Shown piece after piece: positions 1 to 64,000 of a stretch of 64,000 bases of DNA. Both the position numbers and the translations under genes were made by a program. Where the stretch lies: positions 55,967-119,966 of the forward strand of contig USDL01000001.1 of the NCBI GenBank assembly GCA_900553365.1, written 5' to 3'. The notes beneath the pieces are model-generated. The model was not told the origin of the DNA. It made no database searches and saw nothing but the letters and a program-made list of their open reading frames with translations. Numbering within the stretch: position 1 is the stretch's first letter; every line of letters starts with the position of its first letter. Origin of the DNA: an uncultured Clostridium sp. Its GTDB lineage: Bacteria; Bacillota; Clostridia; TANB77; CAG-508.

Positions 1-361
1 AGGTGCAACAAACAGCATGATTTGGAATTGGAATGTGGTATCTTTTCAATTCTGGATAAATTACTTTGTTAGCGTCATATTTGGCATTGTGAAAAATCCA
101 AACACTATCTGTCATATAATCTTTTATTTCTTCCCAAACTTCGTCAAATGTAGGGCAATTTTTAATAGTATCATAAGTGATACCATTAACTTTAGATGCT
201 CCACTTTCAATCTAGGTCTACGGATTTACTAATATATATTTATCAACAATTTTTTTGCCGTTTTCATACACTAAAATTGCAATACTAACAATTCTATTTT
301 CTTTAAATCCAGTAGTTTCAGTATCTCCTATAACGAGCTTATTATAATTAGGGAGAGCCAT
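1..361 (-). CDS. DEDD 3'-5' exonuclease (DnaQ/epsilon-like); C-terminus lies beyond the window start
   Basis: ATG at 359-361 lies two nt after the TAA of the preceding gene. Hand translation MALPNYNKLVIGDTETTGF...SKVNGITYD...WIFHNAKYD carries an Exo I motif (DTETTG) and an HxxxD-like motif. Two in-frame TAG codons (218-220, 212-214) explain why the ORF track missed it. Confidence 0.7.
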
Positions 362-363
362 AA

Positions 364-807
364 TTACTCTCCCTCTACATCTTTATTAGATTTCAGAGCA
401 TTTGCTCTTGCTGTTTCAATAGTATTATTTTCATCTTTAATAGCCAGAATTTTCTTCATCTTATTAAAAGCTTCTAAAATATATTTCAAAGAACCAGATA
501 AACACACTCCTAAAGTTGCCACTGTTGAAATAACAGTACTATATTCAGCAGGAATAGGAAGATTGTTTTTGTTTGCCCAAGGAATAATTAAAGAGGTAGA
601 AAGTACAAGTAACATTGTACCACCCGCAAAAGCTAAAATTTTATAAAGGCTATTTATTAATCTTTGTTTTTCAAAAGTCTCTCCTGCAATTTTAATATTA
701 TAATACAAAGAGAAACTAACATTAGAAAGATATGCCATGCCAAAAATAGAAAATCCCACCAAAGCTGCCAAAAGATTTTCTAAGGCTAATTTCCAAAAAT
801 CCTACAT
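364..807 (-). CDS. Small multi-pass membrane protein, function unknown
   Basis: ORF 364-771 extends in frame through TAG (802-804) to ATG 805-807, which is preceded by AAAGGAGAAAG. TAG is codon 2. There are several hydrophobic segments and the stop is TAA. Confidence 0.6.
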
Positions 808-825
808 AACTTTCTCCTTTAAATT

Positions 826-1299
826 TTAATTACCAGAACTTCCAAATCCGCCAGCGCCGCGCGCAGTATCGGGAAGTTCTTCTACTTGTTCAAAAGTAGT
901 GGGAAGCACAGGAAGAATCATAGCTTGAGCAATCCTATCTCCGTGTCTAATAATTTGTGTTTCAGTACTATCATTATGAAGAGCAACAATCCATTCACCA
1001 CGATAATCTGCATCAATTACTCCAACGCAATTTGCAGGACGCAAACCTTGCTTTGTAGCCAACCCACTACGAGCAAAGACAGCACCCCAATATCCAACAG
1101 GAATTGCCGTTGCAATACCAGTCTTTACCTTTACCGTTTCGTGAGGACGAATCTTGATTCCTGCAACATCTTTCTGAACATCCCAACTATAATAACTATC
1201 ATCAGGACAATCAGCATAAAGGTCGAAGCAAGCATCAGTCTCGTGCGCCTTAGTAGGCATTTTAGCTGTCTTAGACAGCAATTTAATCTTTACATCCAT
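826..1299 (-). CDS. dut: dUTP pyrophosphatase (trimeric dUTPase)
   Basis: ORF 826-1308 contains ARSGLATKQGL, GVIDADYRGEW and a C-terminal RGAGGFGSSG, which are dUTPase motifs. ATG 1297-1299 is a likelier start than the TTG used by the ORF track. No TAG codons. Confidence 0.85.
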   Translation of the reverse strand: MDVKIKLLSKTAKMPTKAHETDACFDLYADCPDDSYYSWDVQKDVAGIKIRPHETVKVKTGIATAIPVGYWGAVFARSGLATKQGLRPANCVGVIDADYRGEWIVALHNDSTETQIIRHGDRIAQAMILPVLPTTFEQVEELPDTARGAGGFGSSGN

Positions 1300-1356
1300 A
1301 TTTGTCAATCCTTTTTTGTTTAATTTTAATTTGTTTCTGTTTTATTGTATAATATA

Positions 1357-1387
1357 TAAAAATGGTGGAAAGTTACCCTTCCACCAT
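1357..1387 (-). terminator. Rho-independent terminator overlapping the RNA ligase stop codon
   Basis: A 9 bp stem ATGGTGGAA/TTCCACCAT (1362-1370 / 1379-1387) is followed on the minus-strand RNA by UUUUUAUAUAUU. Confidence 0.6.
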
Positions 1388-2731
1388 AGAATTTTTAAAA
1401 CGCTTTAAATTGTGTAGGGCTTTTGTAATTTCAGAATATTTATAGCAAAACTGTCTCTTTAACAAGAAATCGTTTTCCTGTCCAAGATATTTGGTCTTTG
1501 TTCTGCCCTTTAACACTTTGGGAAGCTTATCCATCCAAAGCATTGCTTCTTTTTTATCATTCCAAAAATCTACACATTCTGCATTTCCTTTAATTAAAAT
1601 TTTATCAATAAGCTCTTTATAAAGATTAAGATATTCATGAACAGTATTATAATACTGCATAATTAATTCTCTATACGCTTCAGGACACTTTGCTAAAAAA
1701 TCATCAAATCTATCTTCATGAATAGCATTAATAACTGCATTAGGAGAAATATTCTTAGACAGTGCCTTATGCATCAAGACATAATCTGATGTTTTAATTT
1801 TACATCTAAAATGATTTTTATATCCATCAACCATATCAACTACCCAACCTTCTTTTTCAGAAGAAAGATAATTATCGGTATCGGCTAAAACACTAAACAA
1901 AGTAGCATTATAATACCATTGAGTCATTTTAGAATCATATTCCTCAGCCATGTCACTAAGAATATCAAAAGAAACTTCCTTGCCATCCTTAACATCCCTT
2001 GCCGCAAGTAAATACAATCCTTCTTGAGATTCATCATACTTAACAACAATGGGGTTTTTTGGAGAAATATATTCAAAAATAAAAGTGTAATCAGGGTAAT
2101 CCCTAATTAATTCTTTTTGTCCCTCAGATAAAAGTTTATAACCCGCCGCAAGTCTCCAAGATTCTACAGGGTCTAATGCCTGAGAACCAGAACCTAAAAT
2201 TCTGTCTTCCTCTGCAATATATCTATATTGCTGATAAGAACCATCAAGTTTATTAGTAATAAAAACTGCATGAGCAAAATGATATTTAGACCTAATTTTT
2301 TTAGGAGACCAATCACCATCATCCTCGCCATAATTCTTAAACTTTGCCAAAGAAGCCAAAGCAATTTCGTCATTCTTTAAATCAAAGACACAAGAACGAC
2401 ATTCCCTATAAAGACCATCATATAATTCAAAAAAAGAATTTAAATCATAATCATCAGACAATTCAATAAAACCTTTATACTTAAAAAGTACATAATGGTC
2501 ATAACAAGTAATCTGAAGAGGGTCAAAAATCTTACTCAACTTTTCATTAAGTTTAGGAGTAATATTCTCCCACGCCTCAAAAATTCTGTCGAGCCAATCA
2601 TTAAAATTGTAATTTTCAGGACAAGGTTCGTTGTTAAGGAGAGTATAAGATTGAATATACTTTCTTTTAACAGTCATAACATATTCATAAAGAGGATGCC
2701 AAAGAAACTCTTTCTTAAAATGAAAATTCAT
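1373..2731 (-). CDS. ATP-dependent RNA ligase (T4 Rnl1-like nucleotidyltransferase)
   Basis: The 452 aa ORF has motif I KLDGS (FITNKLDGSY), motif III FIFEYISP, motif IV EGWVV and motif V FRCKIKT. It lies adjacent to a polynucleotide kinase gene. No TAG codons. Confidence 0.8.
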   Translation of the reverse strand: MNFHFKKEFLWHPLYEYVMTVKRKYIQSYTLLNNEPCPENYNFNDWLDRIFEAWENITPKLNEKLSKIFDPLQITCYDHYVLFKYKGFIELSDDYDLNSFFELYDGLYRECRSCVFDLKNDEIALASLAKFKNYGEDDGDWSPKKIRSKYHFAHAVFITNKLDGSYQQYRYIAEEDRILGSGSQALDPVESWRLAAGYKLLSEGQKELIRDYPDYTFIFEYISPKNPIVVKYDESQEGLYLLAARDVKDGKEVSFDILSDMAEEYDSKMTQWYYNATLFSVLADTDNYLSSEKEGWVVDMVDGYKNHFRCKIKTSDYVLMHKALSKNISPNAVINAIHEDRFDDFLAKCPEAYRELIMQYYNTVHEYLNLYKELIDKILIKGNAECVDFWNDKKEAMLWMDKLPKVLKGRTKTKYLGQENDFLLKRQFCYKYSEITKALHNLKRFKNSMVEG

Positions 2732-2766
2732 CTTAAACTCTCCTTTACTAATTTTTATCTTCTGAA

Positions 2767-3732
2767 TTATTTTTCAGAAGTCCCACTTGCAATTTTATCG
2801 CATTCGTTAAACAAAAAAAGCTTATCAAGGTTTTCTTTTCCCATAATCTTTTCCCATTTAGATTTAGACTTTTCGGTTTCAAGAAAGAATGGAAGCATAT
2901 GAAAATTAACATAAAACAGACATTTTAAAATATCGTCCATATTAGTAAATCCAATACAATTAAGATTTGCTAAAAGGTCATACGTTCCTACATTATGATG
3001 ACTATAATATCTATAATCTCCAGAACCATCTTCCTTGGGCTGTCCAGTAGTTAACTTGCCTAAGTCATGAATTTGTGCAGCTCTATAAAGAATCTTATCA
3101 TCAGTTCTTTTAGCAACTTCTTCGGCACAAATTCTACAATGTTCATCTAAAGTGTACTTATGATGACAAGTTTTCTGGTCAAAGCCCTTCATCAAACTCA
3201 TAATATAATCATCATCAGTAGTCCAATTAGACTGAGGGACAATTACTTCAAACTGATTAAAATTCCAACCAATTAAATTAATTGTATCAAAACCTTCTTC
3301 ATAAAAAGGAATTTCAAACTTGCCAATCTGTCTGTCAATAACTTCTTCGGGAACTGTACGAGTTCTCGCTTTATTCTGTCTTTTACAAACAGCAACGGGA
3401 GTAGTCATAACATAAGCTACTTTAGTAACATTCTCCTTATTGCGAACAATATCCAACAAGCTCTTACGAGATTTAACATTAATATTAGTTGCATCAACAA
3501 TAACATTCATTTTATCAATGCAATTGTTAATACGGCGACGAACTTCCTTAAAAACCTCGTCATTATGAGTCTGGTCGTTTACATCTCCAAAAACAGTTTC
3601 ACGAATTTCATCCGATGAAACAATCATTGTAGGCTGACCCATTTTAGTCAACATATTTTTGAGATTTTGAGCAAGAGTGGATTTACCACTTGCAACAACT
3701 CCAATCATCATCATAAAATTCGTATGTTCCAT
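2767..3732 (-). CDS. Polynucleotide 5'-kinase fused to a C-terminal HD-domain phosphohydrolase (RNA end-healing enzyme)
   Basis: The 321 aa ORF has a P-loop GVVASGKST, a kinase-type SSDEIRE, and then H..HD-type motifs (CHHKYTLDEH, IHDLGK, SHHNVG). RBS AAGGAGGA precedes the ATG. No TAG codons. Confidence 0.75.
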   Translation of the reverse strand: MEHTNFMMMIGVVASGKSTLAQNLKNMLTKMGQPTMIVSSDEIRETVFGDVNDQTHNDEVFKEVRRRINNCIDKMNVIVDATNINVKSRKSLLDIVRNKENVTKVAYVMTTPVAVCKRQNKARTRTVPEEVIDRQIGKFEIPFYEEGFDTINLIGWNFNQFEVIVPQSNWTTDDDYIMSLMKGFDQKTCHHKYTLDEHCRICAEEVAKRTDDKILYRAAQIHDLGKLTTGQPKEDGSGDYRYYSHHNVGTYDLLANLNCIGFTNMDDILKCLFYVNFHMLPFFLETEKSKSKWEKIMGKENLDKLFLFNECDKIASGTSEK

Positions 3733-3743
3733 TTTTGTCCTCC

Positions 3744-4190
3744 TTATTCCATCTTAGATAGAATACTATCAATCTTCTCGTTGAATTCTTTTACTAACTT
3801 TTCTTTATCAGTATCAGGTCTTGTTTGTCCCTCAACAGGAATTAAATCTCCTGCCCAAAACAGCCATTTTGGTTTAGTTTCATCTTCTACAAATTGAACA
3901 AGGCTATTATAATCAGCAGTTTGTCTTTCTTTTTTCAAAGGGTCAAACTCAACTGTAAAAATATCATTTTTGTGTTCAGTAACCCAATTTCTATAATCTT
4001 CTCTCATTTGTTTCCAATCTGGATAGGTAATAATTCGATTATAATCTAAAGTTACTTTTTCACCCTCCCATGCAGTAATGGGATTGGTGGTAATACTGTC
4101 CATTCTTTTAACAAAAGTAATAGCGCTTTCTTTTGTTAAACCTTTTTTAGTGAGCTTCTTTACAACCGCTCTACGTTCTTCTCGATTCAT
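3744..4190 (-). CDS. Hypothetical protein (148 aa)
   Basis: Intact ATG ORF with RBS AAAGGAG, directly downstream of a consensus promoter. No motif recognised. Confidence 0.55.
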   Translation of the reverse strand: MNREERRAVVKKLTKKGLTKESAITFVKRMDSITTNPITAWEGEKVTLDYNRIITYPDWKQMREDYRNWVTEHKNDIFTVEFDPLKKERQTADYNSLVQFVEDETKPKWLFWAGDLIPVEGQTRPDTDKEKLVKEFNEKIDSILSKME

Positions 4191-4213
4191 AGTTACTCCT
4201 TTGAATCATTCAT

Positions 4214-4242
4214 ATAATAACATAATCAAATGAAGTTGTCAA
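4214..4242 (-). promoter_or_regulatory. Sigma70-type promoter (TTGACA-17-TATTAT)
   Basis: On the minus strand, TTGACA (4242-4237), a 17 nt spacer, then TATTAT (4219-4214), about 20 nt upstream of the RBS of the 3744-4190 gene. Confidence 0.65.
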
Positions 4243-4256
4243 GAGGATAATAAAAA

Positions 4257-6719
4257 TTATTCCTCTTGTACTTCATCTTTTTCTTTCCAATCTTTTAGTT
4301 GCCTAATTAAAGTTCTACGCTCTTCATCTTCTTTTCTATGAAGCACATTATACTATTCTCTAAGCTATCTGTATTCCTACTTCAAAAATTCAGGTAGGAA
4401 TGTTCTTTTTGTTGAAACAAAATTTGTATCAATAGAACGTCGTAAGGCTTTAGTTTGAGCTACAAGTACACACAATTTCTTAGCTCTGGTTAATAAAGTG
4501 TAAATCTGTTGCTGACAAAGCATCATTGGAGGAGTACTATAATCTATTACTCCAATAATTACAGGGCAACCAGAACCTTGATATTTATGAGTAGTACAAG
4601 CATATCCTAGAATTAAATGTTCCTTAACTTCTTTGTGTTTTAAAATAATAGGTGCATCTCCTAAATCGAAATCAACGATGGCATTTTCATAATCAATACT
4701 TGTAACTACACCAGTCCACCCATTATACATAGCTGTTTGTGCTCCACTTGTATCAAAAACTTTATAATTGTTTTTAATACACATTACTTTATCACCTTCT
4801 TGAATCCAAAAAGACCTGTCATTTCCAGAAGCATCTTTCATCTTTTGAACGTAAATTCTTGGACGAGATTCATTCAAATCAACAGGATTAATTAATTTTT
4901 GAATATCAAGATTTAAATTGTGAACACAAGCATCTCCACGTTCTTTCACAGGAGAAATAATTTGAATTTTTTCAATGTCACCATTTACAAGAGGGCTATT
5001 AAAATATTTTTCAAAATAAGCAATGGTATCTTTTCTATCATCATCTTTTTCATTTCTAATATCAAGTACCATATCTTTCAGTTCTCCGCGAATTTCAACA
5101 CCTTCATAATCAGTATCTTGATATAATTGAATACCATTTCTTACATTATAAGCGGTAGTTAAAATACCAGAAGCCTTTGCTTGTCTATGTACTTCTTTAA
5201 GTTCAACAGTAGGAATTTCTTTGCTATTAATCATATCCGCAGCTAAATTAAGAGAACCAATAGATTCAAGCTGTCCCATATCACCAAGCATTAAAAGTTT
5301 ACTGCCTGTGGGAATTGCTCTAATTAAATCGAGAAAAATTTCTCCACCCACCATACTAACTTCATCTAAAATAATGATATCATAAGGTAATGGATTATCT
5401 TCTCCATAAGAAAAACCACAACCACCAGTATATCCAAGAAGTCGGTGAATAGTAAAACCTTCTTTGCCGGTAACTTCTTGTAATCTTGCCGCCGCTTTAC
5501 CACTTAAAGCACATTGAGCAAAAGTATAGTCATCAAGTACAGATAAAATACCTGTAACTAACGAACTTTTACCAGAACCAGCTAAACCAGAAATTACGCA
5601 AACTTGTTTTTCAATTCCCAGCTTAATTCCGTCTATTTGCTCTTGAGTAAACTGAAAACCTTGTTTCTCTTCTGCTCTTTTTATTTTCTCTTCAAAATCA
5701 TTAGCAACAAAATAATTATTACCTTGAAGTAATCTTTTAAGATGATAAGCAATATCTTTTTCAAGATTCCAAAAGCTCATTAAATAAACTCTTCGACCTG
5801 ATTTAGTATCGCCCTCTTCAACACGAATTAACTCCTCATCTTGAAGTTCTTTAATAGCTTTACCAACATTGTTTACAAGATTACCATCTTCATCTTCTAC
5901 TATTAAACTTTGTTTTCCGCCAAGGTCTTCATATAACGAGCCCATTAATTCACCAGCGGACACCCAAGAATGGCCTTCTTCTCCTTGGGCATCAAGATAC
6001 CATAAGATATAAGATTTAATTCTCTTTGTGTCATAAGTTTTATAACCTGACCTTAAAGCCACTTTATCCGCAGTAAAAAATCCTACTCCTTTAATATCTT
6101 TTACTAACTGATAAGGATTGTTTTTTACAATATCAATTACCTTTTGTGGAGCTTTATATTTTTCAATTAGTTTAGAAATAAAGTTTGGAGAAAAACCAAC
6201 CTTATCAAGCTCTAAATATACAGTAGACATATCTTTACTGGCTTCGAAACGCTCAATAATACAATTAGAAATATAATCTCCAATACCTTTAGCTTTCTTT
6301 AAAGTTTCTATATCATGGTCTGCAATAGCTTGTAATGGGTCATCGCATACAGCAAACAACTCATCCATTTGACCTTCTGATAAAAAAGTTCTTAAAAAAG
6401 CTCTTTGATTCTTCTGATTAGAAAAATCAATATCTTTATTATAATAAACTAATTGATACTGAACACCATATTTAGGATGTTCAACTTCTTTACCTAACAA
6501 TACATAGGCAGAATTGGGGTCAATTCCATCAGTATATTCCCCTGTAAAAGTAACTTCACCATAAACACTCATGATAGGATTTCCTTGTTCTACTTCAAGA
6601 ATATTCCAAGAAACTATTCCCCAATTTTTACCGTCTGACCCAATTCCAGCACTCGGATAGAGGGTCTTGGAATGAGACGCTTTTATCTTTATGAATTTTT
6701 CTTCGGTATCAACACTCAT
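4257..6719 (-). CDS. RecD-like SF1 DNA helicase (AAA_30/UvrD_C type)
   Basis: Walker A GLAGSGKSS, Walker B IIILDEVSM, and the motifs CTTHKYQGSG and YTLLTRAKK. The ORF-track end at 4377 is a TAG. Reading continues through three TAG codons (4377, 4365, 4353) to TAA at 4257-4259. ATG 6717-6719 overlaps the TGA of the DnaE gene. Confidence 0.8.
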
Positions 6720-8280
6720 CGTCAACCCTCTCTACATCTATTCTGTCAGAAATCATTTCAAGGTCTCCATTATCATCAATACCTTTAATTAACTGAACAG
6801 AATGTTTATATAAACTATCTTTGTACTGTCTTGGAATAAAGTTTTCTCCTCTTCTAAAACCAGTAACAAGAAGTTTAGTTCCACGCTGGAACCAAGATTT
6901 CTCAAGAACAGTTTTTGTTCCATCTTCGTTTATTTGAGAAATCTGCCTATTATAAAAATTAAATTGACCTTTATAAAATTTTATATCACAAACTCCATCA
7001 GGAGTCAATAATGTAACTGTATTTCTATTAGTATCTTTATCAAGAACAGTACCACAAATTCTTTTAAGAACAAAGCGAGCTTTTTCTTGGTCATGCCAAT
7101 AATATTTATAAGCCACTTCTGGTTCTTCTGGTTGTTCTTCAAAAGGTACTATACTATATTTTTCTTTGTTTACATGAGCAAGTTCGTGTTCATGATAATA
7201 CATACAAAGAGAATCCATTTCCCACTTAGAAAGACTTCCAGAAGCTTTTTCATCCCATACAGCTTTAAATTTTGCTTCATTTACAGCCACAAGCATTTTA
7301 GGGTCGCTTAAAATATCGTCTTTAAAATCTGCCATGAGCTTGTTAAAAACTCGGTCTAAACTACCTCTTTTAACAACTCTTTGTCCCTCGTCACTCCAGT
7401 CGTAATCTTTTTTATCAATCATGTCATTAAGAAAATATTTTTCAAAGAATGGCCGTGCAAATTTATTTTCAAGGATATAATAAGCTGTACTTGCACTTTT
7501 ACCTATTTGTTTATAAAAGAATTTTTTCTGGAAAACATAATTTCTAAATCTATATAATCTTAATTCAAACTTTTTTTGATTTTCAGTTAATAAATCAAGA
7601 TTTGCCAAATCTTCAATGTTAGAAATATTGAGCGACTTAACAGGACTTGAGATAAATCTAATAAAGTCTTCCATAATTGCTCTTCTATCTTTTTTCTCAA
7701 GATTATCAAAACACCGAGCTTTGATAAGAGAAATCATAGCTGTATCACCAAATTTATTTTCTTTAGATTCAGACTTGTATTTCTGCATCTTCTCGTAAAA
7801 ATCCCACATCGAAGAATAAGTTTGATTATTAATAATAGCTTTTGCAATAGTAGTTCCAATACCTTGAATTGGTTTTAAACCATAAACAATTTCGTTTTTT
7901 TCAACGTCAGGATGGAAACCAAATCTAACACGGTTTACATCAGGTAATGCTACAGTAACACCTTCTTTTTTGATATTACCAATGGCTTTACTAATTTTAC
8001 CATAATTGGTATTTCCATCTTCACCGCCAGAATCGGAAATTAAATTGGCGGTGTTCCAATAAATAACAGGATAATGATAAGCAAGATTAGCTTCTTGCAA
8101 ACCAACGATTGAATAAGCTAATGTATGAGCACTATTAAACCCGTAACCGCGATTCATACTAATGAGAACATCCCATACATAATGACACAGTTTAGAAGAA
8201 AGATGTTTTTCTTCTATATTTTTATAAAATTCTTGTTGTAATTCAACATAAGCTTTAGGATTCTTTTTCAGTTTTGTTAT
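6709..8280 (-). CDS. dnaE: DNA polymerase III alpha (DnaE-type), predicted exon 2
   Basis: Contains GYGFNSAHTLAYSIVGLQEANLAYHYP, the counterpart of the DnaE GYGFNKSH motif. The ORF begins mid-domain, and the sequence is contiguous with ...ADKLRKSIA at the end of the upstream ORF. Stop is TGA. No TAG codons. Confidence 0.75.
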   Translation of the reverse strand: MTKLKKNPKAYVELQQEFYKNIEEKHLSSKLCHYVWDVLISMNRGYGFNSAHTLAYSIVGLQEANLAYHYPVIYWNTANLISDSGGEDGNTNYGKISKAIGNIKKEGVTVALPDVNRVRFGFHPDVEKNEIVYGLKPIQGIGTTIAKAIINNQTYSSMWDFYEKMQKYKSESKENKFGDTAMISLIKARCFDNLEKKDRRAIMEDFIRFISSPVKSLNISNIEDLANLDLLTENQKKFELRLYRFRNYVFQKKFFYKQIGKSASTAYYILENKFARPFFEKYFLNDMIDKKDYDWSDEGQRVVKRGSLDRVFNKLMADFKDDILSDPKMLVAVNEAKFKAVWDEKASGSLSKWEMDSLCMYYHEHELAHVNKEKYSIVPFEEQPEEPEVAYKYYWHDQEKARFVLKRICGTVLDKDTNRNTVTLLTPDGVCDIKFYKGQFNFYNRQISQINEDGTKTVLEKSWFQRGTKLLVTGFRRGENFIPRQYKDSLYKHSVQLIKGIDDNGDLEMISDRIDVERVDDEC

Positions 8281-8513
8281 CACAGAGCTTTTTATCTCTG
8301 CTTCTTACAATTTCTTGTAAGCTCGGCGTACATTATTAACTCTAACGAGTTAAAGGACACTCTTGGATGGATTATATTTATTCACCATCTACGCTCTACA
8401 ATACTTAATAACCTTTCGCAATTTATTAAGTTATCTCGATGTTTCCATTTTACAGGGTTCACCGATTTTGCCCTTTTCATTTTACTTGTCACCAAATAAA
8501 CGGCCCAAAATTA
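8281..8513 (-). ncRNA. Putative ORF-less self-splicing (group I-like) intron interrupting dnaE
   Basis: A 233 nt non-coding, structure-rich insert sits inside a conserved DnaE helix. It starts with an in-frame TAA and ends in G. The exon end UUGCU can pair with the internal GGCAA (U.G at the junction). GAAA-capped hairpins are present (CTTACAA-GAAA-TTGTAAG; ACTTAATAA..TTATTAAGT), as is TAACTC-GTTA-GAGTTA flanked by GCGTA/TACGC. Confidence 0.5.
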
Positions 8514-10925
8514 AGCAATACTTTTCCTAAGCTTATCAGCCCACAGCAAATCAAAACCACCAATCTCAGGGTCTTGAACTGCCATCATAAAGTCTTCTTG
8601 GTTAGGTAATAAACCATAGCTCTTCTTAGCGTATTTACAAATAACTTCTTGCTCATGTTTAGTCAAACCATAATCATCCATCTCTTTATACCAAAGAGTG
8701 ATATCTTTCTTATAACGACCAAAACGCTCAAGAGGTGTTTCTGCCCGTGGAGAAGGAGCCATAAGTCTCATTACTGAATTTAAAGCAGATAAATCTACCA
8801 AACTTTCAGGTTTACCTATTGCAACAGCTTGATATCCAGTTTGTTTTTCCATCTGGAAAAATGACATAACTTTATGTTCATTAAGCATTTTCCAAATTTC
8901 TGGATTATCCCTTTCTATTTTGTAAACGCCTAAATATTTTTCGTAAGTAGACTTTAAATCACCTTGCCATTCAAGCCTACCGTCTTCCATAAGAAGATTC
9001 ATACAAACATGTTCTTTTTGAAGAGCATCAATAGAAAGCAAATCCCATTTAATAAGAGATACTTTTTCATCAGCGTGTAGGTCAAACTGAGTGATAATAT
9101 CTCCACTCGTTGTCTTCATTAAAGCAGCATGGTCTACAACGTCTGTTGCTGAAAGAACTACCCCACCAGCATGAGAACCAACTCCACTTACTAACCCTTC
9201 AATATTTTGAGCAACTTCCCAAACATCAGGGTACTCATTAGTCATTAAGTTAACAAATTCTTTGTCAGGACGTAAATTGTTTTCTTCATCACCATAAAAA
9301 CATTGTTTTAAAGTAAACTGAATACCACGTTCTTGACCAATATGTGAACTTAACATCTGTCCAATTTCAGGTGGATAACTTAAACCACGACAAGCAGTTT
9401 GAATTGCAACTTTAGCTTTCATCGTAGAAAGTGTTTGAACCTTCATAACACGACGATTTCCTGCTCTCTGGTCATCGCCACAATACTTGCGTTGAAGATA
9501 GTGAATAACATCATCACGATAAGCATTCTCAAAATCCACGTCAATATCTAATGGGCTAACACGTTTAGGATTAAGAAAGCGCCAGTGATAACAAGGAACA
9601 TCTTCTCTCAGAGGATTAACCTGAGTAATTCCTAAAATATACAAAAGAATAAATCCTAAACCTGAACCACGAGAAGGACCAACTAAAGAACCACAAGCCC
9701 AACACGCATTTACCAAGTCACGAGTCTGTAACAAATAAGCTGACCAATGAGCATTATTAGCTTCTGAACTTGCTTTAATAGACTCAAGACATGTTTGAAT
9801 TGCATCATAAGTTTCTTTATTTGCTAATTCATCAGAATCTTTTTCAAGGCGCTTAACAATTTCTCTAACAAGGTGTCTATCAGCATTGTAATCTGAATTA
9901 AAAAACCACTCTAACATAGGAATATCTTTAAAATATTTTTTAGCTAAACCCAAATCAGGTTCAGTTAAATCATCTGGCTCATAAGGAATTTCCAAATTAG
10001 CGAATAAAGTATATTCTTGAACCATGTTATAAATCAACATGGTATTATCTAAGCCTTTTTGTACAACTTCTGGAGTCAAAAATTCATCCATGTAAGAATG
10101 AATTTCTTCTTCGGACATCATATAAGTTGTAGCATAAAACTCTCCAACCTCACGTTCTTTACCACTATCTTCATTAGATTTAAGAAAAGCTTCATGTACT
10201 TTTCTATCTTCTTTTTTGGGATAATGACTATCGGTAGTGATAATATATGGAATATCAAGTTCAGCAGACAGTCCCACTAAAGCCTGATTTACAATAATTT
10301 GTTCTTCACTCTTTGATGGCTGTAATTCCAAAAAGAAATTACCATGCCCAAAACATTTATCGAGTCTTTTTAACCATTTCTTGACGCCCTTATAATCAGG
10401 TTGTAAAGGATTTTGTTTATAAGAATCTAAAATTAATTTTGGACAACGACCACCAAGGCAAGCAGTTGAACCAATAATATGACCTCTATCAGATTCAACT
10501 ACTTCAAACAAATCTTCATAATAAGTTGGAGTACAAATATTAACATAAGTAAAAGAATTATCAATCCATGCTCTTGTACTTAATTCTCTTATTTGCTTAT
10601 GTCCAATGGCATCTTTAGCCAACAAAATGAAGTGATAAAAAATATATTCTTTGTCTTCTTCAATACTTTTTCGATTGCAAAGATAAATTTCATTACCTAA
10701 AATAAGTTTATAATCTTTCCACTTATCAGGATTTTTCTTTCGCAAATCGTCTATTTGAGTTAATGCTTCAACGTGTGCGGCAATACAGTCATGGTCTGTA
10801 ATAGCAACACCTTTATGACCAAGCTCCTAAGTATATGTGAGAAGACCCTTGACAGTGTTAGTGCTGTCAAGGAAACCTCTCGTATTGGAGCCTATGTCTG
10901 TGTGATTATGTACACCTACAAACAC
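8514..10925 (-). CDS. dnaE: DNA polymerase III alpha (DnaE-type), predicted exon 1 (PHP and palm domains)
   Basis: ORF 8511-10745 extends upstream through TAG (10827-10829, codon 33) to GTG 10923-10925, which is preceded by AAGGAGAG. The N-terminus VFVGVHNHTDIGS...AITDHD is a PHP motif, and PSRGSGLGFILLYILGITQVNPL is palm-like. Confidence 0.8.
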
Positions 10926-10954
10926 GGCATTACTCTCCTTTATATTTTTGTCTT

Positions 10955-10983
10955 ATTATATCATGTTACTTTTAATTTGTCAA
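10955..10983 (-). promoter_or_regulatory. Sigma70-type promoter (TTGACA-17-TATAAT) upstream of dnaE
   Basis: On the minus strand, TTGACA (10983-10978), a 17 nt spacer, then TATAAT (10960-10955), just after the stop of the RecJ-like gene. Confidence 0.65.
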
Positions 10984-10985
10984 CC

Positions 10986-13025
10986 TTAAAAATCCAAATC
11001 TTCTAAATCTTTATCTAACATTACTCTTTTCTTCTTGGGCTTTTCAATTTCATCCCAATCAAAATCTGTAGTAGATTTTGCATTTAAGGAAGTCGTTTTA
11101 GAATTAAGAATAGCGTCAGATTTAGTCTTACTTTTTAAATCAGAAGTCTCATTTGTTTTATCCTCCATAACATCATAATATAAAATTTTAACTTCTGGAT
11201 AAATCTTGTCTTCCCAAGACTCTAACTGGAACTGGCAAATTAAATTCATTACCAAATTCTTTTTATTAGCGCCAAAGGTATATCTATCCTTAAGAGTCAT
11301 CATATCAAATTCTGTAGCAGGACAATACTTTTTAATATAAGTAATACCGTTATGCTGGAATCTAATAAAACTCTTAGTTTCGCCATACCCATTAATTTGA
11401 CTAGCATTTATATGAAGATTTGTAATTGCAAAAGTAGGAGTAGGGACAGTATTACCCCACACTTCATAATTTTCAGCTACTTCTTTTACAAATCTTACTT
11501 GCATTTCATTAGCAGGAATTTCCCAATCAACTGGATAAATAGTTTTAAGTTGGTCAAGAGGAAGCATTTCGTTACACTTTTTAATTACCTCATCAACATT
11601 TTTCTTTTTAAGAAATACACCAGCAGCGTTTTCATGTCCAGCACAACTTATAAGTCCAGTTTGCTCTAAAAACTCCTTCAAGTTTTTAATGTTTCCTTTA
11701 TCATATCCGCGACAGGAGCCACCGAATTCTGAGATACTCCTTTCCTTAAGAAGCACCACTGGACGCAAATACTTAGAAGCAATCTTGTTTGCTACTAATC
11801 CCGTAACAGATTTTTTATCAACTATGTCGGTACAATCGACAAATAAAATAGTATTTTTATCTAGTCCTTGTTTGTCAATTTTATCAACAATTTGCTCCAT
11901 AAATTTACGAACGGCTGTATCTTGACGAGACTTTACATTATTAGCTACTCTCGCCATCTCCCATTGAAGTGTATGTTCTTCTGGAAGAGGTTTCGGGTCG
12001 GTAGCTCTTTTTCTTCTTGGTTGATAAATAACAGTTTCTTGTTCTCCAACCATAGCTCTGAATAAATCTCTTTGCTCTTTTTCTGTACCATAACGTACTA
12101 CACCATTAATTCTTGGAGCAAGTACCCAGCCGACATTTGTAATAGTTCTACCAAAGTGAATTTCATCAGCCATTCTTTCTTGAAGTTCATTAAGAAAATC
12201 ATTCTTTTGATTTTCAACTTTCAAACCTTCAAGTACATACCATCTTGTTTCTAAGTCTCTCAAATCCATACTATCTGCAATAATACCAAGAGAAACTAAA
12301 TCAAGATATTCATCAAGCCAACTATCACTACAGTGATACTTTTCACAATAAGCTTCACCAAATTTGCGAACTACACCCACACCAGACAAAGTAGGATTGG
12401 GATAGTGACCATCAGTATCATTTACAGCTACACAATAGTTAATGTAACTATCTTCTTTAATTCTGTCAGACTCTTTTTCTTTAATTTCATCCGCTTCATT
12501 TTTTAAAATCCATTTACCTGTGTTAGTATCTAAATATTCAATTTCAACTAAATGGTGGTCTAACACAATTATAGGGCAATTGTAATTTTTAGCAATTTGA
12601 ATCGCATCTTTACAAATCATTGAAGCATCTGGAATAATAATTAAACCGATTTCATCTTTTGAATATTCACTTAACATCTTGTAAGTTAATCCATGCTCTT
12701 TATTAAAGCTAAAAATATATTCTACTTTAGCTTCAGGATTAAAATGCTCAATAATTTTACTCATTAAAGTAGCAGATGTATATCCATCACAATCGCAATC
12801 GACCTTAATTACAATTTTCTTGTCTGTATCAATATTATCATGAAAAACCTAAACAGCCTCATCCATATTCTTCATCTAAAATGGGTCATTAATAACCTTA
12901 TTTTTTACAGGATGAAGAAAACTTTTTACATCCTAAATATCATAGCTTTTTAAAATAGTTTCAAGAAAATCATATTCATCATCAAAGTTATTCTAAAACT
13001 TTGTCTCCCATAGTAATTTTTCCAT
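10986..13025 (-). CDS. recJ: RecJ-like DHH-family single-strand DNA exonuclease
   Basis: ORF 10986-12764 has a DHH motif (VLDHH). The in-frame upstream extension carries motif I (KVDCDCDGYTS) and four TAG codons (12993, 12933, 12876, 12849; codons 11, 31, 50, 59). ATG 13023-13025 overlaps the primase TAA (TAATG). Confidence 0.75.
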
Positions 13026-14221
13026 TAATTACCTCTTAAAAATATACTCGTAGAACTTTGCCTTTCCCCGTAAGAATAAACAGGTTTTGCTAATTTTATT
13101 AATTGATTGTAAACATCTTTTCCTTTATCAAGAGGTGAATCTTTGATATCTAACAATCCTTTGGTGTCCTTAATAAGAAAGACATTAAAGCTTAAAGCAA
13201 GTCTCTGAGCTAAAGTCCTTAATCGTTCATTATACCTTAAATAGTTATCATATAACAATTTGTCAGCTTTATATACTTCTTCATATTTATCATCAAAGTC
13301 TTTATCAAAACCTAAATAAACTGTATCTACTCCGAGTTTTTCTAAAGCCCTAATTTGCCAATCTGAAACATTAAAGCCACAAGTTGCCACTACGCAACTT
13401 TTACCATTAAAATAAGTGTCTGCTTTTAAAACACTTTTCTCACCCTCAACTATAACCGCTTTCTTAAATCTTTTTATATTTTCTTTATTCTCGTAAAGAC
13501 CATATAAATTCAATCCAAGAGGATGGTCAAATTCTTTACCAGTCATAAACAAAGGCATATATTTTCTTTTAGAATCTTCTGGTTGTAAACTTCTTCGTCT
13601 AATACCAACTAAATGACCATCTATATTATAATGAGGAATAATTATATATTTTTGATATTCATACCATTCAATACCAAATTTTTCCATAGAAGAAATACTA
13701 ATTCCTTCATCAATCCAACCTTTATAAAAAGTATTACAATCAAAATAATTAAAAAGACATTTATAATCATCATAAAACTTCGTAATTTTAGCTTCATGAA
13801 ATTGTTGTCTTCTTTCAATATCTTCTGATTGTTTTACCATTTCAGATAATTGTCCACGCAACTCTGGTGAAATATCATTTCCAAAACCAATACGACTTCG
13901 AGATAATGATTTACCAACTTTTTTAGCAATATAAACAATTACCTTGCTATAAAATTCTCCGTCTTTAGCATTACGAATTCTTTTAATAAACTCAAAAAAA
14001 TTCATTCGTCCACAATTTGTATAACAAAAAAAATCTTTGCTTTCAGTAAAGAAACATAGTTTATGACTATCTCCACCATGACAAATTGTTTTAAACCAAA
14101 GACATTTTTGTTGTGTTCTTCCATCTGTAGAAGTTGAATATAAAGGAGAACCATTTTCTTCCATGATGTTAATAACCACATCTTCTGTTACCAACTTCAA
14201 CAGTTCATCTTTATCTATCAT
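13025..14221 (-). CDS. dnaG: DNA primase (zinc finger plus TOPRIM)
   Basis: Zinc-finger-like CLWFKTICHGGDSHKLCFF...CYTNCG, and TOPRIM motifs VIVEGEKSV and LGFDKDFDD. ATG 14219-14221 follows GAGG. No TAG codons. Confidence 0.75.
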   Translation of the reverse strand: MIDKDELLKLVTEDVVINIMEENGSPLYSTSTDGRTQQKCLWFKTICHGGDSHKLCFFTESKDFFCYTNCGRMNFFEFIKRIRNAKDGEFYSKVIVYIAKKVGKSLSRSRIGFGNDISPELRGQLSEMVKQSEDIERRQQFHEAKITKFYDDYKCLFNYFDCNTFYKGWIDEGISISSMEKFGIEWYEYQKYIIIPHYNIDGHLVGIRRRSLQPEDSKRKYMPLFMTGKEFDHPLGLNLYGLYENKENIKRFKKAVIVEGEKSVLKADTYFNGKSCVVATCGFNVSDWQIRALEKLGVDTVYLGFDKDFDDKYEEVYKADKLLYDNYLRYNERLRTLAQRLALSFNVFLIKDTKGLLDIKDSPLDKGKDVYNQLIKLAKPVYSYGERQSSTSIFLRGN

Positions 14222-14233
14222 AAACAACCTCTA

Positions 14234-16048
14234 TTAATAATCTATTTCTTCTTCCTCTTTTGATGAAGCTTTCTTTTCTTCTTCGTCATCTTCATCATCT
14301 TCTACCATTCTAAATTTCCTGCTTTCAGGAGATTCTAAGAATGGGTCCTCTTCATTTTCAAGAGCTTCTTTAATTTTTTTTGTTACTTCTTCCGTATCTT
14401 CAAAAACATCAAAAGTTCCTTCTTCCTTGGCAGTTTGAGCAATATCAACTGCATCGTTAATCATTTGACTTCGTAAGAAGTCTTTGTTGTTAAAGAATTG
14501 AACCTTTTGGTCTTCTTCAACACGAGTAAATGTTTGAGGAATATCTAAAAGTTCATAGTCATAATCAGTACAAAACAAATCATGAACTCGCATTGTAGAA
14601 TATTCAATATACAACCAAATTTTAACTTTATTGTATTCTCCACCACGATTTTTATAAACTGATAAACATCTATTAGGCTTATATTTTAAGAATTTACTTC
14701 TCAAAATTTTCTCTAAATATTTTTCTTCTTTCTTCGTAACCTCTGACAAAATTGCTCCATGGTCAGCTTTATCAATGATGGCTTTAGCACCACGCACAAT
14801 TGTTTGGTCACGATTCTACTCGTTCTTAAAATCCCCCGTAACCTGTGTCCAAGTATCAATGCAAATATCGTATTTTCGAGTAAGGTCTTTTAATTTCAAA
14901 CTTAAATTTGCAAGAACTTGGTCTTCACGAATTTGCATTCTTGCTTTGGCATTAGCTTGGAACTCACTAATCAAATCAGTTGTTACATGAATATAATCAA
15001 AAAAAACATGAGTTATTCCATGTTGAAGAACGTGTTGTTCAATAACATTCTCTAAAGTTCCGATATCATAGTCAGGTACATATTCAAGATAAATATGTCC
15101 CTCTTCATGAAGAATTCTAATAGCTTCATCAACTCTTTCTTCTTCATCCCCAACATACTTACCCGTCATAATATGTTGCTGAGGAACATCTGCAATATAG
15201 GCCCATAAAATAGGCTCAATCTCTGTAATAAGCTCCATTTCTGTTCCAATATAAAGAGCAGCATTTTGAGTACCATTTGGATTTTTTACGAATTCTCCAA
15301 CATTAGAATCCCAATATTTAGGAGTGAAAGAATGACAAAGATTGGCAATAGTAACTCTCGTTTTTCCTAAACCTGTCCGTGCAGAACAAACAGTAAATCT
15401 TCGTGGTTGCATACCTCTTGTTACGGTAGTCATATAATTACTTGCGTAAGATAAACCATAAGCAGGAGTTTTCTTCCATTCTTCTTTTTGCTTTCGAGCT
15501 TCATCACTACCAGCTTTAACACTATCACGCCCAATTTTGGGACTATATTCTTGAGTAATATTAGATACTTTTTGTCTAAAATAATTAAGTATATCATCAA
15601 TAGTCATTTGACTAAATTGATATCTTTGTTCATCTGCAATTTCAGGGTCTTCTTCGTCAGGATTGTAAATTTCATCAACTTCGATACCTGACTTAAGATA
15701 AGCACGAAGAAGAGAAAACTTTTTCATCTCCTGATAATTAGTATTAAAGTTTTCTGGCGTAGCTAATTCTTTAGCCTTTTCAACATAAAGATTGCCATTA
15801 TTCCTTGTATAAATATTATATAAAGACTGCAAATTGTTTTTTAAGTAGTCATCAATAATATATTGGTCAAGTTTTACCGCACCCTGAGAAAAAAGATTGT
15901 TTATCGCTACAAATAAAAGTTGATGGAAAGCTTCAACAAAATCTTTTTTGTCGATTTTATTACTTGTTAATAAAGTTGGATTCTACAGTAAACAGCCAAG
16001 AACTTCTTTAATTGCAGATTTGCTTTGATAATCTCTATAATCCGCCAA
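14234..16048 (-). CDS. dnaB: Replicative DNA helicase (DnaB-like)
   Basis: Three ORF-track fragments join in frame through TAG at 15983-15985 (codon 22) and 14816-14818 (codon 411). The N-terminus is AIKEVLGCLL-x-NPTLL (DnaB N-domain-like) and Walker A is ARTGLGKTR. TTG start at 16046-16048 lies 6 nt after GGAGG. The C-terminus has an acidic tail. Confidence 0.75.
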
Positions 16049-16049
16049 G

Positions 16050-16751
16050 TTAAGCCTCCCATTCTTCGGGATGTTCAGCCATTATTTCTTGAACATCTCT
16101 TTGTAATTCTGATAAAAACATATTATCTTTTTCCTTTTGCTTTTGCAAATCTTTTCTAAAATTATAATCTCCTATAAAATCTGTGTTTACTATTCCATCA
16201 TCAATAATATCTTCAGCAGAAATTTCTTCCTTGTGATTGCGTTTATTACGTCTTTCCTCTTCTTCTTCCTGCTTTTTAATAATTTCAGAACGAGCTACAT
16301 CTATTGCAACAGGCTGTTTTGTTAAAACATATTCAATTAATTCAGTTTTAGTCATCTTCATTTCTTTGTATTTTTGCCAAAAATCTCTGGATTCAGCAAA
16401 ATAACGTACAACCATGAAGATGTCTGATTCTGTCTTTATGGGAGGAGCTGGATTATCAGCATACTCGTACATATAATATAAAGTATAAAGAATTTGAGAA
16501 TTAGTCAAACCATATTTTTCTTTTATCTTTTTTATATAAGTGGTTACAAGAGAAGCGTTAACCCACTCTCTCATACCCAAGTTATCCCAAAGATAATCTG
16601 TTAAAAGTCTGTAATCTTTAGCATCATGGGCAGGCTATTTGCCGCAAACTGAACAATAATTTTTACCATTTACGGTGATAATTTCTTCAAAAGGGAACAT
16701 TTTGCCACAAACACTACATTTTCTATTTTTTCTTGGTGCTATAATCCTCAC
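16050..16751 (-). CDS. Zinc-ribbon protein, possible replication-organiser/helicase-loader position
   Basis: ORF 16050-16580 extends through TAG (16635-16637) into CSVCGK...CSVCGK. Only non-ATG starts are available (GTG 16749, ATT 16743, ATA 16740) after AAAGGAG, so the start is uncertain. Confidence 0.45.
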
Positions 16752-16822
16752 TCCTTTCTTAAAATATTAAAACGGAAAATAAAGGGGAATAGTAATTAGT
16801 TTTACTATCCCCCAATAATTAT

Positions 16823-17842
16823 TTATTCTACTGTAATATTATTTTCAGTACAGTAATCCTTCAAATCATCGAGAATAAGTAAAAGCATATCCAATTGAGA
16901 TTCATCGCAATCTTTTACACTCTTACCCTTTCCAAGATACTCTGCAATAATCTTCTTATATTCTGTACTACCAGTATTATGAATAGCCTTTACATAGCTA
17001 CCGATTTCAGCAATAAGCTCATCAACGCTCTTCTTTTCATCTTCGGTAACTTCGTTATCCTTAAAGAGATTAACCTCATTATCAACAACTGTCGCACCAT
17101 TAGCCTTTTGTTTATCAATAGCCTTTGCCATATCATCACGCAATGCTTCATAAGTAAATGGAATACATTCAGACATATAAGGACTACGAGAACCAGCTTC
17201 AAGATGCTTATTGCCTCTCATAGTAAGCATGGAATGAACATTACCCTGTTCATCAGTTTCATAAGAAGCGTAACCAGTTACGTCAACAAGACGAGAAACA
17301 ACAAGGAATCCACGGTCGGGTACAGTAGGAATAGTCTTATCATATTTCTCACCGTTTTCCTTAATCTGCTTAGTGGTGGCATGAGAAATACAAATCAAAG
17401 TATAACCAGCCTTAACAATCTCTTGGAAAAACTTATCATACTCACGAGACAAAGCACGATAGCCACGCATCTTTTCAGTCTCATCAAGATAATCTACACC
17501 TTCCTTGTCTACGATATACTTCTCACAAAGGTCGTAGGCAATATCAATAGTATCAACAATTACCGTTTTAAAGATTGTTTCTCTATTTTCTTTTTCAGCC
17601 GCATCTGCATCTTTAAGTAACTGCTTCTTTACTTCAAGAGCTTCTTTCCAAGTGTTAATTGGCTGTGCAATAATGCCATCCAAGAAACCATAGCCTTTTT
17701 CGAAACCAAGCAAAATAGGCTTGGGAAATTTACAAGCATTTGTAGTTTTGCCGCTCTTTCTTTCTCCATAAATGAGAAAACTCTTACCACTAAGGTCACG
17801 AGTGACCACATTAGGCTTAATGCTAAAAATATCAATACCCAT
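16823..17842 (-). CDS. AAA/RecA-like ATPase (phage Sak4/AAA_24-like)
   Basis: The 339 aa ORF has Walker A YGERKSGKTT and a Walker B-like VIVDTID. Its position next to the SSB is typical. No TAG codons. Confidence 0.6.
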   Translation of the reverse strand: MGIDIFSIKPNVVTRDLSGKSFLIYGERKSGKTTNACKFPKPILLGFEKGYGFLDGIIAQPINTWKEALEVKKQLLKDADAAEKENRETIFKTVIVDTIDIAYDLCEKYIVDKEGVDYLDETEKMRGYRALSREYDKFFQEIVKAGYTLICISHATTKQIKENGEKYDKTIPTVPDRGFLVVSRLVDVTGYASYETDEQGNVHSMLTMRGNKHLEAGSRSPYMSECIPFTYEALRDDMAKAIDKQKANGATVVDNEVNLFKDNEVTEDEKKSVDELIAEIGSYVKAIHNTGSTEYKKIIAEYLGKGKSVKDCDESQLDMLLLILDDLKDYCTENNITVE

Positions 17843-17897
17843 TATTTAAATGTCTCCTTTTAAAAATTTTGAATTATTTTTAGTTGTCGATTAGAAA

Positions 17898-18845
17898 TTA
17901 GAAAGGAATATCATCGTCATCATCAACAACAGGAGACATCTTTCCAGAACCCTTCTTACCAAAGCCCGTAGGTGCAGAAGAACCATTACTGCCCTTAGAG
18001 CCCTGATATCCTGCTCCCTCAAGTTCCTTCAAACGACTTGCTCTCTCATTGAGCATAGCCTTACACATCTGAGGAGTGATAATCATATCTTCCTGCTCAT
18101 CTTCATCATAAGCAATATCACCACCAGTAAGAACCATTTCAAGATAGCTCTTGCCCTCAGTTACTCTCTGCTGACCAAAACCCTTGGTCTTAGGCTTTGC
18201 TTCACTCTTTTCATTGGGCTTCCAGCTAACATACATCTTAGCAGTAGCACCCTTAACATAGCCATTATCTTCAAGAGCATCCACAAAATCCTTGGGAATA
18301 ATAATATTCTTAATATCAAGAGCGTTATGATAAAAATCCATACTAATGAGATTTAAACGCTTTCTACCAGTAGGCTTCTTATCATCTTCAGAGCCACGCT
18401 CTTCATCAGTAATACTCTTAATATATCCCTCGATATCAAGGTCACAAGCAAATTCTTCAAAATCATTAAAGAATTGCATAGAAGCAAGAGTACCTTCGTG
18501 AAGCTGTTCATCAGAACCAACATAATCATTTGCACTAAGAGAACCAACAAGTCTCACCATAGTGGCATTTTCCTTATCTTTAGTCATAGGAACTGCTTTT
18601 TTAACCCAGTCAAGAACCTTTTCATAGTTCTCACTATCTGTACCATCAGCTTTCTTCGCCTTGATAAAAGACGTGAAAGAACGAGTCATTACACTTTCTT
18701 CGCCGCACTGAATCTGCCCACGAATACGAATGTAATCAACACCATTCTTGTCCACACCCTACTTGGACTCAATATCAGCGAGATAACCCGCAAGAGTCAC
18801 GCTATTTGTCAATCTACGAATCTGGTCAGTATTTTTTGTAGCCAT
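17898..18845 (-). CDS. ssb: Single-stranded DNA-binding protein (atypically long)
   Basis: The C-terminus DDDDDIPF is the canonical SSB acidic tip, preceded by a Gly/Ser-rich linker. ORF 17898-18755 extends through TAG (18759-18761, codon 29) to ATG 18843-18845. Confidence 0.65.
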
Positions 18846-18880
18846 TATTTTTGTACTCCTTTAATTTTGTCTTTTAATTT

Positions 18881-19066
18881 TTAATTTTCATTTTCATCAT
18901 TGTTGTCATTGTCATCATCGTCAATAGACTTGTAATCATTACAAGCCTCAAACGTCAAAGTAACTCCCAAATCTCTTCGAGCGTCCTCAAGAAAAGGCTT
19001 AAGCTTTGCATACGCCGAGCACTTTACCAAAAAACGACAATCTTCACACGCAAGATTATTAACCAT
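18881..19066 (-). CDS. Small Cys-containing protein with a poly-acidic tail (61 aa)
   Basis: Intact ATG ORF and the first gene after the promoter at 19119-19147. C-terminus DDDDNDNNDENEN. Confidence 0.5.
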   Translation of the reverse strand: MVNNLACEDCRFLVKCSAYAKLKPFLEDARRDLGVTLTFEACNDYKSIDDDDNDNNDENEN

Positions 19067-19118
19067 TTTACTATCTCCTAATTATTCAAAAAAATCAACC
19101 TACCTTGGTTGTGAATAA

Positions 19119-19147
19119 AATATAGCATAGTTTTTTCATCTTGTCAA
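19119..19147 (-). promoter_or_regulatory. Sigma70-type promoter (TTGACA-17-TATATT) at the late/replication module boundary
   Basis: On the minus strand, TTGACA (19147-19142), a 17 nt spacer, then TATATT (19124-19119). The -35 element is embedded in the palindrome CAAGTACTTG. Confidence 0.65.
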
Positions 19148-19165
19148 GTACTTGGCAAAAATTTT

Positions 19166-19498
19166 TTAATCGGTTAGTCCATTATCATCGACACCAAAAC
19201 GTTTTGTTGTTCCATGTTTTGCCATAACCCAGCAATTATTAAAACTTCCTTTTTTAAGCATTATTTCAACAGAATCTCCTTCTCTTAATTCAAAAGGAGT
19301 TTGATTTTGAATTCTTGTAAATTCTGTTTCAGGTTCCCGTGGCAAAATAACATCCACAGTACCATCACTATTTACATTTGTCACCGTAGCACTTTCAATT
19401 CTCGGTGAGGTTCTTTTAATTTCTGCTGTAACGCACTAAAGTATTCTATTCAGCATTTCATCTGCATATTGGTCATAATTGTTATTTTGATTTATCAT
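19166..19498 (-). CDS. Small distal-tail-module protein (110 aa)
   Basis: ORF 19166-19384 extends through one TAG to ATG 19496-19498, which sits next to the TGA of the preceding gene. Confidence 0.5.
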
Positions 19499-19501
19499 AA
19501 A

Positions 19502-20743
19502 TCACCATCTTATTTTCTCTCCTTGACTTTCCTTCTCGGATGTATTAGTAGGTAAGTCAGAAGTATTACAACAACTTAATGATATTTTACCATCTTTACT
19601 ATTATAAGAAATAGAAGTAATTAACAACTTTTCTCGTTGTAAAGACAAAAATTCATCTTCAACTTCACATAAATTATTTACTGTCAAAATTGGATTGAAA
19701 CTAACAGAAACAGAAAATTGCACTCCTACAAAACTTGATTTTCTCAAATAATAATTTGCCAAATCATAAGCTAAGTCATCACTCCACACCTGAGAAGATG
19801 TATATGGAGCATCCATACGCCTTCCAATACGTTCCACACAAATAGGAGAAGAAGGATTATTATTTGTAACCGTAGCGGTGTAAATAGTAGAATCCACACT
19901 ATCTCCCACTACTTTTACACAATTAATAATTTGCTCATTTTGATATTGCAAATCCATATTATGTAAATCTCTACTAAGCTTGGGATAAGTCCAAATAACA
20001 GGTTTAACAGAGTCATCAACTGTTTCGTTAATTGGATAAAAACATAAATTACCAACTGTATTATAATAATATTCAGCAGATAATTGTGTTGCTAAAGCAT
20101 CCAAAATCGAACCCAAAGTCTCTCCTTGTTCCGCTCTAATTGTTTGCTGTGTTTTCAATCCAATAAAACTTGGGTCAAAAATAGGTTCTTTATAATCTAA
20201 GATATAGCCATTTCCAAGAGAAAAATTTAAAACCCCTTTAACAGCATCAATAATATTGCTACCCAATTCAACTTCATACGCCGTCTCAAGAGTACCTGTT
20301 TTACCTTCAAAAACAGCATATTTATCAGAAAGTTGAAGTTGAATAGTTTTGTTCGAATCATCCCTTGTCAAACTAACATCTCCTAAAATATAAACTCCTT
20401 TAGGAAACCAGATAGTTGTATCTTGATATTGAATACCCACATCAAATCCAAATCTTGTATTTACCCAAATACCATTAATATTAGGAGTATATTGTCCATT
20501 TTCGTTTGCTAAAGTAACTGTAATACTTCTTCTTTGCCCATTTTGATAAGATTCAGTATAATTTAAGCCATCTAAAGTAATATCGCTTTCTGGAATAATA
20601 TATGATACTTGTTCATCAGGAGTAAGAATAGATAGTCTATAACGAGAATGAATTACAGGTCTCTCAAGTATTCTTTTTAAAGTGTTAAAAGGAATAGCAT
20701 TTTCATCCCTTAATAACACATCGCCAAAAATATTATCAGCCAT
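19502..20743 (-). CDS. Tail/baseplate structural protein (413 aa), function unassigned
   Basis: Intact ATG ORF with RBS AAGGAGGAAAT. It lies downstream of the tape measure. No TAG codons. Confidence 0.55.
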   Translation of the reverse strand: MADNIFGDVLLRDENAIPFNTLKRILERPVIHSRYRLSILTPDEQVSYIIPESDITLDGLNYTESYQNGQRRSITVTLANENGQYTPNINGIWVNTRFGFDVGIQYQDTTIWFPKGVYILGDVSLTRDDSNKTIQLQLSDKYAVFEGKTGTLETAYEVELGSNIIDAVKGVLNFSLGNGYILDYKEPIFDPSFIGLKTQQTIRAEQGETLGSILDALATQLSAEYYYNTVGNLCFYPINETVDDSVKPVIWTYPKLSRDLHNMDLQYQNEQIINCVKVVGDSVDSTIYTATVTNNNPSSPICVERIGRRMDAPYTSSQVWSDDLAYDLANYYLRKSSFVGVQFSVSVSFNPILTVNNLCEVEDEFLSLQREKLLITSISYNSKDGKISLSCCNTSDLPTNTSEKESQGEKIRW

Positions 20744-20752
20744 ATTTCCTCC

Positions 20753-21772
20753 TTATCTGGCACTTGAAACAATAGAAATCGAATCTACGTCTAAAGCTTC
20801 CTACCAAGAGAAAGAAATTGTTGTTTGCAAAAGATTAGATTGCATATTTATATTATAAGTAGGAGCAGAAGTTACTTGAATAACCCAAGAGTTTCCTTTG
20901 TAATCTTTTAATAATTTTAAACTACCATTATTAATAAATTCTCTCCAAGCATTATATTTTTCTACTTCACGAGAATACATATCTTCTTTATTAACTCGTT
21001 CTGTATAACCATTTGCAGTTTTAACTTTGAAGGTTGTAATACTTGAACCATTTTCTTCTTTCGTAATAGCTTCTGTTTCTGAATAGTCAGAAATATCACC
21101 TAACAAACAAGTAACAGTAGAACTCATATAATCTTTCTTACCTTTAGAATATTTTGGAAACTGTCCCAAAGTATCCCAAGTAGAAATGCTATTATTTTGA
21201 GTTAACTCTCCATTGTCCATATTATAACGAAGTTTCCAAATGTTGCCAGTTTTAACATAAAGTTTTTCAGTTTCAGTCTCTTCAATATCACAAATAGTCC
21301 AAGAATCCCATTTAGTAGAAATATAAGCGGGAGAGGTTGTACCGTCAAGATTTACAATGGTATCCTCATACATTTTATAAGACCCACTGCTTTGACGATA
21401 AGCAACTAAATAATGATAAAATGCATTGGCTTTAATATTATAATCCAACATACTATAGTTACCATACATATCACAAATATATGTATAAAAGCTATCTTCG
21501 GGAGCTTTTTTGTAAACAGAAAGAGCACCATTTGACCCAAGTAAACTTTGAAAATAATAAGCTAAAATTGAAGTTCCAGTACCCTAATCCTTCAAATTAA
21601 ATTTATTGTACAAAATCAAGTCGGAGGACAAAGGCGAAGAATAAGGATTAGCTTTCAATTTTGCAGTAACTTCTTTACGAATAGTATCAGGAGATTTTGT
21701 AATATCGGTATCAATACCAACATCTCGAATTTCTAACCGTGGCGCATAATAAATATAGCTGTTAATATTCAT
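20753..21772 (-). CDS. Tail structural protein (339 aa), function unassigned
   Basis: ORFs 21584-21772 and 20801-21469 join in frame through TAG at 21584 and 20801. The true stop TAA (20753-20755) sits directly before the RBS of the next gene. Confidence 0.6.
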
Positions 21773-21789
21773 TAATTATCCTCCTTTCT

Positions 21790-24700
21790 TTATTCTGTAA
21801 CTAAAACAATAGAACAATTAACAGGAACTTCTTTAGAATTATCTACTGTTAAATTAAAATCAAACCATCTCTAAGAAATCTAAGCCATATTAGTTTGTTT
21901 AACAGCTTGAGAATCAGGCATCCAAATATAATCTGATTCTTCTTTTCCTGACCCGTTTTTGGGTCCCCAACGATATTTAACAGGCCCACTAACAGTACCT
22001 CCTGTTGGGTCACTTGCAATAATTTTACCATCACCAGTTTTCCCCAATTCAGTGTAAGTATTGCTGATATAATTATAAGCAGTATAAGTTAAAGAATTAA
22101 GGTCAGAATCAGAGAGTAAAATAGAAACTCCACCCTCAATAGTTAATTTTTTATCGGCGGTATAGGTTAAAATTTTCTTTTTATCTATTAATGTTGTTGT
22201 GCCATTCGTCACTGAAAGATACACTAAAGATGTTTTGGGAACAATCCCTTTGTCTGTAAGTCCAACAGTCAAAGCTATTTCATATGTATAATTCCCCGTC
22301 TCTGAATTGCGAGAATAAATCCTATACGCATAAATTGTTCCAGTGTAAGGAAGGGTTTTTTCTATAGTTAACACATTTCCTGTATAAGAGTTAATCTTAT
22401 ATCTTTGTATTACCCCATTTTCAGAATACATAGAATTTCCAGCTTCGTTTATTGCAAAGCCGATGTAAGCCTCGCTATGTTCTGATAAATAATTTGCCAA
22501 CGCTTCATTATATTCATTTGTAGTAAAAATTCTATTTTCTTTTGTTGCCGCTATAGCATTAGCTAAAATAGTATCATACTAATTTGTAGCAATAGAAGTA
22601 TAAGTCTAACCACCACCAGTAGATTCTCCTTCAGTCAAATCTTTATCAATTACAACATCAATAGCTTTGCCATCTTCATCTTTGTAATCTCCGCTTTCAT
22701 CAAGGTACAAATATTCTGTATCAACCTAAAGAATCCAATCAGCAGAACCATCTGCATTAACAATATATTTATATTGACCAACATAATAAGTTTTCGCTTC
22801 TTTCCCGAAAGGAGCAAAAACAATATCTTTAGTTAAAATATAAACCATATTCTAATCCATGTAATCAGGTTCTTCTTTAAATTTTTCTACAAGCATATAT
22901 TTTAATGTAGTTTTGTTAGAATCTGTATATTTGTATTGAAGAGCGAAACCAAATTTATCAGGAACAGTCATATTACTTAACATGCTTTGTATATCATAAC
23001 TGGTAGATTTGCCCCCATTAAAACAAGCCAAAGGTTCATTTGAACCATTTTTAAATACTTGCATTTTAAGCATATTAGGATTTTTACGAATTATTTTATT
23101 TTTTTCGTCAACAAGAAGTAAATCCAATCCTCCAACTTTTACAGTATAAACATCTCCGCCAAGAGATATATCACCTGATGTAGAAGATGGCAGTGGAATA
23201 TAATTATTTGCAGACTTAAGAGTGTATGCTTTATAATTAAGATTATTATAACTATCGCTCTTTAAACTACTTTCAATAACAAGTTCTCCTGTTTCTTTAT
23301 TATATGAAAGTAATTTTTTGTATTCATCCGCAGAATTTTCATCTGAGAAAATAGAAAGATAAATCGAACGTCTATCAAGCTATCCATTATTTAAAGAAGT
23401 TGACGAACCAATTTCATCTTTAGTAACCTTATCATAATAAACATAATGGTCAAAAGATGTAACAGGAGTATCAATTTTCTCTTCTACGACAATTTTAGTG
23501 GAAGACATTGTATAACTACTTAAAGTATAATACACAATTTTACCATCACTGTCTTTTATAGGAGTAGTTTCATCTGAATACAAAACAATAGAAATTCCGT
23601 CAGGATAAAGTGGAATTGCATCTGCAAGAGCTTGATTGTCTTGTCTTGTATATAAAGTAGAATAAAGTTCATTATAAAGAACAGTGTCTACCTAACTTAA
23701 ATAAAATTGAGTATAACTTGCATGAGCAATTTCCATTAATGTTTTTAAATCAGTTCCTGTAATGTTATTAAAGAAACCAACCTTGTTATCAGAAGTTATA
23801 TATGGAAATCTAAATCTTGTAAAAAAAGAAAACACCTCTGGAATCTAAATGGGGGTGTTGTTTGCATCTGCAACTTGAGTGTAATTTAACACCCTTCCAG
23901 AAGTTGTGTCTGCGTAATAATATTTTAAATTACTACTTAAATACACATCATTCGAAGTAATTGTTTTTTCTGTGCCTTTATCTGTAGAAATAACATAAAC
24001 AGGACTAACTACTTCAAGTTTTATGGCTTGTTCATCACAAATCAAAGAATTAGCCAAAGGAACTACAGAGCTATAAACTGCATATTCAATATAAAAAGTA
24101 TTTTCTTCACTATATGCTTTACCATATTTATCATGAATGGTTATTCTAACTTTATAGAAGTTGTTTGTCTCAAAACCTTTAAAATTCCATTCAAGAGAAG
24201 AGTCGTAAATATCATCAGATTCAGCAATTAAAGTTTCGTTATTATAATTATCAATCGAATATAAATAATAATGATAATATTTAATTTCAACATTATTTAT
24301 AGAATCCCATGTACCCAAAAAAGCCACATCTCTCCATGGAGCAGGAACAGACTAGTCAATACTTATATACGGTATATTTTCCAAATCCAATTCACGGTAA
24401 TCTTTATATTTAATCCCTAATGTTGGCGCTTGTCGAGCATATAAAACAGCATTTGGAATAGAATCCATAAAATCAGTATAAACTGTGTAATCAGTTTGAG
24501 GAACAATTATTTGCTAAATATCACCTGTACTTTGAGTTGCAATTTTGCAATTTCCTTTTAACAACCATTGAGTATTATCAAGTTTATTAAAAGTAATATC
24601 AGTTTTCTTCCCTGCAACATATTGTCCTAATGTACTAATTTTTTGTGTTATATTTAACCTCGCGCCATTTTCCCAAACAATTTGAGGAGGGTTTAAAGTA

Positions 24701-25809
24701 TCTGATTTAATATTTATATTTGGCTGAACAAAAATTTGATGGTCTGCTTCACTATTCCAATAAGAAGTCATAATTTTAAAATTTGGATTCGTAATAGGAG
24801 CTCCACCTACTTTTCTCTCGGCAGAACTGTGGTAAGTTTTTTGCGAAAATTGCGAAGAAGATGAAGTCAAATCTTTTGTCCAAAGTTTATAAGTATCTCC
24901 ATTTTTAGGAACGGTCACAAAACCTTCCTATAATCTAATTTCGCCAGTTTCTTGCCCATATCCAATAATTTTCCTTTTTACACTATCATCGTTATTTAAC
25001 GAAATATAATTGCCTAATTCAATATCATCATTGGGCTCGACATAAAAATTATTTAAAGTATGCTAATCAGAAACGTTATAAAGAGTAAATGTTTTACCAT
25101 TTGTATAATTATATGTAAAAGATTCAGTGAGTTCAATTTTTATAACATCTTTATCCCAACCTAAATCTGTATAAACCCAGTTAATTTGTCTACGTTCTCT
25201 ATAAGGCCAAGTAGTAGGATAAGCCAAATTATCTTTGTTTGGAAGAGTGATAGCCATCATGCCATCGTTTTTACTTGAAGCAGATATCTCTATCCATCTA
25301 TCATATTTAAGCTAGTCTTTAACTAATTTCTTAGTTTCTTCGCTACTAATGCCACTTAAATCCACCCAAATAACAGAAGTAGTAGAACCAACGGTAAAAC
25401 CAGAGCAAACTAAAGTTGTTGGGTCTTCGTCTGTTGTCCTTGGAGAATGATTTTCATACATCCTAATATTCCATTGATAATCTTTTCCGTTTTGAAAAGA
25501 CTAATTTTCTTCACACTAAGCTGTCGTTGATAATCCTTTTTTCCCTTCTTCTTTAAAAGTAACAAAATTACCAGAAGAATCCACGGTTAAATTTAAAGAA
25601 AGCTACTCTTTATTCCTAATTTCTTGTCCTAGTGCTTGAGAAGGCTAATTAAGAATCATTGTAGCGCCATCTCCCGACAAAAAATTGATAGAATAAGCTT
25701 TTACAGATGTTCCAAGGGTGTTAACCTAAGCCTAAAATGGGTTCCGAGCGGTAGATAAAATATCTATTTCATTCAAGTTTGGACTTAGCGAAGATGCTTT
25801 ATATATCAT
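21790..25809 (-). CDS. Large distal tail protein (1339 aa), a tail-fibre / receptor-binding candidate
   Basis: Seven ORF-track fragments plus the gaps between them were checked triplet by triplet. The frame is open from ATG 25807-25809 (RBS AAAGGAG) to TAA 21790-21792 and is interrupted only by 20 TAG codons. Confidence 0.65.
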
Positions 25810-25898
25810 TTCTTTTAACTCCTTTCGTTATTTTTTCGTCTAAGGGATGAGGTGTGGCGAGTTTTTGTTCCACACCACACCCCTTTTTTCTTGCTCTT

Positions 25899-25927
25899 AT
25901 TATAAGCTATTTTTATTTAATTGTCAA
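25899..25927 (-). promoter_or_regulatory. Sigma70-type promoter (TTGACA-17-TATAAT) between the tape measure and distal tail genes
   Basis: On the minus strand, TTGACA (25927-25922), a 17 nt spacer, then TATAAT (25904-25899). Confidence 0.65.
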
Positions 25928-25980
25928 TAAACTTTTCCAAATTTTTTATCCTCTTTTTGAAAATTTTATTTTTGGTAAAT

Positions 25981-28900
25981 TTATCCTCTGGTTTTACGAG
26001 TTACATTCCACCTTGACCCCATTGCTGTAGTTACTCCACTCCAGAACTTGGCAGGGTCATTAACTCCTTCAAGTACAACATCACCTTGAACAATATACTG
26101 TGTACCACAATTATTGTCAGTTCCAGTGCGTTCCATCTCAGGAAGTCTCGTGGTTGCCATATTGCGTAACAAATTATAAGCTTGGTCACTATTTAAGACA
26201 TACTCAGGCTTAGAAGGCGTACCATGTAACATCGCAAGTCCTGTATAAGTTACTGGCCCTTCTTCAATACCAGTAGCATAAGGAGTTACAGTAAATCCAG
26301 ATTTGTTAGTGTTAGGATGCAACTTCAACCACTGGTCATACAATTGTTGGTTCGTAGGCCATTTACTTGTGTCTTGTCCAGCAGCTTTCGCTTGCTTAAT
26401 TTTAGCAGTTCTTTGGTCTGCCAAACGCCAGAACTACTCAGAAGTCTTGGCATTGAGCATTGCTGTACCAATGTCACTTCCGCCCCAAGAAGAACTGCTT
26501 GCGCTACCACCTTGAGAGGGCTTAACAATTGTAGGAGTGTTTTTATTAGACCCACTTGAACTACTACCAGAATTATTTTTATTAGAACTACTAGAATTGC
26601 TTGAAGTAGAAGTAACTCTATTTGGAGTATTATTAGAAGAATTGGTCCTTCCCTGTCCAGACAGCCATTGCTGATAAAGTTCATCATTACTTTGATATCT
26701 AAACTTGTTACCAGCTTTATCATAACCATAACCACTACCATCAAGAGTAATGCCCATTCTACGAGCTTTTTCATCACGGTAAGCAGCCCATTTCTTAAAT
26801 TCTCCTTCATCCCTTGCAGCCAACATTTTTGCAGCATAGTCTGTATTCATGTCAAGGTCAGAGAAATCATAAGTGTTCAGGTCATCTTCTTTAATATACC
26901 CATTTTGATTATTGTTCTTATTATAGAAATCAGAAGTGTCTAATAATTCAAGTCTTTGTCTACGCAATTCTGCTAATTGTTCATTGGCTTGACGATAAGG
27001 CGTAAGTAAGTTGTCTTGGAATATCGTAGTATAATTCTTGTAGTTCTATTGAACATTAGAATTAAACTTCTGCATATCCGCTGTAATACGAGCACGAATC
27101 TCTTCTTCGGAGTTCGCATTCATAAGCTCTTTCAATATGCGTTCATTCTCAAGACGTTCATATTCCTTATAATCCCATTCAAGTTGCTCAAGATATTTGT
27201 CCCAAGCATCTATACGGTCTTGGAGAATTTGTTGCTCTGTATCTTTTGTATTGTTGAGGTCATCAAGGCGGTCTTGTTTATAGAAATCATCAAGGTCTTT
27301 TTGAGCTTCACGCAATTTTGTTGGGTTGGATTCGAACACCCAACCAAGGCCCTAACGATAAACTCTCTCCTTCTCTTTGTTGGCGTTTTTCTTCGCCAAG
27401 AGAAGATTTTCAAGTTCTATTGCCCTTTCACGTTCTTTATTAGCGTCTTCCAAAGGCTTTATCTCATCTTCATAAGCCTACTCAATAGCATCAATAGCAT
27501 CTTGTAATTCATCTTTATAAAGATTAATTCTATAAACAATCGCATCATATTGTTTTTCTTGAAGCTCGGTCTTATCTTCCAAAGCATTTATCTTGGCTTC
27601 ATGTAAAGCAACCGTAGCTTCATTCAAACCATCAACAAGGTCTTTAATTTGTTCATCAGTTAAATCAGACACATCTTCCAACGCCTTCTGATAAACACTA
27701 ACTTGATTTTGCAATAAAGTGCTCCTACTTGCATAGTAGCTTTCAATATCAGAAATTCTAATCCACTCTTGAGGTTTGGAATCTTCAAGAAGTTGTAGCT
27801 TCTTAGAAAGTTCTTCAATTTGTGCAGAAGTTCTATTAACAACATATTCAGTCTTAGAGTCAATTAAATCAAGATATTCTTGCTGTGCTTCACGATATGC
27901 CTTGGAATAATCACTATTACCAAATGCAACATGAGCACGAGCTTCCATTTCACTCATACCTTCAGTCATATAACCATAAACAGCTTGACTAAAATTAAAT
28001 TGAATAGAAGCTTTAGTAGCTTCAATCTACTTTTCAATTTCTGCAAGAGAAGCGTTCATAGCTGCATCATAAGCAGAACTATTACTCCACGCGCTTCCTT
28101 TTACATAATCAAGTTCACGGTCACTTAACTTCTGTTGCCATTCAGAAACCTCTTTACGCAAATCAATCTCGTCTTGAAGCAGATTATTAAGGTCTTTCTG
28201 ATTCTCAAGAAGTTCTTCATATGTGTCAGAAGTCTTAACTAATTGCTGCTTCATCAAAATCAAAGAATTAATAGAAGCTCCATATAATTCAAGAATCTTA
28301 TACTTGTCTTCAACCTCTTCATCATCAAGGTTATTAATAGCTTTTTGATTCTCAATATAATTCTTTTCTGCATCTAATCTCTCTTCTTCTGTGAGATTGG
28401 TATTTTGCATCATACCTTCATAATAAGCTGCTAATTTTTCAAGACTCGCTCTCTTCTTTTCAAAATACTTAGTATACCCAGTAGGAGTTAAAGTATTTTC
28501 ATCAAATACTTTCATCGCTTCCCATTCTTTGTCGATTAAGGAATCATAAGCTTTGAGAAGGTCAAGAACTTTATCTTTAGTGTCTTTCGCAGCTTTGCCA
28601 GCATTCTTTATTGGTTTTGTATAACCTTTCTTGAACGCTTTAGCTAAATTACCAGACTCAAGCATGTCCTAAACACTATAAAGCAAGTGCTCACGCATAG
28701 CAATATTACCTTCATCATAATGAATATTTCCATCTTTATCAGTATGAGTCTTAAATTTAACATCATAACCAGTAACTTTGCCAGTTTTGTCTGTAGTAAC
28801 AACTTCATCAAAACTACCAACCAAACTTTTCAATTCAGATTTAGTACCTTCAATCTATTTTTGCAGAGCTTCAGTATTACCAGACAAATCAATAGTCTTA

Positions 28901-31900
28901 CTTTCCAAAGCCGATTTATCTGTAGGAGTGTACTTAATAGTTTTAACAGCTTTTACACTGCCTATATCTACTGTTTCTCCATTTTGAGCTCTATTTAGCA
29001 AAGAAGCAGCATTCGCAGCCGTTAAATATTGATTAGCTAAATTAGCAAGAGCTTCTCCTTCTGAATCATAAGCATAAACTTTAGCCTTGGTAGATTCAAC
29101 CAAAGCATCAGAAGTTTCAATATAAGTACCAGACAACATTAAAGTTTGAAGTTGATTCTTTAATTGTGCAACTCTTAAATTATCTTCTTGAATCTGTGCT
29201 TGTAAACTAACAGCAATAGTCTAAAGTCTAACTTTGTTCATTATTTCTTCAGCATCAGTTTTAAGCACAATGTTCTCTCCTTCAATCTCCAAAGCATTAA
29301 TATAATCAGCATTTGTAGAAAGAAGTTCAAGAGTAGTTTCAATACTTAATCTACCAGAAGAGGCCATTTCTTCTCTTGCATCTGCAAGCTGGTCAAAAAT
29401 ATTGGAAACATCAGAAAAAGCTTCTTTTAATTCAGACCAAGATTTAATATAACCATCAGGTAATTCCAAGTCAGAAAAATATTCTGAAGACATAGTTTCA
29501 GCAATCTTTTTGCCCTCATCCAAAACAGTAGAATAAGCATTATCATAAGTTGCCCTTAACTAATCAGCCAATCCATTTTCATCAATGTCTCCATTATTAA
29601 GAGCTTCTTGTACTTGACTCAAACTGTTTCTAACAGTTTCAGGAAATTCAGCAAAGAGTTCATTAAGATTAGAGTTCTTTAAATCGTATTTATCACCGTT
29701 AAAAACTTCATCAATCTTAGCTTCAAGGTCATTCATAGCATTCATATCTTCAAGATATTTGTTAATTAAACCATTATCACCAGTTAATTTAGTAAGAGTT
29801 TCTCTATCTGCATAAAACATGGAATTAACAATGCTTTGATTTGTATTCACTCCATTAGAGAAATAACCATCTGTACCCATCCAATTAAACAATTTTTGAC
29901 CTTGAGAAACAGTAAGAGAATTAAAATAATCCTCTGTAATACCCCGTGGTTGTTTACTAAATCCATATTTATCTTTAAATTGTTGTGCTATGTTCTATTT
30001 ATCAACAATTTCACCATCAACGATTTCAAATCCAATTCCAACCACAATTTTCATCAAATTTTCGTCATCTTCAATATTCGGGAAAGTATCTTCCAGATAT
30101 TCCTTTAATTGTGTTCTAGCTTTATTAGCATCTGCAACAGTCATATCAGTGTTTATTTTTTCATCTGTTGCCTCAATTAAAGTTTTTGCTGTTTCATCAG
30201 AAACAAGACTATTTACGGAATTAATCATATCTCTAACTTTTTGTTTATAAAGTTCTGGAGATAAAGCATTTCCCGCTGCATCAACAGCATCAATAGACCC
30301 AATAGCATTATCAAACAAATTACTCGTTACATTATCAACATCATCATATGCCCCAATAAGCCTTGCGTAAGCTTTACCAGATTCACTTAAAGTTTCTTTT
30401 GCACGTATAATAGCTCTATCATAAGCGTTTTGAGCCGCATCGACAGCGGCTTCACCAGCGTTGTTTTCAGCTTGCGCTTCTTTTATTTTTATATCAAGGT
30501 CTGCAACTTGTTTTTCAAGAGAATTTATGTCTTGATGTCCAACTTTATATTCATAAGCTTCTCTAGCTTTATTAACGTTGTCCTAAGCAACAACTATTAC
30601 ATCATTTAAATTTTTCTCTCCATTGGCTCGTCTTTGTTGATAATCAGCCAACCTATTTTCTGCTTTGGTTAATTCATCCTAAAGTTGTTTTATTTCAGTA
30701 TCATTATAATCTTTACGAGCTCTGTCTAATTCTTTTTGCGCTTGTTCTCTTTGTTGTTCTAAAGCTGTTACATCGGTATAATTATTAGCCTTATCAGACC
30801 TTGCGTTATTCAAATCTGAAAGTGCATCTTTATATTCTTGGGTCGCAGTATCTAAGGTATCTTGTAATACTTTTTCACCATCAGAGCCCATAACCATTCT
30901 CTAATCCGCTAAAGTTTGCAAAGAATCTATTAACCGCTTAACTTTATCAGAAGTGGTTTCCATTTCGTTGCCCATATCAGCAATAGCATTACCATTTTCA
31001 TCCGTGCGAACGCGCAACTCAGGAAATGCTTCTACTAATTGATTACTATAATCAAGGAATTTTTCATATTCTTCGTCGGTAAGAGAAACATTTCTTCCTA
31101 AAGAGTCAACACCCTTAGAAAGCTCGTCATATTTCTAAGCAGTGGCTTGTAAAGATTTAGCGTTAGTTAATTTCTCTGCTGCATCTGTAAAAGCAGTTTT
31201 AGCTTCTTCTATCATTTTTTGTTGATGTTTTTTATATAAAGCATAAGCAGCCCCAATAGCTAAAGCTGCAATTCCAATACCAAGAGCAGGTCCTAAAGCT
31301 GCTGGAAGTGCTTTCATGGCAGTAAAAATAGAACCTCCTGCTTTCATAGAATCAACAAATGTAAGAGCTATAGTAGAAGTGGCTTTTCCGCCAATACCCA
31401 TACCTATCATGGTTCCTAAAGAAGTTGCCCAACCACCACCGAGAAGATTTTCTCCAATAGCCATACCAGCTAAAGCACCAAGACCAGACCCAACCATGGT
31501 TGCGCCACCTTTTAAAGCCGCTCTTTGAGGACTTATCCTAGAAGAGCCTTCTAAATCATCTGCAACAGTTTTGACTGCCGCATCATTACGTCTTCTTGCC
31601 AATTCTTCTGTGGCTATCTAAAGCTTTTCTTCATCAGTCAAGCTTCTTTGACCTTGAGTGATTTGTTCAGTCCTTAAACGAAGCTCTTCCTAATCTATAG
31701 TAGACAACATAGCATTTACCCATGCGTTGTTTTGGTCAGCCAAATTTTCTCGTAGCTGTAATGCCGCCTACTCGTCGGTAAGCGCAGTGTTTTTTAAAAT
31801 ACTGGCAATATTTTCTTTTATTTTAGTATTGTAATTAAGCATAGAATTTTGCATTGGAACATAACCATCAACCAATATCTTTTTAGTACTATCAGTTAAA

Positions 31901-34900
31901 TTATCTAAACTATTAATAGTATTAGTTAAGCTTTTTGCGTAATTCTCTTTAAGAGCCACATTAAACGATTCAGTATAATTTGCTTTTAAAGATTCTCCTA
32001 AACTTTGTCTTCCGCCTTGAGTAAAATATCCCTGAGTTGAAATATTCATTTTATCAAGTTTCATAGAAACATTAATACAAGATGAGACAAATTTAGACCA
32101 CGCATTTTGCATAGTGCTTCCAAAACCAACAGAATTCATTGCAGCAATTGCTAGTAAAATAGCTCCCGCCCATGTTACAAGATTATCAGAAACTTCTGCA
32201 ACAGCATTATAGAACCAAATTAAAGTATCAGACTGATTAAGAGCCAAAACCCACTTTTCAAGAGCAACAGTAACTCTATTCTTGGCAGCTTCAACACTAT
32301 CAGTATAAGACTTCATTTTTTCAATAGCAGTGCCATATGCATTAGTAGAAATTTCTTCAAATTTTTCAACAGCATCCCAGTTTTCAAACAAGGTAAGCAA
32401 GTTTTCACGCTGTCTTACACCAGCCAGAGAAGTAGCAATACCAGATTTTTGAACGTCTGTATATGTATTCCACTTGCTAGCAATTTCATCCATAATATCA
32501 TCAAAGTCTCTAAAGCTAGATACAGAATCTCTAATATTAATACCCAACGCACCAAGAGCTTTTTCAACATCATTTAAGTTAGCCCATTCATCGGCATTAT
32601 AATTCTCGCTTTCAATATCAGACTCAGCAGCTACAAATTTACCAGCGGCAATGTTCTAATAACGTGCATAAACCGTTTTCATAGATTCACCAACAGACGC
32701 AGCGCTCTTTTGAGTTACATCTGTAATAGTGGTAAGATACGCAATATATCTATCTAAACTTGTACCAGCCATTTGTGCAGAATTACTAGCACGAGACATA
32801 GCTTCTGCCAAATCACCAGCACTTATAGCGGCCTGCATGTCAACAGCAGTTAATTTGTCCACTACTCCTTGAATTTCGGTTGCTTCTAACTTCCATCCTT
32901 TAAGCACACTAATCAGATAACTCGTAGCATCAGCGCTATTAATCATACCAAGCGTACTTAATTGCATAGAAGCATTAGTTAATTGAGATGCTTCTTGTCC
33001 TTCGTAACCAGCACGAAGCCAATCGTTTGCAGCTTCAGCAATTTCTTCAGTAGTTTTACCGATTTCTTTTGCCAAGTCATTAAACTCAAGCATCATATCG
33101 TGAATATTACTCTTGGTATAACCACTTGCAATTTGAAGGTCAACCATTTTCTAGTCAAGTCTTTCAGTAGCAGAAATAAAATCATTAAATACTTTCTATA
33201 TCTACTGGAAAGAAAATATTTGCATTATAGCCATTCCAATTTGAGAAAAGCTATCTTTAAAATTATCCTTAAGTTGAGTTAAAAACCCTTTGGTTTGATT
33301 AACAGAATCTCCAACTCTATCCATTTCAATCTGATTATTATTTAGGATACGAGTTCTTTCTTGCTCTAATTTGTTAATTTGCTCTTCTGTTAGTTCAATA
33401 CCATTTAAAGTTTTCTTTTGTTCATCATATTTATATTGATTTGCTAAATTATTTTTTTGACTTTGTAAAGAATGAATAAAGGATTTATTTTCAATAGCTG
33501 CATTTCCAGTTAAAGACATTCCTTTATTTTCTGCTCTAGCAATTTCTCTTTCAATTCTACCTTGTTCTTCAAGGTTTCTATAATAACCAGTCAAAGTATT
33601 TTGAAGAGTTGGGTTATTATTTCTTGCCGCTTGAGCATATTTAACATCAGTAGTAGCAGAAGTCCTTGCTGCTTCATTAGTAGCTTTTCTTAAAGCGTCA
33701 AGCTTTTCTTTTCTTTCACTTTCAGTTAAATAAGTAGCCTTAGTAATTTCTTCTTCAAGAGTTTTAGAATCAACAATTTGCCCATTTATAGTTAAAATTT
33801 GTTCAAGATTTTCTATTTGTTCACGAAGAGTTTGACTTAACTGTTGTTGAGCGGTTTGCTTATCTCCTGTTAAACCTTCAGCTTTTAAATCAGAATCTTT
33901 TAATTTGTTCCTCAAACCAAGCAATTCCGTATATTGCTTTAACATCTGACTCAAATCTTTAGTTTGAGAAGTATTGACAGCGGTTGTAACACTCGAAATA
34001 TTTTTAGCTTCTTTAACTTCGCCCTTTGTTTCAATTCTCTTTAATTTTGCCTATAAATCTTCATTACCTTTAGCAGACAAAATGGTTTTACCTATAGCAG
34101 AATTATCATTTACATTAGAAAGAGTAAGCTCTCTTTCAGACATCAAATCTATTTGTGCCTAAATAGCTTCTTTTTGCTTCTCAATTTGTTTGTTTAAAGC
34201 ATTACTTTCGTCTTCTGTGAAATTTACTCCATCCTAAGCCAAAGTATTTTTTTGCTCTTGTAAATTATTAAGTTCAGTTTGTAAAGTAATTAATCTTTGA
34301 TATTCTCCAACGTAAGCATTAATAATAGCTTGCTCTCTTTTATCAATGCTACCATTTTCATCAGGAGCGTAAGAAACAAAATTATTATTAGCAGCTTTTT
34401 CAGATACAGGAGGTTCTGACATACCAAAAACTCTACCTGTGGTCATCTCTCTATTCATGAGAGTTGCTTGTTCATCTTTAGTTAAAGGTTCAGCCTTGCC
34501 ATCTATAATATCATTTGCTCTAACAAGGAGGTCGTAAAATTCCTCTTCAGTTAAAGCCATGTGTTGAATTAATTGAGTAAATCCATCTTTAACATCAGCG
34601 ATAAAAAGTGAAAAATCTTTATCTGTGTCAATTCCACTTTCTTGATATAATTTTTGGAATTCAGGGTTTTGAGCATTAGCTAAAACACCATATAATTGTC
34701 CCGCAAGTTGAAAACTTTCTGTACCATAAGTCTTACCAGTTTTGGTATCAAGAATAAAATTCTAAGGAGAACCATCAGAACTCTTTGCAATCTAGTCAGG
34801 CGTAAAGGAATAATCAAAAGTTCCTTTAGGACCACTAAAACTCGCAGCCATAGGAGTTTCAGAGAAAGGAGTTAATTGAATATGAGCGTTATTTATTGCT

Positions 34901-37900
34901 TTAGTATAACTCTCGACAGCTTGTAATAAAAGTTGTTCAGCATTGTCAATACCAAGCTTGGATAAAAGGTCTGCTTTTTCTTTTAATACTCTTGCGAATT
35001 GTTCTTGAGCATCTACTATCTCTGTAGCACCGTTCCATTTTACCTCAACATCTTTTCCAGCAAAACCTTCAACTCCAGAAAATCCAGTCTTACTTAAAAG
35101 GTCAAAAACCTCATGCTCTAAATTGCCTTTTTCTCTGCTTATAATTGCATTTTTCTTTTTAGCAAAATCTTGCGCGGTCATGCCAATTTTTTCAGCGGTT
35201 AATTGTTCTCCTTTAGGAGTGTTGGCAATAGCAGCCATAAAAGCTTTTTCATCGGCAATAGCTGTTGCAGAAGGAGTAAAGCCTTTTAAAGCTCCACCGA
35301 GTTGAGTAATACTTCTTAACTTGTTACCATTAGTATCGGTATAAGTATGTGTTGCATCATCATAAGATTGCAAATCTTTATATGTATATGTAACACCTTT
35401 TTGAATTTCAGCTTCTTTGGCGCTTTCACTTACTTTATCTAAAGCGCCCTCTTCTTTAGCTAACTATTTAACTAAATCTTGAGACACCAAAATCTTTTGT
35501 TGTTCTGCATCTGCCGCAGATAAAACTTCTGTTTCATGTTTATCTAAAGCAGTATTAACATCGGTTATAGCCGCCTCTTCTTGTTGTAAAGCTTTTTCTG
35601 TTTGAGACGTTTCATTTGCCATAATAGGAGTAGATTCAATTGCTTGTTCTATTTGTTGAGAATCTTGAATTACATTGGTTTTAATTTGTTCAGAAACATC
35701 CTCAACTGTTGTTGCAGCTTGTTCTGAGTAAGTAATAAGCTATTTTAATAAACTATCAAACGTATATTTAACAGTTTTACCGTCTTCTAAAAGAGCTTCA
35801 ATAACTTGCCGAGCTCCTTCTCCTTTTATACCAGTAATTATTCCACCAAAAGTCCGCCTAACAGAATTTTTAGCAGTAAAAGAAGACCCTTGAGAAAAAC
35901 CAGATTGTTTTACACTTTCTTTTAAATTCTTGATTCTTTCAGCTTCAGGATTCAAGGGCGTTGCAACAGGAACATTAAAATCATCTTTTCCTGTATTCTT
36001 TTTACCTTTTCTAACAACTGGGGTTTGAGCCATAACAAGTTCATCCCAGTTTTTATAATGAAAATCTATTTCAGCCTAAATTTCTTGAATGCGTTTTAAA
36101 TTTTTATTTTTACTTGCTTCACTCTTAGGATTAGCAACTAAAGCTTGTACTCTTGCAAGCTCTTTCTTTTTCTGTTCAAGAATACTTTTTGCAATCTCAG
36201 CATTTTCTTGGGGACTGTTACCACCATAAATATTACCAGTTAAACCAGCTTTGTTCTACAAATTGGTAGTTAAAGCAGGAGAAGGATTACTTGTAATTTC
36301 TTCCCAGTTTACATCCTAACCTCTGATACCCTCTCTTTGATAATAGGGAGCATTCACTCCTTTGTTTGGGTTAATGGCATTGCCAGAAGAACTCACTCTA
36401 TATTCTACAGTATCTTCCACCCATCTTTGAGCAGAAGCAGTAGCTCTACGGTCTCCCTCATCTGTTTTTACAACTTTAGAAATAGTTCCGTTCAAATTCT
36501 CGTAAGCTTTAGCAAGAACTGTAATAAACTTATTAACCCCTTCTTCTGTTTGTCCAACAACAGAAAAGAACGCTTGTAATTTGTCACTTACCTTGTCAGA
36601 TTCGACTGAATCATAACGTTCTCTTGCAGCTTTAGATTCTTCATATTTTTGAGCTATTTCAGGATTTTCTTTGAAGAATTTTTCTCTGTATTTTTCTTCT
36701 TTGATAGGTTTAAGTCCTTGTGCCTATCTCGCTTGGTTTAAATTGTTTAAATTATGAGAAAGAGATGCGTCCATCCCCTCGGAAAAAGCATAAATTTTAG
36801 AAATAGAATTTGCAATAGTGTTTGCGTCCATTCCAGTAAACCGAGGATTACCTTCTGCTATTTTACGAAGTCCTTCTTCTAGCTCAGAATTGCCACCTAT
36901 TTCACTTACAATATCAGCGAGCCAATTTATTCTCTCAACTGCTTGCTTGACAGCTTCATCCCCTGCTGTTCCAGTTTGTTGAAATGCTAATGCAGATTGA
37001 ATACGTTGGAATCCTTCAGATAACCCTCCAGCCATCTTACTTCTTTGTTCTTCTAAAACAGCTTGATATTTAGCACTTGAAGTTCCAGTGATTGCACTTT
37101 CTAACGTACTATTCCGCTCTTCTCCTTCATATTTTATAGGGACATTAATAGATTGTTGAGATATAACCTCGCTCATTTGCTGTTTTGCATCAATATCAAC
37201 ACCAGCGGTTTGAACTATTTGTTCTACCAGCGCTAAAACAGCGTTGTGCAACTATTCTTTGTCACCAGATAAGCCAGCCAAGAAATCTTTTATACCCTAT
37301 TGTAAAAGCTCTCCCTTATCATCATAAGTACTTTCTTTGGCCCCTTCTATTGAATGCCAAAGTTCATCTTTATGTTTTTGGTCAATAACTTCTTGCTGTT
37401 TAGCACTAATTTGGTCTCTCTTTATTTGCTTTTCATCTGTTCTATCAGTTTTATCTTGTGTAGGAATTTCAGGTAACTCCCCCACTTCCCACCGTTGAAT
37501 CTTAGATACTTTACCTTTTAATTTTAATTGCTCTCTTAAAACACCGCTAAGTTCACTATTTTTATATAAAGCTCCTCCAATCGAGGACTCTTCAGATTCA
37601 AGAGAGGTAATACCACTTTTCATTCCAGTTAAAGCTTCTTCAAAAGCAGCTTTAATTTCCTTGGAAGAAGTATTGGCATAAGCATCTTTAATCACTTCAG
37701 GAATCAAAGAAGCTAGTTGAGAAATCTTTTGGTATTCCTCAGTTCCTTGTTTTCCACCACTTTCTAAAATCTTAAGCTGATTCAACAAAGAATTATATGC
37801 ATTTTCTATTCCTGTATAGGTTTGGTTTCTTAAATCTCCAACCCGTCCAACATTTCCTATATTTGCTAAACGTGGGTCATAAACTCTAATAGACTTTTTA

Positions 37901-38895
37901 AGCCGCCCTTCAGAATTAGTCGCGGAAACATACTCACCTTCTTTATTAATAAAAGGAGCAAATGCAGTAGTTCTTAAAACAGAAGTGTCAGTACCTTTTA
38001 CAACACGGCCTTTAGCATCAACATAGTGGTCATCTGAATCTTTTACAAAACCTTCTTGGAAGCCTCTAACTTCTATTTTTCGACCCCATTTATCAGAACC
38101 AGCTAAAGTTCTTATGCCACCAGCATGAGTCTTATCTACATATGCCCTGACATCTTTTTCTATCTGTGGATGGCGTTTCTCAAACTCCGTATCCGACATT
38201 TTAGATTTCTTTTGCTAAGTTACAATCCTTTTCATTTCCTCAGCAAAACGAGCCTCTTTCTATCGAGTAATTTTATCTTCTTCCGCCTAATTAGTTTTTG
38301 CGTTAGCTTCATAATATTTACTCATGGCATCAATTTCTTTATTATACTATTCCTCAGTTAAATTCCTTTTTGCCATGGTTTCAGCTTTATAGTCTACTTT
38401 GCCTGTTTTCGCTGCTTTTTCTCTTTCTTTCTTTATTTTTTGTTGATAGGCTTTTTGTTGCTCGGCAGCAACAATAACAGGCTTAAATTCTGTGATTTGT
38501 TTAGTATATTGCCCAATCCAAGAATCTAATTGTTTAATAAAATCAACTCTTTCTGCTAAATATTTTCCAATAGTGTCAAATTGACTATTTACACTTCCAA
38601 TATTGGAAATTTCACCAGACATTTTAGAAATTTGGGCTTTTTTACTAAGAAGAGTCTCTTTTTGTGACTGTAAAGACTAAGTAGAACTATTATTTTTTTG
38701 TAAGAAATCTGACCTTCTTGCGAATCTTTCTTGTGCAGTTAAATTCTATCCTTTGATAGATTCTTCAAATTGTTTGTTCAACTTACTCATTTTATCAGTA
38801 AGTGTTTTATCTATTTTTTCAATTTCTCGGTCTAAAAGCTAAGTACTTTTGTCCAAGCCAAGCTTTATTTCTACTTCGTATTGATTTTGAGCCAT
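25981..38895 (-). CDS. Tail tape measure protein, 4304 codons
   Basis: All gaps between about 30 ORF-track fragments were checked triplet by triplet. There is a single open frame from ATG 38893-38895 (RBS AAGGAGGAG) to TAA 25981-25983, broken only by 41 TAG codons. It contains a TP901-type tape measure core (32656-33147: ...SAGDLAEAMSRASNSAQMAGTSLD...), a Gly-zipper membrane-like segment (31135-31602) and extensive coiled coil. Confidence 0.8.
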
Positions 38896-38909
38896 TTTCA
38901 ATCTCCTCC

Positions 38910-39551
38910 TTATCCTAATTTAATACCATATTTTTGTAGCATTTTCGGTTTAATCTATTTATTAAAACGCTTTTCAAATTCTCGTTGACTTCGTGTATAA
39001 GCTATTTTATAAGTCTCTTCAATAGGAGAAAGACTTAAATTGTTTCTATTATTATTTGCTCTTGTCATATTCCAAAAATCGAATGTTAATTCTTGCACTT
39101 CATCCCACTAAGATAATGAATCAAAACCCGCAAAATCCTCTTCGAATTCTGCCTCATTAAATAAAGTTGTAGCCATATCAAAAACTAAATCTGTATCGCC
39201 AAATTGTTTTATTGTAGATTCTCTTACTGCATTTTTATTAAATGCTTTCTTTTCTTTTTCTATAGGCTTTAAAAATTTTAATTTGTTTTTATTATAAGTT
39301 AAATCAGGCCACAAATTTTTTGTGCTCGGAACAAAAAACAAAGAATCCATTAAACTATCTTTATCATAATTGTCCCCGTAATAATTATCAAAAACACTTT
39401 CAAAAACATTTTTGACTAAAGACATATATTCAAAAGAAACTTCATTCTTAATAGTTGCCATTCTTTGAGGCATTTGTTTTTCTATTTTCTTTACAATTTC
39501 TTTACAAGCATCTTCAAATGCTTTTGAAACTGTATTTGATAAATCACTCAT
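38910..39551 (-). CDS. Hypothetical protein immediately upstream of the tape measure (tail chaperone position)
   Basis: ORF 39108-39551 continues through two TAG codons to TAA 38910-38912, which lies inside the tape measure RBS region. Confidence 0.5.
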
Positions 39552-39576
39552 ATTCTTTTCCTTTCTTTAAACTATT

Positions 39577-39605
39577 AAAGAGGGAAGCGTTTTACTTCCC
39601 TCTTT
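39577..39605 (-). terminator. Terminator-like hairpin
   Basis: An 11 bp stem AAAGAGGGAAG/CTTCCCTCTTT with a 7 nt loop, just after the stop of 39669-40376. The U tract is partly inside the stem, so strength and direction are uncertain. Confidence 0.45.
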
Positions 39606-39668
39606 TAGATATATAATATGTATCTCTAGCTAGAGAACCACAATTTAATGTGGCTTAATCCTTTTTAT

Positions 39669-40376
39669 TTACTTTTTCTCTTTACCAGTTCTAATAGCTT
39701 CTAATTGAGTCAACTTTTTAATAGCTTCTGTAGCTTTATCTGCGTTTTGAGACTTACTTAATACTTCGTAAAGTTCTCTAATTTCCTTAAGAGCTTCTTT
39801 ATCACTTGCCATCTTATTTAAAAGCTCTTCATTCTTCTTCGCGGATTCTGCAAGTGCCTGATAATTAATATTACTCAACAAGCTATCCAAATCTTTCATT
39901 GCATAAATATTTAAAGATTCTTGAATCATTTCTTTCATCTCATTATAATCTTTTTCGCAATATTGCAAAATAAAAGGAGCAAAAATTGGATAAAGTAAAT
40001 CATAAGTTTGATAAGTTTGTAAATCTTTATTAGAAACATCAATCATTGCATACTCGGCAAGAAGAACATTAAAGAACATATTCTTTCTTAATGATACAAC
40101 TCTAATTTCTTCCATTTCAACATCTTGATTGTTCATATCAAAAATAAGAGTCATCATTGCTCTCATCTTATCAAGGATTGGAAGATAAGTACGAACTGTT
40201 AATTTATTTCCAAAAGCATTCAAATCTTCCTGTTTAATTTTACCAGAAATAATTTTAGAAGCGTTGTAAATCAGCTCTTCCAGAGTAATTTTCTCAACTT
40301 TTTCCTCGTTTTTCTGTTCATTTTGGGTCAAATCGACCTGTTTTTCACCAGATAAAAGTTTGTTTTCATCTGCCAT
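39669..40376 (-). CDS. Hypothetical protein (235 aa), possible tail assembly chaperone
   Basis: Intact ATG ORF with RBS AAAGGAGAG. The call rests on position only. No TAG codons. Confidence 0.4.
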   Translation of the reverse strand: MADENKLLSGEKQVDLTQNEQKNEEKVEKITLEELIYNASKIISGKIKQEDLNAFGNKLTVRTYLPILDKMRAMMTLIFDMNNQDVEMEEIRVVSLRKNMFFNVLLAEYAMIDVSNKDLQTYQTYDLLYPIFAPFILQYCEKDYNEMKEMIQESLNIYAMKDLDSLLSNINYQALAESAKKNEELLNKMASDKEALKEIRELYEVLSKSQNADKATEAIKKLTQLEAIRTGKEKK

Positions 40377-40400
40377 TTTTATTCTCTCCTTTTAATCCTT

Positions 40401-41393
40401 TTAATTATCAATACTAATACCAAATAAATCTTCAAGCTCTTTATCATCCTTCGGGGCAAGATATCCCTGCGTAGTACTGATATTATCGTGTCTTGCGATA
40501 AGCCTGAGTTTTTCGATTGGAATAGATGGCATATTATTATCAATCAAATGTTGATGCGTACCATTAGAATAATTCTCTAATGCGCTATGACGTAACGAGT
40601 GAACATTAAAAGATTGCTCTTCTCCTGTCATTTGCTCAACTATCTTTCTCCAACCAACTACCCATTCATACAAATTCCGTGGTGATGCAGCTTTTCCCTC
40701 CGCATTTACAAACAACTCGGGGATTCCATCCTCACCTCTTTGTTCTAAATATTTCTTTGCTGCTTTTTTAGTGTAATCAAAATAAATTAAAGGAAATTGC
40801 TTCCGTCTTTTTCCAGTTACAATATTTGAGCAATTTCTATCATCTCTAACACTATCTTTAAGAACCTAAGACAGTTCATTTTTTCTTGCTGAACTTTCAT
40901 AAGCTAAAGCTAGCAAAGTAGCATCTTTATATTTTTCATTTTCCATAAAATAATTATAAAGCTTCATAATTATATCATTAGAAAGAAATTCAATTTCACG
41001 AACAGCTTCCTTTGGCAATCCTTTAACTTTTGAAGCATTATTAATTAAATAATTATAATCCTGCTCATTGGAAGCATATTCAAGCATTGTTCTAACCATT
41101 GACATAAGACGATTAATACGTGCCGCACTTACTCCCAATTCTTCAGAATAATAAAGTGTAAAATTACGAAAATCTCTCTTACTTAATTCTAAAATACTTC
41201 TATTATCAAGCTTCTGCTTAATATAAAGTAATACAATTCTACCATCATTATAGTACTATGCAATAGTTGATGGCTTTTTCTTTGTTGCCTTACATTCAAT
41301 TATAAAATCATCAAGCAAATCTTTATTTTCTCGATTTACTTTTTTATATTCTTCCTCATCAAAAATTTTATTATAAGGTTGTTGACGAGCCAT
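40401..41393 (-). CDS. Tyrosine recombinase / integrase
   Basis: Three fragments join in frame through TAG at 41256 and 40866 (gaps checked). Catalytic signature: R in YESSARKNEL, HSLRHS, ARHDNISTT, and Y in TQGYL. ATG 41391-41393. Confidence 0.75.
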
Positions 41394-41769
41394 TATTCTC
41401 ACCATCCTTTTCATAATATGCAAACTAATATTCCATTTTCTACCCATCTATAATAACATTACATTTTCTAACATGACCTTTAATGTTTCCTCTTAATGTC
41501 GATTCATTGATTTGATAATACTGGGCAGCTTGATGAACATTTTCAAAGATTTTCCCTGATGTTAAACAAATAACTTGTTTTATTGGTTTTGCTTTTCTAA
41601 GTTTTGTATTCTTAGATTCATCTAAATATCTCCAATGATATCCTTTACCATCTTTATCTTTCCCACAAGTTTCTATTCTTCCATAAAGAACAGCGCGAAT
41701 ATTAGCTTCACTCCTATTAATAGATTCAGCAGCTTTTACTATACTTTCAAATATTTCTCCCGTTTCCAC
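41371..41769 (-). CDS. DNA-binding (NUMOD/IENR-like HTH repeat) module, probably the C-terminal part of the HNH endonuclease
   Basis: Repeated F(E/K)S...AA......I... HTH-like units (EIFESIVKAAESINRSEANI; KIFENVHQAAQYYQINESTL). The frame stays open upstream to the A7/T7 run at 41858-41864. It reads through TAG at 41440 and 41428 to TAA 41371-41373. Confidence 0.5.
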
Positions 41770-41851
41770 ACAGTAAACTGCCTACTTTATTTTTTCAATT
41801 CCTTCTTTTAAGGATAAAATTTCCTTAGCTTTATTTTCATTATATTCACTT

Positions 41852-42388
41852 TTATATAAAAAAATGCAATCCTTTAGCAGTAATATTTTTTTCTCTGTGA
41901 GAACAAACCATATGAATAATACTTCTTTTTACCCCTATATCTTTTGCGGCTTCAGAACAATTAGAATATTCTTTTTTCGTTTCTAAACAGACAACAGGAA
42001 GGGAACATGGATGATTTTTCCGCTAAAATGTATCAACATGCCATTTACGAATTTCAGCAAATTCATCTGCTGTAATATAACAATTTCTTTTTCTTTTATC
42101 AATCCGATTGCTCATAATCCACCAAGCTCGTATTAATGGTAATATTTTTGGATTCTCTTTAGCTAAAAGTTTATGAGCGTAATAATGTTCCTACGCTAAT
42201 AGCCAAATTAAATTCTCTTTGTTGTTTGTTCCTCCACAACTTTTAGGCTTTATGTGATGTCTTTCCATATAAACAGTTTTATATTTTTTATTTTCTCTAC
42301 TTTGTTTAATCCTGTTTATGTAATTATCATACTTTTCGTCATCTAAAGGGACAAACGGGGTAATTTCTTGTAATAATAATTTTTTCAT
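41852..42388 (-). CDS. HNH homing endonuclease (catalytic part)
   Basis: HNH motif HHIKPKSCGGTNNKENLIWL. It reads through two TAG codons (42191, and about 42023) to TAA 41852-41854. It is driven by the promoter at 42502-42530. Confidence 0.7.
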
Positions 42389-42501
42389 ATCTTAAACTCC
42401 TTACTTTTTAAAATATAAAAATAGAGCTACAAAGATAATTACTTAGTAAGGAATAAGTAAAATAGATGCGCTTTCCACTGTCTCTTTGCAACTCTTATTT
42501 A

Positions 42502-42530
42502 ATTATATCATATTTTTTTTATTTTGTCAA
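42502..42530 (-). promoter_or_regulatory. Sigma70-type promoter (TTGACA-17-TATAAT)
   Basis: On the minus strand, TTGACA (42530-42525), a 17 nt spacer, then TATAAT (42507-42502), preceded by AAGTACT as at the 19147 promoter. Confidence 0.65.
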
Positions 42531-42535
42531 GTACT

Positions 42536-43069
42536 TTAAATATTTTCCTTTCTAATATCTTCAAGCATTTTCTTTATATTATAAGTATAATGAGTTCTCT
42601 TTATTTTTTGTTCAATTATAATTGCTCCATATTGAATACAATCTAATTTATTAATGGATTGTTTATCATTTTCACATAAAAATTTACTAAAATTCTATAT
42701 AGATAACCAGTAAGTTACATTATTTGAAATGTCTTCATCATCTCTAAAATTAAATAAAAAACCAGCAAATACCCCCTCCTATTGAGCAAATTTCACCAGA
42801 CTGTTAATCTAATGAGCTTTAATCATCTTAGAAGCTTTGTCTTTTATGTCTCTCTATATAGTCAAAGATTTATAACAAGTGCTTTTGCACTCAATAGCAA
42901 ATAAATTGGGAAGTTCATATACCAAAAAATCACAGGGGTTCTCAGGTTGAAACCTAGAAGTTTTTTCATGCTGCCAAGATAAAGAAGTATCATGTAATCT
43001 TAACACAAACAGTTCATCATTCTTAGCCGCTTCTTGAAAATCCTTTTCAAAAGCTTTTCCTTTATTCAT
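42536..43069 (-). CDS. recU: RecU-like Holliday junction resolvase (PD-(D/E)xK)
   Basis: The N-terminus is NKGKAFEKDF. It also has ..CDFLVYELPNLFAIECKST.. (a D...E.K core) and GVFAGFLFNF. Four in-frame TAG codons. Stop is TAA at 42536-42538. Confidence 0.6.
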
Positions 43070-43100
43070 CTTTCACCTCTTTTAGCCTTTTTGGAATGGG

Positions 43101-43141
43101 AAAAAAAGAGATAGCCCAACCTTACTCAGTTAAGCTATCTC
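43101..43141 (-). terminator. Rho-independent terminator
   Basis: In the minus-strand RNA, the stem GAGATAGC...GCTATCTC is followed by UUUUUUU, and can be extended by AUGGGAAA/UUUCCCAU. Confidence 0.7.
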
Positions 43142-43215
43142 CTTTCCCATGAACGTTGATTATCCAGTTCAATCATTCAAAACTTTTTTAAACCACAAAC
43201 TTTAAGTAAGGGCAA

Positions 43216-43440
43216 TCAATTCCAACCGTCATAGTAGTCATTATCTTCATAATGCTTCTTTTTCTTTTTACGGTTTTCATACCTATTTCTGTTTCGAGTC
43301 TTTTCGTAATCCTCTTCGAATTCAAAAATCTCTTCTTCTTTTTTTTTCTTCACTATCTATTTTTTCTTAACCGGCTTTCTCTCTTCAGATTCATCATCTC
43401 TGTACTAATCAAAAGCCTAATTTTTATTTTTCTTACCCAT
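43216..43440 (-). CDS. Small highly basic/acidic Lys-rich protein (74 aa)
   Basis: ATG 43438-43440. Three in-frame TAG codons. Stop TGA at 43216-43218. Not in the ORF track because of the TAG codons. Confidence 0.45.
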
Positions 43441-43460
43441 AAATTCTCTCTTATTTTTAG

Positions 43461-44771
43461 TTAAACATAATAGAACTTAATATCACTAAGTCCTTTATCA
43501 TAATCAAAAACAAAAGCAATGCATCCAGCATCAGCCATAGTATATCCACTCTTTGTAGTCCAATTATCCATCTTTGTCATGGCGGAAAGAATGAAAATAG
43601 AAACGCCATAATTTTCTCTCAAAGCCCAATCATTGTGATGTAAATGACCACACAACCAATAATGATAAGATGTCTGCCCCCAATCTTCTTTAGCTTCGGT
43701 CTGCATCAAACCATTAATACGGTCTTTTTCATCACTACCATGAGTCAAACCAAGAAGAGTCTTGCCAACTCTAATATATTTCCTTGGAAAAGGAGTTGCA
43801 TCAACTTTAACTTCTTCTACATTTTTATAATACGCTTCAATTATTTGCATTAATGCAAATTCTTCAAATCGAGAGTGATTCCGAGAAACAAATACAACTT
43901 CTACTTGCGCCACTCTACTAAGCATATCTATAACTTCAATCAAAGCTTCTGTGCCTTTTTTGAAGATAGTATTAAAAGTTCCTTCGTTATCCTGCATGTG
44001 AGATTGACTTGTTGTGTAACCAGTAAAACTACTGTTAAGATAATCGTTACCAACCATATAAATAATCTTTCCCACATTATTCCAATGTACAGAATCAATC
44101 ATCTTCTTAGTGGTAGAAAGCATATTCTGTCTTGCAATTTCCATATTATACTCGACCCCTGTTTCATAGGGCTGAGAAATTCTACCAAAATGTACATCAA
44201 GATGACTAAAGAAAACCACATTTGGTTTATTACTAATATCTCCTCTAATATGTTCTGTCTTACGAGGAGACTTGAAACCTTCAAAATATTTTCTAAGCTC
44301 TTCTAAATCTAAGCCACAATCAGTAGGCTTTACAGTAATACGAGAAGAATAAAGATTCTTCAAACCACCCTTTCCATCCCCCTGTTGCCAAATACTATTT
44401 TTAGCATTAAGCAATTCAAACTGAACTGGATTATACCCGTGTGCTTTTAAAAGAGCTGTTTTATCCGTAAGCTCATCTTCTGACAGAGCTACGAATTTTT
44501 CACTTGTTCTCACACCATTACTATCTAAAGTAGTAGTATTCTTAGTGGGAATATTTTTATTAACAGGTTCGTTAACCCATCCTGAAGCATTAAATTCAGA
44601 ATAAAGCAGCGCACCTCTACGAATTGTATCAATAGTCAGAGAAGGTAAACCATACTTTTTACGAATATTATTTGCATTACTCCAAGTTGCGTCACCATTT
44701 GAAATATCCATCATTAATTGACGCATTTCACGAAGATAACCTTCGGGTACTTTATCTGTAACTAAAGCCAT
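43461..44771 (-). CDS. Calcineurin-like metallophosphoesterase with an N-terminal HTH-like region
   Basis: Motifs FSHLDVHFG, MVGNDYLN and LCGHLHHND in a 436 aa intact ORF. No TAG codons. Confidence 0.6.
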   Translation of the reverse strand: MALVTDKVPEGYLREMRQLMMDISNGDATWSNANNIRKKYGLPSLTIDTIRRGALLYSEFNASGWVNEPVNKNIPTKNTTTLDSNGVRTSEKFVALSEDELTDKTALLKAHGYNPVQFELLNAKNSIWQQGDGKGGLKNLYSSRITVKPTDCGLDLEELRKYFEGFKSPRKTEHIRGDISNKPNVVFFSHLDVHFGRISQPYETGVEYNMEIARQNMLSTTKKMIDSVHWNNVGKIIYMVGNDYLNSSFTGYTTSQSHMQDNEGTFNTIFKKGTEALIEVIDMLSRVAQVEVVFVSRNHSRFEEFALMQIIEAYYKNVEEVKVDATPFPRKYIRVGKTLLGLTHGSDEKDRINGLMQTEAKEDWGQTSYHYWLCGHLHHNDWALRENYGVSIFILSAMTKMDNWTTKSGYTMADAGCIAFVFDYDKGLSDIKFYYV

Positions 44772-44782
44772 TTTGAATCTCC

Positions 44783-45439
44783 TTAATTAAGAATTTGTGA
44801 AATATCATCAACAATATGGTCAACCAAAGAATACTGCAACTGTTGAGCATCATCCAAATACCAATCAGTCTTAAGCTTCTTAGTTAAGGTAGACTTGGAA
44901 ATAGTAGTGTTTTCTATAATATTATTATGAACCCTAGAAATCAAATTTTTATATTGCTGGTTCTGCTGTTGAACGGCGTTAAAATCACCCCGTTGCATAG
45001 CACTTCCAGAATGCAGAAGTGCCGTAGAGTTCTTTAAACAATATCTATGACCTTTATGACCATTAATAAGAATCATAGCACCGCAACTCATAGCACAAGC
45101 AAGATTAACGGTGACGATAGGCGTCTTCGAAAGCTTCATAACAGACAAAAACCCCATCGCTGAATACAAATCCCCACCATAAGAATGGACGTAAATAAAA
45201 ATCTTCTTGCGGTCTTCAATAGGAATATCTTTATCAGCATCCTCTTTGTTCCAGCGAATAATTTGCTGCATTTCTTGAAACAAAGTTTCGTCGATATCCT
45301 TGGTTATCCAAAGTTCCCTATTTTTAAGTGACCTATATTTCTAAACTAAAATAGGGTCTGGAAGTTGTAAATTAGCTTCTGGACCAAGTTCCTCTAAACA
45401 AAACAAATCATCTAAAGTATCATTCTTAATTTTATCCAT
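44783..45439 (-). CDS. ClpP-like serine protease (S14 family)
   Basis: ORF 44783-45283 extends through TAG (45351-45353) to ATG 45437-45439. ClpP-like blocks are IYVHSYGGDLYSAMG, ACAMSCGAMIL and ALLHSGS. Confidence 0.65.
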
Positions 45440-45479
45440 TTTAATACCTTTTAATCCTTTTATTTTATTAAAAAATATA

Positions 45480-45547
45480 TTTAAAAGAACAGTAATTGTT
45501 AAACAAACAAGATTTTAACAAAAGGTTAATTACTCCCTGTCCTGTTC
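45480..45547 (-). terminator. Compound hairpin with a U-rich tail downstream of the non-coding island
   Basis: In the minus-strand RNA, GAACA..GTAATT..GTTAAA pairs with TTTAAC-AATTAC-TGTTC and is followed by UUUUAAAUAUAUUUUUU. There is a bulge in the 5' arm. Confidence 0.45.
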
Positions 45548-45958
45548 TTCTTTATTGCATAAAACGCTAAAGCTAAACTCTAACGTCTTAAGGAACTCCT
45601 TGTACACATGGTACATGAGATATGTGGCTCAAACCCGCTTTACGAACCCGTAAGTTTGGTCTTCTTTAAGTCCTCATCCTGTGCTCATGGACACCACATT
45701 AAAAAGCTGCAAGACTATGCCTTGTAGCTGGCCTAAATATACAACATGGTATATAAGGTGATAAGGTTTATGCCGACACCTTAAAACGCCTTTCTCTTCC
45801 GTTTGAAACCACGCATGAAAGTATGTTGGTCGGACAGTTTTAATTGCTACCCTGTGGAAACCTGACAACCCTAATAAGCCTCCATTGCATCACTGGATGG
45901 TAGCCCAATATACAACTTCTCTGGCAACCATGACCTCTTGTGCCAATAGGTTTATTTA
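45548..45958. ncRNA. Unassigned structured non-coding island (~410 nt)
   Basis: Visibly more GC-rich than its surroundings. There is no credible ORF in any frame, even with TAG read as sense. It has many local hairpins (GCTACAAG-gcatagt-CTTGCAGC, TTACG-ggtt-CGTAA, TGTAC-catgt-GTACA, GCTACC...GGTAGC), a duplicated GTTGTATATT..GGC motif, and hairpins bracketing it on both sides. Confidence 0.4.
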
Positions 45959-45979
45959 AAAAGCTTAGTAAAGCTTTTT
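45958..45979 (-). terminator. Weak AT-rich hairpin after the RNase gene
   Basis: AAAAAGCTT-agta-AAGCTTTTT lies 15 nt after the TAA at 45994. The stem has low GC, so this is tentative. Confidence 0.35.
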
Positions 45980-45993
45980 ATACAATTATTTAA

Positions 45994-47442
45994 TTACAAT
46001 AAAATTTCTGTTGATTTGTTGGCTACAACAACTTTATCTGTCCTATTTCTTTTACTAATAAGCTCCGACAAAGTTTTACTTAGCTCAACTCTGTCTTTCA
46101 TGTTACCATGCTGAAGGACAACTTTACCATAACCGCTAGTTCCAAACCCACCACTATAATAATCGCAAAGCTCATCTCTTTGCATGTGACTTGAAAAACT
46201 ATTTAAGTTAATTACTCTACAACGACTCAGAGTTTGTTTTCCATTAATGGCAATGGTCTTAGTCTTCTTTTGTTTAATTTTCCAAGCCAAAGACCCTTCA
46301 ACAGAATACCCAATAAATGCAATTCCATTCTTAGCACTTGGAAGGAGCTTTTCAGCAATACCTACAGCAAAACCAGCGTTAAGCATTCCTGCACTAGAAA
46401 TAAAAATTGCTGGGTCAGGCTTTACTAAAATCTGCTCAATCTCTTCATAATTATTGATAAATTTAACCTTATCCCATGAAGAAGCTTCAATCCATCTCTT
46501 AAGTTGCTCACCCTCTAAAATTTCATTAAAAATTTTATTAATTTTACAAGTTAAAGGAGACCCAACATAAACAGGAATATTAAAATTCTCATCATCTTTA
46601 AACATTTCGTAAAGAATAGTTAAAATTACTTGACTCCTCATTAAAGAGAAAGAAGGGAAAAGCAACTTTCCTTTTCCATCAATGCAAACATCATACACAA
46701 AAGCTTTAATCTTTTCTAAATCTTTTTCTCTATCTTTTGCTTTAGCACTTTTTTCTTTGCTGGCATAAGTAGATTCACCCACTAACAAATTTGCGTTTTG
46801 AATAGGTTCAAACTTATTTGCATAATAAGTTTCAGTTCTAATATTACCTAAATCACCAGTAAACGCTATTTTACGAGTAACGCTACCATTTTTGATATAT
46901 AGAATCAATTGAGCAGCGCCGATAATATGTCCAGAAGGAATAAACTCAAATGTTACCTCATCGTCTAATTTAATTCTTTGCTTAAAAGGATACTCTTCAA
47001 TATGAGTAAGCATATCTTTTACATCAGACTCTTCATAAATTGGGGAATATTCCCTTTTAAGTTTTCGAGATAAATCTTCAACATCTCTTAACATAATCTT
47101 AGCACTATCTAATTGCAATTCTCGAATTAAATTTTTATTGCCATCAGGCACAATAATTTTTCCATCAAATCCTCTTTTGGTTAAAAGGCTTAAACGACCT
47201 GAATGGTCAACGTGCGAATGAGTCACAAATACATAATCTACATTCTTCTCTTTAAATGTAAATCTTGCACTATTAGCCTGATATTCTTTCAAAAGACTTT
47301 GATTACCTTGTACCAATCCACAATCGACAAGAATTGTTCGTTCTGGCTTTCCCCATGTAATAACTGTACAAGAACCTGTTACATCTTCTGCTGCGCCAGA
47401 ATTTTTAAAACTTACTCTAATCTTGTCTTTGCTTTTACTCAT
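45994..47442 (-). CDS. Metallo-beta-lactamase / beta-CASP family ribonuclease (RNase J / CPSF-like)
   Basis: The 482 aa intact ORF has the HxHxDH motif (THSHVDHSG) and later conserved H/D positions (IPSGHIIG, FTGDLG, SSHMQRDEL). RBS AGGGGG. No TAG codons. Confidence 0.7.
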   Translation of the reverse strand: MSKSKDKIRVSFKNSGAAEDVTGSCTVITWGKPERTILVDCGLVQGNQSLLKEYQANSARFTFKEKNVDYVFVTHSHVDHSGRLSLLTKRGFDGKIIVPDGNKNLIRELQLDSAKIMLRDVEDLSRKLKREYSPIYEESDVKDMLTHIEEYPFKQRIKLDDEVTFEFIPSGHIIGAAQLILYIKNGSVTRKIAFTGDLGNIRTETYYANKFEPIQNANLLVGESTYASKEKSAKAKDREKDLEKIKAFVYDVCIDGKGKLLFPSFSLMRSQVILTILYEMFKDDENFNIPVYVGSPLTCKINKIFNEILEGEQLKRWIEASSWDKVKFINNYEEIEQILVKPDPAIFISSAGMLNAGFAVGIAEKLLPSAKNGIAFIGYSVEGSLAWKIKQKKTKTIAINGKQTLSRCRVINLNSFSSHMQRDELCDYYSGGFGTSGYGKVVLQHGNMKDRVELSKTLSELISKRNRTDKVVVANKSTEILL

Positions 47443-47561
47443 ACTTTACCCCCTACGTTATTATAGGAACTTATATTATATTTCTATAATACAAATAATA
47501 CAATTTTTTTAATTGTAGATTTTTGCCTTGATGTATTTATAACATTATTATTTGTATACAT

Positions 47562-47590
47562 ATAATAACAAATATTAATGTTTCTGTCAA
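47562..47590 (-). promoter_or_regulatory. Sigma70-type promoter (TTGACA-17-TATTAT) for the RNase gene
   Basis: On the minus strand, TTGACA (47590-47585), a 17 nt spacer, then TATTAT (47567-47562). Confidence 0.6.
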
Positions 47591-47719
47591 GGACTTTGAG
47601 AAAAATCTTTGTCAAATAAAATCTTCATCAAAAAGATGCTTTTCAAAATCCTTGATTTTACTGGGAAAAATGCGCCTGTTTTACCAAATAAAATTCACTT
47701 TTTATTCTCTTTCGCGTCT

Positions 47720-47748
47720 AAAAAGAGGATGGGATTAACCCCATCCTC
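47720..47748 (-). terminator. Rho-independent terminator
   Basis: In the minus-strand RNA, GAGGATGGG-guuaau-CCCATCCTC is followed by UUUUU, 14 nt after the TAA at 47762. Confidence 0.8.
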
Positions 47749-47761
47749 AGTTTATTTGTCA

Positions 47762-48133
47762 TTACTTACTCTTCTGTAAATCTTTGTACCAAGAAGGTAA
47801 TTCAAATTCAACAGTCTCACCAATAGAGTATTTACCAAAATTATTCATCGTAAGACCTTTCCCATTTTCAAGAATTACCCAAGCAGAAGTCTTCCACTTA
47901 CTATGTACAATCCCTCTTGCCCAACCTTCTTTTAATTTTGACTTTTCGGCAATAGGCTTAACTTCTTCTTCAGCGACACTTTCTAACTCCTGCTTAACAG
48001 ACTCAACAATTTCTTCTTTTACAATTCCCTTGTTGTGCTTGTTTTTGTCATACTTCTTATATTGAATCTGCTTCTCCTTGTTTTCTTTCTTAGGAGAAAC
48101 TTCAATATCAAAAGCGCTGTTCATTTCATCCAT
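47762..48133 (-). CDS. Hypothetical Lys/Glu-rich protein (123 aa)
   Basis: Intact ATG ORF with RBS GAGAGGAG. It lies downstream of the major tail gene. No TAG codons. Confidence 0.5.
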   Translation of the reverse strand: MDEMNSAFDIEVSPKKENKEKQIQYKKYDKNKHNKGIVKEEIVESVKQELESVAEEEVKPIAEKSKLKEGWARGIVHSKWKTSAWVILENGKGLTMNNFGKYSIGETVEFELPSWYKDLQKSK

Positions 48134-48293
48134 TTCTTAATCTCCTCTCACAGCTCGTCATGGCAGGAGAATTTTCCCATGCACACTTCTAATGACAATA
48201 TTTTTGATAAGGACAGAGCCGATGAGGTTCTTTCCCATCGACTCTGCACGTTATTCTTCCACCATTTTCCTGCTGTGCATTACTGCAAAGCAT
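48126..48293 (-). CDS. Candidate small cysteine-rich protein (55 aa)
   Basis: ATG 48291-48293 lies 9 nt after GGAGA. Hand translation: MLCSNAQQENGGRITCRVDGKEPHRLCPYQKYCH-x-KCAWENSPAMTSCERRLRNG, with one TAG. The TGA overlaps the next start (ATGGATGA). The same region could instead be a structured RNA. Confidence 0.4.
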
Positions 48294-48322
48294 TTATTTT
48301 AATCTCCTGTTCGTTAATTAAA

Positions 48323-49357
48323 TTAAGCAACAGTAATATTCATAGTGTCGGAAAGCTTATCATTAGGGACAAACTTAACAGTAACGACACTAGTATCCAC
48401 AACGGTAACGACACCATTAGCATAAGTGCTAGCACCAGTGGTAACAGCAACCGTATACTGGTCAGGATTCAACTTAATAGGAGCACCATCAACAGGGCAA
48501 GCATAGACGTTAAGTTCAATCTTATCGCCAGCCTTTGCGGTCTGGTTTTTATCCTCAATAACAATGCTAACGAACATGTCAGCGGCGGTCTTGTTTTCAA
48601 GAACCTGAACGATTTCAGCATAAACGCCGTCGCCGTCGCAACCAGCACAACCAGAAGCAAGAGCAGAACCTTCAATAGAAGTGTTAGAAACACCAGAAGC
48701 GCTCATGCTGAGTTCTTGAGAACCGTTGAGCATGAAACGAGAAACCTTGATGATAACCTTACCAGCGAGGGTAGAGGTCTCAACATCACAAGAACCACCG
48801 TTGTAAAGATTAGCCTCAAGAATGCAAGTCAGAGTCTTAGGAATGAAGTTAGCGCTAATGGTAATCTTAGAAGCAATATCATTATGATACATATAACGAA
48901 CACAAACTTCGGCATCCTTCATTGCCTCACCAAGAGAAACTTCATTTACACCATCGCCAGCAACAGCATAACGCTGATAGCCTTCGTCGGTGCCAGACTT
49001 CTTAATATAAGCATAAACATTAGTATTACCAACCATAGGAACAGCCTTATAAGACAAAGTAACCTTACCAGTAGCATCAGCAGTGAGCTTCTCGTCTTTC
49101 ATAGCGTCACCACCGAGTTCAACCTCAGAACCAGTATTCATGGCAAGATACTCAAGAGAGAACATGGCATCGGTCAGCTTGAGGTCAAAAGTAGAAGTAT
49201 GCGCATAACGACCGTAAAGTTTATTCCGCATTCCTGCGCGAAGGTCTTCGAACGAAATTCCTATAGTGATACTGGAATCAATTAAGGTATTGGCAGTAGC
49301 GACAAGGCGTTCGCCATCAAGAAGAGTGGCACGGCCTACACCAGCTAAAAATAACAT
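48323..49357 (-). CDS. Major tail (tube) protein with a C-terminal Ig-like domain (putative)
   Basis: The 344 aa intact ORF shows a strong shift towards GC-ending, highly-expressed-type codons. A beta-rich, Ig-like C-terminus reads ...VTVVDTSVVTVKFVPNDKLSDTMNITVA. No TAG codons. Confidence 0.5.
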   Translation of the reverse strand: MLFLAGVGRATLLDGERLVATANTLIDSSITIGISFEDLRAGMRNKLYGRYAHTSTFDLKLTDAMFSLEYLAMNTGSEVELGGDAMKDEKLTADATGKVTLSYKAVPMVGNTNVYAYIKKSGTDEGYQRYAVAGDGVNEVSLGEAMKDAEVCVRYMYHNDIASKITISANFIPKTLTCILEANLYNGGSCDVETSTLAGKVIIKVSRFMLNGSQELSMSASGVSNTSIEGSALASGCAGCDGDGVYAEIVQVLENKTAADMFVSIVIEDKNQTAKAGDKIELNVYACPVDGAPIKLNPDQYTVAVTTGASTYANGVVTVVDTSVVTVKFVPNDKLSDTMNITVA

Positions 49358-49371
49358 AATATATATCCTCC

Positions 49372-50394
49372 TTATTTATTTATTCTTTCCTTTTCTTTAA
49401 AAGGTTTTACATCATTTCTTTGTAAAATTTTATACAAAGTATTATTAGATATCTTGTATCTTTCACAAATTTCTTTGTTATCAACACAAGATAAATAAGC
49501 ATTTATTATTTCTGTTTCTTGAGTTTTAATTCTTCTTTGTTTTTGCCCTTTAGTTTCTATGGAGTAGTCCCTAATAGATAAAAATTCTTGATATTTTTGA
49601 TATTTTCTTTCTAAATATAAAGTACTATCTTTGTATATCCAGTCTAAAAATATTTTAATATCTTCCTATCTATTAATTTTTAAATGAGCACAATTCTCCT
49701 TATTTTGATAATAAACTATATTAACAGAAAGATTTTGCTCTATGACTTCTTTTAATTCTTTTAAGAAAATAGGATGCCCAGCTATTTCTGTCATTCCTCT
49801 TGCTCTTCCTTTGTAAGTTATACTTACACATCCATCCCCATCAAACACCCGTCGAATATAATCTCTTAAATATTCTTTTGGAATATAATCTGGAAAATGT
49901 AAACAATAAGTTTTTCTTTCTGGTAAACCAAGGTCTTCTATTTTCTAACAAAAATATTTATTAGTTAATCTCAAAGAGCACTAAAAATTTTCGCCTCTAC
50001 TTTTTGTCGCTTTTTCATAAACGTCATAAATGGGTCTATTACTTTTTAATAGCTTTTTAAATTTTTCTAATAACTCCTAATCTCTTTTTTGTAATTTAAT
50101 CTAAATATAATTATATTTTTTTAAATTACAGCCATCGGCAGCAAAGAAACCCAAGAAATAAAATTTTTCAGGACTGTCTAATTTATCTAGCCAATGTTCA
50201 TTAAAAGTATACGGAGAAGCTTGATTAGCATCATAAATAGGGTCGTTTGATTTTCTCATTTCAACCCGTTTCTTTTTAAGATAATTTCTAACTGCAACAT
50301 CACTCATTCCATATCTTTCAGCTAACTAATCAGCCGAAAGACCACTAAGATAATCTTCAATTACAGAAGTACCATCTAATTTAGATTTGCCCAT
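49372..50394 (-). CDS. Free-standing double-motif LAGLIDADG homing endonuclease with N- and C-terminal HTH regions
   Basis: Motif 1 is YFLGFFAADGC and motif 2 is IRRVFDGDGC. The fragments join in frame through six TAG codons. ATG 50392-50394 follows GGAAAGGAG. TAA 49372-49374 lies in the RBS of the major tail gene. Confidence 0.8.
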
Positions 50395-50414
50395 AGCAAC
50401 TCCTTTCCTTTTAA

Positions 50415-51422
50415 TTATGTAACAGAAGCAAACTTCTTTTGGAAATCATTCATCGTCATAATTTCCTTAGACATATCCTTCTTGTTATCAGTAAATATCC
50501 AATGGTGAATGTCTCCATCCTTAAACTAAACCATCCGAGACATAGCACCCTAAATCTAAGCATAATAATACCCCTTAGCATCAATGGTTTTTAGCATTAA
50601 AGAAAGTTTTCTCAAACTTACTTGTTCTTTTAACATCTCCATAGTGTATGGAGAACTAATGGATATACAGACAAGCTATTTTTCCAAGCTTGGAGATGTG
50701 TAATTCTTGTTCTGCATCCTCGCCTTTAATTCCATTTCTTCTCTTAAATTGGGGTCGATATACCTATCTCCATCGTAATCCAAAATATTTTGGTGTGTAA
50801 TAATAGCTATAAATTCATCAAGTTCTTTTGGTTCTAAAACTATATCGTATATATATAATTTTTTCATGCCATTAGCACCCGTTTGAATTCCATAGATATC
50901 TCTCATTTTGCTCTTACATTCTGGACATATAACATAATTATTAATAAACTCAAGAGCTTTAACTTTCTTTTCAGTTTCGCTTAAATTATCAGGTAATGTT
51001 TCTTGGAATTTAGCATATTCTTTGATAACTTCAAACTAAGTTCGTTTGAATCCACAATGAGGACAAAACAAACCATTTTTTTCATGGAGCACAAGTTCAA
51101 ACATATTAATTACCTAAGAAGTAACCATAGGTCCATATTCTTGATTTTCCATGTTCTATATTAAATATGCCATATAAGACATACCAATACCTTCGGGATT
51201 AGCCACTTTTTTAGTGGTTTCTATTCCATTTTCATCTACAATTTTTATTTCTTTAATATTTTTATCTTGAGTAAAACAAGATAAATTAGCATAAAAATTA
51301 TAGTAATCTTTCGTTAAAACTGGATAAATTAACAAGCCTTTAAATGGCACTGGTAAATCCAGACCGAAATAGGCTTGTTCGTACATTTCCATTTTAGCTT
51401 GTAACTCTTTAGATATTGCCAA
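50415..51422 (-). CDS. Hypothetical protein with a zinc ribbon (CPHCG...CPEC), 335 aa
   Basis: ORFs 51156-51422 and 50676-50906 plus the gaps join in frame through seven TAG codons. A TTG start follows directly after the upstream TAA. Stop is TAA at 50415-50417. Confidence 0.5.
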
Positions 51423-52079
51423 TTAAGACACCCCACTCATATAGCATCCTAATACAACTTTAATTCCTTCAAAATTTCTGTTGTTCCAAATTCCATATTG
51501 AGCCTATTGGAATCTACTCATCATTGTTGAAAACTCTAAATTACCAACACCCTGCACATGAGCGCCATTGAGCAAAAACAAAACAGCTTTTAACAAAGTA
51601 GAAACACGACTTTTTCCAGTAATAGGAATTTCAACCCCATCAACCGTATCAACAGGATAAGTTTTATCATCATCACTTGGATTGATATTAATACATTTAT
51701 TATGTGTAATTATATCAATTCCAAAGTTAACAACAGCTTTGTATCTATCTGTAGGAATAATTTGGTCGATATAAATTTTTAATAACGTACTTTCAACCGT
51801 CCAAGCATCTTCAAAATGAGGACTTCTAAAAATACGTTTGTCGGTTTGTGTTATATCATCAGAACATATCAAAGAAGTAATCTATTGATATGTAGGCAAT
51901 TCTCTATTAAGAGCATCTGCATCATTATAATATAAAAGTTTCCAAATAATATGAGTTTGTTCTAATTCTTCAGGAGTTTTTTTATTGGGAGATAATAAAT
52001 AATAAATTATTCTATCTTCTACTCCATCTAAATTTACAAAACGGTTAAATGCAGATGGTGCATAACTACTATCTAACAT
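51423..52079 (-). CDS. Hypothetical structural-module protein (218 aa)
   Basis: ORFs 51882-52079 and 51504-51872 join through TAG at 51882 and 51504. The ATG overlaps the upstream TAA (TAATG). Confidence 0.5.
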
Positions 52080-53302
52080 TAATAAAAACCTCCCAATTTA
52101 AAACTAAAAGTCTCACTAATAGTAACCCCTGCAACATCAGGGTCGATACAAGTGGCAATTACATCTAATGTACCTCTATTGCAAGCTTTTAAATTTTTAA
52201 TCTTAAAGGTGTTATCACCAGTTTGTTCAAATTCATAATATTTGGACCAATTTTCTTCTTTTATACCATTTAAAACAACTTTGTACTCGAAGTGAGTGGA
52301 AAGTGTACCACCTTTGAAACTTAATTCAGTTTCACATTCTTTGCTATTGCCAAGAATTATTTTATAATCATCACAATCTTTAAGAGTAATATGATACTCC
52401 TCATCGTGAAGGTCTTCCTTTTTTGGAATAAGATATAAAGGAGCATTATTAGCGACACGTGTTACAGCATCGTCATTAGCACCCCATAAATCTTTATCCA
52501 ACGCCAAGACCACGAAAGGTATATCTTCTAATCCAGTAAAACCACTTTTTGCAAAAGTTTTGGTGGATGTACTCTTTATAACAGCTTTAACTTTATATAT
52601 AGCATTATTTTCAATGTCGTTCTAATCTGTACCACCAAGAATAACTCGGCTATTAATTTTAACAGCATTTGAAAAATAATTTAATTGCATTGTGACATAC
52701 CACTCAGCTTGAGGTATTACCAAAGTTTTATTATAATACTGGTTCATATATTTCAATTCGTTTTCCAGTACAATAGGCTCATACCTTATTTCAGTGGCAT
52801 CTGTTTGACTGTTTGTTGAAGACCCAAGTAATGCAATATTAGCATTACATCTACGAATTACGCAAGAATTCCGTGGATTTATAGGAGAATTATTTATAGC
52901 AATCCAAACACTCGTATTATAATGTTTTTCTTCTTCTGTCATAACGCTTAAATCCTGAAATTCCAAAGAAAAGCGATATCTTTTTCCAAGAGGATTGGGA
53001 TATTTTAAATCTCTAAAAGAAATTTCTGCCCAATCTGTACCCAAATCTTCACCACGTTCACCCTTAACATTTCTTATAACAACAGTCTCAAGAGGTGTAT
53101 ATTCAGGCATTTTGGTTGTGTATTCAATTTGTCGGTCTTTTTCTTCTTCTATGTCAACAGTATTATATCTATACTCCCAATCCTAATTGCGTTTATGTTG
53201 CAGATTTTGAATGTAATAATTATCTCCAACCATGTTATGCTTTAAACGAGCTTTGAGCATGATACTGCTATCAACAATATCGGTAGTATTTAAAATCGCC
53301 AT
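52079..53302 (-). CDS. Hypothetical structural-module protein (407 aa)
   Basis: ORFs 52622-53110 and 52079-52513 plus an upstream extension join through two TAG codons. ATG at 53300-53302. Confidence 0.5.
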
Positions 53303-53319
53303 TTTAATCCATAATCTCC

Positions 53320-53655
53320 TTAACCTTCGTTTTTGTATTTCTTTAATAAATACTCTGCATAATTGATTGATTCAAATATTAACTTCTTAATCTGTCCTTT
53401 ATCTAATTGATTCGTTAAAATAGCATTGATATTAATTATAATACTTACTAATTCACCATCAAAAAGAATATTACTTGACGAAACATACATCATTATTCCA
53501 CCACAATACACACGGTAATTATAAGTGGAATCGGGTTCTTGAGATTTGTCATATACATAAAGAACTTTCTTCAATTTTGAAACTATTTCTTCTAAGCATA
53601 TAATTTTCTCATTAATAGATAAAACTACTTTGAAGTTCTTTTCGTCTTTATCCAT
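53320..53655 (-). CDS. Hypothetical protein (111 aa), head-tail joining region
   Basis: Intact ATG ORF with no TAG codons. Confidence 0.45.
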   Translation of the reverse strand: MDKDEKNFKVVLSINEKIICLEEIVSKLKKVLYVYDKSQEPDSTYNYRVYCGGIMMYVSSSNILFDGELVSIIININAILTNQLDKGQIKKLIFESINYAEYLLKKYKNEG

Positions 53656-53657
53656 CT

Positions 53658-54365
53658 TTACCCCCTTCCTATAAACTTACTACCACCCATAAAACGGATT
53701 TGCCACGCAAGTCTATTTTGATAATTGTATATTTCTGAATCAAGTTGGTCTACCCATTCGTTTTTTGCTTTTAAGATACGGTCATTAGACATAATCTTGA
53801 AATCGCTGTCTTGCATTAAATTGCGAATATCTAATAACAAATTGCGCTCTTCTTCTCCCCATGCTTTTACAAGCAAACGAGCAAGAATATCTTTAACATA
53901 ACCTACCACTAAACTTGTACCATTTACATTTTTATTAGTTAAGCCTTCAAAATTGTCAGTAAATTCACCAACATAATATTGCTCAACTGCATATTGCTTG
54001 CCTTCAGGTAACACATCAGGGAATTCTACAGTGTGAGCTTCTTTATCAATCGAGCCTTGCACCAATAATTCTCCCTCAATATAATTATATACTGAATTAT
54101 CCTGAATCTCAAACTCAGGGTCAAGTTCGAATTTATTATTCTTACCATCCCCTTCAAAAACTTGCATGATACCTTTTGGTTCTTTATATTGAGATAAACG
54201 TAAAGAAACGCTTAGAGGGTTGTTAAACATAGATATTGCATTTTGCAAATAGGTGTACATTATCTTATTAAATTGCAAAGGATTAGTCTCATACGCTGTC
54301 GTAATCCTTGGGTCATCAAATAAGGCTATTGCTTTTCGATAGACATCACTAAACAAAATGCCCAT
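53658..54365 (-). CDS. Hypothetical protein (235 aa), head completion/connector position
   Basis: Intact ATG ORF with RBS AAGGAGGG and no TAG codons. Confidence 0.45.
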   Translation of the reverse strand: MGILFSDVYRKAIALFDDPRITTAYETNPLQFNKIMYTYLQNAISMFNNPLSVSLRLSQYKEPKGIMQVFEGDGKNNKFELDPEFEIQDNSVYNYIEGELLVQGSIDKEAHTVEFPDVLPEGKQYAVEQYYVGEFTDNFEGLTNKNVNGTSLVVGYVKDILARLLVKAWGEEERNLLLDIRNLMQDSDFKIMSNDRILKAKNEWVDQLDSEIYNYQNRLAWQIRFMGGSKFIGRG

Positions 54366-54384
54366 TTAAACCCTCCTTATTTGT

Positions 54385-55233
54385 TTAATGTCTTATTGAA
54401 TCAAAATTCATTTGAGCCAACAGATTGTCAAAAACACCCTTGTTAGAAATTCTGTTCAGAAGCTCAACTTTACTTCTAACACGATATTTAGCATCATTTT
54501 CATAGCACTTTCCAAGCCAATAAGAACAAATAAAGTCTTTATCAGCTTCAGTCAAAGAATTCATGTAATCCTCAAGTTCACGCTCACTCTTCTTGTAAAT
54601 ATTTACGAGGTCTCCCTTCGTAACAACAGCATGACCCTCTCTCTTTAAACAGGAAACATTATAGCGTTCCGCAACATCAGCGAATTCGGGAGCCAAAAGA
54701 ATAATTTCTTTATCGAACCACTTACGATATTTGGAAACACATTCCTCAAACTGTTGCCAACTAAGAACACGCTGTTCTCCGAGAGTATGGAAATTAATAG
54801 TCAAACCAGTAAGCTGAATAGCGGTTGAAAGACCACCAAGCAATTCACGATTATGAACAATAACAATTTCCTTGTCACTCTTTCTATTACCAAGAATTTC
54901 CAGAAGTCTTTCTGTTGTATTAGAAGTATTATCCTGTACTTCTTTTGCCTTAAAAGAACTTTCTGTGTCGCCCTCTTTATTATCCAAAGTAGATTCTTTG
55001 ATTGCTTCTGCCAACTTTTCATTCTTTACTTTCTCTTCCTTGAGTTCACTACTCAAAGATTCAATCGTAGACTGGAACTTTGCCATCATAACTTGAATAT
55101 CTTCTAACGAGATAGAAGACTGAGTAGCAGAAGACTCCTTAACAGAAGTCTCCGCATTCTCAGCAATTTGTTCCTTATTAGTTTCGTTTACAACTTCTTC
55201 TGTATTTTTAATAGTTTTCTTATTTACAGCCAT
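54385..55233 (-). CDS. Hypothetical protein (282 aa) downstream of the capsid gene
   Basis: Intact ATG ORF with RBS AAAGGAGA and no TAG codons. Confidence 0.45.
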   Translation of the reverse strand: MAVNKKTIKNTEEVVNETNKEQIAENAETSVKESSATQSSISLEDIQVMMAKFQSTIESLSSELKEEKVKNEKLAEAIKESTLDNKEGDTESSFKAKEVQDNTSNTTERLLEILGNRKSDKEIVIVHNRELLGGLSTAIQLTGLTINFHTLGEQRVLSWQQFEECVSKYRKWFDKEIILLAPEFADVAERYNVSCLKREGHAVVTKGDLVNIYKKSERELEDYMNSLTEADKDFICSYWLGKCYENDAKYRVRSKVELLNRISNKGVFDNLLAQMNFDSIRH

Positions 55234-55341
55234 TTTTTACAATCTCCTTTTAAACCTTTTAAACATATCTGGAGCAACCAGAATTTACGAAATTAACTAA
55301 TTATTATAATTAATTACTTATAATTAGATTATAATTTGATA

Positions 55342-55953
55342 TTAGTTAAGAGTAATAGCACCAATCTTGCTACCTACAATAGCGTCCATACCCATACGCA
55401 TGTCAACGGTGAAACCGTAAGTATGGTCAGCAGCAAACAAGGGGTCCTTCTCAACAGAAACGGTATTACCCTCCATGACAACCTTGATAGGCTTATTCAT
55501 GCCAAGAGGAAGCATATAAATAATATCGTCGGGAAGAACGACTTCAGGCTCACCATTGATGGTGTTAGGAACAAGAGCATTACCCAGTTCAATCATAGGA
55601 ACATTCTTGTAATCAGGCAGGAAGCCATCTCTAACAATAGCGCTATCCTCACCATAACGGAAACCCTTTGCACTGTCAGGAAGGACAGAAGCGAGAGCAA
55701 TAGAAGTACCAAGAGCATAAACATCAGCACCGCCATTAGCAAGTTTTACCAAACGTGCAACTTTGAGCCAGTTTTCATCAGTAAGACCGTTAGCCATATA
55801 GCCAGCGATACCATCCTGATTGTTAGTAGCAACGTCAGTGTTATTGGTAATAATAGAAGCCATTACCTTAGCAAGACGAGCCTGAATATAAGCGGCAAAA
55901 GAAGCACCAATCTTCTGGAGAAGCTTACCCCAATCTTGGCGGCCCGATGCCAC
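55342..55953 (-). CDS. Major capsid protein, exon 2 (5' boundary approximate)
   Basis: It has the same GC-ending codon style as exon 1. The ORF lacks its own RBS or ATG. It lies directly after the intron-encoded endonuclease. Stop is TAA at 55342. Confidence 0.6.
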   Translation of the reverse strand: MASGRQDWGKLLQKIGASFAAYIQARLAKVMASIITNNTDVATNNQDGIAGYMANGLTDENWLKVARLVKLANGGADVYALGTSIALASVLPDSAKGFRYGEDSAIVRDGFLPDYKNVPMIELGNALVPNTINGEPEVVLPDDIIYMLPLGMNKPIKVVMEGNTVSVEKDPLFAADHTYGFTVDMRMGMDAIVGSKIGAITLN

Positions 55954-57406
55954 GTGGTCAGTTATATTAAGAGTTATTTAGTGTTTTTAGCTTTTTGCTA
56001 TTCATAATCTTTTAAAATTATTTCAGCATAATAATTATTATCTTTTAATAGCCAATTTATCTTGTCAATTATTTCTTGTTTTTCTGGAATAGAATGGTCT
56101 CCTTTTATTCTTAAGACTTTGTAACCCATTTTTTGAACTACTCTATCTCTTTTTATATCTTTCTACTGGTCTTGATGCCAATACCAACCATCATATTCCA
56201 AATCTATTTTAATATCTCCAATAAAAATAGCTACATCTAAATTGAGTTGACTTAAAGGGTAGTTCAACTCTACTTTATATTCATCTAAAAGCATTTCATA
56301 AATTTTTAATTGTTGTGAAGAACATGGAATTAATTCTTTTTTATTAGCTAATGCTTCTTGCATTCTTTTTCGCACTTCTGGATTTTGTACGGGATAATCA
56401 CAACCGTATTTTTCCCTGCAAGTGTTGATAGCTTTAGCCCTTACTTCTTTATTCGAAAAAGGATTTACATCTCCATATTTTTCTAAACAAGTTTTAACAG
56501 CTTTTTCTTTTGCTTCTTTTGTTAAAATTGGATATTCAACTCCATATTTTTTCAAACAAGTCTGTTTTGCTTTTTCTTGACCTTCCTTAATCTACCGAGA
56601 ATTATCCACCCCATATTTTTCATTTAAAGTCTTTTTAGATTTATCCTTAATTTCTTTACTTTTAGCAGGATTATCTACTCCATATTTTTCTAAATTTGTT
56701 TTTATAGACTTATTATTTCTTTGAGCTATTAGCTCTTTATTCTTTCCCCAACAATCTCTACAACAATATTTACCATCATGCTTTTCTATTCTTTTTAAAT
56801 ATTTTTTGTATTGAACCGTTATTTCTTTTCCACAAAAATCACAAACAGCCACAACTTCTCTATGGCTTCCTTCTGGTAATTCTTCTGGTTTAACATGAAT
56901 AGTCTTCCCTTTAAAAAGACTATAACCTTTTTCATTGAAATATTTCTAAGCGGTTTGTGTCCAAGGAATTTCAATCAATTGATTTTCTTTTAACATACAA
57001 ACCTCCTTTTTATTTTATTTAAACACTAAATTTTTCGAATCGTCAATTCGCTCTAACCCTTTCGGATTCTTGTATTTTCACACAAGCTTAGACTATATCT
57101 TCATCCCTATAGGATGTCCACCATTTCGGAATAATTTATTGACTATATTCCTACTCCTCTTACGAGGATAGTCGTTGAACCTTCTTCTTTTCGAAGCTTG
57201 GCTGCTGATTACCAATTTTTAAGATACTTAGGGTTTAACCTTATATCATACAATCAATTTTTTCTGCTTTCGCAACTATCACGATTAAATCTATTTCAAT
57301 TTTGCGTTGTAGTTTGATTGTCTTTACGGTATTCCAGCAATTAAATGGAAATATTTTTACGCATATTACTATACGCCCTAGCTATTTATAACGTGCTTAT
57401 ATTTAA
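55954..57406 (-). mobile_element. Group I intron (IA-like) in the major capsid gene, carrying a homing endonuclease ORF
   Basis: On the minus strand the conserved core reads GGTTCAACGACTATCC (R element, 57181-57166) and GAAGATATAGTC (S element, 57102-57091). GNRA/GAAA-capped hairpins include TCCTC-GTAA-GAGGA and AATCC-GAAA-GGGTT. The capsid codon style stops abruptly after ...GTTGACTGG. Exact splice sites are not resolved (roughly +/-20 nt). Confidence 0.8.
55974..56996 (-). CDS. Intron-encoded homing endonuclease (repeated KYG-x-xNP modules plus a C-terminal Vsr/PD-(D/E)xK-like nuclease)
   Basis: ATG 56994-56996 follows AAAGGAGG. Four tandem ..EKYGVDNP.. type repeats are followed by DLEYDGWYWH..KD.KRD...GYKVLRI. 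Four in-frame TAG codons. Stop is TAA at 55974-55976. Confidence 0.7.
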
Positions 57407-57901
57407 CCAGTCAACATAGAGAGAAATCTGCTCTCTCTTAGCAGAAATAGTATACTCAGTGTTAGAAGCAGTCTGAACACCACCACGAGCAATGCCTTCA
57501 GCAAGGCTATTCACAATGAAGAGCTCATTGCTATCGACTTCATACTTAGCAACATCACCGAAACCAACCTGAGTGACATCATAAAGCTGTTCATAACCAG
57601 ACGCAGCAACAGTAGGAACAACAGGAGTGATAGCACCAGCAAGAATGGTATCAAAAGTCTCAAGGAAGTTACTCTTCTTGTAGACCATAGGATTCTTAAT
57701 CATATCGAGACCGCTCCACTTCATGCCAGCGTTCTCAACACAATACTTCATAAACTCTTGGTTAAAGGTCTTATTAGCTTCAATATACTCAGGGGTGTTG
57801 TTCTTACCCTCAATGGACTTCTGAGCCAAAGAATAGCAAGTTTCAACGAGACCATCAGCGACATCTTCGTTGAATTTGTTATAACTAAAAATTTGTTTCA
57901 T
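57407..57901 (-). CDS. Major capsid protein, exon 1 (3' boundary approximate)
   Basis: ATG 57899-57901 follows AAGGAGGA. It lies after the protease/scaffold and decoration-like genes. Highly-expressed-type codon usage (AAG, CTT/CTC, ATT/ATC) ends near 57407. No TAG codons. Confidence 0.6.
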
Positions 57902-58009
57902 AATAACAAAATCCTCCTTAATTAATTTATAAAAATCATAAAGTAAATATCAATATTTTTTTAAACTATTCAAGTTATTCAAGAACAATTATTCAAGAAC
58001 AATTTAAAA

Positions 58010-58537
58010 TTACTCGTGGACAACGGTGCAATAGAACTTCTTACCCTCGTTCTTGACACCGATAATCTTATCCTTGCCAAACTCGACCTTAACACAGAGC
58101 TTGTCAGCAGCAGCAACAGCAGCAGGAGCCCACTGACCATCAGAACCAGCAACAGCGAACTGACCAGCCGTAGGAGCAGACTCAAAGTTATCTTCACCGA
58201 GATAGAACTCGTCACCAAGCTTGGGGCAACGAACGCGAGTATGAGCACCAGCAGGGCAAGGAAGACCGCAAGTCTTAACACCCTCACTGTAGACAACGCC
58301 CATGATTTCGCCCTTAGAAACGCCAACATAGTCAACGATACCGACACGACCAGTACCAGCGTAAGGCTTAATCTCACGAGTATTCATATCCTTCAGACCC
58401 TTATAAACCTCATGGTCGATAAGGTCGCCAATTTCAACCAAAGAACCATCAGCGAGTTCCTTGTCTTTGCAAACGCCAGAAACCAGATAGCTTTTAACAT
58501 CTTCAGAAGCCATCAAAATCTTCTCAATAAATTTCAT
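58010..58537 (-). CDS. Head auxiliary/decoration-like protein (175 aa), putative
   Basis: Intact ATG ORF with RBS AAGGAGGA and GC-ending codon bias like the capsid gene. It lies between the protease/scaffold and the capsid gene. No TAG codons. Confidence 0.4.
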   Translation of the reverse strand: MKFIEKILMASEDVKSYLVSGVCKDKELADGSLVEIGDLIDHEVYKGLKDMNTREIKPYAGTGRVGIVDYVGVSKGEIMGVVYSEGVKTCGLPCPAGAHTRVRCPKLGDEFYLGEDNFESAPTAGQFAVAGSDGQWAPAAVAAADKLCVKVEFGKDKIIGVKNEGKKFYCTVVHE

Positions 58538-58561
58538 AATAAAGTTATCCTCCTTTTTTAA

Positions 58562-60475
58562 TTAAATCTTATTAAGATTTTTCATTGCATTTTTAAGGTT
58601 ATTTGCGCTGTCGTTCACTTCAGTAACAACAGGTTTATCCTTAACGATATCAGCAGAGAACTCTTTCTCCTTAGCTTTTCTACTAAGTTTCTTCTGAGCA
58701 TAAAGAGCATCTGCAATTTTATGGTCAACAGCCTCATTAAGTTCCTCATCGGAAGCATAAGTACTGTTATCACAATTTTCTTTCATAAATGCCTTAATAT
58801 TAGTAGCATTTTCCTCAGTCAAATCTTCTTCAGAATCAACCAAAGAACAAGCCAAAGCATAAAGTTCGGCATTTTTCTTTGCGTTAAACTGAGCATTAAG
58901 AGCATTATACTTTTCAGTCAGTTCAGCGAAAGAGGTATTAAGAGTATTGAATCTCTCATAAAGTTCATCAGCAGTAAGTTGTTCATCACCGACAGCATAG
59001 TGGGTATCCTGAATAACATTACTTTCACCAGAAGGTTGGCCGACTAAAATACTGCCATCATCATGTTCTTTGAGGATATCAGTATCAACTTTAGGAGAAC
59101 CAAGCTCTTCACCTTCAATCTGTCCATAGTCAGCATGAGATTCATCGACAGTTACATCAGTAGCGGCAAACTGAGCGGGGTCTTCGCAATTTTCGATTTT
59201 CTTTTCACCATCGTTATCCTCAGCCTCGGTTTCCTTTTTGCCATCATCATCGTCGTTATCATCATTATCATCATCATGGTCGTGGTCATCATCATTTTTG
59301 TCATCTTCAGACTCATTCTCTTTATGACCGTCATCCTTATTACCATCGTCATCTTCATGCGCACAAGTGCAAGGGTTGTTACCGCAGACTTCGCACTTGC
59401 CGTCTTCAGATTCACATTCCTTGGATTCAGTCTCTTTACCACTCTCATCTTCAGGATTTTCATCCTTAGAGAGTACAATCTTTTCTTTAGCGTCCATATC
59501 AACATTAGCGACATTTTCTTCGTTGATGCTATAAGTAGCTTTAAAATTTTCATCATCAAGGCTAAAGCAAACAACATTGTCGTTAATTTCCGTGACACTG
59601 TAATGAGAAGCATTCTCATCAAGACCGCTATTCAGAAAAGATTCGAGAAGTTGTCTTTTCTCTTCATAGGTCATTGTTTTTGGTTCCTCCCCTCTTTGTT
59701 CATTATCCATCGTGATTTCGTCCACTTTTTCATTAACAACTCCGTTATCAGGAATAATGGAATCGAAATCCTCATTTTTATTATCTGTATCAGAGCCAGA
59801 ATTTTTATCTTTATTGTTATTATCTTCCAGCTCTTTATAAGCGAAAGATAAGCATTTTTCCTGTTTCTGATAAACAGCGTCATTAATTTTATCAAGAATG
59901 GTTAAATGTGCATTAGGGATAGCTTCAGTAACAGCAGAACCAAGAATAGTAAATCCATCAAAAATGAATCTATCTATTACTTCGACTTTATTTTCATCTA
60001 TATGACTTTCAAGGACTTCTATTTCTATAGAAATTTTCTTTTTAGTATCCTTAAGCAATCTTTTAACTTGTTTATAAGCATATTTAGCCCAAAGAACGCA
60101 AGTAAAATGTACCCAAGTTTGACCGTCATGTTCGACAATTTCAACCAAATCTTCGCCACGAATTACGCCAAGTGGGACTTCACATTTACCATTAGTAAAG
60201 TCAAAGTAATCTTGTTGTAACTCATTATCCCATCTATATTCCATTTCATGAGCTTTAAAGTCATCATGAGTAGTATCAAAAGCACCAAGAGCGGGTTTAT
60301 TATAAAAGGTAGGTTTAGCGTCTTGCATAGCAGACACAGGGAAATAGCTATTATTTCTATTAGGGTAGACATCAGAAATCGCGTAAACGTCGATAGCAAT
60401 AAAGTCATTTTTTAACACATTCTTAATTTTCAAACTTTGCGGAGAAAGTTCAAATTTCAGAACTTTTTTATCCAA
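58562..60475 (-). CDS. Prohead protease / scaffold fusion (putative) with an extreme acidic low-complexity linker
   Basis: The 637 aa ORF starts at TTG after GAAAGGAGGAAG. The N-terminal ~200 aa is globular, followed by a D/E/N/H-rich tract and then a coiled-coil C-terminus. It lies immediately upstream of the head genes. No TAG codons. Confidence 0.45.
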   Translation of the reverse strand: MDKKVLKFELSPQSLKIKNVLKNDFIAIDVYAISDVYPNRNNSYFPVSAMQDAKPTFYNKPALGAFDTTHDDFKAHEMEYRWDNELQQDYFDFTNGKCEVPLGVIRGEDLVEIVEHDGQTWVHFTCVLWAKYAYKQVKRLLKDTKKKISIEIEVLESHIDENKVEVIDRFIFDGFTILGSAVTEAIPNAHLTILDKINDAVYQKQEKCLSFAYKELEDNNNKDKNSGSDTDNKNEDFDSIIPDNGVVNEKVDEITMDNEQRGEEPKTMTYEEKRQLLESFLNSGLDENASHYSVTEINDNVVCFSLDDENFKATYSINEENVANVDMDAKEKIVLSKDENPEDESGKETESKECESEDGKCEVCGNNPCTCAHEDDDGNKDDGHKENESEDDKNDDDHDHDDDNDDNDDDDGKKETEAEDNDGEKKIENCEDPAQFAATDVTVDESHADYGQIEGEELGSPKVDTDILKEHDDGSILVGQPSGESNVIQDTHYAVGDEQLTADELYERFNTLNTSFAELTEKYNALNAQFNAKKNAELYALACSLVDSEEDLTEENATNIKAFMKENCDNSTYASDEELNEAVDHKIADALYAQKKLSRKAKEKEFSADIVKDKPVVTEVNDSANNLKNAMKNLNKI

Positions 60476-60497
60476 TATTTTTCTTCCTCCTTTCTCC

Positions 60498-60836
60498 TCA
60501 TGATGTAAACGACAATGACACAGAAGTCATAGCCATTACTTTGTTATTCCAAGCCTCGTTCTTCCGAACGTAGCAATTAGGAACAAGGTTAACTACATTA
60601 ATATAGTCCAATATATCATCTGATGGCTCAAACCATTCTCCATTATTTCTAATTTTATATTGCTAAAATTTAGAATGAAGGTTTTCCTCATCAGCCATAG
60701 TGCCTTTCATATATCCTAAGATATACAATTGCTTATCACTGCCAGTATTTAATTGTTTTAGTCTTTTCTGAACTGAATTTTTAGTATATCCTATTTTAAT
60801 ATTTTCCCCATTTGTTATAAAATAAACATAGCCCAT
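60498..60836 (-). CDS. T5orf172 / GIY-YIG-like domain protein (112 aa)
   Basis: MGYVYFITNGENIKIGYTKNSVQKRLKQLNTGS... matches the T5orf172-type N-terminus. It reads through TAG at 60663 to TGA 60498-60500. Confidence 0.6.
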
Positions 60837-60858
60837 TATATAGTTACCTATATATATT

Positions 60859-61371
60859 TCAGATTTTTGTAAATCCTTCAAAATTAGCGTCAAACAACTC
60901 TGGTGAAGTACTGTACAGTCTAGCTTTTTGTCTCCAAGTATCACACTGATGGAGCAAAGAACCAGCTACTTCAGCCATATTTTCCAGAACAATTACAAAA
61001 ACCTTACATGACTTGTTGTAATCTAAAAATTCAATAACATCAAGAATCTTCTTTTTAAGTCTTTCCATTTCTGTGTAGGCATCATTAAACAGCAATTCGA
61101 TATTATCATAAATATCCACATTAGCCTCAAGAGATTTACGAATAGGACGAACGCCTTCTTGAACCATTATTTCGCTTAACTTGTCAGCAAAAGTATCGCT
61201 TGGAAAAACGTGCGCGAACTTATGATGAAAAATTTCGCTAGCCTATGGGCAGTTCAATTCGCAATCAAGAGAATAAGCCATATTATCTGCAATAGAATTC
61301 ATCTAAAAGAAGCTTCTCAACAAATCATTTAAAGCTTCGACAATCTCTGGCGTATAGTTATTACTTACCAT
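60859..61371 (-). CDS. Hypothetical protein (170 aa)
   Basis: ORF 60859-61167 extends through two TAG codons to ATG 61369-61371 (RBS GAGAGGA). Stop is TGA. Confidence 0.45.
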
Positions 61372-61395
61372 ATTATTGTCCTCTCACTTTCCTTT

Positions 61396-61656
61396 TTATA
61401 GTTTCTCCATAATTCCTTTGACATCTTTTTTAATATCCTGAATATCAGATTTATTTTCCTCTATTTTCTGGAAAACAATTCCCATATTCTTTTCCAACTC
61501 GTAGGTACGAGTAATTAGATTATTGTGAGCATCTACTTTTCGTTGCAACTGCTCGATTTTATAATTGGTTAATTTATTGGTAGTAATGATACCACCAATA
61601 GTACCAACACAAGTTCCGATAAAGGAAATTATAGCAATTATAATTGTAGGGTCCAA
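61396..61656 (-). CDS. Small membrane protein with a coiled coil (holin/XhlA-like candidate)
   Basis: An N-terminal TM segment (IIIAIISFIGTCVGTIGGIITT) is followed by a heptad-rich helix. TTG start lies 8 nt after AAAGGAGG. Confidence 0.4.
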   Translation of the reverse strand: MDPTIIIAIISFIGTCVGTIGGIITTNKLTNYKIEQLQRKVDAHNNLITRTYELEKNMGIVFQKIEENKSDIQDIKKDVKGIMEKL

Positions 61657-61698
61657 TTTAATCGACCTCCTTTACGAAAGACTGAAAAAAGGGAACAA

Positions 61699-61929
61699 TC
61701 AAGCTTTCTCAATTATTAATTCTCCCTTTTCGTCTGTATTAAAGACGAAACATTTTTGACATTGCGAACAAATGTAAAACTATTTATCAGGAGAAACCAT
61801 TAATTTTTTCGTGCTTTTTTGCAACGTGGTATTAGAGTCTAAAGGATTATGATTACAACAAGGTTCAGAATTTGTATGGTCTTTTTTAATACACCACTTT
61901 TTTTCTTTAAATGTTTTAATCAAATTCAC
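61699..61929 (-). CDS. Small Cys-rich protein (76 aa)
   Basis: GTG start just after the portal TGA. One in-frame TAG. CxxC-type pairs are present (CCNH..., CSQCQKC). Stop is TGA. The start is tentative. Confidence 0.35.
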
Positions 61930-61933
61930 ACTT

Positions 61934-63829
61934 TCAATCCTTTACTTTCTTTGGAATCATGTGAGTAAAAGTACTCATATCATTAATACGAGACTCATAC
62001 ATTTCTTCCAAGCATTCGTTACAAATTACATCTTCATCTTCATTCAGTTCTTTTCCGCAAATTTGGCACTTTTTGATATTATATGAAAACTCCTTAATGT
62101 CTGAAACATTAGTTCCAGCATTGGAAGAGTTACCAGTATTATCGTTGGTAATCTCATCGTCATTCAACTTTGGTCTACCAACAGGGTTAGCGATTAAATT
62201 TTCTTGGTCTAATACTTTTTCAACTTTAATATCTAAAGCTTTAAGGTAAGCTTTAGCTTGTTGATAATCATCAACAGTCATACCATTAGCCGACAGAAGT
62301 TTAGGAATAAAGCCTTCCAAGCCAGACACAACTTGTTCTCTAAGGATTTTAATATCCTCGCGAATATTAAAGATATCACCCCAAAGAGAAATTTTCCATT
62401 GGAATTTCAAATCAAAATTCTTATTAATCATTTCATTTAAGAAACTTTCGTACTGTCTGGTAAGGTAATCAATTCTAGCAGCCTAAATATATTGAGCAGC
62501 CTTAACAGAAGCGATAGAAGGTTTATCAGTAATACTCATAAGAGCAGAATTACCAGAAGTAGCGATTAAATCTCTAGTTCTATCGTAAATGATATCCATT
62601 GCTTCGGGCTGATTTTCTAAGGTGTGTAAATCAAATTCAGTAAACGGTGCAAAAAAGGGGAGTATATTACCTGAAATATTCTCCGCAAAGAAATCCTGAT
62701 AACCAAGAATTGTATCAGGAGTAATAACAGTAGAATCGGACCGGGCCTTGGCATCCTTCGTAATAGGAACCTCAGCAGTTAAAACACTGTTAACACCCTT
62801 ACTTAATAAATTTGCTTGCAACCATTTATAGTCATCCAAGTCTGTCAAATCATCAAACAGACCAATAGTATCAGGAAATGCATTAGGATGAGAGCCATCA
62901 AAATAGAATGTATAGCACAAATCTTGAGGCAATCTTACCCAATACATATAATTTTCTCCATTACTTTCCAAGATGTGACCATCGGGAAGTTTAGCTTTAG
63001 GAGAAATTCTCTTTTTCTTAGTTTTCTAATCTATAACGACAACTCCTGTTTCCAGCATTTGATTCCAGACATCCTGAATAAATTGAGGATATTGACTAAC
63101 ATCATAAGCTGGTTGAAGGAAAATTGCCATATTAAAAGCAATAGTAAACTACTGTTTACTACCAAAACCAATCAATTTAACCATATCGGTATTAAGTTTC
63201 TACATGACAAAGAAATTAACATCATTCTTATCATAGCTTGTACGAGGTAAATAAGAAGATTTACCTTCCAAACTCACCTGAGTAGTAATAGTTTTTAAAG
63301 TTAAATTTGGTTTAAAAGCTTTTAAAATCTTATCGACTTTTTGACTTTCTTTTTTAAAAGCTTCGGTAGACATATCTTTCGAGTCAACATACTCTGGGAT
63401 ATAATAATAATTAAATAAGGGAGTATCTCTATTAAGTTTTACTAAAATATTGTAAACATAATTAGTATAATACAGCCACATACTGATTCTCTAAAAAGTC
63501 ATTTCAGAGTTTTCTGGATTGTTTAAAGCATTTTGAAGGTCTTCTGATTGAACTTTTTGAGCCTTAGCGTTAACTTGTTTAATACGTTGATTCTGTAAAA
63601 ACGGATTATTTAATTGACTCCAAGACATAGCCCAAGCGCCAGCCAAGTTGTCAAAACCAGTAGAAGCGTATTTACCAAAAATAGTAGCCCATCTTTGCTG
63701 AATAGCCTTCAATGAAACATCTTCTTCAGGTTTATCCTAAGTCATAGTAATCATTTTAGCTTCTTCATTTACAACAGCTTTAGGCGATTCAACCTTTTTA
63801 GGTCTTCCTCTTTTTTTGGGACTATCCAA
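61934..63829 (-). CDS. Portal protein (putative) with a C-terminal zinc ribbon
   Basis: Four ORF-track fragments are in the same frame and the gaps were checked. They join through six TAG codons. TTG 63827-63829 lies 8 nt after GGGAGG. The product is 631 aa and sits upstream of the protease and capsid genes. The C-terminus carries CQICGK..CNEC. Confidence 0.55.
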
Positions 63830-64000
63830 TATTATTTCCTCCCTTCTTATTAATATCTGTAGTCTTAACAGACTTTTTAGCTTTTTCTTGTTCAGCTAAA
63901 ATATGTTCGAAATTATCGAGAGCTTTCATAGTATCTCTCAATTTCTGTTGCTTTTCTATTTCATATCTTTGTTTTTCTATTGCAACTAAATTGTCTCTAC
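63798..64000 (-). CDS. 3' end of an upstream coiled-coil ORF (partial)
   Basis: Open frame ...RDNLVAIEKQRYEIEKQQKLRDTMKALDNFEHILAEQEKAKK... reads through one TAG to TAA 63798-63800 and overlaps the portal start. Confidence 0.4.

Follow-up and report, generated by a model that had tools for sequence, protein, structure and literature searches.

Amber codons in structural and replication genes of a human-gut phage very probably encode glutamine

Introduction

The 64,000-nucleotide stretch of DNA analysed here (the window, positions 1..64000) poses a question of gene calling that is also a question of decoding. Standard-code calls by JGI cut its genes into many small ORFs, the tape measure gene alone into dozens of fragments, while some public gene calls for the same phage already read through TAG. 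Is the amber codon still a stop in this DNA, the apparent long genes being strings of pseudogene fragments or artefacts of assembly or sequencing, or is it a sense codon, and if so, for which residue and through which tRNA?

The window is identical in sequence to the human-gut JGI contig Ga0168685_100029 (211,648 bp). Related contigs of 202-224 kb come from human gut metagenomes, and the closest relatives are about 92-98% identical to the window in overlapping DNA. No nucleotide match to the window was found in INPHARED, nor DNA similarity to any GenBank phage, nor a relative among GTDB species-representative genomes; the nearest cultured relatives, at about 36% identity, are phages of Enterocloster, and the host is probably a Clostridia-type Firmicute. 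In precomputed tables for public gene calls, the Pfam families YonB, YonD_N, YomU_Tube and YorF match the capsid, scaffold-like, tube and YorF-like products. We conclude with high confidence that the window represents some 30% of the genome of a human-gut double-stranded DNA phage of roughly 212 kb, with SPbeta-like structural gene families and genetic code 15, in which TAG encodes glutamine and TAA and TGA are the only stops.

Results

With TAG read as sense, the window resolves into 49 gene models, which lie without exception on the minus strand (as do the window features given below), comprise 20,027 codons and cover 94% of the bases. [quoted passage not shown] All of the models terminate in TAA (42) or TGA (7), never in TAG. 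The other two frames of these genes, which are non-coding, served as a baseline: because TAG accounts for only 16.5% of the stop triplets there, the probability that all 125 in-frame triplets would be TAG by chance is about 10^-98. Furthermore, independent assemblies from numerous samples keep the codon: at 123 of the 125 sites, one or more other loci also have TAG, and in-frame TAA or TGA occurs in none of the closely related strains compared. Within the window, TAG is in frame, conserved and never a terminator, in agreement with the earlier note on this DNA, which had proposed TAG as a sense codon with TAA and TGA as the sole terminators.

The same note had named fragments with their own start and ribosome-binding site as the sign of a contrary reading, and such fragments were not seen. 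A start with a Shine-Dalgarno motif lies in frame within 40 codons after only 4 of the 125 TAG codons, against 3.3 +/- 1.8 for random codons, whereas at real gene starts the motif is present in 33 of 49 cases; the pieces between TAG codons therefore lack starts of their own. Coding density, computed from ORFs of at least 100 aa with code 4 as a control, bears out the proposed comparison of translation tables: it rises from 0.696 under code 11 to 0.933 under code 15, and is 0.724 under code 4. For scale, a gain of about 10% is the threshold in published recoding surveys (PMC13037316). The splitting of these genes in the JGI calls is what speaks for TAG as a persisting stop. Weighed against the exclusive use of TAG among in-frame stop triplets, the conservation of its positions, the missing start signals, the profile matches that cross TAG codons and the presence of the intact phage in many metagenomes, this reading is vanishingly improbable and already effectively refuted.

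With TAG as sense, the tape measure gene (25981..38901) is intact at 4,306 codons with 41 in-frame TAG, and public read-through calls of 4,261-4,327 aa, one of them 4,310 aa, match Pfam PF10145 (PhageMin_Tail). The tail-associated protein gene (21790..25809) has 1,339 codons and 20 in-frame TAG, which make up 40% of its glutamine-type codons, and aligns over its full length with relatives at 60-98% amino-acid identity. The ORFs delimited by TAA or TGA (25981-38919, 4,313 codons; 21790-25827, 1,346 codons) likewise hold 41 and 20 TAG, the counts that had been claimed from the sequence. In the gene at 20753-21772, a TAG at 20801..20803 stands 16 codons ahead of the TAA stop; as expected from the earlier note, which had taken that TAA for the real gene end, one relative has CAG in place of this TAG and another has CAA, and in 21 loci the protein aligns through to the last residue.

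Other genes are recoded to varying degrees. Single PHROG profile matches run across the TAG codons of two of them: in the portal protein gene (61934..63829, 6 in-frame TAG), phrog_2739 aligns its positions 26-498 of 501 with residues 74-573 unbroken, and in the Holliday-junction-resolvase-like gene (42536..43069, 177 codons, 4 TAG) phrog_843 covers residues 1-174 unbroken. The tyrosine recombinase (Phage_integrase) gene (40401..41393) has 2 TAG, with PF00589 found on read-through calls of 326-330 aa. Two heavily recoded genes, an HTH/LAGLIDADG-like gene at 49372-50394 (6 TAG) and another at 50415-51422 (7 TAG), form a pair (49372..51422) with faint Pfam matches to HTH_17 and LAGLIDADG_3 in relatives.

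Public read-through calls also regain domains that are missing from code-11 calls, for instance among the replication and nuclease genes. The RecJ-like exonuclease gene (10986..13025) has 4 TAG, all in the first 59 codons and upstream of the DCDCDG motif; its 679-aa read-through call contains DHH and RecJ_OB, whereas the 592-aa code-11 call is without DHH, which upholds the claim that conserved N-termini are restored by read-through. At three of the four TAG positions, the solved RecJ structure 8y30 has Q, E and I. Similarly, the DnaB-like helicase gene (14234..16048, 2 TAG) gives one 497-aa product with DnaB_C instead of the 338-aa and 187-aa fragments of the JGI code-11 calls, and an RNase T/DnaQ-like exonuclease gene truncated by the window end (2..361, with 2 TAG beyond the 125) gives a product of 180 aa with PF00929 as opposed to JGI fragments of 47 aa and 85 aa. 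DnaE is encoded in two exons whose boundary was set by comparison with the relative L002. The N-terminal exon (8514..10925; PF02811 PHP, PF07733) carries the PHP domain with its HNHTD motif and 1 TAG at codon 33, and the C-terminal exon (6709..8268) has 0 TAG; the 245-nt insertion that parts them (8269-8513) is absent from L002 and has no Rfam match. Finally, the RecD2-like helicase gene (4257..6719; AAA_30, UvrD_C_2, HHH_RecD2) has 3 TAG near its C-terminus, in the EYR-x-LRE-x-YNVL context cited in the earlier note.

To which residue TAG corresponds was addressed by a codon-level comparison of the TAG sites against 116 related loci. Between closely related strains there were 45 site-level exchanges, among them 17 with CAG, 14 with CAA, 4 with GAG and 3 with GAA. 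Exchange with CAA is about as common as exchange with CAG although it needs two substitutions. Across all 116 loci, the counterpart is a glutamine codon at 54 of the 125 TAG sites, glutamate at 18 and lysine at 13, and among distant relatives the log-likelihood is -403.5 for glutamine and -531.7 for glutamate, the next best residue. In the aligned loci, TAG thus exchanges in evolution with CAA and CAG. These exchanges, the 54 glutamine sites and the log-likelihood gap of 128 are why we read TAG as glutamine, that is, code 15; the earlier guess of glutamine is now supported by the strain-level exchanges and the likelihoods, and the tabulation of aligned residues proposed with it points the same way.

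Glutamate, lysine or pyrrolysine in place of glutamine is very unlikely. Glutamate and lysine are the second and third commonest counterparts, yet they follow the substitution pattern seen at ordinary CAA/CAG sites (E 86, K 77). In a host without GlnRS, moreover, glutamate might be loaded onto a CUA tRNA and escape amidation, which is a point for a residue other than glutamine; the counts and likelihoods above stand against it, as does the parity of exchanges with CAA and CAG. ARAGORN labels the CUA tRNAs of related loci 'tRNA-Pyl', a label that reflects the anticodon only. Pyrrolysine decoding of UAG was considered and rejected, as no pyl genes occur in the Pfam context tables of the public gene calls and TAG exchanges with glutamine codons.

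An ARAGORN scan of the window found no tRNA genes, as the earlier note had said of a suppressor tRNA. Related genomes have some 15-25 tRNA genes each, in a dispersed array that lies, along the direction of transcription, about 20-31 kb beyond window position 1. A site about 31 kb beyond that position is covered by 30 related loci, and every one of them has a tRNA(CUA) gene directly 3' of tRNA-Arg(UCU). It is an intact CUA-anticodon tRNA by ARAGORN in 19 of the 30; in the other 11 the same exons are split by a 220-235-nt insertion that interrupts the anticodon loop, at U35/A36 in one type and at U33/C34 in the other. One insertion type, the one tested, resembles a group I intron, with a match below the model threshold. 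The Rfam tRNA model scores 45.5 bits on positions 7905-7976 of locus L069. Among phages that share about 92-98% identity with the window, this one locus is occupied by at least four unrelated sequence forms of tRNA(CUA). In the forms examined in detail, U1 does not pair with position 72 and the discriminator base is G73, and one phage tRNA-Gln(UUG) variant also has U1 and G73; overall, similarity between tRNA(CUA) and tRNA-Gln is weak. Since tRNA(CUA) is seen in related loci only, we infer a counterpart in the window's own genome from its relatives.

TAG is unevenly distributed. Its density per 1,000 codons is 6.2 in the window, 6.5-8.3 in the upstream lysis-side region and 0.3-3.0 around the tRNA array, where one locus (L036) has 1 TAG in 3,114 codons. 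The abundant virion proteins (capsid, tube and scaffold-like) are wholly TAG-free: the capsid halves (57386-57901 and 55342-55977), the YomU_Tube tail tube gene (48323..49357) and the YonD_N gene (58562-60475). The genes for dUTPase (826-1299), RNA ligase (1373-2731) and a kinase (2767-3732) are TAG-free as well. That the virion proteins of highest abundance avoid TAG is consistent with a suppressor working less efficiently than the normal glutamine tRNAs. Relative to the locus L008, the capsid gene is split by a 1,449-nt insertion; Rfam Intron_gpI matches at 57069-57400 with 63.9 bits (gathering score 50), and within this group I intron lies a homing-endonuclease-like gene (DUF7487 + DUF559; 55974..56996) with 4 TAG. 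Intron-borne homing endonuclease genes are heavily recoded, and the genes hosting them are not.

This distribution bears on whether TAG has one meaning throughout infection. Early on, host RF1 might stop at TAG, which would act as a translational gate, and TAG would be read as glutamine later, once the suppressor has accumulated; 'sense throughout' would then be true of the genome text and not of every infection stage. We consider the chances of such a two-phase use evenly balanced. The 21 TAG-free genes, the nearly TAG-free surroundings of the tRNA array and the contrast between homing endonuclease genes and their host genes favour it, as does the proposal of a like model in other phages with recoded genes (bioRxiv 10.1101/2021.08.26.457843). 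In its favour, too, TAG is enriched in the first tenth of genes (26 of 125 observed, about 12.5 expected), an enrichment that could partly come from start codons called too far upstream. However, RecJ, DnaB, DnaE and RecD2, which are needed early, hold TAG, and because of this a simple split into early standard-code and late recoded genes fits poorly.

Discussion

Decoding of TAG as glutamine could proceed as follows. Once infection has begun, the tRNA array would be expressed with the standard code of the host; the suppressor would be loaded with glutamine by a host enzyme, presumably GlnRS or else GluRS followed by an amidotransferase; the charged suppressor would out-compete release factor 1; and the TAG-containing genes would then be completed, those for the tail, tape measure, portal and homing endonucleases as well as RecJ, DnaB, DnaE and RecD2. 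A release-factor gene (GGQ motif), RF2 included, was not seen in the DNA examined, about 100 kb of the genome lying outside it, and a large terminase gene is absent from the window and from the related loci examined.

We regard it as rather unlikely, though worth stating, that the hypervariable and sometimes split suppressor gene sets the code switch, the amber suppressor of split strains being functional only after RNA splicing. Splicing would then be a built-in delay or checkpoint on the translation of all TAG-containing genes. An arms race against host defences that target tRNAs could lie behind the variety of tRNA(CUA) forms; the phage also codes for an RNA ligase of the T4 type, for a kinase and for a Thg1-like enzyme. 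In practice, the split suppressor genes of relatives escape standard tRNA finders; surveys detect a suppressor tRNA in no more than 35-60% of recoded phages, and overlooked split tRNAs could partly account for that rate. More generally, standard-code annotation shatters the genes of an abundant gut phage, and code 15 is required for gene calling.

The observation of recoding thus holds, but recoding of this type is already well documented in gut phages. Code 15 is known in uncultivated gut phages, namely crAss-like phages, Lak phages and the clades of Borges et al. (bioRxiv 10.1101/2021.08.26.457843; Yutin et al., PMC7886860), code-15 gut phages with suppressor tRNAs have been described (bioRxiv 10.1101/2021.08.26.457843), and TAG-to-glutamine decoding in gut phages has been validated by metaproteomics (Peters et al., PMC9523058). 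With these the present phage shares TAG in part of its genes, TAG aligned to glutamine, TAA/TGA stops, a presumed standard-code host and the preferential recoding of homing endonuclease genes; its relatives also have the phage-borne tRNA(CUA). It differs in its SPbeta-like structural families, strong Shine-Dalgarno sites and distant Enterocloster-phage relatives (about 36%), in TAG within core replication genes and the tyrosine recombinase, and in that RF2 was not seen in the DNA examined. The amber-recoded lineages gain a jumbo phage of Firmicutes type that is related to SPbeta, with recoding that reaches replication genes while the most abundant virion proteins keep free of TAG.

By description, the phage resembles the Jade and Sapphire clades, which have mean genomes of about 200-210 kb within a clade set predicted to infect Firmicutes or Bacteroidetes (Borges et al.): the contigs of 202-224 kb, the human gut, partial recoding and recoded modules spread over the genome are alike. 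In Sapphire, whose representative has TAG recoding, 26% of genes are recoded (Borges et al.), unlike the 57% of genes with TAG in the window, which is the structural and replication part only. Likewise by description, the phAss-1 group of TAG-recoded human-gut phages (PMC10607447) is similar in its human gut virome source, TAG in structural ORFs and suppressor tRNA use, and differs in size (136 kb there, about 212 kb here). Bacillus phage SPbeta shares the Pfam families YonB (capsid), YomU (tube), YonD and YorF, a remote relationship only. SPbeta itself uses the standard code, has a genome of about 134 kb and infects Bacillus. For the suppressor, a classical parallel is E. coli supE, a tRNA-Gln(CUA) with a weak or unpaired 1:72 and G73 that inserts glutamine at UAG in competition with RF1. 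The CUA tRNA of the phage's relatives, in the forms examined in detail, likewise has an unpaired 1:72 and G73; unlike supE, it is phage-borne, occurs in at least four unrelated forms at one locus and is split in about a third of relatives.

TAG is read as a sense codon throughout the window

The window is 33% G+C, its plus strand is strongly skewed towards C over G, and essentially all of its genes are on the minus strand, which resolves into a tightly packed series of ORFs when only TAA and TGA are taken as stops. We built 49 gene models, with starts picked beside AAGGAGG-type sites; a ribosome-binding motif is found at 33 of these 49 real gene starts. The models comprise 20,027 codons with 125 in-frame TAG, no TAA and no TGA, and they terminate in TAA (42 genes) or TGA (7 genes), never in TAG. 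Read in its other two frames, this DNA has TAG as only 16.5% of its stop triplets, so the chance of the observed all-TAG in-frame pattern is about 10^-98. The earlier note, made from the sequence alone, had proposed that TAG is sense throughout and that only TAA and TGA end genes. Its counts of 41 TAG codons in the tape measure and 20 in the gene at 21790 are matched exactly by ORFs 25981-38919 (4,313 codons) and 21790-25827 (1,346 codons), and ARAGORN returned zero tRNAs in the window, which the note had described as free of a suppressor tRNA. Every factual statement made there checks out.

Coding density in ORFs of at least 100 aa is 69.6% under the standard code (code 11) and rises to 93.3% with TAG as sense, compared with 72.4% for a control in which TGA is sense (code 4). 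Alternatively, the fragments separated by TAG might each be a gene with its own start and ribosome-binding site. A TAG followed by such a site and a start was found at 4 of 125 positions, compared with 3.3 ± 1.8 for random codons. Furthermore, TAG codons show no excess near gene 3' ends, and there is therefore no sign of TAG still terminating any gene in the window.

Reading through TAG also restores protein families. The PHROG portal family phrog_2739 aligns in a single stretch to residues 74-573 of the putative portal, whose gene (61934-63829) has six TAG, and in the gene at 42536-43069 (four TAG) a Holliday-junction-resolvase family match spans residues 1-174. A natural experiment is provided by the public gene calls of this phage, some made with the standard code and others with TAG read-through. 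More specifically, the standard-code calls at JGI contain a RecJ of 592 aa without the DHH domain, a DnaB in pieces of 338 aa and 187 aa, and a tape measure in dozens of pieces, whereas the read-through calls from ENA and Logan contain a RecJ of 679 aa with DHH and RecJ_OB, a 497-aa DnaB and a tape measure, about 4,310 aa long, that has PhageMin_Tail. Pfam matches are few among the structural proteins of the window.

Comparison with relatives indicates glutamine at TAG

The window occurs at 100% identity in JGI contig 3300029230 Ga0168685_100029 (211,648 bp). For a strain-level comparison of codons, we took 28 loci from other samples that overlap the window at 92-99% identity. At TAG sites of the window, the other strains have CAG at 9 sites, CAA at 7, GAG at 3, and GAA, AAA, AAG, ATG and TGC at one site each. 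Conversely, at TAG sites of the other strains the window has CAG (8), CAA (7), GAA (2), and GAG, AAA, TCG and CGA (1 each). In-frame TAA or TGA, named in the earlier note as evidence that would count against read-through, is absent from every strain compared at these 28 loci.

We widened the comparison by tblastn and codon read-out, adding distant relatives, one of them at 60% protein identity. A glutamine codon is present in at least one relative at 54 of the 125 TAG sites, in keeping with the residue guessed in the earlier note; other counterparts include Glu (18) and Lys (13), and the non-glutamine counterparts of TAG resemble the spectrum seen at ordinary CAA/CAG sites. Substitution profiles derived from these alignments give log-likelihoods of -403.5 for Gln and -531.7 for the runner-up, Glu. 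The TAG at 20801, which precedes a TAA by 16 codons, had been read as internal to its gene; two relatives have CAG or CAA at this position, showing that the protein does not end there. A solved RecJ structure has Q, E and I opposite three TAG positions, a low-power comparison that is compatible but weak. From these aligned sequences, we conclude that TAG most probably encodes glutamine.

Distribution of TAG among genes

TAG is present in 28 of the 49 genes and makes up 14.6% of Gln-type codons overall, and 40% in the gene for a 1,339-aa tail protein, which is among the TAG-richest. Other TAG-rich genes are 50415-51422, 49372-50394, the resolvase, small ORFs and homing endonuclease genes, and the replication genes RecJ, DnaB, DnaE and RecD2 contain TAG as well. 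The genes for the capsid, tube, YonD_N protein, RNA ligase, kinase, dUTPase, primase-like protein, exonuclease and beta-CASP protein are TAG-free. TAG is enriched in the first tenth of genes, which has 26 of the 125 codons against an expectation of about 12.5; all four TAG of RecJ and codon 2 of gene 364-807 are among them. The enrichment could be a gating feature, or the choice of start codons could account for part of it. Upstream of the window, related genomes have 6.5-8.3 TAG per 1,000 codons; the density is 0.3-3.0 per 1,000 codons in the 40 kb downstream, which hold nucleotide-metabolism genes and a tRNA array.

A variable suppressor tRNA locus in relatives

Walking downstream of window position 1 through IMG/VR relatives, we found a Thg1-like ORF followed by a dispersed array of roughly 15-25 tRNA genes per genome. 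In 19 of 30 loci, a tRNA with anticodon CUA lies directly 3' of tRNA-Arg(UCU), about 31 kb from the window; the 'Pyl' label that ARAGORN gives to these tRNAs derives from the anticodon alone. At this one locus, closely related phages carry at least four forms of tRNA(CUA) that are unrelated in sequence (L069 7905-7979, L078 7885-7959, L079 7908-7978, L085 909-999 and others); one of them is 91 nt long and has a long variable arm. Such variety suggests cassette-like replacement. Common to all forms read in detail are U1 opposite U72 and the discriminator G73. Scored by similarity to the phage's other tRNAs, the isotype of the suppressor is indecisive, the best scores being only 12-24.

The remaining 11 of 30 loci contain the same two exons with 220-235 nt inserted in the anticodon loop (among them L072 7626-7919 and L068 6664-6969; also L073, L076, L086, L088, L091, L092 and L096), and these split genes are missed by ARAGORN. 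When joined, the L072 exons equal the intact L071 tRNA save for two D-loop differences. The L072 insertion gives a full-length match to the Rfam group I intron model, although its 34.9 bits fall short of the gathering score of 50 (E = 2e-7 in a small search). The L068-type insertion has no Rfam match, relaxed thresholds included, and the tRNA loci searched with Rfam at gathering thresholds gave no intron matches. A separate 'CUA' call in L096 was rejected as a suppressor, being a variant tRNA-Arg(UCU). A regex scan for the release-factor GGQ motif found none in the 2.3 Mb of redundant DNA from all loci examined. We infer from these relatives, the closest of which are only ~92-98% identical to the window in overlapping DNA, that the window's own strain carries a suppressor. 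This variable and sometimes split locus, which lies outside the window, is the part most worth following up.

Mobile insertions and possible tRNA-processing genes

Mobile insertions vary from strain to strain throughout the phage. The YonB-type major capsid gene is split (57386-57901 and 55342-55977, minus strand) by a 1,449-nt insertion (55957-57405) that is absent from the relative L008; the insertion contains a match to Rfam group I intron (57069-57400, 63.9 bits, gathering score 50), and its homing-endonuclease-like ORF has four TAG, in contrast to the TAG-free capsid exons. Compared with L002, the DnaE gene is interrupted by a 245-nt insertion without ORF (8269-8513, minus strand); it has no Rfam match and is an unproven candidate for a small intron. 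In other strains, LAGLIDADG-type genes occupy different positions of DnaE. Two overlapping ORFs in different frames (41371-42388, minus strand), one HNH-like (41852-42388) and the other at 41371-41928, correspond in L026 to one 338-aa NUMOD1-type gene, and the copy in the window may be a homing endonuclease gene with a frameshift. An HTH-type ORF resembling homing endonuclease genes interrupts even the tape measure gene in some strains (L012 1989-3182, L014 2055-2810).

Other tRNAs of the phage, including tRNA-Gln(UUG), have anticodon-loop insertions of 50-85 nt (L068 5671-5827 and 6322-6454, L086 5739-5874, L072 1730-1851), which are too short to be group I introns; some hold a T-arm-like hairpin. 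These tRNAs are detected by the Rfam tRNA model and missed by ARAGORN. Directly after tRNA-Thr lies a tRNA with an 8-nt anticodon loop, assigned the four-base anticodon 'ggta' by ARAGORN (L075 5116-5188, L087 6352-6424, L091 5140-5212, L092 5211-5283, L096 4297-4369); the gene at its place in L079 is called tRNA-Pro(ggg). The window also encodes a T4-type RNA ligase (RNA_lig_T4_1) and an adjoining AAA_33/KTI12-type kinase (1373-3732). In relatives, the Thg1-like ORF immediately precedes the tRNA array (L036 18854-19693), and the three genes may make up a set for tRNA repair or maturation.

The phage and its probable host

Contigs with the proteins of the window are 202-224 kb long and come from many human gut metagenome samples. 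Precomputed Pfam matches include the SPbeta-type families YonB, YonD_N, YomU_Tube and YorF, as well as PhageMin_Tail, ClpP, tyrosine recombinase, DnaB, RecJ, DnaE, a RecD2-like helicase, T4-type RNA ligase and dUTPase. A 20-kb part of the window had no DNA-level match among GenBank phages by megablast, and the tube protein and a suppressor-tRNA 28-mer found no relatives among GTDB representative genomes. Among cultured relatives, the tube protein is closest to that of Enterocloster bolteae phages (~36% identity), after which come Thomasclavelia and Lysinibacillus phages. Taken with the strong Shine-Dalgarno sites, these relatives indicate that the host is a Firmicute, probably from the Clostridia. 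An Rfam 'drum' RNA motif (RF02958, 45830-45926, minus strand) sits in the intergenic gap between the beta-CASP and ClpP genes at 43.6 bits, just over the gathering score of 43.

Comparison with known recoded phages

We infer a course of events in which the TAG-poor tRNA region would be expressed under the host code, a host enzyme would charge the suppressor with glutamine, and the TAG-containing genes would then be completed. This agrees with the published model for other recoded phages (bioRxiv 10.1101/2021.08.26.457843). Amber-to-glutamine recoding of gut phages is on record in crAss-like and Lak phages and six further clades, including Jade and Sapphire (roughly 200-210 kb), and metaproteomics has confirmed it (PMC9523058). 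In recent surveys of jumbo phages, code 15, CUA suppressors and intron-containing tRNAs are common (PMC13037316). Published integrases of Garnet and Topaz prophages avoid TAG, whereas the tyrosine recombinase here (40401-41393), located within the structural module, has two TAG codons. In every feature tested, the phage matches the known amber-to-glutamine recoded gut phages; the phenomenon is already described, and the phage may already be a member of a named clade.

Follow-up and report, generated by a model that had tools for sequence, protein, structure and literature searches.

In-frame TAG codons are concentrated near the 5' ends of replication genes in a phage that reads TAG as glutamine

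The window, the whole 64,000-nt stretch of DNA analysed here, is, as judged from its sequence, part of a ~215-kb Firmicutes phage that decodes TAG as glutamine, and all of its genes lie on the minus strand. Gene starts were set by their Shine-Dalgarno context and codon numbers were then recomputed. Every TAG position listed in a first-pass annotation of this DNA held after recomputation, the zinc-ribbon TAG falling at codon 37 instead of ~39. Sixteen genes were assigned to a replication module; the definition of this module and the exclusion of homing-endonuclease genes are judgement calls. At its upstream edge lie a small ORF (19166..19498) with a TAG at codon 21 (19436-19438) and a candidate sigma-A-type promoter (19119..19147, minus strand), a near-consensus TTGACA-17-TATATT with a preceding TG. 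Sites resembling it by consensus match only are present close upstream of dnaE (10955-10983) and at 4214-4242, and similar consensus-only matches also occur 5' of TAG-rich genes (25899-25927 and 42502-42530).

Downstream of this edge, the gene for an SSB-like protein (17898..18845; 315 aa, acidic tail DDDDDIPF, PHROG 2367 alignment over residues 5-315) carries a TAG at codon 29 (18759-18761), and that for a Sak4-like ATPase/annealing protein (16823..17842) has none. The TAG of the zinc-ribbon gene (16050..16745), which is about codon 37 (16635-16637) if numbering begins at an ATT/ATA start, adjoins the second CxxC on its 3' side, with a PHROG 4680 alignment over residues 9-148; it is present in 32/32 loci of clade A, the clade of the window, including proteins at 82% identity. 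The DnaB-like helicase (14234..16048; 604 aa, TTG start) has TAG at codon 22 (15983-15985), within the DnaB N-terminal domain (residues 10-72), and at codon 411 (14816-14818); the latter is found in the window only, relatives of at least 75% identity having CAA (30 loci) or GCA (4). DNA primase (13025..14221; 398 aa) is free of TAG in the window, and two relatives (L003 and L011) carry one at codon 37. The RecJ/YorK-like exonuclease (10986..13025; 679 aa) contains TAG at codons 11 (12993-12995), 31 (12933-12935), 50 (12876-12878) and 59 (12849-12851), all of them preceding the Pfam DHH domain, which covers residues 70-248; apart from the window, L074 alone has TAG at codon 50.

The gene for the DnaE-type polymerase (6709..10925; GTG start) has a lone TAG at codon 33 (10827-10829), within the PHP domain (residues 18-203), and is split by a 245-nt intervening sequence (8269..8513, minus strand). 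The protein, put earlier at ~1330 residues, is 1,323 aa long once this insert is spliced out. The insert is exactly missing in L075, and both L075 and L076 carry an unbroken ORF. The preceding exon ends in U and the insert in G, its removal leaves an open 1,323-codon frame, and its fold z-score is -2.8. A comparison of the insert with Rfam gave no match, and Intron_gpI was not hit at E <= 1; its likeness to a small group I intron makes it a putative member of that class. Another insert, which lies in the ATPase gene of L023, scored just 19.7 bits in such a comparison.

The RecD/exonuclease V-like helicase (4257..6719; 820 aa) shows the reverse pattern, as annotated at first pass, with TAG only at codons 781 (4377-4379), 785 (4365-4367) and 789 (4353-4355). 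Its PHROG 4412 alignment covers residues 5-782, which places these codons in a tail past the family core, and the same three sites are ATG, AAG and ATG in clade B. The module genes for a dUTPase (826-1299), an RNA ligase-like protein (1373-2731), a polynucleotide kinase/HD protein (2767-3732) and a further ORF (3744-4190) are TAG-free. In the small membrane protein gene (364..807) the TAG is codon 2 (802-804), immediately 3' of an ATG preceded by AAGGAG 7 nt upstream; it is found in 13/13 clade A loci and is replaced by CTT in clade B. The DnaQ-like 3'-5' exonuclease gene (2..361), which runs off the window at its 3' end, has TAG at codons 48 (218-220) and 50 (212-214). Its full-length relatives encode 180 aa, with a third TAG at codon 168, and the two DnaQ TAGs of the window fall inside the Pfam RNase_T domain, which spans residues 10-166 of a full-length relative.

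If the true starts lay downstream of the TAG clusters, the gene heads would be leaders or upstream small ORFs and the pattern an artefact of annotation. This does hold for a pair of TAGs shortly before the RecD start, which belong to its leader and lie outside the coding sequence. Elsewhere, however, strong Shine-Dalgarno sites mark the upstream starts, Pfam and PHROG alignments span the TAGs, and clades B and D retain the head sequences, with sense codons at the TAG sites. For RecJ, tblastn alignments to the homologues of the standard-code phages SPbeta and Geobacillus E3 begin at residue 4-5. An artefact is hence extremely unlikely, and the first-pass annotation was right in taking the N-terminal segments as coding sequence, though not in placing conserved RecJ motifs upstream of the TAGs, since the DHH domain follows them. 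Standard decoding would stop DnaE, DnaB, RecJ, DnaQ and the SSB-like protein early, leaving a short peptide of each as had been proposed, and their synthesis therefore depends on suppression.

A way around this dependence would be termination at the head TAG, as long as suppression is not yet available, followed by reinitiation at a nearby in-frame start, giving usable proteins with a truncated N-terminus early and full-length ones later. A GTG does lie two codons past SSB TAG 29 and an ATG immediately 3' of RecJ TAG 50, the next in-frame starts are codon 61 in DnaE, 73 in DnaB and 13 in the membrane protein, and RecD would merely lose 40 C-terminal aa. Such restarts would, however, deprive DnaE of its PHP HxH motif and DnaB of much of its N-terminal domain, the RecJ start after TAG 59 is codon 88, beyond the first DHH motif, and the internal starts have no visible Shine-Dalgarno sequence. 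We regard this explanation as very improbable.

Reading TAG as sense lets minus-strand ORFs of 100 aa or more span 62,952 nt, against 51,165 nt under code 11. This gain in coverage, together with in-frame TAG inside the PHP, DnaB_N and RNase_T domains, is in keeping with code 15. Among relatives of at least 90% identity, TAG sites of the window are polymorphic with CAA/CAG. These include RecJ 50, DnaQ 50 and DnaB 411, as well as nine or more sites within ORFs g21790 (21790-25809) and g20753 (20753-21772). Codons 8 and 22 of DnaB are reciprocal between clades A and B, TAG in one being Gln in the other. On these comparative grounds the assignment of TAG to glutamine can be regarded as shown. Code-15 phages are expected to encode a suppressor tRNA with the anticodon CUA; here no tRNA was found in the window or in ~30 kb of flank in relatives, and ~120 kb of the ~215-kb genome lies outside the search.

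Across the 16 module genes, 11 TAGs fall in codons 2-60 (11.7 per 1,000) against 4 in the other 5,160 codons (0.8 per 1,000), an odds ratio of 15.2 (Fisher p = 8.6e-7). Codons 61-400 hold none in 3,677 codons, three of the four late TAGs are those in the last 40 codons of RecD, and 9/16 genes have no head TAG. When Gln codons were shuffled within each gene, p was <= 5e-5 for the window and 2e-4 for clade B; for clade D it was 0.011, counting the first 100 codons. As a share of Gln codons in replication genes, TAG stands at 0.37 in heads, falls to 0.01 in the middle part and is 0.14 over the final 40 codons. The TAG:CAG ratio drops from 7:2 over codons 2-40 to 4:6 over codons 41-60 and 0:34 over codons 61-400, and in successive position bins it runs 2:1, 5:1, 4:6, 0:4, 0:15 and 0:15, the counts per bin being small. 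The distribution is shaped by selection and is not random drift.

A general 5' codon-usage effect, either a ramp or relaxed codon selection for mRNA structure, would make TAG one more rare, slow codon. In the same genes GC-ending rare codons are ~1.8-fold enriched in codons 2-60 (odds ratio 6.8 for CTC), and the scale of 30-60 codons agrees with the 5' region reviewed in PMC4288200. The TAG contrast, 15-fold and with none in codons 61-400, far exceeds that of the other rare codons, and across genes TAG density is unrelated to rare-codon density (rho = -0.03). Most head TAGs also lie outside the start-codon zone where mRNA structure matters, and those in C-terminal tails are left unexplained. 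This explanation is thus improbable.

The comparison of predicted genes shows the head-TAG pattern to recur in two sister clades, with the TAGs at other positions, and likewise in genes outside the window. Clade B has just four TAGs in 9,160 codons (DnaB 8, RecJ 40, also counted as 41, RecD 10 and NrdD 16), all in genes of at least 600 aa. The clade D TAGs are SSB 34, RecJ 12 and 109 (5 and 97 in the cross-clade comparison) and DnaE 66; the one in SSB is codon 31 in window numbering, two residues from codon 29 of the window. TAG positions turn over between the clades, from DnaB 22 to 8, from RecJ 11/31/59 to 41 and to 5/97, and from NrdD 30 to 16. The window TAGs of five genes (SSB, zinc ribbon, DnaE, membrane protein and DnaQ) are missing from the sister clades, and clade B has lost all five. 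Outside the window TAG is found at codon 30 of NrdD, codon 15 of an 89-aa protein and codon 168 of 180 in DnaQ. Within clade A, most of whose contigs come from one metagenome, divergence is low, head TAGs are fixed and late-gene TAGs are often polymorphic. TAGs in gene bodies (DnaB 411, RecJ 354, 557 and 600, RecD 807) are young singletons. C-terminal-tail TAGs comprise RecD 781-789, DnaQ 168 and tails in L084. In phAss-1, an unrelated code-15 phage, three enzymes each have a single head TAG and two tRNA-Sup-CTA genes lie directly upstream of nrdD. Distant relatives that recode TGA served as a control and are free of head bias: only 2 of ~12 replication-gene TGAs lie in the first 60 codons.

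Unconstrained genes give a reference level for TAG. In homing-endonuclease-like ORFs and a 1,339-aa fibre-like ORF, TAG:CAG is 43:5 and TAG/Gln 0.34-0.40, against 0.01 in replication-gene bodies. Synonymous Leu pairs show the same pull to T (TTG:CTG ~5-7:1, TTA:CTA ~9-21:1). The heads of replication genes, at 11:8, are below the unconstrained ratio (p = 0.006). Non-replication and structural genes have a milder asymmetry, with TAG/Gln of 0.20 in heads and 0.08 in the rest.

On balance, we consider it probable that the pattern reflects position-dependent purifying selection under incomplete suppression, an extreme form of the nonsense-error cost principle. Suppression would compete with the release factor during translation of the replication and nucleotide-metabolism genes, and because it would be incomplete, each TAG would abort a fraction of ribosomes. 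Mutation pressure would steadily convert CAG to TAG, and selection would purge TAG from positions at which aborting means a wasted long chain or an interfering fragment. In roughly the first 60-100 codons an abort would cost a short peptide only, in roughly the last 40 it would leave a working protein, and in both places TAG would be tolerated. The output of DnaE, DnaB, RecJ, DnaQ, SSB and NrdD would then be tied to suppressor activity, with cheap failures. Two demands on this model should be stated. The drop across codons 60-100 is steeper than a linear position cost predicts, so that a second factor must be assumed, e.g. fragments that fold and become toxic. Moreover, a head TAG cuts yield as much as a body TAG, and the model hence needs yield loss to be near-neutral in these genes.

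The first-pass annotation had instead seen a regulatory pattern in which a 5'-proximal amber codon acts as a cheap gate. In such a suppressor checkpoint, head TAGs would be positively selected and the replisome and dNTP-supply enzymes made only once TAG decoding is active; in a variant, head TAGs may also keep enzyme dose low. It is in favour of a checkpoint that TAGs lie within essential N-terminal domains, so that no enzyme would arise under standard decoding, and that RecJ, DnaB and NrdD have a head TAG in both clades A and B, at different positions. The confinement of all four clade B TAGs to large genes, the invariance of clade A head TAGs beside often polymorphic late-gene ones, and the arrangement of nrdD and single head TAGs in phAss-1 point the same way. 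Against it, TAG:CAG declines gradually from heads that are already below the unconstrained ratio, the majority of module genes have no head TAG, clade B has lost five of the TAGs, tail TAGs cannot gate anything, and structural genes show the same asymmetry. Of the proposal, the non-random, selection-shaped distribution and the need of these enzymes for suppression stand; the gate as such is doubtful, and we judge a checkpoint rather unlikely. The data agree better with tolerance of TAG at sites where terminating early costs little or does no harm than with TAG being installed as a switch. Two observations nonetheless count against tolerance by position alone. Head TAGs are invariant within clade A, though divergence there is low, and the occurrence of RecJ head TAGs in clades A, B and D alike, but at non-homologous sites, together with the clade B TAGs all in genes of at least 600 aa, hints at selection for TAG presence. 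A selected gate may operate in a few large enzymes (RecJ, DnaB and NrdD).

In the code-switch model of Borges et al. (10.1101/2021.08.26.457843), early and replication genes are translatable in the standard code. The phage described here shares with those phages a TAG read as an amino acid in a presumably standard-code host, replication genes poor in in-frame TAG, and homing-endonuclease ORFs and tail genes rich in it. It differs in that DnaE, DnaB, RecJ, DnaQ, the SSB-like protein, the zinc-ribbon protein and NrdD each have a TAG in the first 60 codons. Since no plausible functional start lies downstream, these genes would not be translatable before the code switch. Within-gene position is not analysed in the text of that preprint, where 'N-termin' does not occur and 'position' occurs once. 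Nonsense-error cost theory (PMC13271495) holds that termination-prone codons are biased to the 5' end and purged increasingly further along the gene. The 5' enrichment and the gradual fall of TAG:CAG with codon position are as that theory expects, whereas here a reassigned stop takes the place of the error-prone codon, the effect exceeds 10-fold instead of a few percent, and it is limited to one gene class and accompanied by C-terminal-tail relaxation. A bias of this kind would also be expected to grow with expression level and with the termination rate at the codon.

In the bldA/TTA system of Streptomyces, a codon read by one special tRNA makes its carrier genes conditional (PMC10732093). Ribosomes pause at TTA, a sense codon, whereas TAG here is a stop. 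Reportedly (Fuglsang, in 2005), TTA is also placed preferentially early in Streptomyces genes. Key TTA sites, as in adpA, are conserved in position, and a tRNA-gated regulon would have its codon at orthologous positions and its tRNA under temporal control; here the positions differ between clades and five genes are TAG-less in clade B. The in-frame UGA near the start of prfB (release factor 2), mentioned in PMC10732093, works as a sensor whose output is set by the balance of termination and decoding and whose failure is cheap. An early in-frame stop ties output to that balance in both systems. The prfB site, however, is a single conserved one with a programmed +1 frameshift and a dedicated Shine-Dalgarno stimulator, and no such signal or conserved sequence context was seen around the TAGs here. 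Tolerated premature stops cluster at gene ends, and restarts follow early nonsense mutations, as in lacI and T4 rII. The U-shaped distribution of tolerated stops along the gene is common to these cases and the phage genes; in the former, 5' tolerance comes from downstream reinitiation, whereas here read-through is required, because conserved motifs lie upstream of the TAGs or span them.

All genes in the window were found on the minus strand, at a GC content of about 33%. With TAG read as a sense codon, minus-strand ORFs of at least 100 aa covered 62,952 of the 64,000 nt, versus 51,165 nt under code 11. Along the direction of transcription, portal and head genes are followed by a mixed region, a 4,306-aa ORF (25981-38901, minus strand) and baseplate-like genes, and a replication and nucleotide-metabolism module runs downward from about 19,100. 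Megablast of the window returned no close GenBank phage; among cultured phages, Enterocloster and SPbeta-type phages came closest, with protein identities of 30-36%. A crAss-like identity was ruled out since the RecJ/YorK-like protein and the major tail protein match other phage groups, the former Geobacillus virus E3 and the SPbeta group (31-35% identity) and the latter Enterocloster bolteae phages (34-36%). Relatives were found in IMG/VR and ENA assemblies as contigs of 123-221 kb, and many of the contigs of clade A, the close relatives, come from a single metagenome. Three more distant relatives (L081, L085 and L086) apparently use the standard code.

Among relatives that are at least 90% identical, the TAG sites of the window were observed to vary between TAG and CAA or CAG, as at RecJ codon 50, DnaQ codon 50, DnaB codon 411 and many sites of a 1,339-aa fibre-like ORF (21790-25809, minus strand), and at DnaB codons 8 and 22 two clades have TAG and Gln in reciprocal arrangement. 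These alignments show that TAG means Gln in this phage family. Since the 4,306-aa ORF carries 41 evenly spread TAGs and the fibre-like ORF 20 TAGs versus a single CAG, read-through late in infection would have to be near complete. ARAGORN detected no tRNA of any kind in the window and no suppressor tRNA in the fetched family loci, extended by 10-kb walks, two of them downstream and one upstream (about 95 kb in all).

In the replication genes, TAG is strongly concentrated near the 5' end. Codons 2-60 of the 16 module genes hold 11 TAGs (11.7 per 1,000) and the other 5,160 codons hold 4 (0.8 per 1,000), an odds ratio of 15.2 (Fisher p = 8.6e-7), where the limits of the module and the exclusion of homing-endonuclease ORFs are judgement calls and the counts per position bin are small. 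TAG is the most head-enriched of all codons in these genes. None of the 119 Gln codons between positions 61 and 400 is TAG, and three of the four late TAGs fall within the final 40 codons of RecD. When Gln codons were shuffled within genes, with the TAG count per gene and the Gln positions held fixed, the bias remained significant (p <= 5e-5). The other 36 genes of the window showed only a mild head excess (odds ratio 1.3); once both giant ORFs and the endonuclease-like ORFs were left out, the TAG/Gln fraction among them was 0.20 in heads versus 0.08 elsewhere. Bases flanking head TAGs were no different from those at late-gene TAGs or at Gln codons. The first 40-60 codons of the replication genes (1-19100, minus strand) also show an excess of GC-ending rare codons, about 1.8-fold as a class, with an odds ratio of 6.8-8.9 for CTC. 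The possibility that TAG behaves as an ordinary rare codon was rejected, TAG density and rare-codon density being uncorrelated across genes.

A GGAG-type Shine-Dalgarno site was identified at the chosen start of every module gene, including the unusual starts of DnaE (GTG), DnaB (TTG) and the zinc-ribbon gene (ATT or ATA), and a recount from these starts reproduced the TAG codon numbers of the first-pass annotation. That annotation had also held it unlikely that the true starts lie downstream of the TAGs, and we reject such starts as well, since domains, profiles and tblastn matches cover the heads as real coding sequence. TAG 33 of DnaE is within the PHP domain, TAG 22 of DnaB within the DnaB N-terminal domain and TAGs 48 and 50 of DnaQ, a gene cut by the window edge, within RNase_T; PHROG profiles cover the TAG sites of the SSB-like and zinc-ribbon proteins, and tblastn matches of RecJ to standard-code phages start at residue 4-5. 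The conserved motifs said to lie upstream of the TAGs were not borne out for RecJ, where all four TAGs precede the DHH domain (from residue 70), and the two TAGs immediately 5' of RecD belong to its leader and are not coding sequence. Initiation at the next in-frame start past the TAGs would cost DnaE the HxH motif of PHP, DnaB most of its N-terminal domain and RecJ the first DHH motif. Standard decoding cannot yield DnaE, DnaB, RecJ, DnaQ, the SSB-like protein or NrdD, and hence replication in this family lies downstream of TAG suppression. RecD would be merely 40 aa shorter under standard decoding.

The head TAGs of the window are common to clade A. Beyond the left edge of the window, NrdD has a single TAG, at codon 30, a zinc protein of 89 aa has one at 15 and DnaQ one at 168/180; no TAG occurs in LigA, ThyX, a helicase or some 20 further genes. 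Clade B, a sister clade about 70% identical, has only four TAGs in the 27 genes (9,160 codons) of its replication arm, namely DnaB 8, RecJ 40, RecD 10 and NrdD 16; none coincides with a TAG position of clade A, and the within-gene shuffle again gave a significant bias (p = 2e-4). In the strongly recoded sister clade D (L083), TAGs were found at SSB 34, RecJ 12 and 109, and DnaE 66. TAGs in gene bodies are singletons confined to one or two contigs (DnaB 411, in the window only; RecJ 354, 557 and 600; RecD 807), and look like mutations that arise everywhere and persist only in heads. Distant relatives L030, L032 and L034, taken as a control only, showed no head bias, with 2 of about 12 replication-gene TGAs in the first 60 codons. 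In these phages, whose Sak4-like ATPase is about 42% identical, TGA and not TAG is apparently recoded, and TGA is scattered through the replication genes. In phAss-1 (L088-L090, OQ749652), an unrelated code-15 phage, the sole TAG is early and inside a Pfam domain in ThyX (22), a radical-SAM enzyme (49) and an amidase (48), an anecdotal set of three Pfam-verified cases in a genome where TAG-sense gene calls are noisy. Two tRNA-Sup-CTA genes lie immediately upstream of nrdD in phAss-1. The 'code 15 clade' also includes the Lak megaphages, which were left out as too large and too heavily recoded.

Two readings of the head TAGs were weighed, namely that they are selected as a switch or that they persist where abortion is cheap, and the TAG:CAG ratio was taken as the discriminator. 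T is favoured everywhere at this type of position (TTG:CTG 5-7:1, TTA:CTA about 9-21:1), and TAG:CAG is 43:5 in the endonuclease-like ORFs and the fibre-like ORF, which we used as the unconstrained level. In the replication genes the ratio falls from 7:2 in codons 2-40 to 4:6 in codons 41-60 and 0:34 in codons 61-400. The head ratio of 11:8 is significantly under the unconstrained ratio (p = 0.006) and far over that of gene bodies (1:48, p = 5e-7); since heads fall between the two, TAG is not over-represented there, and is instead purged less and less towards the start. The first-pass description of a regulatory pattern as opposed to random codon drift thus stands as to non-randomness, on the Fisher test and the shuffles, and is not supported as to a gate. 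Tolerance is also favoured by the absence of head TAGs from most module genes, by the loss of five of them in clade B and by the same, milder asymmetry in other genes. TAG survives in C-terminal tails as well: the PHROG profile of RecD (exonuclease V) ends at residue 782, exactly where its tail TAGs start (4353-4379, minus strand; spaced i, i+4, i+8 on one helix face). According to nonsense-error theory, termination-prone codons are tolerated near the 5' end and selection against wasted synthesis rises with chain length (PMC13271495), and the declining TAG:CAG ratio, the survival in tails and the losses from heads together match this established expectation. The strong purging of gene bodies speaks for TAG still terminating some ribosomes during expression of the replication genes, and the pattern implies that it acts partly as a stop at that stage.

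It is also conceivable, and in our opinion rather unlikely, that head TAGs are selected as a suppressor checkpoint, making synthesis of the replisome and dNTP-supply enzymes DnaE, DnaB, RecJ, NrdD and SSB conditional on the phage's own active TAG decoding, with the gate placed within the first ~60 codons so that failure would cost almost nothing. RecJ, DnaB and NrdD do hold a head TAG across clades despite turnover of its position, the clade B TAGs are all in genes of at least 600 aa, and the fall past codon 60-100 is steeper than a linear cost predicts. If this were true, the code switch would precede and license replication, reversing the current model in which recoding merely delays late and lysis genes.

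Introns, inteins or endonuclease insertions appear to be widespread in the family. Removal of an ORF-less 245-nt insert in dnaE (8269-8513, minus strand) gives an open frame of 1,323 codons. The insert is precisely absent in relatives L075 and L076, is preceded by U and ends in G, and has a fold z-score of -2.8; it resembles a small group I intron and had no Rfam match. Orthologues interrupted at varying sites were observed in RecJ (near aa 78 and 458), DnaB (near 228 and 426), the ATPase (near 31 and 47) and DnaE (near 232, 449 and 467), in loci L007, L009, L011-L015, L023-L026, L072-L074, L077, L079 and L083, and one ATPase insert in relatives gave a weak Intron_gpI match (19.7 bits). TAG-rich homing-endonuclease-like and nuclease ORFs occur on the minus strand of the window (55974-56996, 49372-50394, 41852-42388, 50415-51422 and 42536-43069) and in relatives L054 (13121-13918) and L093 (16661-17587); their TAG/Gln fraction is 0.34, with 7-8 TAGs per ~300 aa, which fits recoding that delays expression of mobile endonucleases. 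Either side of the ORF at 55974-56996 are two TAG-free, GC3-rich ORFs (57386-57901 and 55342-55797, minus strand), perhaps a single highly expressed structural gene that a mobile element has divided in two.

Perfect or near-perfect TTGACA-17-TATAAT promoters were predicted on the coding strand in intergenic gaps, most preceded by TG (10955-10983, 19119-19147, 4214-4242, 25899-25927, 42502-42530 and 47562-47590, minus strand), and none in the head-gene region at 48-64 kb. Near-consensus sigma-A sites precede the replication module and TAG-rich genes alike, so that promoters do not separate the two in expression timing. An Rfam 'drum' RNA match (45830-45926, minus strand; 43.6 bits against a gathering score of 43) overlaps a weak 64-aa ORF upstream of a ClpP-like gene.

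The placement of recoded stops within genes offers a new, sequence-only read-out of translation in recoded phages, and we predict that other code-15 and code-4 phages, too, should have a stop-to-cognate-codon ratio that depends on gene class and on the place of the codon in the gene. The position of recoded stops within genes is not discussed in the recoding literature that we searched; the underlying nonsense-error principle is already known, and it is its form with recoded stops that we did not find there. For annotation, gene callers and code predictors that rely on TAG density will overlook such genes or truncate their N-termini, as in the GenBank record of phAss-1, where CDS called with code 11 leave recoded genes as fragments ending at TAG. 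Avoidance of recoded stops has been reported for integrases of two recoded phage clades, Garnet and Topaz; the tyrosine-recombinase-like gene of the window (40401-41474, minus strand) has three TAGs, at codons 9, 73 and 203. In the published picture of recoding, replication genes are in the standard code (10.1101/2021.08.26.457843). In contrast, replication in this family depends on TAG suppression, a pattern that contradicts the idea of early genes in the standard code and late genes in the alternative one.

What the first reader, a model, noticed from the sequence alone, without database searches (positions are those of the whole stretch)
45548..45958. About 410 nt GC-enriched non-coding island bracketed by hairpins, between the RNase J-like and ClpP-like genes
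- This is the only long stretch of the window with no credible coding frame, even when TAG is read as sense.
- It stands out from the AT-rich background.
- It is packed with short G-C-containing helices, for example GCTACAAG/CTTGCAGC, TTACG/CGTAA, TGTAC/GTACA, GCTACC/GGTAGC and CAACAT/ATGTTG.
- It contains a duplicated GTTGTATATT-(N1-2)-GGC motif.
- A hairpin follows the upstream gene, and a compound hairpin with a U tract (45480-45547) precedes the ClpP RBS.
- I could not match it by eye to tRNA, tmRNA, RNase P, 6S, T-box, group I or group II cores.

Candidates are a novel phage structured RNA, a long attenuator-type leader for the ClpP/phosphoesterase operon, or a substrate or partner of the adjacent beta-CASP RNase.
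Basis: inference. Interest (0 to 1): 0.65.

Follow-up and report, generated by a model that had tools for sequence, protein, structure and literature searches.

The report
Phage small-RNA island with defence-system RNA
The gap between the RNase J-like and ClpP-like genes of this large gut phage holds a string of small structured RNAs rather than a single RNA; one is the known but unexplained "drum" RNA, and another is a stray copy of a previously undescribed small RNA that in bacteria always sits beside a candidate anti-phage nuclease system, which suggests the phage uses RNA mimicry against that system.

Summary
The island is real: GC 0.416 against 0.331 for the window, it is the longest ORF-free gap, and no frame shows coding-type substitutions. 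It is read on the minus strand, like all the genes around it. It is not one 410-nt RNA. It is a mosaic of independently shuffled modules.

- **P0:** a small hairpin.
- **drum RNA:** Rfam RF02958, 45926→45830, 43.6 bits. Its helices and pseudoknot are backed by compensatory changes.
- **Module B:** 45836→45758. New, found only in phages, with two covarying helices.
- **Hairpin plus intrinsic terminator:** ends near 45701.
- **Module C:** 45699→45622. Its fold is unproven.
- **Module D:** 45621→45592, followed by its own terminator.
- **Final long terminator hairpin:** lies before ClpP.

D matches a roughly 65-nt sRNA that is absent from Rfam. That sRNA occurs in bacteria of more than 15 phyla and in phage P1, convergent to rlfB-rlfA (DUF3800, RNase H-like; PADLOC candidate system PDC-M04). 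A model built only from bacterial copies hits the window once (40.6 bits).

The phage carries D without RlfA or RlfB in the 64-kb window. In other phages, drum, B and D sit inside tRNA arrays.

Best reading (inferred, about 0.4): these are trans-acting RNAs that mimic host defence-system RNAs. The ClpP-leader idea is not supported. A link to the neighbouring RNase cannot be excluded.

The parts
45994..47442 (-). Upstream flanking gene: a metallo-beta-lactamase/beta-CASP (RNase J/CPSF-type) protein of 482 aa. It gives context and is not part of the RNA island.
   Evidence: Pfam Beta-Casp E 9.5e-19 and Lactamase_B E 6.7e-13. Relatives lie in ~215-kb viral contigs. The nearest database phages are uncultured human-faecal phages, with Clostridium phage c-st more distant.
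45958..45979 (-). A/U-flanked hairpin AAAAAGCUU-(4 nt)-AAGCUUUUU directly after the RNase J-like stop codon. It looks like a terminator and could act in both directions.
   Evidence: Read from the sequence and present in the MFE fold. It is kept in close relatives, with changes in the loop and at the top of the stem. The terminator scan did not call it, because it has fewer than 3 G-C pairs.
45933..45951 (-). P0: a small hairpin, ACCU-(11 nt)-AGGU, inside a conserved 5' flank (AACCUAUUGRCACAAGAGG) upstream of drum.
   Evidence: All 4 pairs are invariant in 11 sequences, so the fold is untested. The flank is conserved even in L014, whose drum stem has diverged. The motif occurs only once in the window.
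45830..45926 (-). Module A: drum RNA (Rfam RF02958).
   Evidence: It is the only Rfam gathering-level hit in the window: 43.6 bits against a cut-off of 43, E 7.3e-5. Compensatory double changes are seen in P1 (1), P2 (4) and the loop-3' pseudoknot GCUACC/GGUAGC→GCUAUC/GAUAGC (1). The variants in L014 and L036 score 45.6 and 54.2 bits.
45758..45836 (-). Module B: a new ~75-nt structured RNA seen only in phages. It has conserved blocks CAACAUACUUUCAUG, AAGAGA and GGCGUUU and a conserved loop (GU)CGGCAUAA.
   Evidence: It is present in every relative, with or without drum. Helix Bs1 changes from CUUUC/GAAAG to CUGUC/GACAG. Helix Bs3 is seen in five different complementary versions. There are 12 cells with double changes against 3.4±1.5 in shuffles (0/500). 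Model R2 hits the window once, at 108.7 bits, and finds no match at E ≤ 0.1 in 916 kb of other viral DNA (best 15.5 bits, E 0.49). The pattern gives 0 hits in 185,579 bacterial and archaeal genomes and 23 in viral contigs. There is no Rfam match.
45736..45756 (-). Hairpin UAUAUAC-CAUGUU-GUAUAUU, which shares the CCAUGUU loop of module D. It may be a degenerate D-type element.
   Evidence: Read from the sequence. Model R1 scores it only 9.6 bits, E 2.6, which is not significant. It is absent in L009, L011 and L014, where B runs straight into D.
45701..45729 (-). Internal intrinsic terminator: AGCUACAAGG-(loop)-CUUGCAGCU followed by UUUU. It probably ends a drum-B transcript.
   Evidence: Part of it is called by the terminator scan. 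Every substitution in relatives keeps or restores pairing on this strand (A→G giving G-U, C→U restoring A-U, A→G giving U-G, C→U giving G-U).
45622..45699 (-). Module C: a ~78-nt putative structured RNA with closing helix AUGUGG/CCACAU, GUCC/GGAC and a UUACG/CGUAA hairpin. It is restricted to this phage clade.
   Evidence: It is found only in the RNase J clade. In L281 and L286 it follows B directly and has no D after it. 98.3% of cells are paired, but there is only one compensatory change (U-A→A-U), which is not above the shuffles (101/500). The fold is therefore plausible but not shown.
45592..45621 (-). Module D core: AUCUCAUGUACCAUGUGUACAAGGAGUUCC. It is an orphan copy of the sRNA that in bacteria accompanies rlfB-rlfA (DUF3800; PADLOC PDC-M04).
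   Evidence: Model R1 was built only from 21 bacterial sequences. It hits here at 40.6 bits, E 5.5e-9, and the next best hit in 64 kb is 10.6 bits. The core is 93% identical to Bacillus phage SPbeta over 45 nt. The stem pair C-G in bacteria becomes G-C here, which is compensatory. RlfA and RlfB are absent from the window (positive control on P1).
45561..45586 (-). Intrinsic terminator of module D: a 9-bp hairpin ACGUUAGAG-UUUAG-CUUUAGCGU followed by a U run.
   Evidence: Read from the sequence and present in the consensus fold. A hairpin of different sequence but the same position, followed by a U run, follows D in SPbeta-like prophages, L009, L036 and all bacterial copies.
45483..45548 (-). 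Long compound hairpin (AGAACAGGACAGGGAGUAAUU...AAUUACUGUUCU) followed by UUUU. It is the last terminator-type element before the ClpP-like ribosome-binding site.
   Evidence: Present in the MFE fold. The 5' arm ACAGGGAGUAAUUAACCUUUUGU is 100% identical in L007 although the sequence around it has diverged. It varies by block replacement in L012 and L017.
44783..45439 (-). Downstream flanking gene: a ClpP-like protease of 218 aa with one in-frame TAG. It gives context only.
   Evidence: Pfam CLP_protease E 2.4e-26 once TAG at codon 33 is read as sense.

Best explanation
**What it is (shown)**
- The island is a cluster of small, independently folding non-coding RNA modules. They are transcribed in the same direction as the neighbouring genes, on the minus strand.
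- The order is: P0 hairpin, drum RNA, module B, a hairpin plus intrinsic terminator, then module C, module D with its own intrinsic terminator, then a final long terminator hairpin.
- The modules are cassettes. Related phages carry them in other combinations and orders: B alone, B-D, drum-B-D, B-C, D...tRNAs...B-drum, and tRNA-B.

**What the modules relate to**
- Drum is a known RNA family of unknown function. According to its discoverers, it keeps company with particular protein genes related to DUF3800.
- Module D is a copy of a previously undescribed ~65-nt sRNA. That sRNA has its own sigma-70 promoter. Its sequence runs 5'-AGCUCAU, a 5-bp hairpin, AAGGAG, then a terminator.
- In bacteria of many phyla, in phage P1 and in many small temperate-phage contigs, this sRNA lies convergent to the two-gene cassette rlfA (DUF3800, RNase H-like fold) and rlfB. 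PADLOC lists that cassette as candidate defence system PDC-M04.

**How it most likely works (inferred, not shown)**
- In the RlfAB cassette the sRNA is probably the RNA partner that holds the nuclease module in check or programmes it.
- The large lytic-type phage carries the RNA without the proteins, fused behind other RNA domains. During infection it would produce the RNA so as to keep the host or prophage RlfAB-type system inactive. This would be an RNA decoy or antitoxin mimic.
- Drum, and perhaps B and C, would be analogous counter-measures against related systems. That would explain why such RNAs collect in phage tRNA and ncRNA islands.
For: **Identity and strand**
- Drum is the only Rfam gathering-level hit in the window.
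- On alignment A2, 98.8% of cells are paired and 9 pairs have changes on both sides. Shuffles give 2.2±1.0 (0 of 500 reach 9) and slid controls give 0-2.
- G-U wobbles and three terminator-type hairpins fit only the minus strand.

**Modularity**
- The variant architectures are seen in L007, L008, L009, L011, L014, L281/L286, L209 and L282-L285.

**The D family**
- Two capped scans of bacterial genomes each returned 120 rows, covering more than 15 phyla.
- Of 89 bacterial loci with at least 1.5 kb of DNA downstream, 61 have both RlfA and RlfB and 8 have RlfB only.
- RlfB is convergent in 87 of 91 loci, and its stop codon lies 15-70 nt after the core.
- RlfA matches Pfam DUF3800 at E 5.6e-14. 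PADLOC matches are PDC-M04A at E 9e-91 and PDC-M04B at E 2e-42.
- The reciprocal test started from the protein only. Of the 80 best RlfA loci in viral contigs, 79 have RlfB and 63 have an R1 hit at a fixed convergent position.
- Phage P1 carries an unannotated copy after rlfB.
- The bacteria-only model R1 hits the window once, at 40.6 bits. In 913 kb of other viral DNA it has a single hit, which lies beside a drum RNA.

**Orphan status**
- RlfA and RlfB profiles find nothing in the 64-kb window or in the phage loci that hold D. The same profiles recover P1 RlfA (1e-100) and RlfB (5e-50).
- None of the 80 best viral RlfA loci lies on a ~215-kb contig of this clade.
- SPbeta, a complete genome, carries tandem D'+D plus a DUF3800-VIII RNA in a 1.7-kb unannotated gap. 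tblastn finds no RlfA-type gene in it.

**Ecology**
- Many contigs carrying RlfAB plus the sRNA come from the same metagenome as this phage's relatives.
- The window's D also shares the flank GGAGUUCCU(U/G)AAGACG with Lachnospiraceae copies.
- The G-C stem variant seen in the window has 0 hits in bacterial genomes and 27 in viral contigs.

**Context**
- Phage drum RNAs lie in tRNA arrays.
- DUF3800 is reported to have an RNase H-like fold and to occur in retron and Cas12a2/Cas12a3 defence contexts (PMC7736814, PMC10910872).
- Drum and the DUF3800 RNA motifs are reported to associate with such protein genes (PMC5737381).
Against: - There are no expression data.
- The function of RlfAB is untested. 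PDC-M04 is only a candidate defence system, and the paper searches returned nothing on its function.
- In P1, a C1-controlled operator is annotated upstream of rlfA. That suggests a lytic-phase function rather than a classical prophage defence.
- Only 64 kb of a ~215-kb genome was examined directly. The RlfA scan of viral contigs was capped at the best 80 of 216 loci.
- In the phage, D has no promoter of its own and its conserved 5' end is internal to a longer RNA. It may therefore not behave like the bacterial sRNA.
- The drum score is only just above its cut-off, and drum's link to DUF3800-type genes rests on the 2017 paper. I could not read its supplement or test the link myself.
- The fold of C is not supported statistically.
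- B has no bacterial counterpart at all, so the decoy logic does not obviously extend to it.
Confidence: 0.4

Rival explanations
1. The modules are trans-acting or co-processed RNAs that serve the phage's own translation or RNA metabolism. They would be accessories of phage tRNA arrays and unrelated to defence. For example, they might bind ribosomes, tRNA-processing enzymes or other host RNA-binding proteins. D carries an invariant Shine-Dalgarno-like AAGGAG and, in the window's version, an AUG in its loop.
For: - In other phages, drum is followed 4-5 nt later by a 92-nt tRNA, and B starts 4-6 nt after the CCA end of a tRNA-Phe. Their ends would therefore be made by RNase P or RNase Z.
- B is found only in phages.
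- AAGGAG is invariant in the copies inspected and in most hits (P1 and L009 have AAAGAG), including loci found through the protein alone.
- ROOL lies in the same kind of array.
Against: - This reading does not explain why the same 30-nt core is tied so tightly to rlfB-rlfA in bacteria and temperate phages.
- The window has no tRNA genes at all.
- No ribosome or enzyme interaction has been tested.
Confidence: 0.22
2. The RNAs are substrates, guides or partners of the adjacent phage beta-CASP (RNase J-like) nuclease. For example, the enzyme might trim the composite transcripts to release D with the correct 5' end, or the RNAs might regulate the enzyme.
For: - B directly follows this gene in every member of the clade, across 71-99% protein identity.
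- The phage D needs 5' processing to resemble the bacterial sRNA, whose 5' end is the A of AGCUCAU.
Against: - Drum, B and D occur in tRNA-array phages and in SPbeta with no such gene beside them.
- Conserved adjacency within a single clade may simply be inherited gene order.
Confidence: 0.12
3. The RNAs are components of a complete RlfAB-like or DUF3800-like system of the phage itself, with the protein genes located elsewhere in the ~215-kb genome. The phage would use the system against competing phages or for host takeover.
For: - Phage P1 and many ~30-kb phage contigs do carry the complete cassette.
- Only 30% of this phage's genome was examined.
Against: - In every complete cassette seen, the sRNA lies within ~70 nt of rlfB.
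- Neither protein occurs in the window or in the flanks of about 30 phage loci that hold D.
- No contig of this clade is among the best 80 viral RlfA loci.
- SPbeta, a complete genome, has no RlfA-type gene.
Confidence: 0.1
4. The island is cis-regulatory: a long attenuator-type leader for the ClpP operon, or a stabilising 3' UTR of the RNase J-like mRNA.
For: - Its position between the two genes, on the same strand.
- It contains several terminator-type hairpins that could be read through conditionally.
Against: - The modules travel independently of both genes.
- An endonuclease gene separates the island from ClpP in L007 and L011.
- D is a free-standing sRNA gene in bacteria.
- No alternative antiterminator pairing is conserved.
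Confidence: 0.08
5. The island is largely non-functional debris: remnants of RNA genes shuffled in by homing-endonuclease-driven recombination and carried along passively.
For: - The architecture is mosaic.
- GIY-YIG and HNH endonuclease genes lie next to the island in relatives.
- C and the 45736-45756 hairpin lack statistical support.
Against: - B is more conserved than the flanking protein gene: about 85-91% DNA identity where the protein is 71-81% identical.
- Compensatory changes maintain the drum and B helices.
- The D core is 93% identical between this phage and Bacillus phage SPbeta.
Confidence: 0.05

Closest known systems
drum RNA motif (Rfam RF02958; Weinberg et al. 2017, PMC5737381)
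   Same: - Module A matches the covariance model over its full length and just above the curated cut-off.
- It has the P1 and P2 helices, the GGAG and GGGUUGU blocks and the loop-3' pseudoknot, all with compensatory changes.
- Like other drum RNAs it lies in a phage and is followed, at some distance, by a terminator.
   Different: - It is followed directly by module B and not by a terminator.
- There are no tRNA genes nearby, whereas the five other phage drum RNAs examined lie in tRNA arrays.
- The family's function is unknown, so membership does not explain what it does.
DUF3800-associated RNA motifs (DUF3800-I to -XI; Weinberg et al. 2017)
   Same: - Module D belongs to an sRNA that is tightly linked to a DUF3800 gene (rlfA) and ends in a Rho-independent terminator. 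The same was reported for several DUF3800 motifs (PMC5737381).
- SPbeta carries D-type modules next to a DUF3800-VIII RNA.
   Different: - No Rfam family, including the DUF3800 motifs held there, matches D in the window or the bacterial sRNA, even at E ≤ 10.
- The window's copy has no DUF3800 gene near it.
Phage escape from type III toxin-antitoxin (ToxIN) by pseudo-ToxI RNA mimicry (Blower et al. 2012; from my own knowledge, not checked here)
   Same: The proposed logic is the same: a phage expresses a copy of the host system's own regulatory RNA so that the nuclease stays inhibited.
   Different: - ToxI is a tandem repeat processed by the toxin. The RlfAB sRNA is single-copy, has its own promoter, and is convergent to rlfB.
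- Nothing shows that RlfAB is a toxin or that the sRNA inhibits it.
Large and small ncRNAs of phage tRNA arrays (GOLLD, ROOL), and phage tRNAs that counter anticodon nucleases
   Same: - Drum, B and D occur between tRNA genes in other large phages. One such array also holds ROOL.
- Phage tRNA arrays are discussed as counter-defence loci (discussion in bioRxiv 10.64898/2026.01.16.699850).
   Different: - This window has no tRNAs.
- The modules are far smaller than GOLLD or ROOL, and Rfam finds neither of those here.
rlfA-rlfB of phage P1 / PADLOC candidate system PDC-M04
   Same: The D core matches the sRNA that accompanies this cassette, including in P1 itself (27.7 bits, convergent just after rlfB).
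   Different: - The window has the RNA only.
- The window's stem is the G-C variant, seen only in viral contigs.
- The RNA is embedded behind module C and is not a primary transcript.

Membership tests
drum RNA (RF02958) | Full-length match to the Rfam covariance model at or above the gathering score | tested here: met
   43.6 bits against a gathering score of 43, model positions 1-112, E 7.3e-5 over 64 kb. The margin is narrow.
drum RNA (RF02958) | P1 and P2 helices and the loop-3' pairing are kept through compensatory changes | tested here: met
   Double changes: P1 1, P2 4, pseudoknot 1. The slid controls give 0-2 for the whole structure.
drum RNA (RF02958) | Rho-independent terminator directly 3' of the motif (PMC5737381) | tested here: not met
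   Module B follows immediately. The first terminator (45729→45701) lies ~100 nt downstream.
drum RNA (RF02958) | Association with a specific nearby protein gene family (PMC5737381, supplement) | not testable with these tools
   The supplement is not held. Drum is too degenerate for a pattern scan of the genome collection.
RlfAB (PDC-M04)-associated sRNA, defined here | Conserved core AGCUCAU, a 5-bp hairpin, then AAGGAGU | tested here: met
   The bacteria-only model R1 scores 40.6 bits, E 5.5e-9, and this is its only hit in the window.
RlfAB (PDC-M04)-associated sRNA, defined here | Intrinsic terminator hairpin directly after the core | tested here: met
   A 9-bp hairpin plus U run lies at 45586→45561, in the same position as in the bacterial copies.
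RlfAB (PDC-M04)-associated sRNA, defined here | Own sigma-70 promoter placing the transcript's 5' end at the A of AGCUCAU | tested here: not met
   No promoter-like site lies upstream of 45621. The core follows module C directly. The bacterial and temperate-phage copies do have such a promoter.
RlfAB (PDC-M04)-associated sRNA, defined here | Convergent rlfB-rlfA (DUF3800) within ~70 nt | tested here: not met
   The RlfA and RlfB profiles give no hit in the window at E ≤ 10.
Type III toxin-antitoxin antitoxin RNA, or a phage pseudo-antitoxin | Tandem RNA repeats processed by, and inhibiting, an adjacent endoribonuclease toxin | not tested
   This is an analogy of mechanism only. No repeats of this kind were seen, and toxicity or inhibition would need experiments.
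Attenuator or riboswitch-type leader of the ClpP operon | Constant position in the 5' UTR of the regulated gene across relatives | tested here: not met
   The modules occur without ClpP in tRNA arrays and in SPbeta. An endonuclease gene intervenes in L007 and L011.
tRNA, tmRNA and other classical RNAs | Detection by ARAGORN or an Rfam model | tested here: not met
   There are 0 tRNA or tmRNA genes in the window. No Rfam hit other than drum was found, even at E ≤ 10.

The most novel reading that the evidence does not exclude
The ~65-nt sRNA found here is the universal RNA component of the RlfA (DUF3800, RNase H-like)/RlfB module, a system spread over most bacterial phyla and many temperate phages. 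Drum and the eleven DUF3800 RNA motifs would be equivalent partners of sister systems. Large lytic phages would assemble orphan copies of these RNAs, fused into composite transcripts, as a multi-target RNA anti-defence array. This would be the RNA counterpart of anti-defence protein islands. It would explain why such 'sophisticated' RNAs cluster with phage tRNAs.
Probability: 0.3. Interest if true: 0.85.

Novelty: new variant of a known kind. Interest (0 to 1): 0.7.

Why it matters
- **Open question since 2017.** Drum and the DUF3800-associated RNAs were singled out in 2017 as RNAs with 'sophisticated' features and no known function. This locus ties three things together: a drum RNA, a very widespread small RNA that is absent from Rfam and from the papers I searched, and a two-protein RNase H-like module that PADLOC lists as an untested defence candidate and that phage P1 has carried under the names rlfA and rlfB for decades.
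- **Tractable models.** The question can be tested in P1 with E. coli and in SPbeta with B. subtilis.
- **If the decoy reading holds.** It would add a general RNA-mimicry strategy to phage counter-defence and give a role to part of the phage tRNA and ncRNA islands.
- **If it does not hold.** The work still yields two RNA families worth curating, the RlfAB sRNA and module B, and an unannotated sRNA gene in P1.

Tried and rejected
**Readings considered and rejected**
- **One long RNA.** Rejected because relatives delete, swap or reorder parts and because two internal terminators are present.
- **Protein coding.** Rejected. No frame shows third-position bias, and the longest frame is broken by the indel mosaic.
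- **Plus-strand RNA.** Rejected. The Rfam hit, the terminators and the G-U-preserving substitutions all fit the minus strand only.
- **B as a degenerate tRNA**, because it sits where a tRNA follows drum in other phages. ARAGORN finds nothing, and I could not find a T-arm or a 7-bp acceptor stem by inspection.
- **Two of the four helices first drawn for B** (CCGAC/GUCGG and AAACG/CGUUU). They are not kept in the tRNA-linked B variants, so I dropped them from the model.
- **The 45736-45756 hairpin as a second D copy.** R1 gives only 9.6 bits.
- **D resembling the CsrA binding consensus or mimicking an initiator-tRNA anticodon loop.** These were noted only as leads from memory. Protein-anchored loci later showed the hairpin loop is variable, which weakens any idea based on the loop.
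- **The conserved flank AACCUAUUGRCACAAGAGG as a recurring phage promoter.** It occurs only once in the window.

**Searches that led nowhere**
- A loose drum pattern scan of viral contigs returned mostly chance hits. I reused that DNA as about 0.9 Mb of background and recovered five true drum loci from it with Rfam.
- Drum could not be scanned in bacterial genomes at a usable specificity.
- Paper searches for PDC-M04, rlfA/rlfB function and yonK/yonN gave nothing useful.
- RlfB has no match in Pfam, NCBIfam or among PDB sequences.
Full report
**Observation**

The stretch 45548-45958 lies between two minus-strand genes. The upstream gene, 45994-47442, is a metallo-beta-lactamase/beta-CASP protein (Pfam Beta-Casp E 9.5e-19). 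The downstream gene, 44783-45439, is a Clp protease (PF00574, E 2.4e-26) once one in-frame TAG is read as sense.

With TAG as sense, the longest gap in the minus-strand ORF map is 45515-45993 (479 nt). Four other gaps of 305-388 nt exist, so this is the longest non-coding stretch and not the only one. GC is 0.416 against 0.331±0.039 for windows of this size, which is the 96th percentile.

Ten close relatives differ from the window at 60 sites in the island. In no stop-free frame are those sites enriched at third codon positions.

**Strand and first identification**

All genes around the island are on the minus strand. The only Rfam match in the 64-kb window at gathering level is drum RNA (RF02958) at 45926→45830 on the minus strand. 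It scores 43.6 bits against a cut-off of 43 (E 7.3e-5). A permissive Rfam scan of 45300-46100 adds nothing credible, and the window has no tRNA or tmRNA genes.

Overall folding energy is only about 2 sd better than shuffles on either strand. The strand assignment therefore rests on three things: the drum match, three terminator-type hairpins with U runs, and substitutions in relatives that give G-U pairs on this strand.

**The island is a mosaic of modules**

The RNase J-like protein retrieves viral contigs of ~215 kb. Five of them are 95.6-97.3% identical to the window across the island. Three more distant ones (protein identity 81, 78 and 71%) share only parts of it. Pattern scans then brought in further relatives. 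Read in the RNA sense, the architectures are:

| Locus | Order of elements |
|---|---|
| Window and close kin | P0, drum, B, hairpin + terminator, C, D + terminator, long terminator |
| L011, L014 | drum, B, D |
| L009 | B, D |
| L007, L008 | B, terminator |
| L281, L286 | B, C, with no D |
| L209 (unrelated 146-kb phage) | D, three tRNAs, B, drum, two tRNAs |
| L282-L285 | large tRNA arrays; B starts 4-6 nt after the CCA end of tRNA-Phe |

(Sources.)

Each module is therefore a separable cassette. GIY-YIG or HNH homing-endonuclease genes lie next to the island in L007, L011 and L036. This may explain the shuffling.

**Module A: drum**

On a 14-sequence alignment, 98.8% of cells in the drawn structure are paired. 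Nine pairs show changes on both sides. Shuffles give 2.2±1.0 (0 of 500 reach 9), and slid controls give 0-2. Six of these nine pairs are in drum:
- one in P1;
- four in P2 (window GUUGUAU.../...AUGCAAU against L014 GCCAUAU.../...AUGGU);
- one in the pairing between the P2 loop and the 3' region (GCUACC/GGUAGC against GCUAUC/GAUAGC).

Drum variants in L014 and L036 score 45.6 and 54.2 bits. Five other phage drum RNAs, recovered from unrelated contigs, all lie in tRNA arrays. In three of them a 92-nt tRNA begins 4-5 nt after drum, and one array also holds ROOL.

The 2017 description states that drum is followed by Rho-independent terminators, is not a riboswitch or a self-cleaving ribozyme, and associates with nearby protein genes that seem related to DUF3800 genes (PMC5737381). 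I could not read that paper's supplement.

**Module B**

B (45836→45758) is the element common to the whole clade. It is more conserved than the neighbouring protein gene: 85-91% DNA identity where the protein is 71-81% identical.

On 16 distinct sequences, helix Bs1 is 100% paired and changes from CUUUC/GAAAG to CUGUC/GACAG. Helix Bs3 appears as AAGGU/ACCUU, AAGAU/AUCUU, AGGAU/AUCCU and ACGAU/AUCGU, and by hand alignment as UCGGU/ACCGA in L209. The loop (GU)CGGCAUAA is invariant. Cells with double changes number 12, against 3.4±1.5 in shuffles (0/500). Two further helices that I first drew are not kept in the tRNA-linked variants, so I dropped them.

A covariance model of B hits the window once (108.7 bits) and finds no match at E ≤ 0.1 in 916 kb of other viral DNA (best 15.5 bits, E 0.49). 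A degenerate pattern that covers all known variants has 0 hits in 185,579 bacterial and archaeal genomes and 23 in viral contigs. B is therefore a new phage-restricted structured RNA of unknown function.

**Module D is the informative one**

A blastn search of phage genomes found a single match: 45 nt at 93% identity to Bacillus phage SPbeta. The match falls inside a 1.7-kb unannotated gap between yonK and yonN, which also holds an Rfam DUF3800-VIII RNA.

The shared core is CUCAUGUACCAUG(A)UGUACAAGGAGUUCC. Each time it is followed by a hairpin of different sequence and a U run. L014 carries CAUCUGCCAUGUGUAGAAGGAG, in which one stem pair is swapped (G-C to C-G) and another becomes G-U.

A scan of bacterial genomes with a relaxed pattern turned up the same element in Proteobacteria, Planctomycetes, Lachnospiraceae, Nitrospirae, candidate phyla, Gardnerella and others. 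There it is a short gene of its own. A sigma-70-type promoter places the 5' end at AGCUCAU. A 5-bp hairpin follows, then AAGGAGU, then a GC-rich terminator. Rfam has no family for it.

Downstream and convergent lie two genes: a ~140-180-aa protein with no family assignment, and a DUF3800 protein (PF12686, E 5.6e-14). PADLOC recognises the pair as candidate defence system PDC-M04 (A: E 9e-91; B: E 2e-42 to 8e-64). In two loci the cassette is inserted in a type I restriction-modification operon.

**How tight is the link?**

Together the two scans gave 126 distinct copies, extending to Chloroflexi, Cyanobacteria, Chlamydiae, Bacteroidetes, Acidobacteria, Atribacterota and others.
- Of 89 loci with at least 1.5 kb of DNA downstream, 61 have both proteins, 8 have the small protein only, and 20 have neither by my profiles.
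- The small protein is convergent in 87 of 91 loci, and its stop codon lies 15-70 nt after the core.
- The variable stem pair reads A-U 61, G-U 60, G-C 4 and A-C 1. This fits an RNA hairpin on this strand, though it is not significant covariation on its own.

The DUF3800 protein is a homologue of RlfA of phage P1 (45% identity). P1 rlfB is the small partner. An unannotated copy of the sRNA lies convergent just after rlfB, in the gap before pmgF (R1 27.7 bits, with promoter-like hexamers upstream and a terminator).

As a test that does not depend on my DNA pattern, I searched viral contigs with an RlfA protein profile. Of the best 80 of 216 loci, 79 have RlfB and 63 have an R1 hit at one fixed convergent position. 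In these loci the hairpin loop varies, while AGCUCAU, the stem and AAGGAG stay constant. The CCAUG loop in my first sets was thus partly imposed by the pattern.

**Membership of the window's D**

A model built only from 21 bacterial copies hits the window once, at 45621→45592, with 40.6 bits (E 5.5e-9). The next best score in 64 kb is 10.6 bits. In 913 kb of unrelated viral DNA the model has a single hit, and that hit is the D copy beside drum in L209.

SPbeta-like prophages carry two tandem copies. The window's copy differs from the bacterial type in three ways:
- it has no promoter of its own and follows module C;
- its stem carries the G-C variant, which has 0 hits in bacterial genomes and 27 in viral contigs;
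- no RlfA or RlfB is nearby.

On the last point, profiles built from my loci find nothing in the window or in about 40 phage loci. The same profiles recover P1 RlfA and RlfB at 1e-100 and 5e-50. None of the best 80 viral RlfA loci lies on a contig of this clade. All 80 are on contigs of 5-56 kb, many from the same metagenome (3300045988) as the window's relatives.

The window's D also shares the flank GGAGUUCCU(U/G)AAGACG with Lachnospiraceae copies. The RNase J-like protein's nearest database relatives are human-faecal phages and, more distantly, Clostridium phage c-st. A Clostridia host is therefore likely.

**Remaining parts**

- The hairpin at 45756→45736 has the CCAUGUU loop but scores only 9.6 bits with R1.
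- The hairpin at 45729→45705 plus its U run is an intrinsic terminator, and all substitutions in it preserve pairing.
- Module C (45699→45622) is restricted to this clade. Its drawn fold is 98.3% paired but has only one compensatory change, which is not above the shuffles.
- The long hairpin at 45548→45487 plus its U run closes the island. Part of its 5' arm is identical in L007.

**Mechanism**

Shown:
- the island is a co-oriented array of structured RNA modules;
- one module is drum;
- another is an orphan copy of the RlfAB-linked sRNA.

Inferred:
- DUF3800 is reported to have an RNase H-like fold and to occur in retron type VII and Cas12a2/Cas12a3 loci (PMC7736814, PMC10910872).
- An invariant sRNA locked to such a nuclease pair is most simply a regulatory partner of that pair.
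- A phage that carries the RNA but not the proteins, in an ecosystem where small temperate phages carry the whole cassette, most plausibly uses it as a decoy or antitoxin mimic. This is the logic known from pseudo-ToxI (my own knowledge, not checked here).
- Drum, which the 2017 paper links to related genes, would play the same role against sister systems.

I put this reading at about 0.4. Its weak points are:
- there are no expression data;
- the function of RlfAB is untested;
- a C1-controlled operator is annotated before P1 rlfA, which hints at a lytic-phase role;
- B has no bacterial counterpart;
- only 30% of the phage genome was examined directly.

Rival readings are:
- a role in translation or tRNA metabolism;
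- a functional tie to the adjacent RNase;
- an own-system component whose protein genes lie elsewhere in the genome;
- a cis-regulatory leader;
- non-functional debris.

**Verdict**

The locus combines a known RNA family of unknown function with two RNA families that appear undescribed. It links them to a widespread, uncharacterised nuclease module that includes P1 rlfAB. The hypothesis can be tested in P1 with E. coli and in SPbeta with B. subtilis.

Noticed in passing
L288 (phage P1, NC_005856) 3655-3720, minus strand; record coordinates about 52,912-52,977: Phage P1 carries an unannotated ~65-nt sRNA gene, UACUCAUCUACCAUGUGUAGAAAGAGCGAUC plus hairpin plus UUUUU. It lies convergent just after rlfB, in the gap before pmgF, and has TTGAAA and TAGATT promoter-like hexamers upstream.
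   Followed up: partly
L001 (SPbeta/SPBc2) 2600-4280: There is a 1.7-kb gap with no annotated gene between yonK and yonN. It holds two tandem D-type modules and a DUF3800-VIII RNA, plus much further GC-rich sequence that I did not analyse. It is likely a large ncRNA island in a model prophage.
   Followed up: partly
window 44783-45439 (codon 33 of the ClpP-like gene): An in-frame TAG has to be read as sense to give a full Clp protease. This agrees with TAG recoding in this phage, yet the window encodes no tRNA (and so no suppressor tRNA).
   Followed up: partly
window 43073-43460, 57015-57385, 47446-47761, 18861-19165: Four other gaps of 305-388 nt have no long minus-strand ORF even with TAG as sense. 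Rfam finds nothing in them. I did not examine them for conserved structure.
   Followed up: no
L009 308-476 and 1968-2052; L011 2208-2373 and 3875-3959: Group II intron domains (RF02004 and RF00029) lie a few kb upstream of the RNase J-like gene in two relatives. No such hit occurs in the window.
   Followed up: no
L007 ~5690-6300, L011 downstream of the island, L036 7164-7817: Homing-endonuclease genes (GIY-YIG in L007 and L011, HNH/NUMOD in L036) sit directly next to the RNA islands of relatives. This fits endonuclease-driven shuffling of the modules.
   Followed up: partly
L283 1049-1123 and L284 6510-6584: ARAGORN reports a tRNA with a four-base anticodon (aaga) inside the phage tRNA arrays that also hold module B. 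It may be a frameshift-suppressor-type tRNA.
   Followed up: no
L229 3208-3800 and 7122-7249: One phage tRNA array carries both ROOL (276.7 bits) and drum. In L183, L229 and L230, drum ends 4-5 nt before a 92-nt tRNA.
   Followed up: partly
L071 ~300-450 and L112 (Lachnospiraceae): These are orphan bacterial copies of the sRNA with no RlfA or RlfB within 7 kb. Another small terminator-ended hairpin RNA precedes each copy, and in L112 a serine-recombinase-like gene lies upstream. They may sit in mobile elements.
   Followed up: no
L009, L013, L014, L281, L286 downstream of B/D (e.g. L009 5640-5830): Further conserved non-coding blocks (for example AACAAACUUUAGAUAGUGGAAGUUAGAAGAGCG...GGCAUUGAUUUAUAAGCU) follow the island in several relatives but not in the window. 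They may be additional RNA modules.
   Followed up: no
L036 3494-3800: A perfect TTGACA-17-TATAAT promoter lies after a Metallophos gene. It is followed by a ~270-nt non-coding stretch that ends in a D module plus terminator. This would be a composite RNA with a different 5' domain.
   Followed up: partly

Follow-up and report, generated by a model that had tools for sequence, protein, structure and literature searches.

Absence of the reassigned TAG codon from presumably abundant virion genes of a recoded SPbeta-like siphovirus

Introduction

Why should a phage that reads TAG as glutamine have virion genes without a single TAG codon, interleaved with others that are full of it? The question is raised by a 64-kb stretch of DNA, hereafter the window, which covers part of the ~215-kb genome of a recoded SPbeta-like siphovirus and has every gene on the minus strand. 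A first-pass annotation had listed eight TAG-free virion ORFs with TAG-containing neighbours, and had proposed that amber decoding is selected against where translational flux matters and that such genes may also be translated before suppression is established. All of its counts were reproduced.

The assignment of TAG to Gln is based on alignments, in which a TAG of the window is paired 62 times with CAA or CAG of a relative, and a TAG of a relative equally often (62 times) with CAA or CAG of the window. The 46 genes of the window contain 827 Gln-type codons, 123 of which are in-frame TAG. No suppressor tRNA or release-factor genes were found within the 64-kb window. Standard-code relatives sharing the gene order are also available (L025, L026, L031, L033 and L037-L041).

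Results

TAG-free genes of the head and tail

The first of the TAG-free head genes (58562-60475, 637 codons, 0 TAG among 17 Gln codons) starts with a TTG preceded by AAGGAGG 8 nt upstream and encodes a protein with an acidic, low-complexity middle region. The gene matches phrog_3313 and its homologues carry PF27290 YonD_N; as neither PDB nor PHROG matches gave a function and Pfam YonD_N is the only assignment, the earlier label "protease" was dropped and the gene is referred to as scaffold-like. It has 0/49 TAG when pooled over four recoded clades, although one TAG each occurs in a small number of relatives. The next gene (58010-58537, 175 codons) ranks first in the window by codon-bias index and has no TAG, with only two Gln codons, and is likewise TAG-free in all relatives (0/13 pooled over the four clades). 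Its AF2 model (pLDDT 77) has its best matches among capsid decoration or cement proteins, namely those of E217, the phi29 gp8.5 base, TW1 and Sf11, and this fold supports its designation as a decoration-like protein.

The major capsid protein gene is split into two exons, both without TAG. Exon 1 (57406-57901) ends in ...TGG T and matches phrog_4088 positions 25-139, and exon 2 (55342-55958) matches positions 145-330. The spliced product, 370 aa long, is a Pfam YonB member (homologues with PF27364) with an HK97 fold: a homologue 95% identical to it was modelled with AF2, and 324 HK97-fold or encapsulin structures matched that model at E<=1e-3, which supports the capsid identity. The gene has 0/49 TAG pooled over the four clades. 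The exon junction was placed by comparison with L001, whose allele has no intron. The intervening sequence of 1447 nt (55959-57405), which follows a U at the end of the 5' exon and itself ends in G, is present in L004-L006 and L012 and missing from L001-L003 and L007-L010, has no match among Rfam intron models, and carries a homing-endonuclease ORF (55974-56996) with four in-frame TAGs.

Three more TAG-free genes follow the capsid. The adjoining g282 (54385-55233, 0 TAG among 10 Gln codons) has 0/37 TAG pooled over the clades and one TAG in L014. The gene g235 in the head-completion region (53658-54365, 0 TAG among 12 Gln codons) has a low codon-bias index, and its relatives in L011, L012, L014, L015 and L035 have one or two TAGs each, which amounts to an ordinary share when pooled (4/46). 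Finally, the small g111 (53320-53655) has only three Gln codons, so that its lack of TAG carries no weight, and occasional TAGs are found in its relatives.

In the tail module, the gene at 48323-49357 (344 codons, five Gln codons, strong codon bias) has no TAG in the window or in any relative (0/21 pooled over the four clades). It matches phrog_2729 and, at E=4e-4, the solved tail tube proteins 8k98 and 9jgh, and its orthologues carry PF27173 YomU_Tube, which together support its identity as the tail tube (major tail) protein. The complete absence of TAG across relatives thus stands for the capsid, decoration and tube genes; the scaffold-like gene, g282, g235 and g111 have sporadic TAGs. Upstream of the starts assigned to the TAG-free genes, the short stretches that continue in frame also lack TAG.

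TAG-containing neighbours and other TAG-free genes

The portal protein gene (61934-63754; phrog_2739 at E=4e-38) has six TAGs among 35 Gln codons and 11/124 pooled over the four clades, and g407 and g218, located between the head and tail modules, have two each. The TAG-richest late gene is g325 (50415-51392, 7 TAG among 16 Gln codons, 26/69 pooled), which encodes a zinc-ribbon-like CxxC pair and matched nothing in PHROG or Pfam. Adjacent to the tube gene, a free-standing LAGLIDADG-type homing endonuclease (49372-50394; phrog_4645 at E=1e-48) with the motifs LGFFAADG and FDGDGC has six TAGs among 16 Gln codons and varies in presence among close relatives. The large distal-tail-region gene g1339 (21790-25809), with no PHROG match, has 20 TAG, 29 CAA and one CAG, close to the neutral compositional expectation, and the tape measure gene (25981-38895), matching phrog_4211 "tail length tape measure protein" at E=3e-53, has 41 TAGs among 275 Gln codons. 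Its product of 4304 aa implies a very long tail with tube subunits on the order of a thousand, and capsid and tube proteins are the highest-copy components of a virion.

Being TAG-free is not unique to the named virion genes, and the first-pass annotation went too far in treating it as special to highly expressed ones. In total 21 of the 46 genes in the window have no TAG where 11.7 are expected, and 13 of these lie outside the eight listed ORFs, comprise 149 Gln codons together and mostly lack codon bias. They include both Pol III alpha pieces (0/39), the primase (0/12), g413 (0/19), an SbcD-like nuclease, an MBL-fold protein and a tail protein; 9 of the 15 replication genes are TAG-free. By category, TAG makes up 0/35 Gln-type codons in the abundant virion genes, 14/196 in replication genes, 73/408 in low-copy virion genes and 13/45 in homing endonucleases.

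TAG is depleted beyond chance and beyond CAA

When TAG was shuffled among all 827 Gln-type codons of the 46 genes, the eight listed ORFs, with 60 Gln codons and no TAG against 8.9 expected, were depleted beyond what length and composition allow (P=4e-5). When genes were picked by function alone (capsid, decoration, YonD-like scaffold and tail tube), the result was 0/35 (P=0.003). Both depletions hold without the two giant genes, within 48-64 kb only, or without the homing endonucleases (P 5e-6 to 8e-3). Out-of-frame TAG trinucleotides are only ~40% rarer in the TAG-free virion genes, so the depletion is mainly frame-specific.

TAG is also depleted beyond CAA, an ordinary non-optimal Gln codon, both in a larger gene set of the window, set B (0 TAG/31 CAA vs 123/514, P=0.003), and in the pooled clades (0/37 vs 61/255, P=9e-4). 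For the three top-bias genes of the window (set A, 18 Gln codons) the same comparison gives P=0.085, and zero TAG in this set alone also fits a general avoidance of non-optimal Gln codons; the excess over CAA therefore needs set B or the pooled clades.

TAG share falls with codon bias

The capsid, decoration and tube genes share a strong bias typical of translational selection, with codon shares of 84% vs 29% for AAG, 65% vs 22% for CGT and 78% vs 18% for CAG, and with no ACA, CCA or TCA at all. An expression-type codon style does go with the avoidance of TAG in the abundant virion proteins, but this style is not simply GC-ending: A-ending codons are avoided and T-ending codons dominate in the four-fold families, while AAG, GAG, CAG and C-ending codons are raised in the two-fold families. 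Shine-Dalgarno sites are likewise stronger in the TAG-free genes (−8.6 vs −6.4 kcal/mol, P=0.02). From function and codon bias, we infer that these proteins are abundant.

A bias index was built on the capsid, decoration and tube genes with Gln codons excluded. In the other 38 genes of the window, a higher index goes with a lower TAG share (Spearman −0.48, P=0.002), and a logistic likelihood-ratio test of TAG share on the index, which ignores overdispersion, gives P=1e-6. The relation appears as a gradient, in which top-bias genes have no TAG in any of the relatives covered, the mid-bias scaffold-like gene and g282 have sporadic single TAGs and low-bias genes have many.

The pattern recurs in other recoded clades

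The same TAG-free pattern is found in three further recoded clades (L012/L030; L022/L029/L032/L034; L035/L036), with per-clade P values of 0.002 to 0.05 and a Fisher-combined P = 2e-6 over four clade representatives. Pooled over the clades, the abundant virion set has 0/132 TAG compared with 61/404 in other late genes (P=1.5e-8). The protein sequences of the four clades are 20-60% apart, and TAG positions of the window are also TAG in the three others in only 3/24, 1/28 and 2/28 cases, so that with almost no common positions the clades are near-independent with respect to TAG. Since the avoidance recurs in four clades with almost wholly different TAG positions, it is real and kept by selection in the virion proteins whose abundance is judged from function and codon bias.

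Discussion

The favoured explanation, with a probability of about 0.6, is that TAG is the least favoured Gln codon and that purifying selection against it rises with the amount of protein needed. Under neutral drift, base composition alone would put TAG at 45-62% of Gln codons. Only g325, the homing endonucleases and the tail protein of 1339 aa come near this level and would be under negligible translational selection; in low-copy virion proteins such as the portal, those encoded between the head and tail modules and the tape measure, TAG makes up about 9-19%, and in the highest-copy capsid, decoration, scaffold-like and tail tube proteins it is at zero, the optimal CAG being used instead. TAG would be decoded by a phage suppressor tRNA in competition with the host RF1, so that each TAG may hold the ribosome for longer and may cause translation to terminate prematurely, a penalty that would scale with how often the gene is translated and be bearable in a protein of 3-12 copies. 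The 41 TAGs of the tape measure gene imply efficient suppression, which sets a bound on the per-codon cost. Flux leaves the 13 other TAG-free genes, most of them low-bias, unexplained. A second pressure, the fit of early genes to the standard code of the host, probably accounts for the scarcity of TAG in many replication genes that have no codon bias, and the published early-gene pattern fits the TAG-free replication genes.

The alternative that the TAG-free virion genes are also kept readable in the standard code, for translation before the suppressor system is active, follows reasoning put forward previously for the early genes, and for the integrases, of phages with a recoded stop. It would agree with the head genes from 60475 to 53320 being contiguous and TAG-free except for the intron ORF, and with replication genes being TAG-poor without codon bias, as in the published early/late model. 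However, the portal, g407, g218 and tape measure genes all need suppression for the same particle, so that early capsid and tube proteins would have nothing to assemble on, and timing is the less parsimonious account. TAG-free and TAG-containing genes also alternate (21 runs vs 23.8 expected) with no code-block structure, and the strong codon bias of the TAG-free virion genes, unlike the TAG-free replication genes, points to flux; for the virion genes we consider timing unlikely.

It is more doubtful still that selection actively keeps TAG in genes whose products are low-copy or potentially harmful, where leaky suppression would lower the yield, with the portal, tape measure, tail fibre, homing endonucleases and g325 being throttled and zero TAG marking unthrottled genes. 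TAG share is indeed roughly inverse to the expected copy number, g325 is TAG-rich in four of four clades, and intron endonucleases and some tail and lysis genes are preferentially recoded in Borges et al. Nevertheless, the richest genes reach 38-40% TAG, not above the neutral level, so positive selection is not needed, the TAG positions are not conserved between clades, and the tape measure TAGs would abolish synthesis unless suppression were near-complete, leaving little room for throttling.

An artefact of evolutionary rate, whereby TAG builds up in fast-evolving, weakly constrained genes and the conserved capsid and tube undergo fewer substitutions, would draw on the higher mutation of TAG-containing genes in gut phages (Lou et al.) and on the capsid being the most conserved late protein (63-81% identity). 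This is very unlikely, as across 13 late-module genes and g482 the pooled share of TAG does not follow amino-acid identity (rho −0.09, P=0.76), the fastest-evolving proteins are TAG-free, namely the scaffold-like protein (41-51% identity), g282 (51-57%) and the decoration protein (58%), and the extensive turnover of Gln codons between clades in the TAG-free genes gave ample chance to gain TAG. Recent acquisition of the head block and tube gene by recombination from standard-code relatives, before TAG accrued, would be in line with the shared gene order and the distinct composition of these genes, yet it is highly improbable: the TAG-free genes are no closer to standard-code relatives than their TAG-containing neighbours (identity to L038 is 60% for the capsid, 45% for the tube and 46% for the decoration protein, and 59% for the portal and 61% for g218), the same genes are TAG-free in all four diverged clades, and the shift in composition is one of codon preference with T-ending four-fold codons retained, not a uniform GC shift. 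Chance is scarcely credible, since, although single genes with two to five Gln codons (decoration 2, g111 3, tube 5) are uninformative and the ORFs were picked after their lack of TAG was noticed, the function-only set is significant and the pattern is replicated in the further clades.

The proposed selection against TAG in proportion to protein demand is best viewed beside known systems. Gene-family-specific enrichment and avoidance of recoded stops have been described in alternatively coded phages (Borges et al., bioRxiv 10.1101/2021.08.26.457843; Yutin et al. 2021, PMC7886860), which have in common with the present phage TAG→Gln recoding, tested per gene against CAA/CAG, TAG-poor replication genes, TAG-rich intron or homing endonucleases, nearby standard-code relatives and some significantly depleted families. 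There, late structural genes are the recoded class and depletion in integrases and early genes is ascribed to timing, whereas in the present phage TAG is depleted within the late module itself, namely in the virion proteins of highest copy number and in step with codon adaptation, and an integrase-like gene has three TAGs. The words "capsid" and "highly expressed" are absent from the text of the Borges preprint. One tail-tube family of crAss-like phages is TAG-enriched (Borges et al., bioRxiv 10.1101/2021.08.26.457843), and the avoidance rule is therefore not universal. The dual-code "block" genomes of crAss-like phages (Mgcod, bioRxiv 10.1101/2022.06.29.495998) are similarly readable in part in the standard code and in part only in code 15, but the two kinds of genes are here interleaved singly. 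In the Phassvirus group (phAss-1; PMC10607447), recoded gut phages that likewise combine a long tape measure with Pol III alpha, the genes listed as TAG-containing include TerL and the tape measure but neither the major capsid protein nor Pol III alpha, a split matched by the TAG-free capsid and Pol III alpha pieces of the window; the group was not retrieved by the capsid search and is thus a different lineage, and this contrast is neither remarked on nor tested in that paper.

A cost of the reassigned codon would also have parallels outside phage recoding. In the phages studied by Lucks and colleagues, capsid and tail genes reportedly have the strongest preferred-codon bias of the genome. As in the present phage, disfavoured codons reportedly fall there as an adaptation index rises. 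Codon usage under translational selection in the structural genes of phages is the topic of that work (Lucks et al. 2008, PMC2266997). In our case, the disfavoured codon is instead a reassigned stop at which a suppressor tRNA would compete with a release factor, and the cost may therefore include premature termination besides slow decoding. In ciliates, reassigned UAA and UAG are rarer in the top-expressed genes, for which translational inefficiency was suggested (McGowan et al. 2023, PMC10553269); there the code is eukaryotic and nuclear, it is served by dedicated tRNAs and an altered eRF1, and expression is known from RNA-seq, as opposed to a virus in a presumably standard-code host with expression judged indirectly. 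Depletion in early genes was already known; the present phage lacks TAG in late-module genes for the most numerous proteins of its particle, and its avoidance in these presumably abundant virion genes suggests that the reassigned codon is costly to translate.

Genome organization and genetic code

All long open reading frames in the window lie on the minus strand, and the GC skew is negative across its whole length. Read-through of TAG extends ORF coverage from 64.8 to 79.0 kb and yields a 12.9-kb ORF, and it is the only reading that gives full-length family matches for the portal, tape measure, RecJ and helicase genes. The 46 curated window genes contain 123 TAG, 545 CAA and 159 CAG codons in frame. 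In a comparison with 15 related IMG/VR contigs of 150-220 kb (71-96% nucleotide identity), the TAG codons of the window are aligned mainly with TAG, CAA (37) or CAG (25), with no other codon class being comparable, and those of the relatives lie opposite CAG 39 times and CAA 23 times in the window. Since TAG aligns with CAA and CAG in both directions, it encodes glutamine, and the same correspondence is seen against standard-code relatives. No tRNA genes were found by ARAGORN within the 64-kb window of the approximately 215-kb genome.

PHROG matches outline a replication block at 1-19 kb, with DNA polymerase III alpha in two pieces, a DnaB-like helicase, a primase, RecJ-like, RecD-like and Sak4-like proteins, a dUTPase and others; a tail block at 19.5-39.5 kb, with a 4304-aa tape measure (phrog_4211, E=3e-53) and a 1339-aa protein; a mixed block at 40-47.5 kb, with an integrase-like gene, an HNH endonuclease, a resolvase, an SbcD-like nuclease, a ClpP-like protease and an MBL-fold protein; and a head and tail-tube module at 48-64 kb, all on the minus strand. 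Megablast of the region against GenBank phages gave no match, and protein searches retrieved only distant Firmicutes phages with 21-26% identity; the distant cultured relatives have Firmicutes hosts.

The two polymerase III alpha ORFs (6709-8157 and 8511-10952, minus strand) lie about 350 nt apart and match positions 281-745 and 787-1090 of phrog_405. Ahead of the first ATG of the upstream ORF, 277 codons are open, with one TAG inside; the N-terminal domain that is otherwise lacking is presumably encoded there, and the gene may also contain another insert or have an unusual start. The ORF of the DnaB-like helicase (14234-16081, minus strand) has 118 open codons ahead of its first ATG, which itself has no SD site; translation may begin at another position, or there may be an exon further upstream. 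A borderline match to the Rfam 'drum' RNA (45830-45926, minus strand; 43.6 bits, gathering score 43) sits in the gap between the MBL-fold and ClpP-like genes. The integrase-like tyrosine recombinase gene (40401-41474, minus strand) has 3 TAG among 13 Gln codons, whereas integrases avoid TAG in the recoded temperate phages described by Borges et al. (bioRxiv 10.1101/2021.08.26.457843). Between 47 and 64 kb, promoter-like sites are no more numerous than the shuffled expectation and the only terminators found are a small hairpin behind the capsid gene and a strong hairpin behind the gene g123, so these scans are uninformative about transcription units.

The head and tail-tube module

The two exons of the capsid gene match two halves of phrog_4088 (positions 25-139 and 145-330), and the uninterrupted alleles in relatives L001-L003 and L007-L010 place the splice junction at TGG-T / AC-CAC. 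The structural model of a 95%-identical homologue (pLDDT 73) matched 324 HK97-fold capsid or encapsulin chains at E<=1e-3, and capsid homologues carry the Pfam family YonB (PF27364); the window capsid is accordingly a YonB-family protein with an HK97 fold. The adjoining genes belong to the Pfam families YonD_N (the 637-codon gene), YomX_C, YomW and YomU_Tube (the major tail protein), and in the orthologous loci L038-L041 YonD_N lies ahead of the capsid gene and the other three behind it. Judged from these families and their order, the region is an SPbeta-like siphovirus structural module. A direct Pfam scan of ten late window proteins gave no hits with a Pfam copy that predates the PF27xxx models, and the names were taken via the orthologues.

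The tail tube protein matches solved tail-tube proteins (E=4e-4), and the model of the decoration-like protein (pLDDT 77) has capsid decoration and cement proteins as its best matches. PDB sequence and profile searches with the scaffold-like protein, the capsid family and the decoration-like protein gave nothing significant. For the 637-codon gene, the first-pass annotation had suggested a protease or scaffold; the PHROG, Pfam and PDB searches gave no evidence of a protease, and the position of the gene, its acidic core and its coiled C-terminus fit a putative scaffold. At about 0.15 nm of tail per tape-measure residue, the 4304-residue tape measure (25981-38895, minus strand) predicts an exceptionally long tail of roughly 0.6 µm.

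The insert in the capsid gene (55959-57405, minus strand; 1447 nt) holds a homing-endonuclease ORF with 4 TAG. The borders of the insert are like those of group I introns, with U as the last nucleotide of the 5′ exon and G as that of the insert; an Rfam search of the insert matched no intron model. In the relative L015, the insert seems to be present without the endonuclease. A free-standing LAGLIDADG-type endonuclease (49372-50394, minus strand) lies between the function-unassigned gene g325 and the tail tube gene; it is found in L001, L002 and L008-L010 and missing from other near-identical relatives, and its slot is taken by other endonuclease-like ORFs in L012 and L015. No class of genes is richer in TAG than the homing endonucleases, with 13 TAG among 45 Gln codons.

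TAG depletion in abundant virion genes

The virion genes presumed to be most highly expressed had been reported in the first-pass annotation to lack TAG entirely, and the observation is confirmed, its TAG counts being reproduced for every gene listed. The eight ORFs concerned are the scaffold-like gene, the decoration gene, both capsid exons, the tube gene and the genes g282, g235 and g111. When TAG was shuffled among all Gln-type codons of the window genes, 8.9 TAG were expected among their 60 Gln codons (P(0)=4e-5). Because these ORFs had been picked after they were seen to contain no TAG, a set defined by function only was added, consisting of the capsid, decoration, scaffold-like and tube genes, and its 35 Gln codons likewise include no TAG (P=0.003). 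The depletion is robust to removal of the two giant genes, to restriction to 48-64 kb and to removal of the homing endonucleases. Out-of-frame TAG is rarer by only about 40% in the TAG-free genes, and composition therefore accounts for little of the depletion.

TAG use is heterogeneous across the window genes overall, with 21 TAG-free genes compared with 11.7 expected (dispersion test P<5e-5). The TAG share of Gln codons is 0/35 in the abundant virion genes and 73/408 in the low-copy ones. Late genes without TAG include those of the capsid, decoration, scaffold-like and tube proteins, g282 and the tail protein gene g413, and the 15 replication and nucleotide-metabolism genes hold 14 TAG among 196 Gln codons, nine of them being TAG-free. 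The +4 nucleotide context does not differ between TAG and CAA/CAG (P=0.6). Over all TAG-containing genes, TAG lies somewhat nearer the 5′ ends than CAA/CAG (quartile counts 45/31/24/23; raw P=0.016); once the first 20 codons are left out and the permutation is done within genes, the bias is marginal (P=0.04-0.06), and it was for this reason kept out of the evidence.

Codon bias and TAG use

The TAG-free genes had also been described as having a GC-ending codon style. The codon bias of the capsid, decoration and tube genes is indeed marked and distinct, but it is not simply GC-ending, A-ending codons being nearly abolished. In these three genes, ACA, CCA and TCA are absent and GGA (2% vs 33%), AGA (10%) and TTA (8%) are low, four-fold families are dominated by T-ending codons, and AAG, GAG, CAG and C-ending codons are raised in two-fold families (AAG 84% vs 29%, CAG 78% vs 18%; the four-fold CGT is at 65% vs 22%). 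This preference is concentrated in the proteins needed in the highest copy number. Long plus-strand ORFs of up to 433 codons lie antisense to the codon-biased genes (47987-49285, 59048-59851 and 55324-56007); they were rejected as genes, being shadows of the bias in the underlying genes. The first of them is in exact antisense register with the tube gene and is open because TTA, CTA and TCA are nearly absent there (3, 0 and 0 codons).

A codon-preference index built from the capsid, decoration and tube genes, with Gln codons excluded, gives its next-highest values to the scaffold-like gene, g282 and several replication genes. Across the 38 non-reference window genes, TAG use falls as codon adaptation rises (Spearman -0.48, P=0.002). 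GC3 alone was a weaker proxy for expression (rho -0.38, C3 not being significant) and was replaced by the index on that account. TAG is depleted even beyond the non-optimal CAA, both in the window set B (P=0.003) and in the pooled recoded clades (P=9e-4); within the window alone, the set defined by function reaches only P=0.085. Shine-Dalgarno sites are stronger in the TAG-free genes. Under neutrality, base composition predicts that 45-62% of the Gln codons would be TAG, and only g325, the LAGLIDADG gene and g1339, the gene of the 1339-aa tail-block protein (38-40% TAG), come near this share; these genes look relaxed, not TAG-selected.

Conservation among recoded relatives

Distant loci were obtained by profile search and four further loci by contig look-ups. 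The recoded loci form four clades, namely the window clade, L012/L030, L022/L029/L032/L034 and L035/L036, and recoding is limited to a subclade whose capsids are at least about 62% identical to that of the window. The loci L025, L026, L031, L033 and L037-L041, with capsid identity of 60% or less, use the standard code with no in-frame TAG and keep the same head-tail gene order, which indicates that recoding arose inside the SPbeta-like family, in one subclade only.

The TAG-free pattern recurs in all four recoded clades. In each of them, no TAG occurs in the capsid, decoration, tube, g282 and g111 genes and at most one in the scaffold-like gene, compared with a TAG share of 11-22% in other late genes. 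Pooled over the clades, TAG makes up none of the Gln codons of the capsid (0/49), scaffold-like (0/49), g282 (0/37), tube (0/21) and decoration (0/13) genes; the corresponding counts are 26/69 in g325, 6/31 and 9/58 in the late genes g218 and g407, 11/124 in the portal and 4/46 in g235. Only 3/24, 1/28 and 2/28 of the window TAG positions are also TAG in the other clades, with Gln codons generally turned over, and this low sharing makes the clades close to independent for a test of replication; the combined P for the function-defined set is 2e-6. As a TAG-free class, the eight ORFs are thus upheld for the capsid, decoration and tube genes and not for g235, and g111 offers too little data. Occasional single TAGs occur in the scaffold-like gene, g282 and g111 of individual relatives; in these genes TAG is tolerated but kept rare. 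The gene g325 (50415-51392, minus strand) encodes two CxxC pairs and is the TAG-richest late gene in 4/4 recoded clades, its TAG positions differing from clade to clade.

Discussion

TAG avoidance in these phages is graded, conserved and frame-specific, and it tracks codon adaptation and expected protein copy number. The first-pass interpretation, in which TAG is selected against where flux matters, is partly supported. A cost of TAG would arise from a phage suppressor tRNA decoding TAG in competition with the host RF1, and it may take the form of slower elongation, premature termination or both, multiplied by the number of translation events. Given the very long tail that the 4304-aa tape measure implies, the tube protein would be needed in copy numbers comparable to those of the capsid protein, which agrees with the tube gene being as strictly TAG-free as the capsid gene. 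The 41 TAG of the tape measure gene require efficient suppression and argue against a large per-codon cost.

The current explanation of stop-codon recoding in phages is timing, late structural and lysis genes being kept silent until the code switch, and the first-pass annotation had likewise considered that TAG-free virion genes could be translated before suppression is established. Early genes nearly free of the recoded codon, a feature of such an architecture, are present here, and timing probably accounts for the TAG-free replication genes that lack the codon bias. Late structural genes recoded as one class in contiguous modules are not seen in the window; TAG is present in the portal, connector-region and tape-measure genes, and genes with and without it are interleaved instead of forming blocks (21 runs vs 23.8 expected), which makes timing the less parsimonious account of the virion genes. 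Another explanation would be that amber suppression is never fully efficient in recoded phages and that the number of TAGs per gene acts as a quantitative attenuator setting virion stoichiometry. If true, proteins of about 1000 copies should have no TAG, those of 3-12 copies some and selfish or dangerous genes many, TAG share and copy number should be inversely related in every independently recoded lineage, and recoding would have a dosage function on top of the proposed timing function. No gene family exceeds the neutral TAG expectation, however, and a deliberate attenuator role in low-copy genes is not needed and seems unlikely. The proposal that TAG gathers in genes that mutate more (Lou et al.) fails here, as protein identity does not predict the TAG share (rho -0.09) and the late proteins that evolve fastest (scaffold-like, g282 and decoration) have TAG-free genes. 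Recent import of TAG-free genes from standard-code relatives fails as well, such genes being no closer to those relatives than the TAG-containing ones.

That a recoded phage should avoid its reassigned stop codon in an expression-linked manner among its late genes follows from codon-bias theory, and in ciliates highly expressed genes use reassigned codons less (McGowan et al. 2023, PMC10553269); as far as we could find, such avoidance has not been described earlier for phages. Enrichment and depletion of recoded codons have been tested per family, with lysis genes, a crAss tail-tube family and an intron endonuclease being TAG-enriched and integrases and early genes TAG-depleted, which was read as timing; capsid genes and high expression are not mentioned in the text of that preprint (Borges et al., bioRxiv 10.1101/2021.08.26.457843). 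For phAss-1, TerL and the tape measure are listed as TAG-containing and the capsid and Pol III alpha are not, without comment (PMC10607447). Stops in crAss-like capsid genes have served as evidence of recoding (Yutin et al., PMC7886860), and capsid TAG avoidance is therefore not universal.

Over long evolutionary time, the most abundantly made proteins of the late module have been kept free of the recoded codon, which implies that reading TAG as glutamine would cost measurably even after the code switch. Since capsid and tube genes can look standard-code in a recoded phage, they are poor markers for code detection and annotation. A simple prediction is that TAG share is related to the copy number of the protein in lineages that were recoded independently. 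The cost of TAG reading bears on the efficiency of natural suppressors and on the spread of recoding from standard-code ancestors, and the SPbeta-like family, with its recoded subclade, would be a good system for dating the spread of TAG.
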